Source of the DNA: Malacoraja senta
Taxonomy: Eukaryota
Length of the DNA stretch: 64,000 bases
Direction: 5' to 3'
NCBI GenBank assembly: GCA_038087875.1
Contig: CM075986.1
Coordinates: 6,882,001 to 6,946,000, forward strand
The notes under the pieces were generated by a model. It was not told the DNA's origin. It saw only the letters and a list, made by a program, of their open reading frames with translations, and did no database searches. Below, piece after piece: positions 1 through 64,000 of this stretch; the first letter of the stretch is position 1, and each line of letters begins with the position of its first letter. Made by a program: the position numbers and the translations under genes.

Positions 1-779
1 CACCCTGGGCGACAATGCTCGGTCTCGTCTCTACTCCAGATAAAAAATGTTTACGTATCGAGCGACCCACGAGAAACGATTAACAATCTCCAAGCTCATT
101 TAATATTACCATGTAACAGAATTCGTCCCCGAACACAATTATAGATTTATCAACGAACCACAGTTGCCTTGGATGACTGGTGCCTTAATTGTACAACAGA
201 CAAGTAAAACAGAAACGCTCGCGGGAAACAAATCAGTCCCAGAACTAAAGGTCTTTCATTAAATTAAAGAATCATCTTCCAGAGCAGCATCAGATAACAG
301 TCTCCAAACGTAGCCTGATTAGAAAAGAAAACTACAACCGATATATTCTCCAACTGACGTCAACAAATATCTAATTACTTCCTCCAAGGTTTTTTCTTTC
401 CGCTTATTTTCTGCACACAGCTCATTTAACATAATGCTAAAAAAAATCAATTGTGAAATCCGTGCTAATATTCACCTTACCTTTTTCAGCATCATCTGTG
501 ATTTTGTTTCGATCTTCCATCTCTCAGTTTGGAAGCATCGCGATTTTTTTTCCCACGTACAGTATTGTCCCAAACTGATAGCCGTCGGTTTAACCTGCAC
601 CCGCAGACTGGTGGGGGTTCGTGGATCTGTCATGTACACGGGAATTCGGAACTCGAGCCTCTTTGAAAAATGATATCATCCACATCATTGAGACTTGCGC
701 CACTGCATCCATTGCAGAAATCCCCAATCGACAGACAAGTGGCAGAATGCAGAAAAAGTCGTATTTACTTTATATAATG

Positions 780-816
780 CGTGTATGTGTGTATGTATGT
801 ATGTGTGTGTGTGTGT

Positions 817-857
<41 letters not shown>

Positions 858-863
858 TGTGTG
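780..863. repeat. (GT)n microsatellite
   Basis: Direct inspection. Confidence 0.95.
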
Positions 864-979
864 TTTTCAGTTCCAATAGTAACTATCAAAGTTTGAAAAA
901 CACGATAGAAGCCCTGAGGAGGACACAGAACCGACCCAAGGTACGGTGGCCAAAAGAATGCTGCAATATACTCACATGG

Positions 980-1160
980 GAAATCATAAAAAGTTCATGT
1001 TCACGGTTGCTATCCACATGACCGGCAGCGGCCAATCGAAGGACCGATCCTCTCATAAAGTTCTATCACAAAGTTGTAAATTTTCATAAAACAACAAGGA
1101 ATTTATTGCATTTCTTCATGACTACTAACAACCGGCCCCCTCGCCGCCATCTTTTGAGCA
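980..1160. promoter_or_regulatory. Probable conserved Hox7-Hox6 intergenic element / upstream promoter
   Basis: CCAAT (1032), clustered Cdx/Hox-type CATAAA and TTTATTG sites, YY1-like GCCGCCATCTTT (1143-1154); resembles the conserved block upstream of Hox6 genes as recalled. Confidence 0.6.
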
Positions 1161-2319
1161 GGAGCGAAATGACAAAAAAAGAATGTTTCTTATTAGATCT
1201 TTTATTTTTTTAAACGTTACGATTTACATAGTATGACTCTTAATCCTCCACCGGTTAAAGTATAACCTCATTCTGCGTGGCACTGCAAGATAAAAGGCGG
1301 CCACAGACATAAAATAATTCTACGAAAGTAAAATTATTCTTATCGTACTCCCTCTGCATTTCCGTTATTTGCGGAATTCTTGTCAAAGAAATGCGGTGTT
1401 CAGTTATTATTTGCGTTTACTACAAATAAATACACCGTTTAGTTCAACGGGATTTGCCTAGCTTCATTTTAAAAGCCAATTTTTACGTTAAATACACTAT
1501 TTTCCCCAAATTAAAAGCGAGCCCTCTATTTCTGTCTCTCTATTTAAGGACATTAACTGTGCATTTTGCATTATTTTATTTGATCGATTCGGTAAATTTC
1601 ATTTGTTCTTTGTATCCCAAATTACAAAAGACAAGGGCGAGGATGCATCGACCGAAATCGGCGAATAGGTTGGATTTATCCCCTTTTATTTTATAATGCG
1701 CAATGTGCCCATGTAATAGAAGGCATCTAAATAACAAATCGTCGGTTTTTGATACTGGAATTAATATACAGAAAACGTTATATTTTTTATGTTATGAATT
1801 GAGTTAACGGGTTCATTCAATGGGGGTCTTTTAAAAAAGAATATTTACTCCTATTTTCCGACAAACCTATTTTTATTGAAGAAGGATAACGTTGGTTGGG
1901 TAAATTAGATTGTTATAGATTGTATGGAATGCACAATGGGATAAATGTTACAATTGGTGAATTGGGCTACATAGATGACTTTGATATCCGATCCCTAACC
2001 CGACCCCATTGTCTTTGCAGTTTATTATACCTTTTAGATACTGCTAGAATTACAACTCCCACAAAACACTTTCTTTCAGCATGTTCTTTCGTTGGTGTTG
2101 TGGTTAATTGCCTCTTTCTGTTTCAGTGGGAGAGTTGGTTTTAAAAACTCGAGTACCAAAATACGAATTCAAAGAGGAATGTTCCATTCATATGGGCTCT
2201 TCTTGACTTGGACTCGGCATTCTATATATTTTTTTAATTAGGGATATTTGTGTCAGTGTGGGTGCTGCATAAAATACAAAGTTTTACTTCGAAGCACAAT
2301 AACGAAAAAATGTCCTCAT

Positions 2320-2325
2320 TTTATT
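2320..2325 (-). terminator. Candidate HoxB7 polyadenylation signal
   Basis: AATAAA on minus strand ~540 nt after the stop, followed by U-rich sequence. Confidence 0.55.
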
Positions 2326-2764
2326 TCACAGAACAGTTTACATCCGTCATGGTAAAACGCGCAATCCTAACAAACATATATGGTCCATTCTTAAATATTA
2401 AAAAATGTACAGAGAAATAATCCTCAACACTTTCACTAGAACACCAATTTATATATTTAACTCTAACAGGAGTTTATACGGGACACACATTGATAACCTG
2501 TACACGGGTTGTGACTACACATAGATCCTTTTCGAAACTATACTTACAAACCAGAAATTACACCAAGACAGTAACAAATATAAGGTCACTGATTTTTTCT
2601 CCATTAAATACACATGGTAAATTAATGCTAATTACAATAACGGCCAATTCACCACACCAGAAAGCCTAATGCACATACTATATATAACTTTACTTGTACA
2701 ATATAGACTTGGGTTATTCCCTCTATCTGTACAATACAGACTACAAGTCGAACAGTTACGGATT

Positions 2765-2772
2765 TAGGTAGT
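2765..2772 (-). promoter_or_regulatory. miR-196 8mer seed site in HoxB7 3'UTR
   Basis: mRNA ACTACCTA about 95 nt after the stop codon. Confidence 0.8.
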
Positions 2773-2867
2773 ATTCTGTTTCAGTGTTAAGAAATGCGGA
2801 ACAAATTCCTCCATTTGTTTAAAAAGTCATTGCTTATGCCTCTAAGTGTTTAGAGTTTATTTGTTCT

Positions 2868-3179
<312 letters not shown>

Positions 3180-4824
3180 TCAACAGTCTCTTAAAAATTT
3201 AGCATTGCTCCCCCAGCCCTTCATGCTCGTCACGAATTCCACCATTTCCCCCCGAATTTCTCATTGACAGATACAATAAATTGCTGTCGGAAACTAACAG
3301 AGTTCAATCAATATAAAGTTTGTATTGGTGCATTTGAAAGAAGGACTGACTTGGTTCTTTATGAGAGAGAATTTACAATGTTTAAACTGCACTGAAAGGT
3401 TTGAACCGACTGTCATGTACTGCAACTCAAAAACATATTGACTTTAATTTTCTATTAGGTATTACTTTTAAGATAGAGTTTTTTTTGTATTAGCTGAGTA
3501 GCCTTAACCTATTGATGGATGGTTATTGTGCTACATCCTAAGAGCTCTCTGGATTAGGTGAATTAATGTTATGTAACCTGAAACTGACAGGTAGCTAGAA
3601 AATGGATACAACAATTTGGTTTGGAGAATAACATCGTGGTGCACTCTGTTGCCACGGTTGTGTTGGAAAGCAGCAATCTTCAAATATATTAATGTTGGTG
3701 CTTTTCATCCATATGCGGGACAAAATAAAACAAAGGTAGATGAAGGGCAGAAAACAGCCCGCGCTGGTCTGGTTCCGAAAGTGGGATACTGTTGCTAAGG
3801 AGCAACCGCCCCCACAACGACCCCCATCCTAACCCCGCCACCTCCCCACCCTCAACCAAGTGCGCGCACACACACACATGCACACGCGCACACACAATCT
3901 CTCTCGCACTTTCCTTTCTCTCATACACGTATACACTCACAGACATNNNNNNNNNNNNNNNNNNNNNNNNNNNNNNNNNNNNNNNNNNNNNNNNNNNNNN
4001 NNNNNNNNNNNNNNNNNNNNNNNNNNNNNNNNNNNNNNNNNNNNNNNNNNNNNNNNNNNNNNNNNNNNNNNNNNNNNNNNNNNNNNNNNNNNNNNNNNNN
4101 NNNNNNNNNNNNNNNNNNNNNNNNNNNNNNNNNNNNNNNNNNNNNNNNNNNNNNNNNNCTAAATAACGTACATCCACACCGGAGCTTCAGTATCCCTGGC
4201 GATCTTAATCTTACTGTTTACACCTCAGTATTTCCTACGCAACTGGATATATTTGATGATATTTGGGGGGTATCGTCGGCCACCTTTTTGCCCTCCCCGA
4301 TCTATTTCATATCACATGCACCCCCACGTCCCAACTCCCCCATGCCACCCACCCCCAACCCCCGACCTCCTCCCTTTCCAACTGCATCCGCAGCGCCCAA
4401 TAGCACGCTGTGACTCGGAAACCCCGAGAGAAACTTTCAAGCGAAGCAAAATCGAAACAGATTAAGGCGAGATAAACATTTTTAAAAAAAGGGCGACTTG
4501 AGTCTCGGGGGATGTTCCGGATTCATTGTCTTTTTTTCTTGATGGGAAAGAACAAAGGTTGGTGAAGGCGCACGAGACCAAAAATGATTCTTCGATGTGT
4601 GTAAATGTGTTTGTATTTCAATGGTCAACTTTAAAGCCTCCTGACAATTATTTAAGGTATTTCTAACACGGAGCCAATATAATCCAAATCACTGACTTAA
4701 TTGCTGGTGGGGGGAGACCATTGAATTTTATGCCCCTGTTTAGTGAACGTCATGAATGAACACAACACCCTCATGCAATAAACTCATTCACGGCCCCTCA
4801 CATTTGATGTGACTTTCCACATAC

Positions 4825-5224
4825 CTGAGCTCTTCATCCAGGGATAGATCCGGAAGTTCTCCGAATGCGGATCTACCTCTCTTTGCTCCGACTTGCTGCA
4901 ACTCTGCTTGCAAGAATCCCCGGCGCCGCACATCATTGATGAGATATTGTGATCGAATGAGGAGCAGTGCATGTTAAAGGAGTTCGCGTTGAGGCCATAA
5001 GGAGACGTGTACATGGTCGGGGTCTGCTGGTGCAGACTGTTGCCTGTGCTGTACAGACCCGGCACTGTGGCAGCGTACGAAGCCGAGCCTGAGCCGTAGC
5101 CAGACCGCTGGGAGTTTGAGGCAAAAGCGCAAGAAGTTGGTTCCGAAAATACCCCCGTTGGAAAAACAGAAGTTCCGGCTGTATATTTCGAAAATAAAGC
5201 ATTCGCATAATACAATGAACTCAT
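4825..5224 (-). CDS. HOXB7: HoxB7 exon 1 (400 nt, phase-1 junction)
   Basis: N-terminus [14 protein letters not shown] is typical of HoxB7; hexapeptide IYPWMK; donor AG|GTATGT at 4825/4824; the 5'UTR TCGTAAAACCGACACT...GGCCAAATTATG resembles vertebrate HoxB7 as recalled. Confidence 0.95.
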
Positions 5225-5400
5225 AATTTGGCCGGTGATTTGTTGGCCGGGACGTTTCAGTGTCGGTTTTACGAGGTACGGTGATATATTACGGAATTAG
5301 AGTCCAGATTTACACCAAAAGAACCCCTTTTTCCTCCCGATGCACGTGATAATGGCACGTGACACGCCGGGCCAATGAGAGCCAGGTTACCCATTGCTTC
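5225..5400 (-). promoter_or_regulatory. HoxB7 proximal promoter / 5'UTR
   Basis: Two CACGTG E-boxes (5343-5348, 5356-5361), CCAAT (5372-5376), TTTTACGA Abd-B-type site. Confidence 0.65.
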
Positions 5401-6173
5401 CTTGGTTGATGTTAAAAAAAAATATTTCCAGATCAAAAGAAAAAAATTCCTGCATCCAAATATTAATGTGACCAACTTTAATTATAAAACACGGAGCGAC
5501 CGGTTTCAGTTTGGAGGTTTGGTTTGATCGATTATTTAGATAAAATTTTAAGAAAATCGATTCGTTTACTGCAGGTTGGAATCAGATTACTGTGGAAAAC
5601 TCATTTGTCAAAACAGCATATTTTTTTGGCCCGTTTACGTTCTAATAAAGCCTGCTATAACTTCCTATAATCGATATCCACCTTCAGATCGGTCCCTGGT
5701 CGGACCACAATCTCTAGGACCTATTTTCCCAATTGGAAATTGCAACGGTCTGATACACACAAACAAAAAAAAATGTGCTCACACTATTATTGCTCCACTA
5801 TTATTGCTCGCAAATATTGCAGCGTGGATAGCTACTTGTTCTTTTCCAAAGGGGGGGGGGGGATTTAAAAGGGGGGGGGAGGCAGGAATGTGAGTGCAAA
5901 TGAGGCAAGGCAACTCTGAACATTAACAGGATGCTAATCATGAAAGTCAGAAAGACAAATCGAGTCAAGTGTGTGATAGCCATGTATTATTGATACTCTG
6001 ATGTGCACACTTTTCAATAACAATATCCGTCCACCTATCTGTTCATTTGGCTGTTGCGATATGGCGTGCATATTATTTATTTTTTTGCCAAATCTCACTT
6101 TTAACAAAATCCATTTACAAGGGAAAAGAAACCAAGCCAGTTCACAGTTGTGCTTTTTTTTTCGCTGGTAAAG

Positions 6174-6179
6174 TTTATT
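6174..6179 (-). terminator. Candidate HoxB8 polyadenylation signal
   Basis: AATAAA on minus strand downstream of the miR-196 site. Confidence 0.5.
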
Positions 6180-6448
6180 GTCCCCCTTTCCGCCGCTTGC
6201 ATGTTCAAACAATAGTCCAATTCTGTGTATAACAATAATGCACCACCGGTTCGAACCACCTCGCCGCACCTCCCCCAATAATTGCAATTCGCGTTTACAG
6301 TAGGTTTTCTCACAGTTAAAACTGAAGGGTTATTTTCTCCACGTTTCGTAAAAAAAAACAGACTTTGCCATGCCATCTTGAGGAAAACAATTTTATAAAT
6401 ACACCAAAGCCGTAAACAATAACACAATCTAAATAGCTAAAGCTTAAA

Positions 6449-6470
6449 TAGGCAGCTTCATGTTGTTGGG
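6449..6470 (-). promoter_or_regulatory. Near-perfect miR-196 target site in HoxB8 3'UTR
   Basis: mRNA CCCAACAACATGAAGCTGCCTA pairs with all 22 nt of miR-196a, with G:U at miRNA positions 5 and 8. Confidence 0.93.
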
Positions 6471-6816
6471 ATTTTATAAGCTAATAGTTATTAGCTGATG
6501 TAGTGCAGACGGCTTAAATATACTACAATGCTATTTCAACACACAAACTAGTACATTGTTCTATAAACTTCACGTTAAATACTTTACAGAAACTCACTTA
6601 AATAGCTAGACAGTTACACAATGACATGTACATGTCTGGTACAAAGTTGAAATGGTCCCATTAGTCTACATCTTCATAGATTTCCGTACAATGTTTTTTT
6701 TTGTATTATACAGTATTCAGTAACATTTGTTCTGCTTCTCACACCCACACAACTTAAAATTTGTCAACCTCATCGTATCATTTCCCTTCCTTATTTTATC
6801 GAATGGTTAGTTGTTA

Positions 6817-7103
6817 TCATTGCTGTTCATCGTTGTCTTCATCTTCCTTTACTTCCTTCTCTTTCGGACTCTCCTCTATTTCAGACTTACTGCTGGGAAA
6901 CTTATCCTTGTTATTTTCCTTTTTCCATTTCATTCTTCTGTTTTGGAACCAAATTTTGACTTGCCTCTCGGTTAGTCCCAGGGCGTGCGACACTTCGATC
7001 CGCCGTTTGCGAGTTAGATATGGATTGAACAAAAACTCCTTCTCAAGTTCGAGTGTCTGATAACGACTGTACGTTTGTCTTCCTCTGCGCCGTCCTGCAG
7101 CTA
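6817..7103 (-). CDS. HOXB8: HoxB8 exon 2 (homeodomain)
   Basis: [70 protein letters not shown]; CAG|TAG acceptor; 427+287 nt = 237 aa + stop. Confidence 0.96.
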
Positions 7104-7114
7104 CTGAGTAACAT

Positions 7115-7219
7115 AGGGAGGGAGAGAGGGAGAGAGAGAGAGGGAGAGAGAGAGGGGGGGAAGAGAGAAAGAGAGGGAGAGGGAGAGACATTGAGAGAGA
7201 GAGAAAAGGGAGAAAGGAG

Positions 7220-7259
<40 letters not shown>

Positions 7260-7430
7260 GGAAAGAGGGGGAGAAAGTGGGGGAAAGAGAGGGAGAGTGT
7301 GAGAGAGATAGAGAATGAGGAAGGGAGATAGAGAGGGAGAAAGACAGAAAAGGAAAGAGAGGGAGAAGGAGAGAGGTGGGGGTGGGGGGAGAGAGGGAGT
7401 GAGAGAAAAGGGAGAGAGGAGAAAAGATGG
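7115..7430. repeat. GA-rich low-complexity tract (polypyrimidine on the sense strand) in HoxB8 intron
   Basis: ~310 bp of almost only purines on + strand, abutting the 3' splice site. Confidence 0.95.
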
Positions 7431-7801
7431 AGAAACAGTCAGCTTCTGTAAGTGTTATAGAGGGGTAACCTAAACAAGATTCAAACACTATTAAACATTA
7501 TTCAACATCTTGGGATGAAATACGCCATAAAATTGCAATAAAGCTACAAAGAGCACGTAATATACTACACTTAAATACGCCTTCAGGATCATTAAAGTAT
7601 AAAGTAATTTACAAGTGTTGAAGTTTAGAATCATAAAACACTAAAGTTACAGTCTTTCCTTTATTGGCTCAGGAAATGAACCTTACTGCCTTTATTTTAA
7701 TGTGTGCCTGTGTGTGTGTGAGTGAGTGCCCGTGTGCGAGAGACTTTACCCCTTATCCTGGCTATCTCCCCTTTTTTATTTTTTGTTTGCTCATATCTCA
7801 C

Positions 7802-8228
7802 CTTGCGGTCTCATCCACGGGAAGAGCTGTGTCGGAGATGAACTCTGTTCTGAATTCTCTGCTTCTTCTCCTAGGCTGTTCGCCGTCGACTTACAGTCGG
7901 GATATTGAACCAGCTCGGCCTCTTGTTGTGCGGCGAAAATTGGCTGCCTCTGCAAGGCATCGTAGCCGTAGAAACTGCCGGGATCCCCGTGACACGTCAC
8001 CGTACACGGATTCTGTTGATACGCGGAGGTGGAGAGAGTGGCTGCGCCGTGATGGTAAAACTCCTGGATCTGGCCGGGGTGTTGGAAGCTCCCCCCGCTG
8101 CCCGGTCCATAGACCACGGTGGCTCTAGTGCCCAGGTCTTGGCTGAACCCGCAGTCATAATAATTGGGACGCAGGGAGTCCCCACTTTTATACTTGGAAA
8201 ACAGCGAATTCACAAAGTAGGAGCTCAT
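7802..8228 (-). CDS. HOXB8: HoxB8 exon 1 (427 nt, phase 1)
   Basis: [26 protein letters not shown]...QLFPWMRPQ; donor AG|GTGAGA at 7802/7801. Confidence 0.95.
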
Positions 8229-9084
8229 CTGGAAAGGACTATGTCTTTCAGCTGAACGCAGGGAACTTAGTGTTTGGTAAACAGACAATCAAACAAGCCA
8301 AGGATTTTTTTTCTGGGAAAATTAAGCCTTCATCTTATTGATCTTAACACACGGGATCCAGGCATCACATCGTCCTGAAGAGGTTCGCTCATAAACCGTT
8401 TTCTGTGATTTACTTCAGCCCAAATGAGTTGTTTCATATTTTGCCGTCTCTTTTCATGATAATTTGCATTTATTAGCCCGACCACGTCCTATTGGCTTTG
8501 CTTACTCCGTACGGACACTGTACCGCGTGAAAAGGGAATGGTGAGAGAGAGAGAGGGAATGGGAGAAAGATAGAGAGGGGGGAATATGCGGATTAATATA
8601 TTCCACCGTGTTCATTACCGGGATATCAGCCGCTTTACAACAGATGAAATACATACGCCACCAAAAGATTGATAAGGGGACGTATCTATGCTGTTGTGAA
8701 GTAGAGGATGGAGAGAGACGTTAATTTCCAAACCATTTAATGAGTATATGCGTCTCTTTTAAAGGTCAGAGTTACATCAACAAGACATGGAAGTACAGTG
8801 GCAAACCTAAAATCTAATTACCATCAACATTGGACCTAATTGCTATATTTCCTCCCAAGTTATTGCAGTGTAGCGACATGTCCAGCAGCACTCGTATGCA
8901 AATTATTGGGGTTTAAAAAAAAACATATATATATATTTAATCTTAATAAGGAGTTCTAGTGGTATTTAACAATTTAATGACCCGTTTGCCTATTATTAAT
9001 AAAGCCCTTTATCTGGTGCTTGGACGGACTCTGGAACAGTTACAGTCATCTGAGAACTATATGAAAGAGATTAAGGAACTGTAA

Positions 9085-9240
9085 AGCGCAATAAAAGCGC
9101 AGCCTGTTATTGTTTATAACATGCAGTGAACGGCAGTTAGTGATTTTATGAGACGCTCTGTGCTGAGCAGTAAAATATAGTTTTTTTGAAGTGGACTCTC
9201 TCTGTCCGCTTACTATTTTAAACCATAAACTTATACATAA
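9085..9240. promoter_or_regulatory. Cdx/Hox site cluster upstream of HoxB8
   Basis: GCAATAAAA, TTTATAAC, TTTTATGA, GTAAAA and CCATAAA within 150 bp; Hox8 genes are known Cdx targets. Confidence 0.45.
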
Positions 9241-11877
9241 ATAGTATATATATGCAACAACGTTTAATATAAAAAAAGGAATTATGGACTAGTCCCTACG
9301 GGCTTACAATGTATATTGCAAATTTGGCCTCATTAAAGTTGTTTTAGCTACCAACAGACACAACATTTTCCCTCCTTCTGCCGGCAAGTGTAATGACTCC
9401 AAATAAAGCAGAGACTGAAATAGAGCTGCTTCGAACCCTTTTTATNNNNNNNNNNNNNNNNNNNNNNNNNNNNNNNNNNNNNNNNNNNNNNNNNNNNNNN
9501 NNNNNNNNNNNNNNNNNNNNNNNNNNNNNNNNNNNNNNNNNNNNNNNNNNNNNNNNNNNNNNNNNNNNNNNNNNNNNNNNNNNNNNNNNNNNNNNNNNNN
9601 NNNNNNNNNNNNNNNNNNNNNNNNNNNNNNNNNNNNNNNNNNNNNNNNNNNNNNNNNNNNNNNNNNNNNNNNNNNNNNNNNNNNNNNNNNNNNNNNNNNN
9701 NNNNNNNNNNNNNNNNNNNNNNNNNNNNNNNNNNNNNNNNNNNNNNNNNNNNNNNNNNNNNNNNNNNNNNNNNNNNNNNNNNNNNNNNNNNNNNNNNNNN
9801 NNNNNNNNNNNNNNNNNNNNNNNNNNNNNNNNNNNNNNNNNNNNNNNNNNNTACAATTGAAATTATTTGCAACGAAATGACAGTGCAACCTAAAATCCAA
9901 TGTTAACTTGAGGGAAAGTCTGGCAATCTTAGGCCATATTTTTAACCATCGTTTGCTATTAAACCCTTGAAGAAAACCAGTAATAATGAATTATATTGAA
10001 TCCAATGTTAATTTTTAAGTGTTATCATTTATTTGTGACGATTGACTGTGAACTATTTCCAACTAATATGAAAGCCTGGAGAACAACGCCGAAACCGTTT
10101 CCGGTGAATAGACCCAATACTTTGGTTTTGAGGACACGTTAACAAGAAGCTAAGATCGCTTTAACGGGTCTTGCAAGTTGCAATCATACATTTTAATCAG
10201 AATACACCCGCTTCTTTGAATAGGCAATCAGAATATCCATGTCCAAACATAAGCCTGGCCCAAATCAACAGCTTTCTCCCCCTCGTCATAGTTTAAAAGT
10301 TAGTTTAAAATTTAACTTATTTGAACGTCAAGTGAAAAATCAAACTTTCGGGCATCAATCCCACTGCATTTATCCAATATAACCACAGTTATTGCGTCTT
10401 TAGTTATTCATTCATTTCTACCGATCTCTCTACCCGTGCAACCTTTTTCCGACTACTTATTTTGTGATATTTAAATAGGACGATTTACTCTAAGTATCTG
10501 CCAGTATGGCTGCATGAAAGATGAAAATTCTGAAGATTTCTGAGCTGTCTATTTCGATTCTCTTTTGCAAGAGGGACACTGGAAATGACGAAGACCTGAA
10601 CGAACTGGTGCCGGAAAAGTAACACGTCCAAACTTATTGTGTAGAAGTAGTTGTGATTATTAGAGATAGCGGGTTATTATAATGGTGCTTTGTTGGCCAG
10701 TGAAATATGGTCAACTGATCGAATAAGAAAAGTGATTCAAATATATTCACCGAACTTAGTTAGTTATGTGAAATACTTAACAACTTTCAAACAAGATTCG
10801 ATTCTGGACATCTTCACGTTTTCAAACGATTTGCTTGAAAAAGCAGTTGCATTAAACTTCAGATATTTTTTTAGGGGGGTGAGAATAGATAAATTCTGTT
10901 CTGGAATCGTTGGCTAAAAGGCCTCTCTTCGAAAGTTTGTCCTATACATTTACCTGTACCTGCCTTTCTCTGACTGAAATTAAAATAATTTAACACTGCT
11001 CCACTTTTCCACAAGATTACAGGAAAACTTTCAGATTGTTATCTCTTGTTACATTCATTTTAGCAATGCCTCTTACTACTCGTACTGGTCCATTACACAT
11101 AGATTATCCCCCCCCCCCCCCCCCCCCCCCCCGCAGTTTACATGCAAAATTGTTAAATAGAACGGATTTTTTTCTCGATTTAAGCCAATAAAAGATTTTT
11201 TTTTAATGCGATTTTGCTGCAACATAGACTAACAAGATTATTACCAATCCCGCGAAAAACGCACGGAGATACCTGGTTTGAACGCGGTCCTCTTGTAACT
11301 ACACTTGGTTAATTAGCTGACGAATTTTTAGAGCTTTTTCGCGAAACTGATATCAGACGGCAAAAAAAGTCCACAACTTGCGAATGTCCATCCCGCGAAG
11401 ACACACGTGACTGTTGTTCTATGATGAGGTATTGCGGCCGTGACGTATTTGGATGGTTCTGGGATGTTTGGTTCATATTGCGGACTTCTCAGCATCTTGT
11501 GTTTTAATAATTGTATCACACTATCAGCAACCTGCATCATTTTATGACTTTAGTTAAATTTTATCGGAAACTATTCACAATTGACATCTTCAGTTTGGAT
11601 TTAAGCATTTAAATATTGTGCATTTAGAAAGCGGCATTTTGTAAACTCTTTGGCTCCACAGACATACACACACACTAAGGCGCCTGCACATGCACACACA
11701 CAGCAACACGCACACATGCACACAAACATACATGTACACGAAGTTGTCACACACAACGATGACTATAATTTTCAAATCTATTCGGGAAACAAATCCATTT
11801 CTACTGAAATAGTTTCCCGAAATGTTTATATTTATTTCTGAAGCCAATGTTCTTGGGAGTATTTCACAACATTCATG

Positions 11878-11879
<2 letters not shown>

Positions 11880-11952
<73 letters not shown>
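11880..11952. repeat. (TA)n microsatellite
   Basis: Direct inspection. Confidence 0.95.
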
Positions 11953-11953
<1 letters not shown>

Positions 11954-13592
11954 CATAGAACATGGAACATTACAGCGAAGTAGCAGCAGTATAGGCTTAT
12001 GCCGAGACACCGTTTCTTTTCCCACTGACGACCAGTTCAATTGCTAAATGGAATAACACAAATAAAACGCAGTTAATTGTGTATCTGTGCGCTCGTGCCG
12101 CCTTATGGGATAAATGTTGATAATTTAACGGATGAATAGCATCTCACTGGAGTTTAATCAGAAATTAATAGAATGCGAGCATCATATACGAAAGGGAAAA
12201 CATCCTCGAAATTGTCTTGTTTGAATTTCAAACTCGCCAGCTTGGTGTGTATAGTGAGTCGTGAACCCATAGCCACACATCCTGCACACAACAACTTCAG
12301 ATAGGAATTGTACATGGTCGTAATTGCAAATTATTAAATACATATATCCGCAGTTCCCGGTAGAGATTTCAAAGAGTTAAAATGTAAAACTGTCCTCAAA
12401 AGTGATTGTACTCGGAGCTTTTATCTTACATTTCTGCGCTCTCCCCCCCCCCCCCCCCCCCCCCCGCCCGCCCACTGCTCTCAAAGTATGGGCCACGGAT
12501 TGACCATGAAGAATATGTATATATGCAGTCCAGGAAAATAAGACAGAATGAATGGTAAACACTGTAGAATAAAATAAACAGGGACAGAACCAGATTTTAA
12601 AAACGTGCTAAAGCGTTCCCTTCATTTTGAGGCAGGTCTAGTGCCGAGGTTGAAGTCAGTCCTATTTTGTCGGAGACCTATTTCAAATGACTGCTGTTCC
12701 TCAACCTTTTTGTTATATACATACCAAGACTGCATTTCGCTTTCACCTGAACGCGGCAGATCAATCTAAAGCTGAATCGCAAAACTTTTCAAAATGGTGT
12801 CAAGGATAAAAACGAAACCAATCAGGTCTGAGATGAATGAAACACGAAGGTCTGAAAATGCCTGGAAGAAATGTCCATGCATGTGTGGGATTTGGTTTGT
12901 TGAATGGAAGACCGTCACACAAATAATAATCAATGCGCGTGAAGCAGTCTAAGATGCATCCAGTGCATTGAGATGTGATGATCTAACGGGGCTGAAAAGT
13001 TCATTTGGAATCTATGCACCCAGATATGATAATATCTACCCAAAGCACGGCCTTTGAGCAAAGAAAGCAACGTTACTTTCCTATCGTTTTGTATTAGGCA
13101 GTCGCAAAGCTCACTGTTTGCTCGCTATCTAGCTGTGCAAACAATAATTTGAAGACCTCATCTTAAACATTTTGCACATTTCCCAGATGTTTCAAGCCTC
13201 GGAAAATTCTCTGCAATAGTGCACTCTCCTTCCTTTTATTGTCCAATGCCGTGGGATATCTTCTCAAAAATGGCCGAATTTTATTTATCCGTAAGTTCTT
13301 GAGACTTACTAAAGCATTTCAAAAAATAATAAAGGCATGAACCATGAAACTTACGTTACTATCCCAAACAAGGTTCTGTGATATTTTGAAGACAATTGGG
13401 GCAAAATATCTGATTAGAACAAAGCTCTCGCAAACATTTTCCGACATGTTATGCTTTTTTTTGTGCAACGGGATCGAGCAAGAATGAAGGTGGCGTGTTA
13501 GAACTATGCTTGTTAAGTACATAAAGGCTTCCGAATCCTGGATTACTGGACTAACGGAAGGTGAACGGTGCATGGTTGAGTTCGGTGGAACA

Positions 13593-13611
13593 CTGCTGCC
13601 ACCTACTGGAA
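13593..13611 (-). promoter_or_regulatory. CTCF motif between HoxB8 and HoxB9
   Basis: Minus strand TTCCAGTAGGTGGCAGCAG matches core CCASYAGRKGGCRS. Confidence 0.65.
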
Positions 13612-16600
13612 AGTATGAGAGTTATTGTAGACTTGCAAAAACAGTGCAGGGTGAAATAGCACTAGCAAAAATATGCGCAATCGAGTGATAAAATCTCACG
13701 GTAAAGAATTCATTAGCCTCGGGCCGCGGCGAAGCAAAAGTGTTTCAAGTCTTCAGTTCCATCGTCTTATGCAGAGGAGAGGTGGACAATGCCAATAAAC
13801 CACATCCTCGTAAAGTATTGGGAAGGATTGCTTCCAGCATACATTCCTAAAAAGCAGTAAACGGGAGGAACAAGCGGGTAAAGGAGCTAAAGAACGCTTT
13901 GAGGTCTGATTTGTCTCCACCTCCAAGAGTAAACAATTGGGCATTTTACTTGAAAATACTTGGGCGCGGGCTGTAAACACAAGCAGAGATTGTGCGCCAG
14001 ACGTCTCGCCAGAATCTGTATAGCTTTTTTATTGCAGTAATTTCTGGCAGCTTGGAATGGTTAGGAAGTAGAACAAAAGAGGGCGTCGCTTGCTTTAGGG
14101 TCTAAAAAGCATGTTGGCTTCACTGCAATATTCAGCTGGATTCATCCTTGAAATAAAATTCTTCGATATTTGCCCATAGAAATAAAATCTCATTTTATTA
14201 CTTGCCACCTCCAATTGTGAATATAGTTTAATGGGTTCTGAAAGTTTCCCCCTTTGCTGTGTTTGTTTAACAGACGTTCAATTCTTAACCTTCAGAAATT
14301 TATACCCTATAAACTTTTACAGCGGTCATATTATTTTATGGCAACACACACACTGAATTTCCTATAATGACAGACAACTTCCCAACCCCTCCTCCACCAG
14401 CACCACCGTGCAAGACTCATTTCTGGTCTTTTTTTTTAATGTGCTTGTGTTTCCTGCGTTAGAGGAAAAAATATTGAAAGAGAAACAACTGATATATTAG
14501 TCGTAATATACGACATGCTGGTCCTGTAATTATTTTTCATCTAGTCTTAGTGGAATCTGTTTCCAGCGCTCGCATAACCACTTTCCCTAATACGGAGGCA
14601 TTATAAAATATCGAATCGTAGATTTAATTTTTAATATCCCCCTGACACATGCATAGCCTTTCCAATGAAATATCCTGAAGCTTTTAAGGTGGTGAACCCT
14701 CTTCCATCCCATTTAATTATAGATGGTTTCGTTATCAACAATAAGGTTTTTGCAAGTATTATCAACCAGAAATGTCACCCAGCCTGAACACACGATGGAA
14801 TTGATCTTCGAATTTCATTATATGTCGTATGATCAGATTTTTTTTGACATGTGGTTGTGTAAAGGTACTTTGAGTAGTGTGCACCATTTTCAGTGTTCAA
14901 TGTCTATCAGTAGTAGAATATCCCCATTTATGTTTAGGTCCAGACATACATGGCGAATATTATAGAGTAATTTAGCAACAATTCTGAAATATTTTCGTCA
15001 GTGATTTTATTTTGCGAATGGTTAATAAATATATAGAGATAGCGCGAAGTTTGTCAATTTCTTGAAGCAATTTATGTAGTTCACCATACCAACCTCACCT
15101 TTTATACAATAAAACATATTTTATATGTACACCAGAATGTATACATTCATTTTCAATGTCTGTATGTGTGTATGCATGAACCTATAGTCAGCCATTCGTG
15201 TTGATGGAATATGCATAAACTGAACAAAAAGGTTCTTCATATAATTCACTTGAACCTGGTAAATCTATTAAAAAGCTGTCTAAAATTCTTGATACAGAGT
15301 AAATAGTATTGAAATGGCATCCCTTTAATTCCGAAATTTAAATTGTATAGGTCGGTTGACGAGACATTACTGAGCAGGCACCATCTCTGTGCACCTTACA
15401 ACTAAATCTGCAAGGCTCAGATAATGATATTTTAATCCTAATAGTTATGTAAATTCTCAGAGAACACCTTACATATAAATTTGTGTTATTTTACATTTGA
15501 ATCCGCCAGCCTTTAATTTTATTCCAATAACCACGATGCTTAACATTCAGCGTGAGATAAGTGATGAAATTTCATAGTTTATGGTATCAATTAGACAGTA
15601 ATGCGCATAAAGTAAGCAACATATAAATGCCGTTAACATTGTTGTCTGTACTTTAATTAATTATTCGGTCAAAACACTACAAAATAGTGAATTCTTCAGA
15701 CCCCCTATCAATAAAATGATATGGAAAGTAACCCAAAGTCTCTGCATTTTAATTTAATTTTGCACTAAAAGCGTTCGACCTCTTTTGGCATCGACTCCGG
15801 GTAACGTTCCTTAGTGCAGCTGAAGCATGTTGAGGTAGCATTGTTTAAAGGAACACATCGCCTTGTTTTTATTCCGCTTCTTCGCGGTAGCCGCATACAT
15901 TCTCTGCCCCGTGCTATTGAACTGACGCTTCTCTATTGTGTCCGCTGTGATGGAGAATTTATTGGAAAAGCCCAGGAATCGCATCATAAAATTACTGAAA
16001 GACTCTGTGTCCGAGACTGCGGCAGTGAATGCTGACGTTGCCTGCAACTACTTTCGCATGGTTCAGGGAATCAATATTTAGTCCCGTTGAGATTTTGAGA
16101 AATTGGGATCAGTTTCTTCGTTCCAAATGCAGCCTTCCATTCCCGGTTGTCATTTATTTTCCAAACGCATTGAATAAATATAAACATTTTAGCTATGGTA
16201 GTGGGTCTGCACTAGGCCCAGGGAATTGATCGTGTTTACAACCAACAACTAGGCAAGGCCTAGAAAGGAGACGCAAGGTCATGAGGAAACATGCACTTTT
16301 CATTTATCAGCAGCATTTATTTTGCAGTATGTTTGTCATACATTCACATATTTCCATCTATTGATTGTGGTGTTAGGTGCACCGAGAACGGCGAGTTCAA
16401 TTGTTTTTTACATCATTCAGTGGATTTCAATTCTTATTATTTCTATGATTAATAATATAAAATCACGTTAAATAGTGCAACCGCGCGCTGCTGCTGTTGT
16501 ACAGTTCCGGTAGAAAAAAAACTAGTAGAAGCCACCCAGATTTGGTGTGTTTATGCCATTCAGTTGATTGGATTATTTTAAATGTAAAATCGGCACAAAC

Positions 16601-17720
16601 CTATAAAAGGAGTATAAACACCAGCTCCAACCGGACAGAGACATAAAAATGCGCAGAAATATTTACAAATTCCCTTCAGGAATGTGTTTTTTTTAAACTA
16701 AAGTGTATCTCTTTTTAAATGATCTGTTTGTTGATTTCCTTTCTTGCGTCGTGGTGGGTAATCTGGGTAACTTCGTCAGATTATTCCTAGACTGTGTGTT
16801 TTTCATAATGTTATGAAATCCTATCGTGTGCATTGTTAAATTTTCGACTCAACCCTACTTGTCCTGTTTCCTAAGTATTAAGCCCTTATCTCAAAAAGCC
16901 ACGTGGTAATAGTTGCCCAGAGAAATACAAAAACACTCAACAAAGATTACAGTCAACGAAACGTGACAACTGCTCGTTTCAACTTTGGGTGCGCGGTTAT
17001 GCGTTTTAAACCCAAAAAGAAGACAGGCCCCAAACTCACCCCAAAACACAAACTAAAGTCTACAGAAATAGACATCATAATGTACATCATCATTCGGTTT
17101 AAATAGCAACCACAATTCTGTGTAAGAAAGCATACCCCAAAATCAAAATGACGAGGGGAGTCACTAGTAAAACAATCGCAGTGTGACGCGTTTAACAACG
17201 TGTTATTAAACATTCACCTTTGCCTGTAAACAATTGATAGTAAGTCGTGTTAAATCAGTTCGAACGGAAAAGATTACAATATATATAATCGTAGGTTAAA
17301 GATCATTTTCTCTAAAATGTGTATCTGCAGCGAGATCCGCCACAAAGACCGACACCAAAAGATTCACAGAGATTGTAATAATTTATAAATATCCTGAAAT
17401 TTATTTTTAAACCGCCAAGAGGAACTGAGTAGGAATAAAAGCTCGCTGCTCTCTCTGGCTAATAGAGGGGTTGTGAATGAGAGGAAGTTGTATCTCATAA
17501 TATCCTGTCATAAAATTCTTTACACGTGACTCTATTCCCTGAATGAATGCTCTAAAATGTTCGGAATAAATAGCCGAATTGCAGGGTGTTAATACGTTAC
17601 GTTCAGGCTATTCTTTGCTGTGTAAGCATTGTGATTTTTCTCTGAATTACTGTGGTTTACGGATATGTTGCAGTGGGACCAATAACCGCCGACGCGCTAA
17701 AGTTCCAAAAGAATAACTCG

Positions 17721-17962
17721 TCACTTGAAGTCCTTTGCATGCTCCTTATTGAGTCTTTTCATCTTCATCCTTCTGTTTTGAAACCAGATTTTAACTTGTC
17801 TTTCTGTCAGGTTCAGAAGACGCGCCACTTCGTGCCTCCGCTCTCGAGTGAGGTACATGTTGAACAGAAATTCTTTCTCCAACTCCAGGGTCTGATACTT
17901 GCTGTAAGGACACCTTTTCTTCCTTGTCGAGCGAGCATGCAACCAATTTGCCGAAGGGTTGC
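17721..17962 (-). CDS. HOXB9: HoxB9 exon 2 (Abd-B-class homeodomain)
   Basis: Acceptor TCTCCAG|GC; [19 protein letters not shown]...[28 protein letters not shown]; 517+242 nt = 252 aa + stop. Confidence 0.95.
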
Positions 17963-18965
17963 CTGGAGAAGAGGTGGAGAAGAGGAAAAGGCAATCAGAC
18001 CAAAACAGGAATGTTGATGCCAATGATTTTCATTGTTGCACTTCTCACAATGTGATACTTATCCCCAAAAGTTTCATGGACCCAAGTACTGTAATAGCGC
18101 GAAGGTGACTTAGGATATATTCCTAAGCGTGTATCCTTCCAGTAATTTGTAATACTCAACTGTGAATAGCTGGGCGTCTACAGAAGACTTAGATTTATAT
18201 TTGTTTTACAGTTTATGACCACGTTTGGAAATTGCGGTGTAAAANNNNNNNNNNNNNNNNNNNNNNNNNNNNNNNNNNNNNNNNNNNNNNNNNNNNNNNN
18301 NNNNNNNNNNNNNNNNNNNNNNNNNNNNNNNNNNNNNNNNNNNNNNNNNNNNNNNNNNNNNNNNNNNNNNNNNNNNNNNNNNNNNNNNNNNNNNNNNNNN
18401 NNNNNNNNNNNNNNNNNNNNNNNNNNNNNNNNNNNNNNNNNNNNNNNNNNNNNNNNNNNNNNNNNNNNNNNNNNNNNNNNNNNNNNNNNNNNNNNNNNNN
18501 NNNNNNNNNNNNNNNNNNNNNNNNNNNNNNNNNNNNNNNNNNNNNNNNNNNNNNNNNNNNNNNNNNNNNNNNNNNNNNNNNNNNNNNNNNNNNNNNNNNN
18601 NNNNNNNNNNNNNNNNNNNNNNNNNNNNGGTCCGCCACACATGTTTGCTCACCCTGCTTCAGACGAGTTACACAAAAAGGGGAGAAAATAACAAGAGGAA
18701 AACGTATAGTCAGTCATTTATGTCTTTATTGCCTGCTAGAGGAAGGGCTGGTATAAAGCCGTCGTTAAAGGTTTGCAGGTGGTTACTGAGGAACCCATGA
18801 AAAAGCAGAGAGGAACATAAAATAACCAGGATTATAAAATCAGTTAAATACATGTGACTATACCGGAGGCAAACTGACTTTAATTAGAATCTTTCTCCAG
18901 TGGCATTAATTTCGAAAACTATTTTCTCTCTGGGATTAATCAAGTGCATCATATGCCCAACTTAC

Positions 18966-19482
18966 TTTGTTCTGATGCCTCTTTGTCTCCTTTCTCTTCA
19001 TATAAGCTGTCTTCATAGCATGGCGCTTTTCCGGATCTCATGATTTCGCTCTCCAAGGATTCCCCATGCAACTTTTGGAGCGCCGCTGGTAAGGTTTGGA
19101 CGCCGTGACCCGCGAGGGGCTCCGTTTTCAATGAATCGTGACCACTGGTAGGTATCCCGGCTACGGCCACAGCTCTGGGGGTTGGGTCCAGCCAGGATCG
19201 CATATACCTGCTTTCGGACGGGATGGGATGAGGTTGGACATATGGATGGTATAACGTGGACACATTGGCGGGAGGCTGAGGGTACACCGGTGTCCAAGAG
19301 GTGCCGAACACCGAAGATTTCGTCTGAAAATTACAAGCGGGGAAGTCGGAATGTTCGCTAAGACCAGGCTGTCTGGAGACTATATATTGCCCCGAAGTTA
19401 ACTTTGTAGCAGCAGTCCCTTCGCTATCATGACTTATAAGGGAATCGACAAAATAGTTACTAATAGCACCGGACATCGTCAT
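18966..19482 (-). CDS. HOXB9: HoxB9 exon 1 (517 nt, phase 1)
   Basis: MTMSGAISNYFVDSLISH...ESRYMRSWLD Hox9 N-terminal domain; donor AA|GTAAGT at 18966/18965; synteny with HoxB8/B7. Confidence 0.93.
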
Positions 19483-22400
19483 TGTTAAACATCATACACG
19501 GCGATTCATTGGGAAATTATATGTAAGGCTAGAAATTGTTCTCTCAACTTCTCAACTAACAAAGTAGAGTTAGCTAATATGTTGTGGGCTATCTGCGAAA
19601 TGATTGGTTAAAGTTTTCATGAGGCCGACAAAGCGACAATAAAACGTAAATCAATCCGCAATGGGGGTTAAACAATTAACATGGCCCCTCGTATTATATA
19701 CGTTTAGAGGTGAAATCGTGTTTTAAACAAGGAACACTAATGCGTATAAACATATATAGTACAAAATCGGTAACAATACAGCGCTAGATTAAATTTAAAA
19801 AAATAGTTTTCAGAGGGACTACTTTGCCTGTTAATTAATCTTATCTCATGTGACAAATTCTCACACCAGGGCTCATAATCGACAGTCTTATTATTGCTGT
19901 TATTATCTTAAAACGATAACATAAAATAGCTCTAAACCCAATTACTCTGCCACACAATTCTTGCATGTTTTCTTGTGTTGTGATGGGCAAAGTAAACCAG
20001 CGACTCTGGCGGGTTGGAAACCTAATTTTGAATTACGAATATTCGTCTGAGAAACCAGTGCTGGTAACAAAATGCATGTGAGTTCAATATGTTCAAAGCT
20101 TTACACAGGAGGGTTTGTGGTGAAAGTGTTCTTCCTAATAATTGACAAGTCAAGACTTTATAGTTCTCCATCATATTTTAATTTGGACAAAATTCGTAAT
20201 GGGATAGCACTGGACTCGATTAATTTAATTATTTTGTTCCGATTGTACTTATTTTGAAGCTGACCCATACATTAACGACATTGCTTCATAATACTCTGAA
20301 TCACGTGGTTTTGCGTTTTAATTCCCTAACAAGGCTACTTTACATGTATGGGAAGTCTCGACCGAGCTCAGCCGGATCCACGGCGAATCAGCGAATTATT
20401 GTGAAGTGATTTAAATATATGTATCAATTGTTAAAAGTGGTTAATTTAAAGCCACGTTCTCACTTGTTATCTTTCCTATCTGGTTTTTTTTTGGACGCCG
20501 TCCTTTCCGTGAGGATGAATGCCACCAAAGGAAGTTATTGGAATCCGAGAAGAAATTGAGAAGAAATTCAGTGTGGAAATTTCGAAATCTCTTTTGACCT
20601 TGTTCACAGCGAAATACTCAAATAAAGACAAAATGTTACGTCGTGAAGAATGGAGGTATACTGAAATACTGGCGGAATCCCGATAGAACCATCCAACTTT
20701 TCATACATCTTTTTTAATTCACTCATCCTCAAAAACTAAAAATGTTTAACTTTGTTATGCTTCTAGCAAAAAAAAAACTAGACGCGGTTGGATTTAGGTA
20801 ATACAAAGTCAAATCGCAGGACATATTATGGTGAAGGCAAAGATCTCATATATACCACAGATCTTTTTTTTTTTGCCATACTTTGATTATTCAGCCCTGA
20901 CGCGAAAATTCATTTCATGCAGAGAAGTTCAGTCGCTTGGACCTAAGTACCAGCTTATTAACATTCAAGTCTTTAAACTTAAAGCCGTATTAATGGCTCT
21001 CAATGGGCGTTCACTGCCATTGGCCTGCCGACCTCTCCTTTTTTAACTGATTATAAATTAAAGCTAATATTTGTGCATTTGTTAAATATGTTAACTACGC
21101 TCTGATAATCTTACTCCGGAAAGATTCTTAACTTCATTTTAAAGGTATTATTAACTACAGGATGGGCCCGAATAAGTTATAACGGACATTGAAGACAGAA
21201 TAGTTAAATATTTGATCAGATCAATACAAAACGGAATCTATATACTGGTTACTATCCTTGGGTATATATTTGCAAATGTACATCATTTTATTGATATATA
21301 AGATATACACATTTGTCTTGAATGTAAATAAATATAATGTTGTTATTCTGTCCTCTGTACTCTTCCTATAAACGTTGACTTTGCTCCCACTATACTTTCT
21401 AAAGTTCAGTAATAAACAAAGAATACATTTTGAAAATATTTTCCTCCTAAAGACTGCCCATCTTAATTATTATTGAAAATAACGGTCTTAGGTGCCACCA
21501 CATTAGTTTAAATGTTATATGAATATTATCTAGTGAAATAATTAGCCATACTTTCAACATACAAGTTATGCAACCAAAACAAGCGGGCCTGTAATTTGGC
21601 ATGAAAACTGCGTTTGGATTAGGGCTAAAGACATCACATCTACATTTTCTGATTAATGTTATAAATCTTATGAAATAAGAGGTGATCTTGTCTGCAACAA
21701 ATTTGTTCAAATCTAGGGAAAAATTAAATATTTTCATGGCGTAACCTTACTTAATAAAGAACTGATTGTCATTAGTAAATATGCTTTTCATGGATATTTA
21801 TTTCCATTGATACCCAAAATAGGTTTATAAAATAATGATACCTCCTGAAGCCAATCAAGTGTTGGCACTGTGAAGCCATTGATTATATAATTATTTTATT
21901 TGTAAAAATAAAGTTCTTCTTTCTGGCCATTCGAAGAACGATTGTTATTTGTGGGTACCCATTTTACAATGAAAAACCGCTAATCGGCTTGGCTGTTGGT
22001 GTGCACATGTTCAACTGCAGCTTCAAGGACTCCGACTATCTCTCTCTTAAAGCGATAACAACACTGGCGCAATCAGAACTATGAAATTCCAGATGTGTCT
22101 TTACAGATTGCATCGCCTCATTTTCACAAATAAGATATTTAAACACACAAAACCTAGTTTTCACAGATCTTCATAGCGATTGGACTTTCACTGTTAACAA
22201 AGTAAAAAGAATAATGACACTCAAGACCATTAGAAAGCTAGCGACAAAGCCTGTTTTTCTATTTTATGTAGCCAGTCAAATGTGTTTCAAATACAGAGGT
22301 AACAGTTTCTAAATGAGAGGACGGAGGCACGTTGTAACTTGGGCATAAGGAGTAACAACCGCATTTTTATGATTTAGACTGTAAAAAGACAAAGAAATTT

Positions 22401-23702
22401 ATGGCTAGATTTACGCGACAAATTTCTGTGTACCAGAGCCCTAATGCGAATCTATGTTCAATCAGTGCAGATCAATGGACATTTTCAGTACATTCCACAT
22501 TGATGCGGTTATATTTTAAAGACTTTTACATCACATATCCAGATCGCTGCCAAGCAAAAAAATGGCGTTTGTCTCCAGCGCCAGCATCATGAATAAGAAA
22601 CGTCCTGTCGTTCGGGGTCGCTGCAAACCATTGGGGTGGGATCGCCACATTTAGATTTAAAGAAAGAGGTTTATATCAAACCTAAATGCACAAGATATTA
22701 AGCCATTTGCTCCTGGCTACTACCAAGCTGTGCATGTCTAAGAGTCTAAATGAAGTTTTAAACGCCCGGCATCTTTAACAATAACGAGTTCCTGCTGTCT
22801 CCCTCTGCTTGGTACATTTAATGGTGCATTGAAAATATGCAGATGAGCAGGCAAACCAAACGAAGCTCGTTTGTAATAAATAGCATTCAACTCATGAGGA
22901 AAAGAGAGTTAAACAGTTATAACACATGGCCGAACCACATATAACGTCTAATTGATATTAACATCCTTTAATTTAATTCCCTTCCATAATCACTGGGCGA
23001 CTAGGTGACGTGTTTGGAGTGTTTTGCGCAGGAGCCGATAATAATTTTGCCGGCGGACCAGATTGTACCCTGACAGCTAAAATCAACGAATTGTGGAACT
23101 GCTAGCCAAACTTCCAATTTTTTAAAATATCGCTGAAACGGGAATGTGAGGAGCCTCCCCAAATGGTCCAAACGGAGGCGGTCTTTTCTCCTTACGTTAT
23201 GAACCAGTTGAATATCCCCACCAAGAATAATATCCATCTGCATTTATTCAGTGTAAAGCTCTGAACAATCACTTTAACTGATTGATTAATATACATTAAT
23301 ACACGCTTGGATAGATTACATCTTGGATCCGAAAATATCAGAACTGCAAGGCCACAAATATTGCCTTATGATTGGTCGCGTGGAACGTGTTTACATTCAC
23401 AATCTCAGATGTTAAATTATGTTTTCTTACATTATAATTTAAATTTGATCAAGCTACCTGATGAAACAACACAAATATACTATAAAGTAGACCATGCAGT
23501 TTATCAGCGCCTCTATATTCTTCTGCCGCTAAACAGGGAAATAAATTGAGCAATACGGAATCAGATCTTCTCTAATCCATGACTTCACAGATACGACTCA
23601 CGAACTTCAACCTTCATAATACAATGTATAGTTATTTGATGTCTATATATGTATGTGTACGCGTGTCTGTGTATAAATACACCGACACTCATACACAGAC
23701 AC

Positions 23703-23706
<4 letters not shown>

Positions 23707-23743
<37 letters not shown>
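23707..23743. repeat. (TA)n microsatellite
   Basis: Direct inspection. Confidence 0.9.
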
Positions 23744-23746
<3 letters not shown>

Positions 23747-24424
23747 CAAATAGCTATCCATTGTATGATGAAGGTTGAAGTNNNNNNNNNNNNNNNNNNN
23801 NNNNNNNNNNNNNNNNNNNNNNNNNNNNNNNNNNNNNNNNNNNNNNNNNNNNNNNNNNNNNNNNNNNNNNNNNNNNNNNNNNNNNNNNNNNNNNNNNNNN
23901 NNNNNNNNNNNNNNNNNNNNNNNNNCGCGCGTTTGTGTATGTATATATATATATATTTAGACACACGCACACACAAGTTTACACACACAGACACACGCAC
24001 ACATATACACACATTATATATTTATATGTATATGAATGTCTGTACATTATTAATTCGCCTTTCTTCCCACCTAGGATGCTGGATTCTGAGGATTAGACAA
24101 GTTAATCCAACAATTAGCCACCACTACACAATTCCACAACTATATATTTAGCTTTGAGGAAAATATACAGTTAACGAGTTAATATGCGATGTTATTTGAT
24201 TGGCCAGAAGTTATGTTACCATCTATGTATGCATGTATCGTATTAGAGACAATTAGACAGTTTGATACTTCGGTTCGTCTTCAAGAACAATCCGCACCAG
24301 GCCTTGTTAGAGACATCATCCATCTGCACCACGTTGACACATATATACACTCTTGTTTCTTCGTTGCAAATGCCAGCGACTCCACTTTTTTAAATTTAAA
24401 ATCCAAAAGTTTTGCGATGTCAAT

Positions 24425-24510
24425 AACTGGGGTAATTCAGGCAGTTTCTTGTCACTGCGATCAAGCAGAAGCCCAACAACATGAAACTACCTAAGTCACT
24501 CAACAGTTCA
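24425..24510 (-). ncRNA. mir-196a: miR-196a precursor hairpin; mature 5p at 24472-24493
   Basis: Minus strand reads TAGGTAGTTTCATGTTGTTGGG (exact miR-196a-5p); complementary 3p arm CAGTGACAAGAAACTGCCTGAA; canonical position between Hox9 and Hox10. Confidence 0.97.
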
Positions 24511-26774
24511 ATTTCGCTGGCGCCAGTGTCTGGTCCTAACGAGCCGAACAGTAAAATAAAGACCAACGATGCAAAATATGCTTCAGCTGGATACGATTAT
24601 TTAAACATCAAATAATAAAAGCAAATATTTATAAGAAATATGAAGAGAGGTGATTAAATATGACAGTTAATGCCTGCTCAGGAATCCTGTCTATCTATTT
24701 TGAATTGTACTAATAGTGCAGACCGTATCGTTTTGACCTTGCTTTGTCTGAGCCATGACACTGTGGGTCAGTGTAGCCACAAACCTCACTAATCTGTTTC
24801 AATACCGCAGGGATGGGTCAATATTTTACCTTTTAAGCTAATCACCGAACTGTAGGCATCAACTAATTGGAAAAAGCTTAACGTTCAAATTTCTACAAAG
24901 TCAAAGTCTTATAAAATGTCGCTGCAGAATATATATCTGACGTGACAACAATGTCCTACCATTTTCCTCACGTTTTCCAAAATCTTGAAAGCCAAGTTAT
25001 CCAGATTGTCAAGAAAAGAGAAGGATGACCATATCCTGATCTCAAAGCTATGTCTTGTGGCGTGCCGTTCACAGCCAAACTGCCCAAGTCCAACAAGTCC
25101 TGCATGACAGCAACTTGCCAAACACATTTAGCTGCAATAAAACTTTACAAATGTAGACGTGATTGTCCGTGGAGCATCGTCGGTGCCCACAGTCAGGTTA
25201 CGACCGTCTCGATGGTATTTAAATCACCGACACCGGATACCAAATACATTTCAAACTGCGAGAGGTTGCTTTGGGGCTGGGAAAATCAGAATTCACTGTC
25301 TTTTTTTCCCTCTCAACTACCAAGTTGTCCATTTCAGGTCAATTTCACGGGTCCACAATCAGCCAACCACGGTGCATGATATACATGAGTCAGGCTTCAA
25401 GGGAGAGCCACTAAATGGCCACAATAAATTTAAGTAGATTTGAAAACGTTAAATAACAAACAAATTTTCAAAATACAGAAATGCTGACAAACACTGATTT
25501 ATTTATTTATTTTTATTGCGTTTTAATATAGACCTGTAACAAGGCCTAGAGAAACGATGCAACGACTCCAAGCCGTGATATATACAGAACATGCTTTACA
25601 GAAGAATTTCTGCCCACATTTGTTGACCAACATGAAAACAAAATACTTCATCTAAACACTGAGGAGTGGGTTTTTATATTGATCAAATAATGACAATTCC
25701 TTTTAATCCCCGTCTCTTGCAAGGACGTTGTGCGGAGTTCAGTGTGCTTGATAATAAACAAGATGCGATGGACACACAGTTAATAATCTTTGGTATATCA
25801 ATTCTTTTTACACTATTTTTAAATTAAATATAACATTTTAATCCAACGCGACACAGTTCGTATCTGACAAACCTCCACAAAATGAAAAACAAATTGAGAC
25901 GACAGATCATGTTCTTTGCATGTGTTAAATGTCAGATATTTTGATGAATATTTATAAAAGACAATGCATTCATCAATACAAAACACGGTTAATGTCCACT
26001 AAAGGTGTAACAGGCCTAATCAGCACCGATAGTATGTTACATGCCGAGTTCTCCTCAATCACTCTATGGCCACGTGATCACTGCGACATATATTCTATAG
26101 AATCCTTCATTGGTTTTACTTTCATTAGCATTGTGTGTACATATTTTTATTTGCCGAGAGAATTAGTCTGCAAATAGAATTAAAATTTCGTTTTAAGTTA
26201 GTGGTTTCTCAAATTGTTTGATGTTTGGTCGGAGCTCTTCACTCGGTGTGGAGCAGAGTGAGAAAGTAAAGCTAAACTTTAAACTCAGTCTTGTTAAACA
26301 TTTAGTTCACCTTGAGGTCCAGGGTGCAAGGGGGAAAAGTGTAGGTCACCAGCAGTTCGCAATAAAAATGAAATTAATAGCTACCGGGAGTCTTTACAAA
26401 TTGTTTTGGGTTAGGAGATATGAGCCAGGTGTGCAAGTTTATTCGTGACTGATTTTAGCCTCTTTAAGTCAGTCAAAGTAACACTGCCAGAAAAAACCCA
26501 GAGGGTAATTATTTTTTATATATCATGATGAGTTCAATTTTGTTACTTGCTCCTTTCGTTGTACGAACTAATATGCTTTAAATTAACGTGGTGCAGAATC
26601 TAAGCTAATAGAAAGTCCAGACGTTGAGCCGCGTCAATTATATAATGTTGTGTTAACCTCCACGATAGTCCACATGATCCCAAAGCGATTTTTGTTTAAC
26701 AATTTCAAGTCATTTCGTTCTTCGAGAAGTTTGAATTCTCTGCCCAGGAGAGCGGTGGAGAATGAGTTACTGGG

Positions 26775-26930
26775 TATATTCTAGGCGAAGGTCAATTGAG
26801 CTTTAGATATTAAGGGAGTCAAGGGACGTGGGATTAGAGCAGGAAAGTGCGCTGGGATAAAAGATCAGCCATGACTTAACTAAATGGTGGAACAAGCGCC
26901 AGGGGCCCAGAGGCCTACTCTTATTTCTTT
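26775..26930 (+). mobile_element. Old CR1-type LINE 3'-end fragment
   Basis: AAGGGAGTCAAGGG...GATCAGCCATGA...AATGGTGGA...GGCCTACTC is similar to the copies at 36490 and 39650. Confidence 0.6.
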
Positions 26931-27998
26931 TGCCTTGAACGCCTAACAGACGCGTGTTATAATCTTAATTAGAACGGCATGCACTCAATGCCTCTTTGCT
27001 TCGTTATCCCATACACTTCTATTAAACTATATGGGAGATATCTGGGCATATCTGGATTTGTCCAGGAAAAATGTATTAATGAACTAGTTCGTACTTGGGA
27101 CTCGGAAAAAAGTGTTCACTGAAAGAATATTGGAATAACTGAAATAATTGCAAATAATATGTATCATTTGATAATTAATGTCCACACAATGACCAGCGTC
27201 GCTCACATCTGCTCCACACTCATGGATTATATATATATATATATATATATTTATCTTTCTGTCCTCTTGTGTAACTTATAATCAAAGAAGACGAGATGAA
27301 ACCGAAGGTAAGTAAAATAAATACCACAAATTTAATTTGTTGAGCCACATCCTTTGAATAACCACGCGTCCATGACTCCCAGTACTTTGATGGTATGTTG
27401 ATTTATACTTTATTAACGCTTCAGATACTTTTGCGGGCAAAATATGTCAGAAGCTTATATGGTGTTCTCGTCCAACTGTCAATTTTCTACTGTCCTTCAA
27501 TAACTGGAAGTTGCCTTAAAATAATGTCTTCTAAGCATAATACATAAATGCTGGATTAACAACAAAATACAAATAGTTTATAAGCACCTAAAAGAAGAAA
27601 ACGAACAAAAAAAACCCGAGGTGTCATTGGCTTCTAGGGTATTTGCTTTCCGATTCATTCGGCACGACAATGAGAAATGCCACTACATGAATCGATTACA
27701 ATTAATGGGCTCATGAACAACAACAGACCCTTCAGTGTTTGTTAAATTTGTTTATCAAAAGGTAAGCCATTAGCTTGAAATTACAAGTTCGCAATGCCAT
27801 CATTTCCTATCCTCTTAAGTTGCTCCAAGTTGTTCTGGTGACTAGACCTGAACTTGTAATTCATCCCAGTGTCTAGCAAATTTCCCCCCTCCAGCCTCCC
27901 CTCCCGTCCACCATCTTCAATGCTGCTGTAGTATTCGGATTCCTCAACGACATTGTCCGTCGTCTCTTCTTTAATCAAATCGAAGCATAGTGCCGCTT

Positions 27999-28270
27999 TC
28001 AGATGGGGAAAGCAGTTGATATTTCTCGAATCCTGTGCTCTCGGCTCATCTTTTTCAGCTTCATTCTCCTGTTTTGAAACCAGATTTTGACCTGCCTGTC
28101 GGTTAGATTCACGCTTCGACTGATCTCCAGGCGGCGCTCTCGAGTCAAGTACATGTTAAAGAGAAACTCCTTTTCCAGCTCCAGAGTCTGGTACTTGGTG
28201 TACGGACAACGCTTCTTTCTTCCTCCCTTCGGAGTCATCCAGTTTGTCGTACTCTCGGTCTTCGCGCGTT
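27999..28270 (-). CDS. HOXB10: HoxB10 exon 2 (homeodomain)
   Basis: Acceptor TTGACAG|AA; [67 protein letters not shown] is paralogue group 10; 718+272 nt = 329 aa + stop. Confidence 0.94.
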
Positions 28271-31200
28271 CTGTCAATCGGGAAAAACAAATTGTCAAAC
28301 GACCTGAAGAATTAACGGCTTTCCCTATTTTACCGCCAACAGTGTAATGCCCAGGAGTTTCAACGAACATTCTGAGTAGTGAACGGGGAATGAGTTAGAA
28401 TTTCAGCTCACTGTTTACTGGGCGGATATGAACCCTTGACATTTTCTCAATCCCCATCATTGAGTGCTATAGACGATTGTGATACCTCGCGGCCATTATA
28501 CTGCATTGCTGTAGTACAACTATGCGATCAACAAAATATATTCCAACCTCACTTAAGTGGGGGAATTGCTCAGAGATGAATAAACACGGCCAGTGCCGAT
28601 TTAAGTTCAAATAGAAATGGTATATCGAATGCATATTGCACCGAACATGGGATTTCCGGTAAGACTAGGAATCAATGGAACTGAATGAACTGGAAAGGGA
28701 TATATCAAAACCAATGCTCACTACTCTGTGCCCTCTGTTTATTGCCAGGACCTTCTACGTTGACTGCAAATAGACTTGAAATCTTAATAGCTGCACTGTG
28801 AACGTCGTCATGCTTACTCCACAACGGATAGAATTTGGCATTAGCAGGAAATAAAATTTAATTAATGGTATAAACACCCTGCTTTACAAGTTTAAGATCA
28901 AGAGGTTTATATCCTGCAGATATCTCGCTCAAGTCTATTAAACACATACCAACTTGCAAAATGCAAAGCTGCTGTATTATTTTAAAAGTGAGTTCTCACC
29001 TTACAAAACAACCTTTAAGTCCCATAATGTATTTTGATGAGATTTTCACGTTAAAGTTTTATATAAGGGAGGGAAAATAACCCTCTAGCAGCGAGAGAGA
29101 CAGAAATTAAAATATGGACACACATTCTTTTCTACCGACGCATCGGGCTACTTGGAAAACATTTACTTTTTCTTTCATTAGTTAAAACTTCCACATTTAT
29201 TTTATTAGTTGTGATGCCAAAAAGTTGTGCAAAATGTTGCCATTCGCTAAGTTGTTCACAGTACGTTGGTGAAACGCACAATGCTAAAAAATAAAGTCAT
29301 GCATTTCAAAACAGCGAATTATCTCTGCCTATCGTGTTGCTTGAGTTAATTCCCACTATTAAATGCATCTGCCGCCGCTGCGATACATTATGGTCACAAT
29401 TGCTAATTTTAGACACAGGATATATCCATGTTTTCCACCATGTGTGTAGTAAAAGTTTGTTATGTACGATTAATAATAAATGTAATAACGAAATCCTGTC
29501 AACTGTATAAGTTCAGATAGTTCTAAGAGAGGGCATTACAAAGGGCTGCGAGGATAACGAAATACCAATGGTAATTTCATAGGTCTTACAGAGAGTACAC
29601 CTTGATTGTGAAATACAGGAATAAACATTATAGAACGTAGGAAACACGCCATGTTTGCATATACAGTTGCTATAAGTTAATGTCCCAGAAAAAATGATAA
29701 AATGTTTTAAAACGTCGACAGTTCCTCAAATAGCGCAGTATGTGCAATATGGTTCTTCTTTTCCCGAAAGCTTTCAACCCGGAACAATCTGAATGTCGCT
29801 GCTTAACCTAAATGCAAACGGTTAATGGTTGACCGTGACCTTGCTGACAATTCAAAAACTCTTACAAAAAGATCATCCCGCTAAGGTTCATATTGCAATT
29901 CCCAATATTTAACACAATAGTTCCGGATATTACATTCCTCAAGTATGTTTATAAAGTTACACAAAACGTCGTTTAATACACGCCAGTGTGCATGGTCTGA
30001 TATTAAAATAACTGCAGCGTATCACCAATGTTCCTTCTGCATATTGTGGCGTCAGATAACACGAAATACGTGTCAATTTGTGAGATTTTCTTTTTAATTT
30101 CATACATAGAAGCACATATTTAAAATTCTAACATTTCCTTCACCTGTTTACCACATGAGATAAAAAATTCAAAAGAAAAACAAAATTCAGATATTGATGG
30201 GTCTGTCATCTTCTAGGCTTCTCCGATACTTTTATTTTACAGATAGTGTGTTGTCCATTTCACGTTACTTATGTTGTGAAGAAGAGCCTAGTTATTCAAC
30301 TAACTTAATTAATTAAGGGTGCTTCTAACAACATGGGGATTGCAATTCTGGGGTGTATCTCCAGTCCTGAGTTAAAACCACCAATAGGCTAATTTGACTA
30401 AGTGTTCAGAGTGCCAAGGACTTGAAATGAAATACGCCAAAGCAGAATCGAGAATTAACGTTGAAAATTAAAATGGATTGCAGAGTTGTTTGTTAATTAA
30501 TTACAACATAACGTCTGCTAATAATGTGCTGGAGAATCTCAAGTGATAGTGATTATATGTTTGCATTCTACTTATAGTTTGAGTCTCGCCAATTATTCTA
30601 AATTAACAATAACAACACGTATTGCAAATGAAGAGCCAATGAATACATTTAAAGCGAATCATATCGTCGCATTACACTTTCCATTGTAATTAGCATGGAT
30701 TATGTCTTTCAAAATAGGTGGAACTCCAATTCAATAAAAAAGTTGATCTTTATTAGCAACTACCTAGTATCATTAAACTCTTTGTGTGAAACTGATATTA
30801 CTTCAGAACAGCAAAGATGGCGGGAGTTTGTCATTACGTTTAGTTTTTCTTTTTATGGATTTCCATTAAAAATAGAAACAGGGAAGTCACATCATGTCCA
30901 GAAATTTGGCATGTCAGCTGTTCTATGCAGCTAACGATTTGCATTTGTTTTTAAACAAAGCATTTCTGGACGATATTGCTCTCTGCGGAATTATATTCAA
31001 CCAGCGATGAGTGATCCCTCACAGAACAGTCCAACGATTCATTGGTTCTAAAGTAAACAGAAGAGTAATTGTATCAAATGAAGATTCTTATAGGCAAATG
31101 GTAGCAAAGCCCAGGCAGCTCCACAAGTTAGACCGAAGACCTTTAAGTCGGAACTTCCCAGCACATAGCTCGATTGGATTCCTCGTTTAACTTACACCAA

Positions 31201-33170
31201 ATATTATCAATAATTTTCATGCTCAAAATATCAATTAAAAATTAGAAAACGTTCAATGTCTCTTCCTAATTATCAGCTAATTTGACCTGTAAGTTTTTTT
31301 CTTGTCTATCTCGTCGGACAAGGGATACATCAGGCCGACGTACAATACTTTGACTCAGATTGAAAGTGTAACGTGTAACTAACATGTCCCAGATTTCCAT
31401 AACAATGCTAACATTTCTATACGCCATTGTGACTTAATGTCTAGTTTGGTCTCTTGGTTTGTGTCACCCGATTATATGGGTAAACACTCAATAAAGTCTG
31501 TGTCTGAACGAAAGAACAGCCTATCACTGGAACATATATTTACGTCTCAACATCACACAGGGAAGACCAGACACAAACAAGGAACTAATCATTCAACCCG
31601 TTAGAGATCACCTTTTTTATTTTTACAAAGGATTTGCTCGCTCGTGTTGAAATTGCTTTGTTTTAGAGTTTTTTACTACTTTGGTGTGTGTGAGTGTAGC
31701 GGAGGAAATCCGTTTTGGTAGATCCCTATTAATTGCAACTTCCTCCGAGTTATTGCATCCTGGTGTTTACCTACCCTTTCCTCTTGCGAAGTGGTAAACG
31801 TTAGCCTACTTTATATTTTATATTATAGCTTTGCCCTCCTGTTGAACACAAGGAAATTCACAAATAAATGCACAATGCAATGCCAAGAAAATCGAAAAAG
31901 CCAGTGGATTGGCACGATTTAAATTGTTGGTACCAATTGGAATGAAACGCTATTTAAGATATTTTTTAAGAATAGTGTGTTTGTCCATGCCACACATTTC
32001 TTACTAATTTAATGAGCAGCAAGATTCCATGAAACAACGCAGTAATATCACCGCAGCGCTGTGTGGTGCAGTTTTTATTTGGCGCCATAATTTAGCTCCA
32101 TAGCAGCATGCCGACCTTAAATAAACATCGCATGCTGCCAACAAGCTCATTTTATTTATATTCAGCATTTGGAATTTATCGATGCATCTTAGCACGGTTT
32201 GATACACGAGCTAACATTAAGAGGCCGTTGTTTAGTTGCCTATCTTGCTGTTCTCGTGATGCCAGGCTTACGTCCCATCCATCAACAACCCACAACAAGT
32301 CATGCAACATATTGGTGGTCACTAATGTGGTGCTTACCGAGCGGCTCAAAAACCCGACCGCTCTCTGTATTTTTTCGTCCATCCATGTGTATTAACCTTT
32401 ATATGTGAGCGTCTATAAAACCTTATAGCATCATTTGAGCTCATCGCTCTTGCTTTCCCGCTCGCTCTTTCTATCACACAGCCGCGCACACCTATGCACA
32501 CAAATATATTGACTCCAAAGGATGTATAAGTTTTCTTGCGAATTTGTGTGTCTTTTCACCTTGTTTCTCGCACTATTATATGTATACATTAGCACATGGG
32601 CACAAGTTTATATGCTCCATATTTAGAATGATATATGTCTTGTAAGCGTTTAACTATGATTAGTCATTACTGATCATAAAATGTGCCTAAATGTTTGTGG
32701 TTACACTAGCATGTTCGCACAATGGTCTGCATTTTGGTGACCCAACGCTATTTCATATTAATGCTGTATTTGAAATATCAGCATTTGGATTTTTTGTTCC
32801 AATCCATTCGCAAATCATTCCTGAAAGTCTCAATTGCTTTTTGTTTTGCCTAGGTGGTTATTTTTATTGGGGACATTTACAGCAGTTTTTTATGCGATTG
32901 AGAAATGGCCTGCAGAACAGAAATCTTTCGTTGTTTTGATCTTTAAAAGGTTCACTTAAACGTGTTTGCAATTTACTCTGCCGCAAAGGGCCTGTCCAAT
33001 AAATTACTCAAGGTATTAATTTGGACTGTGGGTCCTTTGTGTTGTGGACAAAAAAGGTCCTTTACAGCCTAAATAAAGTCACCTTGTCGCTGATGAGAGA
33101 GCTGCTCTACGTTCCTGCTCCAAATGCGTGTAATTGCTTGCCTGTGTTTCTTTCAAGCTTTTTCACTCAC

Positions 33171-33888
33171 CTTTTGTTTCTCTCTCGGAATGAGCCGGGT
33201 CCCCGCCAGGGAAGTCTAAAGTGGGTGTATCTTGTACAAAGTCACTCTGTCTCGCTTCTGTGGGTTTTGCCGGGTTCCTGCGGACGGGGTCGCTCGAGCC
33301 GATCACTTTTATGGCCTTTTCACCTGGTTTTGAGGAGGAAGACGACGTGGCGAAGGAAGAGGTGAAGGGAAGGCTGGAAGTGATCGAGCATGGGGCCGCG
33401 GCTGGCGGCGGCGGCTGGTTGTAATCCGTGGGTTTGCTGGATGTGTAGTTCGGTTCTGAACGGAAATAGATGGGGACTGGGACTCTGCCACTATCACTGG
33501 TGCACATTTCAGAGATCACCCTCGGGTACACAGGCACCTCCGGGATCGTCTTCGCATGTTTATCCCCGTCTAGTAAACAATAGTTGGCTTCTTCCTTCAC
33601 GCTAGACGCGAAGGAATAGGCGTTTATCTGCTGGAGACGGCTGGTGTGGCCGGGTGCTGATGGCGTTGCCCACCCTGCCATACCTGGCACGTACTGGTGA
33701 TGGGAAACCAACCCTAGACCTTGCTGGTGGCTCATCTCGTCGTGTTTACGATGACAACTCTGTGCCCCGTAGCCCTGGTCCGTCCTAGAGGACAAATAAC
33801 CCCCAGGACAGTAAGGTCCAGGCTGGTTGGAGCTGATTAAAGCCCTCACTGAAAACGATCTTGGAGCAGAATTCTCCGAACATGACAT
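33171..33888 (-). CDS. HOXB10: HoxB10 exon 1 (718 nt, phase 1)
   Basis: MSCSENSAPRSFSVRALIS start; VKEEANYCL, PVYPR and VPVPIYFR resemble Hox10 motifs; donor AG|GTGAGT at 33171/33170. Confidence 0.9.
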
Positions 33889-33964
33889 AGCTGCAGCTGA
33901 GTTGAGCAGGGCTAGATGGGGGTGGGGTGGGGGGGGGGAGGTGGTGGTGGGGGGGAGGTGGCAT

Positions 33965-34060
33965 TGGAAAAGAAGGTCCTTATCAAACTAACATGTCTCT
34001 TGGACTCATCAGACGACGTCTGTGGACAACTTCCTTTCAACCGGCCAATCAGAATCAACG
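33965..34060 (-). promoter_or_regulatory. HoxB10 proximal promoter
   Basis: CCAATCA box and CRE-like GACGTC within ~170 bp upstream of the ATG. Confidence 0.5.
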
Positions 34061-35490
34061 GACGCAGCGCCGGTCCCTCCTACCCGACTGGGTTTTGAAA
34101 TGAGAGGAACATTGATGCATTTCTGGCGTTCAGTAACACCTAGTTACCGTGACAAATACAAGCTTGTTAATTCAGCTTTTACTAACCAAAGTAGAGGAGC
34201 GTTATCCTGCCCCTTTTATGCCATCCCCCTTCACGTGGTTAACGTTTCTTGGGACAAAGTTAAGGAAAACAAGTTTACAATTTACAGTCAGCTCTTCAGA
34301 CGTTATGGCGGCGACAGCATCGCTGAAGGAGCTCTGCAATTTCCCCATCGCTCGTGGTAAAAATATGATAGAAAGCAACAAACGAGACGAACCCGAATAT
34401 AACAAGAAAGTTGAATGAAAATTGGACACAAATAGTTTAATTTTGATTACAATATCGGCACCTCCAACAATAAGCGTGATGTATAAAGTGCAATATACAC
34501 AACATGCACATACATATGTATGTAATTTATTGGAAAGTTTGAGTGTTAATGGATGGTTTCAATAAAGTCAGGCAGTTAAATGACATTAACAATCTTACAT
34601 CGATTGAGCATAAAATTTGGAGTTAATTGCACCGAAGCTTGATGTAAAATATACTTTCTCGCACATGCATGGTCTTGACAGCTAAATGTAAACTTGTTGT
34701 ATTTGGCAATAGTGGCATATTACGTGTACACGCGGTATTGGCTGCGTAAAATGGTTCTCAAATCTAATAACTTGTCCATCCTTATTCTATAAACACCGTA
34801 TGTAACAATGCACCGTGAATGATTTGCAACAGATAATACATTTCTGTCCCGGAGTCATTCACTGCCCGGCCTTATATCACGGGACTGGAATAGGTTTCAG
34901 GATTCGATCAATCCAGATTTTCCCTTCACGCGGTCAAATCCTTACAATCAGCCACTGAAACCAAGAATATTGCGGTCTGTCTTTTCTTATTTACCCACAG
35001 CACCCCCGAGACCCTTTGGTACCCTGTATTTGTTCAATGGTAACAAAAACAGAATTCACTTTTCAGCTTCATTTTATATCCCAGTCCTTTCCTTTGCCCT
35101 TTTAAATTATCGAACCCTTCAAACCCCTTATTTGCTGTTTCAGCGATAAAACCGAGTAATTTATTGACGGTTCACTTGCTTAGAACCTGCTATATTTAAT
35201 TTAATACTTTATTGCGGCACGGCTGGTTCAGGAGCTGAACACCAACATAAATCAAAATGACAATAAATAAATTAACGATAATCTTGCGGATGTAGCAAAT
35301 ATTAAAGCACATTCACGTAGAGCTTTCCGAACTAAGCAATCCCGGACCAGCGGTATATTATGCAGAGATCCGCATTAAGGGATCAACCATTGAATTGTTT
35401 ATGCATTACTATTATGTCTGAGTTCATGCACACCTAAGGTGTTTATGTAACATCAAATTTCCAGTGCAAACACGTCTTCACAAGAAAGTT

Positions 35491-35628
35491 TGTGTAAGAA
35501 GGAACTGCAGATGCTGGTTTAAACCGAAGATGGACACAAAAAGCCGGAGTAACTCAGCGGGACAGGCAGCATCTCTGGAGAGAAGGAATGGGTGACGTTT
35601 CGGGTCGAGACCCTTCTTCTGAAGAAGG
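35491..35628 (-). mobile_element. Penelope-like terminal fragment with mutated hammerhead core (CAGAAGA)
   Basis: Family consensus AGGAACTGCAGATGCTGG...GACGTTTCGGGTCGAGACCC; flanking 14-bp direct repeat TTCACAA(G/T)AAAGTT at 35477-35490 and 35629-35642. Confidence 0.75.
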
Positions 35629-36489
35629 TTCACAATAAAGTTGACGCAGTCTTGTTTATTTTGAAAGAACAAGTAAAGTCTACTACGTAAGCTGTCCCTG
35701 AGCCGACAGTGACTATTTTAGACCCGTGTAATCTACGCACAGAAGCCAACTCAAGAACCAAAAAACTCTCATAATTTTTTTTTTAAGTTTCAGTTTTGTA
35801 AACCCTCCCCTGCGCGGTCTCGTGGATCCAACTGCAGATATTTATGAACACAAAAGTTTAAATCCCGACATTGACAGAGAGGAGTATTTTATGGACATAT
35901 GACAAACTAACTTCAGATTTGGCGAAGTTGTCGTATCCAATCTAAAATTAAACCTGCTCTTAACCAATCTAAACTAAACCTTAAAACTCCGCGCCTTTTT
36001 CTTTAAATCTCAAGATGTAATGTAATTTTGCAGTGGGATCGATCACATGCTTTTTGCTGTTATTGACTTTGTGTTCACTCTGCTCACCCCGACAAATATA
36101 TCACCTGAAATGATTTTTTTCTATGGAGATCAGGGCGCCTGCAATTCATAACTGAGTGATATTTCAAACCCCAACAGCAGATTACAGTGTGTTATTGCCA
36201 CGTGAACCAAATATGCCGGGGTTCAATTTTTCTCCAGCCAAAACGGCAGCAATAAGTCTGCAAAAAAATGACTGAGATACCGATTCCATAAGAATACAGT
36301 GAAGGGTACTTCTGTATCCTACTTAGACCGAGACCCCGGAGTATTGTAATTTGGGCACCGTCTAGGTGAATGTAAAAAACCATGAAAAGGGATTGGGGGG
36401 GAGGGGGGGGGCGATGCGTGAGTTCAGGAAGTCGGGGTGGGGAACGTCACCTATACCAATGCATACCATGTATTTTTCCACTCGATTGT

Positions 36490-36622
36490 AATCATGTATT
36501 CAAGAGAGAGTTCGACAAAGCTCTTGGGGCTAACGGCATCAACGGATATGGAGAGAAAGCAGAACGGGGTACTGCTTCTGGATGATCAGCCATGATCATA
36601 TTGGATTGCGGTATTGGCTCGA
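36490..36622 (+). mobile_element. CR1-type LINE 3' end
   Basis: Encodes FKREFDKALGANGINGYGEKA, followed by the GATCAGCCATGATCATATTG 3'UTR motif. Confidence 0.7.
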
Positions 36623-38329
36623 AGCACGCAACGCAAGCTTCTCACTGTACCTCGCCGCACGTGGCAATAAGCTAAACTAAAACTAAGGGTAAGTAAGGGA
36701 GTGAGACTTCGCAGAGGGTTGAGTGAAGTACATCAACTCCAAACCCTCGAAACTAGTTCTCAGCAAAGCACTTAATAATTGAGATTATCTCCTCTCTCAG
36801 TACAGTATACAAAAATTCATTCGCTCACGCCCATCACCCTCCCAGCCCTCCCACATACCGGCGTTTATATGCCCACACAAGTCTACGAATTATGGAGTAG
36901 GTCGGAAGGGGCACTACCCACAACTACGAACTGGATACTCAATTACATTGTGTTATTTATCCATACAGGTACGAAACAAAGACGAGACCATTGCTTCGAT
37001 GGCCCTTAGTCATCCTAATCCGTATTGTATGCAAATCGGGGATAAATACACACGATAACACGTAACACACACGGTAACACGCGTTATTTGTGATAAGGGA
37101 GTTTGCTGGAGATGAGTTGTATCCTAAAGACAAACCGCTGCAAAACTGTGGATCTTCTCAGGAACGGTAACTGAAATGAATACTGGCGCTCAAATAAGAC
37201 CTGGGATATTTCCGTAAATTCTATCAAGTAATAAATATTTCAAGTAATTTTATACTGAGGCAGTATATTTCAAGTACTGCCTCGCCCTGCAATAGGGTTA
37301 ACTAAATTAATAAGGAATGGAATTATGTATAGGGAATGGAATAATGCTTCGAATGAAAGCAGAAATTCAGAACAATTGTTCGCCATCTGTAATTTTAAAG
37401 AGCTGTTCAGACGCGAACTTCAAGGTGATCATTGCACTCGGCCTTGGCAAACTGTGTAGCCGTCAGACGAATATCCTGCTGAAAGCTTGGATCTACAGAC
37501 CAATGCAATAAGCAGGACGCCTTTAAAAATAACTATACTTTGTGCAAAATGTCGGTCTGAGATTTTAGCTGATCAAAATAATAGAAAACACAAGCTGCAT
37601 CTTGTAGGACAGATTTCTGCTTCGTGTATCATGTGCGCGCGGATTGTTCCTTCATCTTATTCCAACCGTAGGAATTACCAAGACCGACCTCGGGCTTTCT
37701 ATGCACCTCAAGAAATGCACAGAATTCACAGGATTTACGACTACAATTACCAGGCCGGTCAAAAAAACGAGGCAGTAATGCGGACAGTTTGGTCTACGGT
37801 GCTGGTGGTCAGATGGTGAAAAACGAACCATACATCATTTCAAATTATTTAAATTAGATGCGAGCAATGGAGAAGACCGCACCAGTAAAAAGGAACCATA
37901 CTTAAACATTGTTCATCAAAGGTTCGCAATCATAACCCCGTATTTGAGCCAAGAAAGCGTCCTGGGTAGGGTGAGATTTTCACGGTTGTTAACACGGTTT
38001 AATAATGTTCCGTTCAGAATTACCCAAGTGGAAGAGGAGGGGGCGAGCAACGTTTTGTGTACAGAACATCTACCATAAAATGGCGCCAGGTCCCCTCTAG
38101 CTTTGAGAAATTCCTGCAGGAATTACTTCCTAGGGACGCGCAATAATTTTGAATTCCAATCCATATCGCGTCAATTCTAATTTAAAATAAAATTTACGAG
38201 AAAACTGTAATCGAATACAGATTTACAGGATCCACTATTCAGCCCACGCTGCTTACTATGGCTTTATGTCTGTGCTCACTAGCTCAAAGACTCGCCTCAA
38301 CCTGGTCGCGCTCTCATTTCGCCCCTTCC

Positions 38330-38647
38330 ATCAGGAACAGGGAACGGAACGAGAGTTTGAAAACCGTGACGACCAGGTTCAAGAACAGCTTCTTCCCAAC
38401 AACCATCAAGCCCCTGAACATTGCACAAGACCAACCTCAACAATGAACTTCTAAGGACTGGCTTTGGTTATATGAAGGACTTCGTTTATTACTCCAGTCT
38501 TGTGGATATTAACTTATTAGTTTTTATTGTTTGTTTATTATAGATTATCTGCCTGTATTACATTTACGGATACGTTAGGCTGCAGCAAGTGCGAATTGTA
38601 TTGTCTCTTTTTCTGTACATGTAACTCTTCACATGAGACTTGAGACT
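38330..38647 (+). mobile_element. Rex1/Babar-like LINE 3' end
   Basis: Encodes TTRFKNSFFPTTIKPLN (ORF2 C-terminal motif); short tandem tail TGAGACTTGAGACT. Confidence 0.65.
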
Positions 38648-39652
38648 GCACAATCATGCTTTCGTCGGCACCACCATAACTCTTCATTCTTCACTTTTAC
38701 GTTTGCGTATCTCTAGCGCGCCTATCATTCGTTAAAAAACACCCCAAAGAGAACTTCAAAACAAAAATCGGCGCAGGCCTAAAATAAACGGTTGAGAAAT
38801 ATACTGGATGATGTAGAATATAAATGGGCGACGGCATCTTGGGCTTTTCAAGCCTCAGCCCCGGCAAAGAATGTGACATTTATTCAACTCCGTGAATATC
38901 AATAGTAATTTTAAAATGCATTGCTAGACAACATGTCGAGGCGTTTTCGTATCTAGCGTTTTGGGATTTTCCTTCAGGTTTTCCACAAAGAAAATCGTCT
39001 GTTCTATGTCACGAAACTGACCGTCGTAAGAGGAAAATTTCAGCACTCTAATAACGCTTTGGAACGCCGGCGGAAAAAATACAAACTGAAAGCCAGAACC
39101 TGTTCTCGATTCATATACATATATGTGAACATACAGCTCAACACAGCGAGCATTAGATGAAAAGTAATTTGCAACGACTGCAATGTATTTACTCGTTAGA
39201 ATCAATGGCGGTATAAGATCATTGCACACCCGTTTTAAGATCGACATAAACTAACAAACTGGGGAAAGTTGGATTTGATTCCAGGGCCCTCGGTTAATTA
39301 CCCGTAATATTTCTGGCCGAACATCACGGAAAATTGACCGTTGGTCTTTTTCAACTCAACCCCAAATGGAAACCATCAAAAATATTCAAATATTTAGCAA
39401 GAGGTTCGAATTAAGTTCAGAAAGAAGGGATTTAAACTGTTTTCAGAATTTCGAAGGGACTCGCTGACCTTTCTTGGTTAATATCAGGTATAATTCCGGA
39501 ATCTTACAGAGAGCCTCCGATAGAAACAAGAGCGCGATCCCAACAAATAAACCATGATCCAATACACCGCACAATCCACTGACAGTCCATTTCAGAATTG
39601 AATAAACCACAGAAATCACATCGCGCAACTTTCAACTGCATATGAAACTCTA

Positions 39653-39797
39653 CGGGTGTCAGGGGTTATGGGGAGAAGGCAGGATAATGGGGTTAGGAAG
39701 GAGAGATAGACCAGCCATTATTGAATGGCGGAGTAGGCTTGATGGACCGAATGGTCTAATTCTGCTCCTATCACTTACGACCTTATGACCTTATGAG
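39653..39797 (+). mobile_element. CR1-type LINE 3' end
   Basis: GGGGTTATGGGGAGAAGGCAGG...GAATGGCGG...AATTCTGCTCCTA with (GACCTTAT)n tail. Confidence 0.7.
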
Positions 39798-41047
39798 ATG
39801 AAACCAATAAAATACTCAGATTGATTGTACCTCCATTCAATCCATATTCTACTGGTAGAAGTCAGAAACATGATTCAATAAGTACGCAGAGCCTTCTGGA
39901 TCCATCCATTCACCCACTNNNNNNNNNNNNNNNNNNNNNNNNNNNNNNNNNNNNNNNNNNNNNNNNNNNNNNNNNNNNNNNNNNNNNNNNNNNNNNNNNN
40001 NNNNNNNNNNNNNNNNNNNNNNNNNNNNNNNNNNNNNNNNNNNNNNNNNNNNNNNNNNNNNNNNNNNNNCAAGTTGAAGATGGCGTGATCCTTTATTCTC
40101 GCCCCGTCGATGTTTCCTTGTGGAGCTATTTATTTTTCTCTGGACTTCTACCTTCTTTCAATAACAGCAGGTTAATCAAGTACAAGCGTTAGATCAACAT
40201 GCCATCGTTTCCTGATCACTCCTTTCTTCCAAATCTTTTCAAGCCTCTGACTTGTTAGTAACGTATTATAAATAAATGTCAAATCAACCTGTGTTTATGT
40301 ATATTTCAAGGTGAAGGTGAGTTTCACATCATTCTGCATTCATTTCTTTGAAACTTAAAATTCAGAACATGAAGCCTGATCGAAAATGTAACTTTAACAA
40401 GAAACCCCAGGTGGTAGCGTCAAACATTAATAACCTCACCATTTCACTTTTTACTGTTATTTTATTGTCATTATTTATCTTGTACATTTGAGTTCCGCTC
40501 AGGCAGTGCGCCTGAATGTTGTTGTATGCACCACTAACATGACAATAAAGTAATAAATTAATAAATAAATATAGATATGGGAAGGTATTTTTTAGAGATA
40601 TTTCAGGAATATTACAACTTCAGAGAAGTGCAATTATTCAGCTTGCGTAATTGTTTGCCCTTTCGGGTTGCTGCTTATATATCTTTGTTGATTTGTCCAT
40701 TANNNNNNNNNNNNNNNNNNNNNNNNNNNNNNNNNNNNNNNNNNNNNNNNNNNNNNNNNNNNNNNNNNNNNNNNNNNNNNNNNNNNNNNNNNNNNNNNNN
40801 NNNNNNNNNNNNNNNNNNNNNNNNNNNNNNNNNNNNNNNNNNNNNNNNNNNNNNNNNNNNNNNNNNNNNNNNNNNNNNNNNNNNNNNNNNNNNNNNNNNN
40901 NNNNNNNNNNNNNTTGTCTACCTATCTATCCTTTCCCACGGACCTAGCCGTTTCTGATATACAAGTGCAGTATAGTAGCCATCACCACGTCACAAAAATG
41001 CATTTTAATTTATATATACCCTCTCTCATGTAATTATATATAAAAGC

Positions 41048-41062
41048 GAGAGAGAGGGGAGC

Positions 41063-41123
<61 letters not shown>
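41048..41123. repeat. (GA)n microsatellite
   Basis: Direct inspection. Confidence 0.9.
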
Positions 41124-41126
<3 letters not shown>

Positions 41127-41245
41127 TACAGATGCTAGTTTACATAAAAAGGCAAATTGCTGGAGCAACTCAGGGGGTCAGGCAGCATCTCTGGAGAAGA
41201 TGGATAAACCTGTCCACGTTGGCCCGCTCAATTACTCCAGCACTT
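41124..41245. mobile_element. Penelope-like terminal fragment (degenerate, inverted join)
   Basis: Similar to the 35491 family; GCTGGAGCAACTCAG...TTACTCCAGC inverted ends. Confidence 0.6.
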
Positions 41246-43173
41246 CTTCCCCTCATACTGGGAATTGCTGAAGGCTTTGTCTGCCTTCCGGATTTCTCTC
41301 TATCTGACTTTGACATTGACGCACCACACGTCATCACCAAATCCCAGTTCCATCGATTTTTCTATATGGAAAAATAAAAGTCATTTCCCTTCTAATTTTT
41401 CTATTCAATTTCCAGAGCCTGGAATTGAGATTCCTCGATAAATAACGATAAATCAACAGGACAAACATTTAAAATTATTATCTTATTTATTTTACCAGTG
41501 ATGCTAGAGGAGCATAAACGTTAGAATTTAGCACTCAATTTGAATTGAAATAAATTTAGAATAATTATATGTAAAGCATACCGATTTCCTGACATGCCGC
41601 GCTAACATTCAATCGGCAGAGTTACCGGGCGCCTGGTCAAACTAGAAGTTGAACGCAATGCGTCTAATACAATATTCTTAGCGACATCAGTATCTTGATC
41701 AAACCTATGAGTGAGATGCTATAAGAAAAATGCAATATACACCATAAATCCGATACAATCCTGTATTTTACGTTATGCCTTTTCGATTAAAAAATATATT
41801 CACTTCTGGGATTCCCCCACTAAAGTCGCGATTGCAAGCTGCTAACCAGCAACCCAAACTTGCATTGGAAGTATGCAGCTGCCGCCTAGTGAGTACACGA
41901 CGTTGGGATCAAGGAAAACTTAATAAACAGTCAAACGACACAGATAGATTTCCAACGAATCCTTGTGGTACGAATACACCTTGGAGAAAAAAACAGCACC
42001 ACAAACAGTATTCGACCCATCAATGAACTAAACGAGAACAATTAAACACAGTTGCGTGCTTGCGTAAATTATTCCTTAGAACATACTGTTTGCTCCAAAA
42101 TAAGTTAAACGTGGACTGATATTTCACATATGGGTTTGCATAAAAAATACAGCCACTGTGTATACCAAATACTTTCGGATGCGATTTTATATGATATCCC
42201 CTTCCCACGACCGTGGGAATAATACGAAGAGGGGATGTCTCCAAACCAATTGTCTTAATTGGCTTTAAAATGCAATCCTTGTTTTACTTCACTGTTCACA
42301 ATAAAATATTTAGCAATCTGTAGAACATTAATCATTGTTAATGCCTAACACAGTGTGGGAGTAATCTTGCAAAAGTGGAATAATATCACGATTTCTGACT
42401 GACCATGCGAAATATTTATTCATTTACAGAGTCAAACATTGACTACTATTAATTTGCTCAGAAAAAAAGAGCCTTGGCTCCAATAACCTCGATTTAGAAA
42501 TAATGTTCTCAGCAGGAGGTGGCTAACTGGAAAATACATGTCACCATTGCAATACCTAGTTTCACCACTTGAGGACAGTGTTGCTCCACAAATGCACCGA
42601 TAGGCACTTGAACCTTCTGTGATCGCCTTGTGTTCCACAGAAGGATCAAATTTGTTTTTCTTTCTGTTGCTGTGTTTGTAGAATTAAAACGTACAATAAT
42701 GCCACTACTTTCATTTTGATATCATGGTGTGATATATATTTAAGTTACACATCGGTTCAAATCATCATTGCTTCTTATATTTGAAGCTTGGTTTTCACAA
42801 ATAAAGTTTGCTTACTGAGTCAAAAACACTTGATCATTCAATTGTCCTGACGTGTTCGCTAAAAAAGAACACGATAGACGATAGGAAACTGTCACTCCGT
42901 TGGAGAGATTATTATTTTCCTATCTGTATCCCGATAAACATGTTATAATGTTACGTCTGCTTGTCTGTGGGCTCTTTGGCGGTTGCTAGGACGTCTTCAC
43001 AGAGAAAAAAAATGGCGTTGGTATTCATATACCTTTGAGGTCCAGGTTGGTAAATATAAGTTACTTTCAAATAATTTTTAAACCAGCATCTGCAGTTCCT
43101 TCATACACATTAATTTCAAAGACACTTGTGCATTAAAGCGGTCTACTTTTTGTTTACTGTGTTTCCAATTAGC

Positions 43174-43537
43174 CGACTAGGTCCCTCAGATCGGCCGACT
43201 TGGGGTTACTGAACAACCCGCGGTCTAGGCATAAGGTCAGGGGCGACCGCGCCTTCGTGGTCGCAGCTCCTAGACTGTGGAACAGCACCCCCCTTCCCAT
43301 CAGAACTGTCCCCTCCATCGACTCTTTTAAGTCGAGACTTAAAACTCATCTTTACTCTCAAGCCTTTCTTGACGTCCTCTGAGGGACGGCTATATGTATG
43401 TTTTTATGTATGTACTTAATCTATGAACCACTGTTGTATAACGTTAGTACCTCCACCAATGTAAAGCACTTTGGTCAACGAGAGTTGTTTTTTAAATGTG
43501 CTATAGAAATAAAAGTGACTTGACTTTACTTTGACTT
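43174..43537 (+). mobile_element. L2-type LINE 3' end
   Basis: Encodes GDRAFVVAAPRLWNSTPLPIR...SFKSRLKTHLY; AATAAAAG followed by (TGACT)n tail. Confidence 0.8.
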
Positions 43538-44275
43538 CAGCTCATGGACGAGTCTTCCCATTGCTTTGGGGTAGTAAGCTGCCGCACAGATAGATTCCTC
43601 AGTGAAAACTAATACTCTATTACCTAACCCTGCAAAGTGTTTTTGTTGTTGTATAAAAATACAGGTAACAGATCGTCGAAGATTAAACTCCACGATAATC
43701 AGTAGTTATGTAGTTATTAACTCGATATGAAATAACTCGTTATTTTAAAAGGCCGTGTCAACGTTGGACCTAGTATTAACGTCGAGATCTAGACGAAACC
43801 TGTCACGTTGGAATGAGAACCAGATTCTATACCAGAAATCATGAAACGAAACGGGAGACATTTCCTGCAGGGTGATTAATTTGTGCGTCGGCAGGATGAC
43901 CATTTGCAAAAGCATCAATTTACACTACCAGCAGAACAGCGCACGGCGCGCCTCATCCCGAAACCACCGCCACTCTACCCCAACCACCGCGTTCAAATCA
44001 CACCACAAACCGTCAATACAAATACATTGGAAATTCGACGAATTGTATAAATTGCAAAAACCGAGGCTCGAAGAATGGAGCATCCGGTGGATCAAGAACA
44101 AGCAAGTGAACGCACAGAAAGTTTGTGGTGGAGCCACCGATGTAACGTGGAATGAATGCATTTACTAACATCAGCAGCGGGCCGCACAGTATCGGCCGAA
44201 CGTCCCGCACGGTATCAGAGCTCTACTAGTTGAGAGCGGGAACGTACCATAAATAAATAGCACAGATCTACTCTG

Positions 44276-44353
44276 AAGACAGACACAAAAAGCGCAACAA
44301 GCAGCATCTCTGGAGAGAAGGAATGGGTGATGTTTCGGGTCGAGACACTTATC
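44276..44353 (-). mobile_element. Penelope-like fragment with 13-bp TSD
   Basis: CAGATCTACTCTG at 44263-44275 and 44354-44366. Confidence 0.75.
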
Positions 44354-45515
44354 CAGATCTACTCTGTTCAGGTGCAATCTAGCCCTTCAGTGAATCGGAA
44401 GAGGTTATTTGCCCGCTTTCCACATTCAGTGCTGTGACTAACCTCGGGAGAAACTACAGAGCCATCAATCAGTGCCGATGGATGCGGTCCAGCAATACAG
44501 AATAGCATTTTGCTTATTAATAATAGTAATAACAATAATAAATTGTAATGAAGTAACCACAGGTTGAGGAAAGCATGGAGTATCTGATGTATCGGCGGGT
44601 CACCAATTCCATTGGCGTTGAGTGCAACGCTCCTTCTGTGTCCATTTAATACAAGTGTTCCATGATGTGCATAGATTCTCAACAATTCGGCCACTGACAG
44701 AAGTAATGGCCGGTCACAAGAAAGGTGTAGCCACTCACCTGTCAGACCGCCGCGGACCATTGCAGGCAACCCCTCTCCCGGTACGTATCCAACACCGTAG
44801 CCGCTCAGGTCCTCAGCCTCGAAGGGTTGCCGATTCTGCGCTCGCTCCTTCGTCCCTCTCGGTATGCGCGCAGCAGATTTTATAACTCTCTACATAATAT
44901 TACTGCTATTACGTTGATTGCGGCGTCCTGCGTATTATGCAGATTGGCCGCCGTTACTGTTTAGCTTTTTTGAGGAAAGAATCCTTCGTTTTATTTGTGA
45001 GGCTTTGTTGTGTATGTGCGAGGCCGGCGCGGAGTGTACTTTCCGCCTCGTTTACTCGGCTGCATTGATTGATGCCTCGGGAGGCTGATTTGAAAATGAG
45101 CGGTTAACTTGTTATTAAAGTTCAGTTCATATCATTGTAGCCACAGCAACGATGGTGGCCGTTATTGCCGCCAGATGGAAAGGTTGTCGGGTATTTATTA
45201 TTCGTGGAATCATCGCCCGTCTTTCGCCAAACGGAACAAAATAACCGGCGCCAAATTTGAACTCCGGCGAATCCCAGTTTCGAGGCTGCAGGAGCCGGGG
45301 ATCGACCGTGAAACTNNNNNNNNNNNNNNNNNNNNNNNNNNNNNNNNNNNNNNNNNNNNNNNNNNNNNNNNNNNNNNNNNNNNNNNNNNNNNNNNNNNNN
45401 NNNNNNNNNNNNNNNNNNNNNNNNNNNNNNNNNNNNNNNNNNNNNNNNNNNNNNNNNNNNNNNNNNNNNNNNNNNNNNNNNNNNNNNNNNNNNNNNNNNN
45501 NNNNNNNNNNNNNNN

Positions 45516-45563
<48 letters not shown>

Positions 45564-46089
45564 CGAGAGATGGAAGACAATTCACGATAGTGTCAAGTTG
45601 GCGATATGCAGAGTACTGCCCTGCCGACTACAAATTCAGAAGTTTCAGAAGATTCAATAGCTAAGAAGGAGATGAGGGAGATACAGAAGAAAAGTGGCCG
45701 TGGAAAGGAGGAGAGGGCAGCGAAGACGTTAAAATAGGTCAGGAAAATGGATAGCAAAAATTAATAGAGAGATATATGTTCTTGTTTCACTAGGGAGCAT
45801 TAGAATTTTCAAAAGATTCTTTCAGCATAGACATCCGGCAATGGTTGTAAAGCTGCGGCATCGAGGGAAGAAAGTGCAGGGAACGGATGAAGTCGGGAGA
45901 TTGAGGCTGCGAATATGAAGGCGTGGAGACGTCGGGGATTTGTTGTAAAGTATGAATAGGCGAGGAAGGGAGACTAGAGATGGAATATAAACATGAAAAA
46001 CGAAAAATTCTAATCAAGGGGACACAAAAATGGTGGAATTAATGACGGTTATTAGATTCCGGGTAAACACGTTTGCCTCTGTTAATAGG

Positions 46090-46185
46090 TAAAGACAAAA
46101 ATGCTGGAGAAACTCAGCGGGTGAGGCAGCATCTATGGAGCGAAGGAAATAGGCGACGTTTCGGATCGAGACCCTTCTTCAGACA
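46090..46185 (-). mobile_element. Penelope-like fragment with intact hammerhead core (46155-46182)
   Basis: Minus strand CTGAAGA-AGGGTCTCGATCC-GAAAC-GTC. Confidence 0.75.
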
Positions 46186-47054
46186 TCCTGTGCTAATACA
46201 TCAAAGCAGTTCCTCGGCGCATTTTGTAAAACTTATTTTGCCGACACGCGCTCACCAACATGGATGAAACTCAGGCGAGAAATGTGTTTATCAACGTGTT
46301 CCTAGAGAAAGATGGTCTCAGCTCTAACGGTCGCAACTTCGACCTCGTGAAGTAATGCAAGAAAGAATGCGACAAACGCTGTTATATATATATATAAATA
46401 TAAATATGTTATATTTGTGTTATGGTGGACATTTGGACCCGTGCATTAAATTGGGACATATTTAATCAAAGGCATTTGGCTGGATTCTGTCACTCGGTCA
46501 GCGAATCTTCTCAACAACCTCCCTCCAACTCCCCCCCCCCCCCCCCCCCCCCCCCCCCACCCCCCTCCTCCACCCTCTCTTCTGCGTTCTGGGAGTAAAT
46601 AGAGAGCGGGCCACAAAGTTCCGACGGAAAAACCTTTAGTTCGGCCTCGCCCTTCAGAGACTTCTACTTAAACACAATTCTAATAAATCAGAAGATTCGC
46701 CGCGTTTAACCAGGGGACACAGGGAAGGCTTGCACTGCACAATTGCATCGTGTCTCGGTTTCATCGTCCTTTCAAGTTGACCTGGGCTTTACTTTTTCGT
46801 CGAACTTTTAGTCCTTTATTGTTAATGTGTCACTCGCGGGGAGAGTTGAACGGCGATTGACAAAGAGAGAGAGAGAGTTAGAGATTTGGATGGTGGCATT
46901 GATTACCCCCGTGCAAGAAACTAAAGACATATAATACACTCTTTGGTATTGCCCGTTGCGTGTTAATTACAAATGATGTACAAATGAGGAAAATACAAAG
47001 ACGTTTGGAACAAAGGCGACACAAGCAATTGCAGATACCGGAAACGTGATCTAA

Positions 47055-47160
47055 ACACAAAGTGCGGGAGGAACTCAGCGCGCCAGACGCCATCTGTGGG
47101 GGGAATGGACAGACGACAATTGGGTTCGTCTCGACCCGAATCGTCGCCTGTTCATTCCAG
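47055..47160. mobile_element. Penelope-like fragment, degenerate inverted join
   Basis: Family similarity; remnant GTCTCGACCCGAATCGTC. Confidence 0.55.
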
Positions 47161-47644
47161 CTGTAAATCTAGAGCAAACGGTAGATTCGGGGTGAAGACG
47201 GCTTTGCGTGCGTATGGCAGATTGACTAATGTACGCTGCATTCATAACCGATGGGCAATGATTAGATATTATGAACATGCTACGTACACATAAGGCCTTT
47301 GTCTCCAGTGCATGCCAAACCATGCAAACTATCATATAACTAGCATTACACCGGTTACGTGGTGAATCTCGGAGTTTCCACAAATTAAGTGCACGCGTGA
47401 ATTTATTTTGGGAAGAACCTTTCACGTACTTACATTGTCCAGGTCTGGTTCACGATGACTATATAAACATCAATTGGATACTTGTTTTGGGGCGTTCACG
47501 CTGTATGGCCTGTTTCTCTCTCGGTTAGTAAATTATTTCGTTTAATATCATTCGAGTCCAAAATGCATCCATCTGCATTTAACCTTGAATTGAATTATTC
47601 ATCAATTGTTGCTGCGCGCTGGAAAATAGCGATGAATTTTCGCC

Positions 47645-47907
47645 TTTAGAGAGACAGCGGGCCCACGGAGTCCGCGCCGATCAGCGATCACTTCTGCACT
47701 AACACTGGGGACAATTTACAATTTTACCGAAGCCAATTGACCTACAAACGTGCACGTCTTTGCAGTGTGGGAGGAAACCGGAGAACCCGGAGAAAACCCA
47801 CGAGGTAACGGGGAGAACGTACAAACTCCGCACACAGCGCCCGTAGTCAGGTTAGAACCCGGGTCTCTGGCGCTGTGAGGGAGCAACTCTACTGCTGCGT
47901 CACCGTA
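47645..47907 (-). mobile_element. tRNA-derived SINE (V-SINE/HE1-like)
   Basis: Minus strand A-box-like GGTGACGCAGCAG, B-box GGTTCTAACC (47850-47859), and V-domain-like GTGGGTTTTCTCCGGGTTCTCCGGTTTCCTCCCAC. Confidence 0.8.
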
Positions 47908-48523
47908 CTAAGTTAAGAAATTATATTAGTCTGTCAATAGTTTAAAGACTGCTTTGATCGAGTGCATATTTCCTGCTCCTGTGCTCAGTAAACTGAGGAT
48001 TATAATCGAGGCAAATAGGTGAGGAGACTTAATATAATTTATTCTTTCTTTATGGTTGGGCAAAATCCTGCGGCTTATTCCACGAGTGCCTGGACCTAAT
48101 TAGTGCATATTTCGGAGCGTAGCAGAAGGGTTTTACCGCGGGATTTGGAATTTGAGATGTTAAACTAGCGGAGGTAATCAAGGATAAATTCAGCTCGAAT
48201 TTCCATTTTGAGTGGGGCGGTCCCAGGAACACGCAAACATCTGCTCACTTGTACCGGGCTTATGGATCCGGACAATATTTACTCCAGTGTCTCCCGCTCA
48301 AGGGAATTAAATTGTACTTTTTAATCGTATTACACGCCTATTGTATGGATCTCAAACCCTGGGTGTTTCATTGTGGTTCTCATTATTTCTCATCATGGGG
48401 CATTTTGATTGCTTTCAACCTGAACTTCACTATGTGAATTGATGCCAACGTATCTTAATGCATGGAGATGGTAAACCAAAATTACAGTCTAGATTTTTTT
48501 AAGTCAGGAACGAATATAATAAA

Positions 48524-48787
48524 TTGTTGTACCCGTTCTCACCTAGGCCACAGCTTACAATTACATGTTTCCTTTATCACCGTTACTTGCATTTATTTGT
48601 TTTATATATCGCTACATCACCGTCTATATCTCTCGTTTCCCTCTCCCCTGACTCTCAATCTGAAGAAGGGTCTCGACCCGAAACGTCACCTATCCTTTTC
48701 GCCAGAGATGCTGTCCGACCCGCTGAATTACTCCATATTTTGTGTCTATCTTCGGTTTAAACCAGCATCAGCGGTTCCTTCCTACAC
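48524..48787 (+). mobile_element. Penelope-like 3' terminal repeat with intact hammerhead core (48660-48687)
   Basis: CTGAAGA-AGGGTCTCGACCC-GAAAC-GTC; colinear with copy 62957-63310 in reverse; ATAATAAA flanking repeat. Confidence 0.8.
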
Positions 48788-49640
48788 ATAATAAAATCCA
48801 CGTTCGCATGCTGCATTTAGCAAGTACAGCGCCCAAAATGGTGAGGTTTGTGTGATTTAATTATTTGAGAATGTTCCAAGGCCGAGCATCGTATGTTCCT
48901 CACAGAATCTGGCAAACCAATAAAGATTATTTACTGAATTGCCAAGATTGTTTTACCTGCATTTTTAATAAGATTTTGCGTTTCGAAATATGGAAACTGA
49001 ATCCACCAACTATTCGGTTCCACAAGTAATTTATTACAATGTTAATTCATATTGCTAACTAAATTTCTGAAGCTAAAATTAATAATTAAAGTTCCATTTG
49101 TTTTAATTATTTATTTGAAACGATCCGTGAGCTCGAGTAATTCGCCTCCTTGGTTCCCAATAAGTTGTTGGGGGTTGTGATACCACATTCCTCCTCGTGA
49201 TCTATGTCTCTCGGTGTGCCCATTACGCACTGCCTTTATGACTGAAATCAAGCATAATAAAGATGTGAATGTGAAAAATGTGACTAAAATGCCCGCAATT
49301 CAGTGAATGTTTAACTTTAAAGCCACACAAGGAACCATATGAGTTATTCTCTGGCCTGCAGAGAGAATAACTCCTTTAACCCAGATGATCACAAGGTAGA
49401 ATGTTAACTGACCGGAGCAAACAATCCCCAGGAAGAATTTTTTATATGTATCCACTAAGAATACAAAAGAACTTCAAAAGTAGACTGTGCTATTACACAT
49501 TTATAACATATAGTACGAAATAAAATGCCTGCCCGTAGTTGCCACGAAGGCAGAATATGTTTCCAACACTAGGCCAAGGCAAAAGTAATCATATCTAAAT
49601 AGAACAATCAATATATGAAATTGAAAGCATGCTCATAAGA

Positions 49641-49731
49641 TAGTCTGATGAACGGTCTCGACCCGAAACGTCACCTATTATTTTTCTCCAGAGATGCTGC
49701 TTGACCCGTGACTCCAGCAGTTTTTATCCAT
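49641..49731 (+). mobile_element. Penelope-like fragment with CUGAUGA hammerhead core (49645-49672) and 9-bp TSD
   Basis: CTGATGA-ACGGTCTCGACCC-GAAAC-GTC; CTCATAAGA at 49632-49640 and 49732-49740. Confidence 0.75.
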
Positions 49732-50344
49732 CTCATAAGACAGAACCCTGATTAGGAATACAATTCTCTGCATAAGTATCTGCCCATCGGTTTTGCTTTC
49801 ACGTCTAGACCTTCCCTGAAGTGCATGGGTGTTATCTACTCGTGCATTTCATGTAACAGCGATGTCTCCGCTCTCAGCACTACCTCTGACACATCCTCCT
49901 CCTATATTCTTTGTTTGATTTGTTCATCTTTTATCGCACATGATCATCTAATCACACATGGCCCGCAGTTTTCACAGCCCAATGAACACTTTACATTTCA
50001 GTCTTCTATATGCTCCCCTATTTGACATTGAAACAAACCCTGTCATTTGTTTTCTTGTTGATGCCACATTTTAATTCCTGTTGATATCCTTGTAAATCCT
50101 TCCAGGTACTTCGGTCGATCAGTTGTTGACATTCTTTTTCTGGCGAGATCGATACATTTTTGGTGGGTGGGGCAATCAAAGGATTCGTGGGTCTGAACTG
50201 GGGTGGCTGTGGAGTAAACCAGGTGGGCAGAATGGACTTCTTTGTTTTCACCATCTTATCACGTTACTTTTCACCTTAACTAGAGCAATAACATTTTTAC
50301 TTCACATTCCACGATAGACGTTTGCGCTGCAACCTTGCGCTAAA

Positions 50345-50490
50345 CCCCAAGTGTTGGAAGAACGCAGCGGGTCAGGCGGCATCTGTGAAGGTAAATTGTC
50401 TGACTATCCATTTCCATCCACAGATTTGCCTGACCCGCTGAGTTCCTCCAGAACTTAGTGTTTTGCTCAAGATTCCAGCATTTGTATTGT
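50345..50490. mobile_element. Penelope-like inverted pair (degenerate)
   Basis: CAGCGGGTCAGGC...GCCTGACCCGCTG inverted arms. Confidence 0.6.
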
Positions 50491-51489
50491 CTTGAATCAG
50501 CGCTGGAATACGGGTTTCTATCTCAATTGCCAGGCAAGTTCATTTGACACAATCTCTTAAATAATTATTTTTTTACCTTTAATGCGTAATTTGTCATTTC
50601 CCCTCAGAACCGCAAGCAACAAACATACTATCAAATTTGACTTGTGTGGTTAAGTAGACTCGAAAGTCAGTGCACCCTACCACCCCCCCCCCCCCACCTT
50701 TATAGCAATTAATATATATAGTGTTTATTTGTCATATGTGGGCACGTAATTACAATCAGCTTGTATCGTTATTTTAAACGACGGCGGTATACATTTCCAA
50801 ATATCTTAGTCATTTCACGGCGTGTAGTCTGCCACACTCGAAGGAATAACTGGCTGCCTATCCTTCCTGCATGGTCTCTGCTTTACTGCACTGTAAAATT
50901 GTTATTCATCTATATACTCTAGGCGTATGATATTTTTGCCAGGTACTCCGGACCAAACTAGTAGGTTATTGCATATTCCAACAACTTCCATCCCCTTCCA
51001 CCTCCAAAAACAAACTCCTCCCATCCTCAGAACCACCATCCCGAGTTGTACGTCATCTGAGAGTGGCAACATTGCCTCTCCAAACTCGTGTCAACGTTGA
51101 TTATATATCTATCTACACGTTGAAAAACAAATTCCCCATCATGGATTCCTGCGGGAACCACTTCCTACTTCTTTGTCCGAAAACGTCCTTTGAACACCAA
51201 TATAATTGTTCCAGCATTCTGCTCTGCGAGCCTATTCCACATCTGACAATTGCTTCTTCTCATTAATTAACATTTAAAAACGTGGCCATTTTCTTCTCGT
51301 TTTTTTTGTGTCTCTATCGTATTTCCTTTCTTTTTAACTCGACTACTGAAATAACATTGACTTTAAATTAGGGTTAGAGAATAGATAAATGCGTTGAAAG
51401 ATGGTTACCTGTCTCGACTCTCAAGCAATTTCTATTTAATTTTGCATTACATAAGTTACTGGCGCTCAGAATAACCGTACATTGTTTTG

Positions 51490-51665
51490 ATTTGCACTGA
51501 ACGCTATTTTGTACAAACGCTATATCCTTTATCCTGTGTCTGTACACTGTGGGCGGCTTAATTGTATAACATGTGTAGTTTTTTCGCGGACTAGATAGCA
51601 TGCAACAGAAAACCCTTTCACTGTACCTCGTTACACGTGACAACACTAAACTAAATTAAATCTAA
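51490..51665 (+). mobile_element. LINE 3'UTR fragment (Rex1/Babar-like family)
   Basis: Homologous to 61665-61920 and 36625-36685; (CTAAA)n tail. Confidence 0.6.
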
Positions 51666-54375
51666 ACAACGATCAGTACTAGACCGATTACCAATGGAAA
51701 ATAATCAATTACCGATGTTAAGGAAACACTTCCCCCATCCTTCAAGTTTAAACTCGGAAATGTACGAAATGGTGGGAACACGGGTTTATTCTATGTTTCC
51801 TATACTGGTAAAGATGTAATGCAAGAAAATTTGTTCTGAACATTTCGCTGCTATTGAAATTGATAAATGTTAAAAGTAATAAAATCGGATACTTTAAATG
51901 TAAAATGCTTAAAAATTGGAAGTGGGAAATGTCTTCAGATTTGTTATTATTATCAAATGGAAGGAATCCGATCATTCCTGCCCTTAGCTCAACGTTTAGC
52001 CGGAAAACTGTTTAGTTTAAGGCAAAGACTAGGATGTTGCAAGATACTCAGCTACAACAAATTGGACGGGAAACAAATCCAAGTCTGTGAGTATTTCCAG
52101 TATGGATTCTGTCCCCAAATTTAAGCAAACGACTTAATCTTAAAAACAATTATATTTTTACCATTAATGCCTGTTTTGCTTTTTCACTCGGAACCCCATC
52201 CAATAAACATACCATTAAATGAATCGTGATTCATTTTTCAAGGCATCGATAGTTTGAGAAATAGGATATTCAGTTCTACACCGAATCACTTTCCACCTTA
52301 CATTTTATATTCTTGTTATCCTCTGACAGAAATAGAACCGCTCAAATTGCAATGAGTATTACATTAATTGGAATATCTTAAATCTCGACGGCTCTGTACT
52401 TTCTGACATTTAAACATTGGAGAGCAGGAGTTAATAGGGGAAAAATCATGGTTCATTGTATCGAATTGACTAGTTTTCGGCAAATAAATAAGTGAAGCCT
52501 GTGTAATATACAGCGTCTGCTATGAACATTCTCTATCATTAAGGTACAGCAACCATTGTTGGTCTTTATTTTATAGACGGAGTGGTATTTAATGCGCGCC
52601 ACGGTCTGTTCAATCCCGTGAACTGAAAATTAAACGTTGAAATTTACTTTCAATACTGAAGAGAAAATAATGCACTTTCTTGTAAGGGGCCTTCAGGGTT
52701 ATTTAGTGCCTTCGGAATTATTTCTAAATTATAATCCGCCACTGTATTCATAGTTAAGTGTTTTCATTCTGGCGAGGAATGGCAACATTATACAACTGTA
52801 TCAGGATATCTCAATGACAGAGGATTACATGTTGGTCTCTGTTTAAAGATTTTTTAAACTCCAATCACTACAGATGTGTTCGTGTCTTCGGCGTTTGAAG
52901 ATATTTACATATAGCAGCCCTTCAAGATCTGGTCCCTACCAAGAGACGATCTTGGGGGGTTTTAAGTTAAATACCGTATCAGGAATTTAGCAGCGTAACT
53001 GCAACTGAAAATATGCTTAGGCTACTGGCTCCGGATATTTTAAGGGAGCAAGTGAAGTCTAGTCTCCAACGTAGTTTTTCCTCATCAAATAATATTAATC
53101 AGAAAACAACATTTTCAGAGGGAAATCCTACCACTGCTTTCACCCAAAACTGATAACAAATCCGACTCAATCTGTCAAATAAACTTCAGGTCCTTGATTA
53201 AAAGCTTTTTTGGCCTTTATTTATGTAAAGATCTCTTTATCTGGCCCACTCTCTCGCTCTCGACCGCCAAGTTTGATGTTGTTATAAGAGGCACCGCTGT
53301 CTGTCTTTTTTTTCTCTGCTGCCAGTTGTCTGCAAGCACATAAAGTTCACACAGACAGGCAATAAAGCCCCCGGCTGCTGTGTGCGTTCTTTATACAACG
53401 CCTTGGGATAAATCGCAAGCTTTAAAAGCTGCATCAGCGCAACCGTGAGATTGGTATTTTCACNNNNNNNNNNNNNNNNNNNNNNNNNNNNNNNNNNNNN
53501 NNNNNNNNNNNNNNNNNNNNNNNNNNNNNNNNNNNNNNNNNNNNNNNNNNNNNNNNNNNNNNNNNNNNNNNNNNNNNNNNNNNNNNNNNNNNNNNNNNNN
53601 NNNNNNNNNNNNNNNNNNNNNNNNNNNNNNNNNNNNNNNNNNNNNNNNNNNNNNNNNNNNNNNNNNNNNNNNNNNNNNNNNNNNNNNNNNNNNNNNNTTC
53701 TCCACTGACAGTTCCCTTTCGTTACTGGGCTAGATTTAAATAAAACTCTAAATGCAAAAAAAAAACATGTCTCCGTGAAAACAAACCGGTCAATTAATTG
53801 TACTTGATCATGGATGTTTGTCATGGACTGGCAACGGATAACATGTCTAACATGTCTCCTTGCGCAAGTATCCGAGTGTTTCAACTGTTTGGATTGATTG
53901 AAAAGAAATGCCTTGTAGGAATTTGGTTGCCTCCGCCGGCGCTTTAGCTCTTTATGACCGCGACGACTGGCCTCAAATGACTGAACTTCTGTTGTTATTT
54001 TTGTCGCTCACTTGTTTTCTCTCCCGCTGTCTCTAACCTTGAAACAGGACCAGAATTAAACTTTATTCCCTGGACGCACTCCCCCATGGAACGTACCGGT
54101 CGCACCTTCTGGAGCGGATGTTTATTCCTGTGAAAGTTTAAAGTGCTGGAAACTCGAGTAAGAAATCAATTCTATGGCCCGGATTTGTCCGAGGAGGTCA
54201 GTTCATAAATGTTTCTTTATTTGAGAACAAAGCGCCATTTCACTAACGCAGAGAAAGCTGCATCGCCAACACACACGGACTAAAAGCACACGTAAATGTA
54301 ACGTAAGAGGTGTCAGTACAAAGTGTGGCAGGAGCCTTAGTATTCAAGAAATATGAGCCAAAAACAACAACAAAA

Positions 54376-54575
54376 TGTGTAGGAAAGAACTGCAGATGCT
54401 GGGTTAAATCGAAGATAGACACAAAATGCTGGCGTAACTCAGCGGGACGGGCAGTATCTCTGGAGAGAAGGAATGGGTGACGTTTCTGAAGAACGGTCTC
54501 GACCCAAAACGTCACCCATTCCTTCTCTCCAGAGATGCTGCCTGTCCCGTTGAGTTACTCCAGCATTTTGCCTCC
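54376..54575. mobile_element. Penelope-like tail-to-tail inverted pair with TSD
   Basis: 64-bp arms 54422-54485 / 54507-54570; hammerhead core with GAAA>AAAA; flanking AACAACAACAA at 54363-54373 and 54576-54586. Confidence 0.8.
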
Positions 54576-56344
54576 AACAACAACAAGATGGTTCTAAAAA
54601 CGCTCCGAAGGTCACGCAGCATCTGCGGAGAGAAGGACCATTGGGTGGATTAGGACTTGTACTAAACTTTACATTTAATAGTTTGTTCATATATTTATAG
54701 AGAATGCATAAATCCCCTCTAGTTATAATATGGTTCGACGCGACACGACATCCGACCACGTGATCGCCGAAAGCTACTACATTATTTTTGGCGGGCAGAA
54801 TGGCATATAGGTTTAAGGTTTTGAAATATATGCTTCCATTATCTTTAATGTGTTTTCTATATTTTGACGTACTTTTGAAGTGAAATATTAATTTGAGGTA
54901 AATAGCACGACATCCTAATATTTTGTGTGAATTTACCAATAAGGAATCATCACTCCTTATTAACACTAACAAGCAAAAAGGTCGGTTTTTTGGTGTAATA
55001 GTCATTCGTGTTGGAATAATGATAATATTGACGAACTCTGCCTCATTGCCAATTCTCTATTTCGAAATATTTCGTTATTATATATTTTACGAAATTATTT
55101 CCCAACCGAATATTTTGCAAACAGAAATTAACATTTTATTTGAAACGTCCTTTCAAGGTGAATTGTGGCTTGTATCCTTCTCAAAGGCACAGTAGTTAAT
55201 TTGTACCAGTCTGACTGTTTTACAATAATTTTAACTACTATTTTATTGAGATTTTGTAACCGATCCAACAATAAGTGCACAGTGTTCCAGTGAGGGAACT
55301 CCGGTTACACCGTGAGATTGCCATGGTTCTGCTAATCAAGCGTGTGGAATGTGCCAAGATGCTCGTTATTTTTTAAAACATTGAGTTAATCCTGCTATAG
55401 GAAAAAAAGAATACACTTCAGTTCGTCATTTTCTTAATTTGGACGTTTGTCTCATTCTCCACGCTTTGGAAGAAAATGCCGCTGATTGCAGACCCCCCCC
55501 CGAATAAAAACTAAAATTGATTATATCACCACGAGTATTCATTTCACACTTTAAAATATCTATTTTTGAAGCGACGGCTCGTTTTTGCCGGCCACCTTTT
55601 TTTTCTGGAAGGCAAACTATTGGATTATGAGCTAAAAGAAAGTATACTGCAATTAACACATTTGTTCCTTTTGTAACTGGCGATGAAAGAACGAAAAAAT
55701 GCGCCACTTAAAGATGACGCAGAAAATGAGTTTGTTGAGCTGAAATGTAAAACAGAATTCCAAAGGATTCACCGTCGGAAGCGAAGAATAAAACTATTAA
55801 ACATCGATTTCAATGAGGACTCTGTGGAATTTGATCAGAATAACTTGCTCACAACACATCCAAAGTCCTTTGGTTACTTTGTCCTGTAATCGTGTCACTT
55901 TTGTTTTATTAAGTAAATGCTCATCAGAACTTGGTCAAGATTCAAACGCACCATAGTTATTTTAGCATCCGGCAAAAAACTCCTGCATTTCACCTTGGAG
56001 GTTTATCTCCACTGGGTCATCATGGAAATGGTTAGTAAATTCCCAAAACGATGTAGGCCCAAAGAGATCAGCGGGTACTTAACCCCGAATTTTGCTGACA
56101 TCCAGCACAGTACAGAGGTGCAGGGGTCTTTCGAAAATAAGTCTATATCTTAAATTGTTCTCCTCAGAGTACAGTTAACATTATTGACAATATTTCCCCA
56201 GTGAAAGGAGATTTGAGGAGAGGGGTGGTATTTAATCTATTTACTTTTTTTAAAACAAACTAATTTCTAAAATAATACTCTTACCTGCAATTAAATTTAA
56301 AAAATAAACAATGATAAAAATTAAGCAGCAGTAAAAAAAATAAC

Positions 56345-56460
56345 TGAAATACTGGTTTATACTAAAGATAGGCCCAAAGTGCTGGAGTAACTCAGAGGAT
56401 CAGTCCGCATCTCTGGAGAAAGAGGATAGGCGACCTTTCAAGTCGGGACCCTTCTTAGTT
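56345..56460 (-). mobile_element. Penelope-like fragment, degenerate
   Basis: Family similarity. Confidence 0.6.
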
Positions 56461-58598
56461 TGATATTACAACAGTAAACTTTAATTCAACTTATATAAAA
56501 TATCATGGGACGATTCTTTTTAAAATTCCATCTTAACACTTTCAGAATGATGTGGTTTAAGATATATGCCAATTTATTTTTAATATGTCCCCAACATCGG
56601 AGAAAATATCTGTTTTTGCAAAACTGTTCATAACTGGTAATACTACACTGCGGCATCGATGGAATGGTCTGGGGGGGGGGGGGAATACAACACTTGGGAA
56701 ATAAATGGATTGTGGTGACTGCGAATTAGGGTTTGTTGCACAAGAACCTGAAATATATTTATATTTTACAATACGCCATGAGGGAGGACGGTGTGTATTC
56801 CGAATTTCTTTTGTTAATTTCTATCATTTTTTGCTTTTAGTTTCTGTGCAAAAATTCGATTGCATCAATTATATCTTTCAAAACCACGGTTTACCAATAC
56901 ATAACATCGATTGCAATGTAAAGGGGACAACCGAATGGAGTTCTTTTGGAATTATGCGAATCGCCGCATTTTGTGTTAGCCTGAATGGAGGTGTTGTTAC
57001 GTTACGCATGTGATTTTAAAATAGTCTTCACAAAGACACTGTTCCTTTGCATATATTCGCGCCTATTTTCAGTAACATTATGGAGTCTTAACTCCATAGA
57101 CGTGGGTCTGAAACACGGAGCATTTCTGTAAATCAAAAAACATTTCCATACCTTCCTGTGAACAAATAAAAGAGAAAACATTCATTATACTTCCTCTAAA
57201 TGCCTGGTTTGTTCAACGTTTGATAATTATTTACACCCTATGTTAAAGAATAGTGTTATCTTTAAAGCGCCGTTTTACAGAGAATTGTTACAGATTTAAA
57301 AAGTTTGCAAAGCAAAATGAAACAATTTTCACCTTTAATAAGAATTTATTTCCACGGGCACAGTTTAGATTCGAGCTCATTTTCACTCATTTGATTCTTT
57401 GACAACAATTCTGCTGCTCCAACTGCGGACAGATCGACTTTGTTCATTGGAGCATGGAGATCAGATCAATCTAATTCTACAATGAATAAGAGCGAGACCG
57501 GCAACTCAAACGAAACAGCAGAAAGATAAATAGTGCACCAACCCTTGATATTTTAAAGTCAAGTACAAAAAAACAAAGTTGGCAACTTACAACGGCAAAA
57601 ATATCAAACATTGTGAATAAAGAAGACAAATTGCATTATTTTTAATTGTAAATAAAAGTTATAGGCATTCTGGTTTATTTGTTTAAATGAGAGGTCAAGG
57701 TGAATACCTAAGGTCCACGTTGCATCGCGCCGCATAGGCTGCAAGCAGTTAGAAATGGGGAAGTCAATTAAAAAGTAATGATCAGGTGACAGCAAAGTCG
57801 CTTATTAAAATTCTGAAATGCAGAAAGGTAAAACGGAGGGGAAATCGTGCAAAGAACCGCAGTACCGCTGTATGGACAAATCGGACTGAATAAATAGTAT
57901 TTGGTGCGAAATAGTCGCAGCTTTGAAGTCAGACAAAAAGTTCATTGCCGCAGTTGTCATAGCGGACAGAAAAAGGCCGGAAAGAGTGCGGTGGCTAAAT
58001 TGCTTACCGTCTGCGAGTTTACGCACCAGAGCCATATACTACAAAAGAGCCGATGTTGGTCATTTTGCTGGGTGAAGAGATGAACTTGTAATCGCATTAA
58101 GACGCGATAGACATCAGCACTCACGCACTGCAGGCGCATAATATTAACTCGCTCGGCCCTGGGGTTTCGAGTTCCCACCCTTCATTGGTCGCAGAAGTCT
58201 CACTTTACATCTTAAGAGGTCCCTACGTTATTTCCGTACTTGAACTACAGAGTAAGTACAGCCAAATTGCGAACTTCCACCCTACTTACGGAGTGAAATT
58301 GTACTGTGGCAATAGTTCATTATTACTTGATATTTACTCTACCCTGGCCCCCACTCTCATCCTCATGTAGACATGCGCAATGTATGCGTCCATGCATAGT
58401 TATACTATCTATATATGTGTAAGGGACCTTCAACTACAATTAATGAATACATTCTACAATAAACACAAAATTCTGTACCCCTGCCTACAGCCAGATATAT
58501 TCAGATACAGTGACCGTCACACACAGGAAAAGACAAGGCCGAGGAATACATCCACTATTATCGACATGCATATCGAAAGGTACTGACTGACAATCTGG

Positions 58599-59585
58599 TG
58601 GAAACCTATAATTGCTTCCAGAAACCTCAGAGAAGAAACTAATTAACGTACAAAATAGTTTGATCAATAAGCAGACAAGAAAGAAAACCATGCATTATCT
58701 TCCTTTCTTTGTGAACATTCCTTTTCATATAACAGTTCATCTCAAAACCGTTTGCCAAGTGGAAGGAGTTACAATTCTAACACGATATTTGTGCTGTGTA
58801 ACTACATAGGAAGGTTATCTTGCATTTGGGGTATGGTCGAACTATTGTGCACTCGCGAGGTTTGTGTAGATACGTGGTCCAGGGAATTAGGGATTAATAC
58901 GTTATGTCGAGACTCATCTGATATTACCTTAATATAATGTTAATGCAGGCGACCCCCACCTTACGAGGGGCTGCGCTCCAAGAAAAATCAGGCAATATCG
59001 CGATTTTCCGATATGCAAAATTGCGCGCATTAAGAAAGGTAATTTTTTTTAAACAGAGTTGATTTATTTGCTTTTTAATATGAATTCCATGGTGATAATT
59101 TGGCATGAGCTCATGTTTTTTGGTAGCGATTTGTGAAGATTGAGAAATTTCCGCAACCCGATCGACCTTGATAATTAGGATCATAAAACGCATTGTGATA
59201 GAAAGGTTGTATCTCCATGTCAACAAGAGTTCCAAAACAAAATTCTTAGGTTTATGTTGCATAGTACCAAGTGGAATTCACTCAAAGTATGATGAATTAC
59301 ATTGAGGTTCCATAATTGTTGTTAATGAACTAAACGATTTAACAGCATTGGTAGGGGATTTAACCGTTCGGTGGAGAGTTTACTATTTTGCTCTTAGTTT
59401 CTATAATTTAGGCTACCAAATTGATGGAAACCAACAATTGCTTCCAGAAACGTTAGAGAGTGAAGAATAAATGACGTGCAAAATAGTCGGACCATAAAGC
59501 AGACAGAAATCCAGAAATATTGCCGCAAAGATTTCACAATGCATCATCTTCCATTCTTTGTAAACATTCCTTTACACTAGCAGTT
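58599..59585 (+). repeat. Diverged local duplication (58599-58737 and 59425-59585)
   Basis: Shared TGGAAACC..AATTGCTTCCAGAAAC...CAAAATAGT...AAGCAGACA...ATGCAT.ATCTTCC.TTCTTTGT.AACATTCCTTT. Confidence 0.75.
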
Positions 59586-60004
59586 AGAGATACACTACCG
59601 AATCTATATTAAAATGATCATTTTTTCGGTTAATATATTGACCGTCCTGGTAGGGAATTCTAGACAATATTAAAATTAAAGCAATGCCTATTAAAATGAA
59701 TTTAGGAAACGTTTATACGTAAATGGAATCATTTTAAAGATGGAACTCTCCCCTCCACCGATCTCAAATCCCCATCGCCTCCAAAGGCTGTGAATGATGA
59801 ACGGGAAGATGGGCAAAGTGATGGCCAAATAATGTTAGCAAGAACGACACTTGGATATGTTTCATGGATACATGTTTCTGGGTGCATGGTGCAATTTAAA
59901 TGATTCGGCTGGGGCCTGCTCCGATGGGGAAAGAACGAGCTAATTTTATTGAAGAGGGATTTTGAAATGGTTTGAAATTGGTAGAGTTAAACAGTGAAAT
60001 GCTA

Positions 60005-60092
60005 AAAGAAAGGTCTCGACCCGAAGCGTCACCCATTCCTTCTCTCCAGAGATGCTGCCTGTCCCGCTGAGTTATGCCAGCATTTTGTGCCA
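60005..60092 (+). mobile_element. Penelope-like fragment with 8-bp TSD
   Basis: GGTCTCGACCCGAAGCGTC...; AAATGCTA at 59997-60004 and 60093-60100. Confidence 0.75.
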
Positions 60093-61124
60093 AAATGCTA
60101 TTTATTTGGCAGTTTCATAATATTTTCACGTAGTTTTGAAGGGAATGTGTAAAACCTCGTAGGTCCAGGTTGGATAATAATTCCATAAGAAAGCAACCAG
60201 ATGCTTTGTTGAACTTGGGGGAAATAGGTGGGGTTTTTTTTGCTCTCTGGGGTCAGCAGGTTTGCAGTATTAGGCACCACAATAGATTTACAGGGGCTGT
60301 AAAGTATGTACCGGTGGTATGATGAAGACACCACGCTACTATGTTTATTGGCGCGGGATAAAGTCCTCGGAAATCCTGCAGACAAATCCTGCTGTAGATA
60401 TTACATTCTGATAACGTCAAACGTTATAACGTAATATGAGATTAAATAGAGGTATAGAGTGTATTAAGTGGTATTTAGTGTGTGTATGTAAGCCCTTAAT
60501 ATATGATAGAAATAACCACGGTAATGAATACCAGATGATACTCCGTCATCTTTATCTTTTAGAAAAATATGAATCAGGCATTTGTAACTACATCTCTATT
60601 TAACGAGAGATAAATAATCGTAATAATCTGCTAGAGTGTAGATACTAAATAGCTACTGAAATGAGAGGTTTAATTTCCAAGGTTTAGTTCTCTTTATTAA
60701 TATGTTCTCCCCCCCCCCCCCCCCCCCCACGCCTGGCCCACATACGAGGAGCTTCAGTCTCTACATGTAAACGTGATCTTCAACTAAGTATTACATTTGA
60801 TCACATCTTCATGTATTCTTCCTTCTAGGGACGTTACAACGTGGAGAAAATATTTTCGGAATTGTTAAACGTGGAATGTTTATCATGAATGAAGTGGAAT
60901 ATTCGTCATTTCACTGTATGATAAGTCATCGCACTTGAAATGACCAGAAAATGGGATCGAGTGAAGGCTGTTTTTTTTTTAAAGTGGCGTCGTCTGCTTT
61001 GAAGTGCGTGGAATACGTTATTTTGTGTCTCGTTCAATCAGGGACATTGAATTACGATGTCAGAAGGAGTTCTATTTCCTTTACCGCAGTTCAAAGATTA
61101 GATTTCGCCCATCTAATGTGTTTT

Positions 61125-61255
61125 GAGTCTGAAGTCGTGCCTCGACCGGAAACGGTCTGCCCATTTCTTCCACAGACGCTGCCTGACCCGCTGAGTTCCC
61201 CCAGCACGCTTCATTTTGCTCTATGTTCCAACACCTACAGTTCCTTGTGTCTCCC
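61125..61255 (+). mobile_element. Penelope-like fragment, degenerate
   Basis: Family similarity. Confidence 0.6.
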
Positions 61256-61664
61256 TGTTTTGAGGTTTGATGGCCTTATGCGAATTCACCGCCTCTTTAA
61301 CATTCACAGACGTCCCTGTAAATCCAAGCTAATTTTCTACAGTGTAAAGATATGAACTAAATTGTCATTGTATTCAGAGACGTCGAAAATGTGTTAGGGA
61401 ACTTGTCGTGGTGACAACAGATACTTGAACAGATGTATGAATAGACTAAGGCGCTCGCCCTTTCGGTTCATTTATACATTCATTATGGTTTACGCTGCAA
61501 AATCAAGACAATTTCCACGCGTTGCTTTTTTAATCTAGAGCTGATGAAGTCTATCATTGCATCCACTGCAGAAATCTTGAACCCGGGAGGTGGAGACCTT
61601 GACATATTAAAATCGTATTCACAAGCCACATTTTTTCAATGTTAAGCGAGACAAGATATCAGGC

Positions 61665-61920
61665 AACTGAACCATCCGATCAACACCTAGAGAGCGGTCC
61701 TGAGCTGCCATCCATCTCAATGCAGACCCTCGGACTATCTTTAATCGGATTTTACTGGGCGTTATCTTGAACTGAACGCTATTCTCTTTATCTTGTATCT
61801 GTACACTGTAGAGGGCTCGAATGTAATCATGTATAGTCTTTACGCTGAATGGATAGCACGCCACAAAACATCATTCACTATACCTCGGTACATGTGACAA
61901 TAAACTAAAATAAAATTAAA
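61665..61920 (+). mobile_element. LINE 3' end (Rex1/Babar-like)
   Basis: ATCAGGCAACTGAAC (IRQLN) ORF end followed by the 3'UTR shared with the 51490 copy. Confidence 0.6.
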
Positions 61921-62753
61921 AAAAGCAATGTGCATGTATATAAATGAAGAGGTACAGAGATCAAGAGATCAAGAGTGTTTTATTGCCATATGTCCCAGAC
62001 GGAACAATGAAATCCCCAAATTTCTGTTCAATTATCGATTTGGAGCACAGATACTGTCCGGATTTCTGCAGGTGTTTTTAAACAGTGGTTACTTAAGGTA
62101 TGTTCATCGACGTCTTGTTAATTTTCAGCTGCTAAGCCATTGTCCAAATGGGTGGGGGTCAGGGGTCATGTTGTTTACGCTCTGTCTTTCGAATAATCTG
62201 TTCAGTCCTCGCCCTTGTTCATCTTCCAGGTAGGCACGAAGAGCTCAAGCGTCGTTATTTTTACGGATATGAAGGTCCCGCAGTTAATAGCACTAAATGG
62301 GTTACGTGATCATAATTACTTTCTTCTTCTGCGTGATCTTACTATGGTCAGTACATTTCCATTGTCATAACAGTACAACATGATGTTCGTCTGTTTGCTG
62401 TCAAACGTTCCAATAGATTATTTCGACGAAGTGAAAAAACGTTTTGTTAATTCATGTCATTTTCAATTTCAAACCGCTCATATTAAAATATAAAACCGAA
62501 TAGTTTTTTTACTCTAACCATGGTGTTTTTCTTCTGTCCTAGATAAAGCAGGGTGTGGGCAATCAGTATTCTTTCCATAAGGTTTACACGTCGTGTGCTG
62601 CCGCAAGTAAGAATTTCTTTGTTTCGTTTTGGGACATATGATAATAAAACACTCTTGACTCTTGAAAATAGAACTGGAAATCCATTCACTTGATGTTCTA
62701 TTTTCCACAACTTGAAACTAAAAGAGGAAGAAACAGTTAAATGTATTGTCATG

Positions 62754-62847
62754 GTAGACAAAAATGCTGGAGAAACTCAGCTGGTGAGGCAGCATCTATG
62801 GAGCGAAGGAAATAGGCAACGTTTCGGGTCGAAACCCTTCTTCAGAC
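62754..62847 (-). mobile_element. Penelope-like fragment with intact hammerhead core (62818-62845) and 7-bp TSD
   Basis: Minus strand CTGAAGA-AGGGTTTCGACCC-GAAAC-GTT; TGTCATG at 62747-62753 and 62848-62854. Confidence 0.78.
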
Positions 62848-62956
62848 TGTCATGTTTGGCATGTTCGGACGGAAGAATAACTTCAGGCCTCGTACTATGT
62901 GGGAATATCCCGATCCTTCATCTTGCTCTCATCAAAGTCATAAAGTAATAGTTGAT

Positions 62957-63310
62957 GTGTAAGGAGGAACTGCAGATGCTGGTTGTAACCGAAGATAGAC
63001 ACAAAAAGCTGGAGTGACTCAGTGGGACAGGCAGCATCTCTGGAGAGAAGGAAAGGGTGACATTTCGGGTCGAGACCATTCTTCAGACTGGTTAGGGATA
63101 AGGGAAACGGGAGGATGATGTGGAGAGATAAAGAACAATGAATGAAAGATATGCAAAAAAGGAACGATTATAAAGGAAACAGTTTGTAAGTTGTTTGTAG
63201 GGTGAAAATGGAAAGCTAATGCGACTTGGGTGGGGGAGGGCGAGGTAGAGAGGGAATGCCGGGGCTACCTGAAGTGAGATACATCAATATTCATACCACT
63301 GAGCTGCAAG
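62957..63310 (-). mobile_element. Penelope-like 3' end including ORF C-terminus remnant
   Basis: Minus strand LQLSGMNIDVSHFR* resembles the LxPxGLN GIY-YIG tail; hammerhead-like core 63059-63086. Confidence 0.75.
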
Positions 63311-63365
63311 GTTTGTGTAGGAATGGGAAGGAGAATTAAAGTGTCCGGCAACCGAGAGATCGGGT

Positions 63366-63887
63366 GTTAAAGAAGGAACTGCAGATGCTGGAAAATCGAA
63401 GGTACACAGAAATGCTGGAGAAACTCAGCGGGTGCAGCAGCATCTATGGAGCGAAGGAAATAGGTAACGTTTCGGGCCGAAACCCTTCTTCAGACTGATA
63501 GGGGGTGGGGAGAAGAAAGGAAAAAAGGAAAAAGGCGGAGGAGGAGCCCGAGGGCTGGGGGAGGGGAGTCTACATCCTGGGGGCTTGAACATTGAATTCT
63601 CCCAATTCTGCTAGCCCTTGCTGTCAGGGCAGTCTACATCCTGGGGGCTTGAACATTGAATTCTCCCAATTCTGCTAGCCCTTGCTGTCCCCTCCCCTTC
63701 ATCAGCCATCTGGTTGTCTCCTCCCCTCCCCCAGCCCTCGGGCTCCTCCTCCGCCTTTTTCCTTTTTTCCTTTCTTCTCCCCACCCCCTATCAGTCTGAA
63801 GAAGGGTTTCGGCCCGAAACGTTACCTATTTCCTTCGTTCCATAGATGCTGCTGCACCCGCTGAGTTTCTCCAGCATTTTTGTGTAC
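63366..63887. mobile_element. Young Penelope-like insertion with inverted terminal repeats and 17-bp TSD
   Basis: TSD CAACCGAGAGATCGGGT at 63349-63365 and 63888-63904; ~165-bp inverted arms; LHPGGLNIEFSQFC* present twice; hammerhead cores 63466-63493 (-) and 63796-63823 (+). Confidence 0.85.
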
Positions 63888-63928
63888 CAACCGAGAGATC
63901 GGGTTGGTTTACAGTTAATGTCGCTTTA

Positions 63929-63947
63929 TGGACAGCAGAGGGCGCGC
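63929..63947 (+). promoter_or_regulatory. CTCF motif
   Basis: TGGACAGCAGAGGGCGCGC is a strong match to the CTCF consensus. Confidence 0.6.
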
Positions 63948-64000
63948 GGGTTAGTATCCAGAACAGCACGGGGATGCGGGCTTTGATGACATTGGCTGCC

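What the first reader, a model, noticed from the sequence alone, without database searches (positions are those of the whole stretch)
35491..63904. Hammerhead-ribozyme-bearing Penelope-like retroelement family colonising the gap upstream of HoxB10
Seen: ~16 copies of one repeat. Several contain CUGA(A/U)GA-A-stem II-GAAA-C-G-U-H, the conserved hammerhead core: 46155-46182(-), 48660-48687(+), 49645-49672(+), 62818-62845(-), 63466-63493(-), 63796-63823(+). Stem II variants mostly keep pairing (GGGU-CUCG-ACCC, GGGU-UUCG-GCCC, GGGU-UUCG-ACCC, GGGU-CUCG-AUCC). Stem III is the loop-less palindrome ACGU, which can form only in a dimer. Longer copies carry LHPGGLNIEF* / LQLSGMNIDV*, resembling the LxPxGLN tail of Penelope GIY-YIG ORFs. 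Established: Penelope-like elements carry minimal type I hammerheads that act as dimers. Inference: what looks like a batoid SINE is a ribozyme-bearing Penelope terminal repeat, and minus-strand copies lie in the sense of any readthrough Hox-cluster RNA. Caveat: stem I is only ~2 bp (GU/AC or GU/GC), so many copies may be inactive. The element class is known; its presence in a Hox cluster is the new aspect.
Basis: partly seen in the sequence, partly recalled or inferred. Interest (0 to 1): 0.8.

Follow-up and report, generated by a model that had tools for sequence, protein, structure and literature searches.

The report
Penelope-like retrotransposon tails with hammerhead motif
The repeat scattered upstream of HoxB10 is the end piece of a very abundant Penelope-like jumping gene that carries the minimal hammerhead-ribozyme motif typical of that class; it is a real but ordinary family of dead insertions, with no sign that it acts on the Hox genes.

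Summary
All six hammerhead-core sites sit at the stated coordinates (0.03 expected by chance). The window holds about 16 to 19 fragments of one repeat, all above 35.4 kb.

Longer copies in the same genome run from this repeat straight back into a single open frame that has the Penelope-like element (PLE) hallmarks:
- a reverse transcriptase (RT) with DKG and YIDD motifs
- a CX4CX2C linker
- a C-terminal GIY-YIG endonuclease ending LHPGGLNIEFSQFC*
- flanking direct repeats that each hold the motif
- inverted head-to-head copies
- two alternative 3' ends 37 nt apart, which is the PLE "tail"

Relatives about 50% identical in sea urchins, a coral and unnamed assemblies carry the same minimal hammerhead 81-377 nt after their stop codon, with compensatory changes in the helices.

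The family is huge: more than 155,000 core-intact copies in 1.94 Gb. Copies decay neutrally. Helix I is only 2 bp, close tandem pairs are rare, and cleavage is untested.

Both the element class and its ribozyme are published. Their presence in the repeat-tolerant stretch upstream of HoxB10 is at about genome-average density.

One detail may be new: about three quarters of copies start 1-3 nt before the hammerhead. Two earlier scan notes elsewhere in this genome say the same thing as this finding.

The parts
35491..35622 (-). Short unit (132 nt) with the long 'tail' terminus. Hammerhead core mutated (U4 to A). Target-site duplication (TSD) at 35477-35490 / 35629-35642 (13 of 14 identical).
41123..41206 (-). 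Decayed fragment of the region downstream of the hammerhead. No hammerhead retained.
43077..43110 (+). Fragment holding only the 3' 'tail' extension.
44291..44358 (-). Decayed copy with a broken CUGA box and ACGU changed to ACAU.
46093..46184 (-). Short unit with the short terminus. Intact core at 46155-46182, stem II GGGU/AUCC (one G-U pair). TSD-like flanks at 46075-46087 / 46186-46198 (10 of 13).
47055..47114 (-). Decayed fragment of a more divergent subfamily.
48556..48790 (+). Copy truncated at its 5' end within the element's 3' UTR. Intact hammerhead motif at 48660-48687 (GGGU-CUCG-ACCC, GUC). Long 'tail' terminus.
49642..49731 (+). Short unit. Core boxes intact at 49645-49672, but C10.1 opposite C11.1 is a mismatch. 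TSD CTCATAAGA at 49632-49640 / 49732-49740 (9 of 9).
50351..50494 (.). Head-to-head inverted pair of a divergent subfamily (arms 50351-50400 minus strand, 50408-50494 plus strand). No hammerhead retained.
54370..54576 (.). Head-to-head inverted pair. Minus arm 54370-54486 is cut at GAAACGUCACC. Plus arm 54485-54576 starts at UCUGAAG and has G12 to A and G10.1 to C.
   Evidence: (I11)
56342..56465 (-). Old, strongly decayed copy.
60006..60089 (+). Copy truncated at its 5' end inside the CUGA box. GAAA changed to GAAG.
61126..61246 (+). Copy of a divergent subfamily with a degenerate core.
62753..62849 (-). Short unit with the short terminus. Intact motif at 62818-62845 (GGGU-UUCG-ACCC, GUU). 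TSD ATGACA at 62747-62752 / 62848-62853.
62955..63348 (-). Older long copy: endonuclease C-terminus (...LQLSGMNIDVSHFR*), 3' UTR, mutated hammerhead (63056-63078: G10.1 to U, C15.2 to U) and long tail. Its upstream end is interrupted by the young insertion.
63349..63365 (.). Left copy of the 17-nt TSD CAACCGAGAGATCGGGT of the young insertion.
63364..63585 (-). Left (inverted) arm of the young insertion: 3' UTR, intact hammerhead motif at 63466-63493 and long 'tail' terminus. 99% identical to L029.
   Evidence: (I1)
63562..63689 (+). Two tandem 64-nt copies of the ORF end (LHPGGLNIEFSQFC*) at the junction of the two arms.
   Evidence: (D8)
63626..63888 (+). Right arm of the young insertion: ORF end, 3' UTR, intact hammerhead motif at 63796-63823 and short terminus (...GUGUACC). 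99.6% identical to L029.
63888..63904 (.). Right copy of the 17-nt TSD.

Best explanation
The repeat is the 3'-terminal (pseudo-LTR) module of a very abundant, recently active Penelope-like retrotransposon (PLE) with a C-terminal endonuclease. About 120 nt after the ORF stop it carries a minimal type-I hammerhead motif: CUGANGA, a bulged A, a 4-bp stem II opening with G10.1-C11.1, GAAA, the loop-less palindrome ACGU, then H.

Shown here:
- The copies upstream of HoxB10 are separate insertion events with target-site duplications.
- They end at one of two termini 37 nt apart.
- Several are head-to-head inverted pairs.
- About three quarters of copies genome-wide begin 1-3 nt upstream of C3 of the motif; the rest run back into the 3' UTR and ORF.
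- Once inserted, copies decay neutrally. CpG decay hits core and helix III alike, and only 6 of about 19 fragments in the window keep both core boxes.

Inferred mechanism. Element RNA starts in the pseudo-LTR just before the hammerhead. The element's RT starts copying at two internal sites near the 3' end, as shown in vitro for the Anolis element (PMC11167929). The endonuclease nicks both target strands and both are extended, which gives inverted pairs. cDNAs that start in the first pseudo-LTR of a transcript reach the RNA's 5' end after only 95 or 132 nt. That would produce the SINE-like excess of short units without a separate master gene.

The hammerhead is a conserved part of PLE RNA. It probably acts, if at all, as a weak ribozyme that needs a dimer or protein help to process element transcripts. 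In this lineage helix I is reduced to 2 bp.

Nothing indicates a role in Hox regulation.
For: Link to a PLE ORF: (968- and 1093-aa frames; RVT_1 E 6.5e-6; GIY-YIG E 1.2e-3; DKG at 374; YIDD at 615; CX4CX2C at 835; LIY-CxxC-YIG at 872-887).

Pseudo-LTR arrangement: motifs at 564, 953 and 5022 of L029 flank the frame.

Homologues: about 50% identical across Metazoa, 69% in a bamboo shark. The homologues carry RVT_1, HTH_animal, DUF8422 and GIY-YIG.

Same motif in relatives: found on the ORF strand 81-377 nt after the stop in 9 of 10 foreign loci.

Covariation: 89% of cells paired, 10 of 12 pairs changed on both sides, 0 of 500 shuffles as high, and at most 41% paired when the partners are slid.

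Two 3' termini: compared with PMC11167929 and PMC8557442.

Inverted pairs. TSDs. 5' ends.

Abundance: 13,276 exact 31-mers and 155,043 core matches against 128 for the control.

Element boundaries and AT-rich flanks in other runs.
Against: - Rfam's hammerhead models give no hit, even at E up to 10. This is expected for a motif without a helix III hairpin, but it is still a failed test.
- Helix I is 2 bp, against 3-5 bp in relatives.
- The predicted minimum-energy folds pair GAAGAAGGGU with the downstream CCUUC tract instead of forming the hammerhead.
- No copy begins at the predicted cleavage site.
- The Pfam scores for RVT_1 and GIY-YIG are below the curated cut-offs.
- Helices II and III and the C3-G8 pair were part of my search descriptor, so only the helix I covariation and the motif's fixed position are free of selection.
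- The start of transcription before the hammerhead is inferred from DNA copies only.
Confidence: 0.85

Rival explanations
1. The short 95/132-nt units are an independent non-autonomous element (a SINE or a solo retrozyme-like unit) with its own master copies. It would borrow the PLE 3' end for mobilisation, rather than being a by-product of PLE transcripts.
For: The 5' end is discrete, 1-3 nt before C3, in about 20 of 27 sampled copies and in many unselected ones. There are more than 155,000 core-intact copies. A 2026 preprint argues that animal retrozymes derive from PLE pseudo-LTRs and lists one chondrichthyan.
Against: There is no tRNA, 5S or 7SL head. The unit is collinear with the PLE pseudo-LTR from its first to its last base. 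The one young-type insertion in the window carries the same diagnostic changes (GGGUUUCGGCCC, GUU) as the ORF-bearing young elements. The units are dispersed or inverted, not tandem.
Confidence: 0.25
2. In this lineage the hammerhead-like block no longer works as a ribozyme. It is kept for another reason, for example as part of the pseudo-LTR promoter or start site, or as a protein-binding hairpin.
For: Helix I is only 2 bp. The hammerhead is not the favoured predicted fold. No genomic copy starts at the cleavage site. Close tandem pairs are rare (34). Published minimal hammerheads cleave poorly in vitro, and cleavage is dispensable for insertion in vitro. Other blocks of the unit are equally conserved.
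Against: All 11 core nucleotides, the bulged A, G10.1-C11.1 and the ACGU palindrome are kept in every subfamily master seen. They match relatives from other phyla, where helix I covaries. The D. virilis Penelope motif also has a 2-bp helix I.
Confidence: 0.35
3. Minus-strand copies act on Hox-cluster read-through RNA by cleaving or otherwise processing it, so the family has been co-opted at this locus.
For: Three core-intact copies (46155-46182, 62818-62845, 63466-63493) lie on the Hox-sense strand. Two of them are 648 nt apart.
Against: The density of intact motifs here is 6 in 29 kb, from about 5 insertion events, against 2.3 expected from the genome average. Other copies in the same stretch are freely decayed. 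The copy at 63466 is half of a 185-nt 95% complementary inverted repeat that would sequester it. No expression data could be obtained; all runs were contigs.
Confidence: 0.03
4. The match to the hammerhead core is a chance resemblance in a common repeat.
For: Rfam gives no hit. Any motif fixed in a master copy will appear thousands of times.
Against: The motif sits at the position where PLEs are known to carry hammerheads. It recurs in distant PLE relatives with different helix sequences. It is also found by a model trained only on those relatives.
Confidence: 0.03

Closest known systems
Canonical C-terminal-endonuclease Penelope-like elements (Neptune, Nematis, Penelope/Poseidon clades; Arkhipova 2006; Craig et al. 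2021, PMC8557442)
   Same: A single ORF with an RT (DKG, YxDD) followed by a GIY-YIG endonuclease. Pseudo-LTRs from partial tandems. Adjacent inverted 5'-truncated copies. An optional 30-40 bp tail. TSDs. A hammerhead in the pseudo-LTR.
   Different: The CX4CX2C linker points to Neptune/Nematis rather than Penelope/Poseidon, but no phylogeny was made. The family is unusually abundant, and most copies are 95/132-nt units with a fixed 5' end.
Minimal hammerheads of metazoan PLEs (Cervera and De la Pena 2014, PMC4209133)
   Same: The CUGANGA and GAAA boxes, an unpaired nucleotide between A9 and 10.1, the G10.1-C11.1 pair, a palindromic 15.2-16.2 without loop III, heavy genome-wide spread, mostly as single motifs.
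   Different: Helix II is 4 bp (the paper's families often have 6-8). Helix I is 2 bp (the paper gives 4-5, with 2 in D. virilis). Cartilaginous fishes are not named in the parts of the main text that I read.
Poseidon of Anolis carolinensis (PAc), studied in vitro (PMC11167929)
   Same: Two RT start sites that explain the optional tail. Both target strands cut and extended. AT-rich target. A hammerhead present but not needed for insertion.
   Different: In PAc the hammerhead overlaps the ORF start. Here it lies about 1 kb upstream of the long frame and 120 nt after the previous stop. Nothing was tested biochemically here.
Non-LTR retrozymes of animals (Cervera and De la Pena 2020, PMC7229834; Li et al. 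2026 preprint)
   Same: Short non-coding units with a type-I hammerhead, related to PLE pseudo-LTRs.
   Different: Retrozymes are tandem arrays that give circular RNAs. These units are dispersed or inverted, and only 34 close tandem pairs exist genome-wide.

Membership tests
Penelope-like element (EN+) | RT domain with the PLE DKG motif and a YxDD catalytic motif | tested here: met
   RVT_1 E 6.5e-6, which at 26.4 bits is below the 29.6 cut-off. KPADKGG at residue 374 and YIDD at 615 of the L029 frame.
Penelope-like element (EN+) | GIY-YIG endonuclease in the same ORF, C-terminal to the RT | tested here: met
   GIY-YIG at 19.5-22.5 bits, just under the 22.6 cut-off. LIY...YIG...R...H...E...N are visible in an uninterrupted 968-aa frame.
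Penelope-like element (EN+) | CX2-5CxxC linker and CCHH motif of PLE endonucleases | tested here: met
   CNRKRCNTC at residue 835. CxxC lies between GIY and YIG, with EH and QH downstream. Read by eye only, without a profile.
Penelope-like element (EN+) | Pseudo-LTRs from partial tandem copies | tested here: met
   In L029 the tail module occurs at 534-657, 784-1082 and 4853-5114 around the frame at 1998-4901.
Penelope-like element (EN+) | Adjacent inverted 5'-truncated copies | tested here: met
   Window 63364-63888, 54370-54576 and 50351-50494. At least 10 of 27 sampled loci show the same.
Penelope-like element (EN+) | Optional 30-40 bp tail extension at the 3' end | tested here: met
   The two termini are 37 nt apart. 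The 3' ends of 94 copies are bimodal, at about 92-101 and about 126-136.
Penelope-like element (EN+) | RT groups with PLE/telomerase RTs in a phylogeny | not tested
   No reference PLE set was available. There was no match to solved structures.
Minimal PLE hammerhead | Both catalytic boxes, CUGANGA and GAAA | tested here: met
   Six sites in the window and 155,043 in the genome.
Minimal PLE hammerhead | Unpaired nucleotide between A9 and 10.1, and a G10.1-C11.1 pair | tested here: met
   A bulged A followed by GGGU/ACCC or GGGU/GCCC, the same as in foreign relatives.
Minimal PLE hammerhead | Palindromic 15.2-16.2 without loop III | tested here: met
   A-CG-U here. ACGU or AAUU in relatives.
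Minimal PLE hammerhead | Helix I of about 4-5 bp | tested here: not met
   2 bp (GU/AC) here, 1 bp in the 48660 copy and 3-5 bp in relatives. D. virilis has 2 bp according to PMC4209133.
Minimal PLE hammerhead | Location in the pseudo-LTR on the ORF strand | tested here: met
   120-121 nt after the stop and again upstream of the frame.
Minimal PLE hammerhead | Self-cleavage at H17 | not testable with these tools
   Only contigs were available, no raw RNA reads.
Rfam hammerhead families (types I, II, III, HH9, HH10) | Match to the curated covariance models | tested here: not met
   No hammerhead hit at the gathering score or at E up to 10. These models include a helix III hairpin that this motif lacks.
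Classical SINE | Head derived from tRNA, 5S or 7SL with an internal pol III promoter | tested here: not met
   ARAGORN found none. Rfam gave no such hit in 35-64 kb.
Non-LTR retrozyme | Tandem head-to-tail units, each with a hammerhead | tested here: not met
   There are no tandem units in the window, and only 34 close tandem pairs in 1.94 Gb.

The most novel reading that the evidence does not exclude
The dominant form of this family is not a randomly truncated copy. It is a discrete 95/132-nt unit whose 5' end lies 1-3 nt before C3 of the hammerhead. If that end is the pseudo-LTR transcription start, the hammerhead sits at the very 5' end of every element RNA, which would explain why helix I can be only 2-3 bp. 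The more than 100,000 SINE-like units would then arise when the RT starts at the first of two pseudo-LTR start sites on a full-length transcript. A PLE would thus make its own 'SINE' without a separate master gene.
Probability: 0.4. Interest if true: 0.35.

Novelty: new member of a known kind. Interest (0 to 1): 0.2.

Why it matters
For annotation, this repeat should be labelled as a Penelope-like element tail, not as a SINE. With more than 155,000 core-intact copies, it is probably several per cent of this genome.

For transposon biology, a young and apparently intact PLE family with a very large set of short copies that share a fixed 5' end is good material for three questions: where PLE transcripts start, how the two reverse-transcription start sites are chosen, and whether a hammerhead with a 2-bp helix I still cleaves.

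For Hox biology it matters little. The insertions lie in the repeat-tolerant stretch 5' of HoxB10, at about genome-average density, and the compact Hox7-10 part has none.

Tried and rejected
- Rfam scans at the gathering score and at E up to 10 gave no hammerhead hit. I kept this as a failed test rather than as evidence of absence.

- I first took the RT next to the endonuclease piece in L015 as the element's own RT. Its best homologues are about 70% identical teleost LINE-type proteins (PF09004, 'transposon BS'), and the endonuclease piece diverges from L013 just upstream of the CX4CX2C motif. I therefore rejected it as an unrelated neighbouring element.

- Search of solved structures: nothing found.

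I used the flanks of 58 loci instead.

- One own-genome DNA search failed because the machine was busy. One pattern was too long.

- Looking for RNA evidence: all runs are contigs of uncertain type. They cannot show starts, ends or expression. They only confirmed the repeat boundaries and the AT-rich flanks.

- MAFFT on 70-nt segments misaligned the 3-nt loops (A1). I replaced it with 38-nt segments (A2).

- Thermodynamic folding of monomers and of a dimer does not recover the hammerhead fold.

- Close tandem dimers: only 34 genome-wide.

- tRNA head: none.

Full report
**Observation**

Dinucleotide-preserving shuffles give 0.03 on average, and none of 100 reached six. A 23-mer of the core with up to three mismatches finds 11 sites, all above 35.5 kb.

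The repeat finder and BLAST define 16 merged copies between 35491 and 63888, and none in the first 35 kb. A more sensitive pass adds decayed fragments at 47055-47114 and 50351-50494.

The four assembly gaps lie at least 240 nt from any copy, so nothing here depends on continuity across them.

The homeoboxes of Hox7, 8, 9 and 10 type, and mir-196, are all on the minus strand. A cluster with both Hox7 and Hox8 is HoxB by established knowledge.

**What the repeat belongs to**

The young copy at 63626-63888 has near-identical relatives across the genome. In several of them the frame ending LHPGGLNIEFSQFC* continues upstream through a GIY-YIG domain.

A protein search of the genome with that piece gave 103,380 first-look candidates. 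Many have long open frames, up to 1093 aa.

Two such loci were read. L029 has an uninterrupted 968-aa frame and L030 a 1093-aa frame. Both match RVT_1 (E 6.5e-6 and 1.4e-5) and GIY-YIG (E 1.2e-3), in that order. The scores are below Pfam's cut-offs, but the motifs that define Penelope-like elements (PLEs) are present:
- KPADKGG
- YIDD
- a CX4CX2C linker
- LIY-CxxC-YIG, followed by the R, H, E and N residues (features as listed in PMC8557442)

In L029 the hammerhead motif lies at 564 and 953 upstream of the frame and at 5022, which is 121 nt after its stop. This is the pseudo-LTR arrangement.

Homologues of the frame are about 50% identical in sea urchins, a coral, a snail and unnamed assemblies, and 69% identical in a bamboo shark. 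They share a set of Pfam families with each other: RVT_1, HTH_animal, DUF8422 and GIY-YIG. My local Pfam scan of the own frame returned only RVT_1 and GIY-YIG.

One trap: the RT next to the endonuclease piece in L015 is an unrelated LINE-type RT. I discarded it.

**Structural signatures of PLE insertion in the window**

- The insertion at 63366-63887 is a tail-out, head-to-head inverted pair. Its arms are 185 nt long and 95% complementary. It is 99.0-99.6% identical to L029. It is flanked by a perfect 17-nt target-site duplication at 63349-63365 and 63888-63904. It landed inside the ORF end of an older copy (62955-63348...LQLSGMNIDVSHFR*).
- Further inverted pairs lie at 54370-54576 and 50351-50494.
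- Four short copies also have target-site duplications.
- Copies end either at ...GUGU(A/C)(C/U)A/CC or 37 nt further on, at ...CUGCAGUUCCUUCUUUAAC. In 94 unselected copies the 3' ends are bimodal, at reference positions of about 92-101 and 126-136. This is the optional 30-40 bp 'tail' described as unique to PLEs. In the Anolis element it is explained by two internal reverse-transcription start sites, and that protein also cuts and extends both target strands (PMC11167929; PMC8557442).
- Contigs of four other runs pile up by five to six orders of magnitude between 63353 and 63903. They break at 63364/5 and 63888 into heterogeneous AT-rich flanks. This agrees with those boundaries and with an AT-rich target.

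**Is the hammerhead real?**

Rfam's hammerhead models give nothing, even at E up to 10. Those models include a helix III hairpin that this motif lacks.

Against the features that Cervera and De la Pena (PMC4209133) give for metazoan PLE minimal hammerheads, the motif has:
- both catalytic boxes
- the unpaired nucleotide after A9
- the G10.1-C11.1 pair
- the palindromic 15.2-16.2 without a loop

It differs in having a 4-bp helix II and only a 2-bp helix I. Their D. virilis example also has 2 bp.

For an independent test I scanned ten PLE loci from other organisms with a simple descriptor. Nine have one motif of the same build, on the ORF strand, 81-377 nt after the stop. The only additional hits are copies in inverted or upstream repeats. 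Five distinct foreign lineages differ in every helix:
- stem II GGGC/GCUC, GGGC/GCCC (in two lineages), GGUC/GACC or GCCC/GGGC
- helix III ACGU or AAUU
- one U3-A8 in place of C3-G8
- helix I of 3-5 bp with unrelated sequences

On the alignment of seven lineages (the five foreign ones plus the two from this genome), 89% of cells pair, against 65% in shuffles and at most 41% when the partners are slid. Ten of twelve pairs carry changes on both sides. Helices II and III and the C3-G8 pair were required by my descriptor, so only helix I and the fixed position are free of that selection.

A covariance model built from the five foreign motifs alone was run without filters over the whole window.

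**Within this genome**

The core pattern occurs 155,043 times, against 128 for the reversed control. The exact 31-mer occurs 13,276 times.

The listed variants are mostly CpG decay. It hits the loop, C11.1/G12 and the ACGU palindrome alike, so inserted copies evolve neutrally.

In 94 unselected copies the non-CpG core columns keep the modal base in 0.955 of copies, against 0.855 downstream. However, two other blocks (around CCAGAGAUGCUG and CCAGCAUCUGCAGUUCC) are as conserved, and local-alignment clipping flatters the 5' box. On its own this test is weak.

Predicted minimum-energy folds pair GAAGAAGGGU with the downstream CCUUC tract rather than forming the hammerhead. Only 34 pairs of motifs lie in close tandem. 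A dimer would therefore have to form between distant copies or between molecules.

No copy begins at the predicted cleavage site. This matches the published finding that uncleaved RNA is the template.

**A detail that may be new**

Of 27 copies sampled with a query that starts at the motif:
- 7 run on into the element's 3' UTR
- about 10 abut an inverted partner
- about 10 abut unrelated DNA

So about three quarters have their 5' end 1-3 nt before C3, at (C)AG|UCUGAAG. Unselected copies and the window's own copies behave the same way, and target-site duplications bracket these ends.

I infer that element RNA starts there. Pseudo-LTR start sites are known for Penelope and Chlamys. I also infer that the 95/132-nt units are cDNAs made from the first pseudo-LTR of a transcript. 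This rests on DNA copies only.

**Rivals**

- An independent SINE lacks any pol III head, and the unit is collinear with the pseudo-LTR.
- A retrozyme would be tandem.
- A Hox-related role has no support. There are six intact motifs, from about five insertion events, in 29 kb against 2.3 expected. There are none in the 35-kb Hox7-10 part against 2.8 expected. Neighbouring copies are freely decayed.

**Novelty**

PLEs with minimal hammerheads are published for many animals. A 2026 preprint reports PLE-derived hammerhead elements in one chondrichthyan. Two earlier notes of this scan describe the same association elsewhere in this genome.

This is a new, very abundant and apparently young member of a known kind, sitting in an unremarkable place.

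Noticed in passing
window 24429-24502 (-): mir-196 precursor (Rfam 67.9 bits, E 9e-14), between the Hox9- and Hox10-type homeoboxes.
   Followed up: no
window about 2954, 6951, 17786, 28082 (-): Homeobox exons of Hox7, Hox8, Hox9 and Hox10 type, all on the minus strand. The stretch 1-35 kb holds no copy of the repeat.
   Followed up: partly
L015:4193-5095 (+) (G000 C1050): A LINE-type RT next to a truncated PLE copy is 64-74% identical in protein to catfish, carp and cichlid sequences (PF00078 plus PF09004). That is high for a cartilaginous fish against teleosts. It could mean horizontal transfer or a very conserved LINE clade.
   Followed up: no
L029:1080-2973 and L030 (same region): The long PLE frame has its first Met only at residue 516 (641 in L030). 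Upstream of it, three overlapping open frames run through a Pro/Thr/Arg-rich repetitive stretch. A 5' intron, a frameshift or a non-AUG start is possible.
   Followed up: no
window 63840-63888 and 63366-63410; L029:1000-1082: The word CCAGCAU stands 13-22 nt before each of the two alternative 3' termini. Its complement, GAUGCUG, lies just upstream. This may be the hairpin that positions the two reverse-transcription starts.
   Followed up: no
window 63795-63840 and other copies: In predicted folds GAAGAAGGGU, which covers part of the core and stem II, pairs with the CCUUC-rich tract after the cleavage site. This alternative helix would block the hammerhead fold. It is not seen in foreign relatives.
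   Followed up: partly
G000 C1:239438-239505 and 33 other places (L071-L076): Rare direct tandems of two hammerhead motifs 37 nt apart, start to start. This is the arrangement a cis dimer would need.
   Followed up: no
window 63364/5 and 63888: Across thousands of other insertions in several runs, the flanks at both element ends are heterogeneous but strongly AT-rich. This suggests an AT-rich target preference.
   Followed up: no
window 63501-63788: Sub-threshold Rfam 'MIR1437', 'MIR408' and 'Hsp83 3'UTR' hits. They are artefacts of the 185-nt inverted repeat and its purine/pyrimidine tracts.
   Followed up: yes
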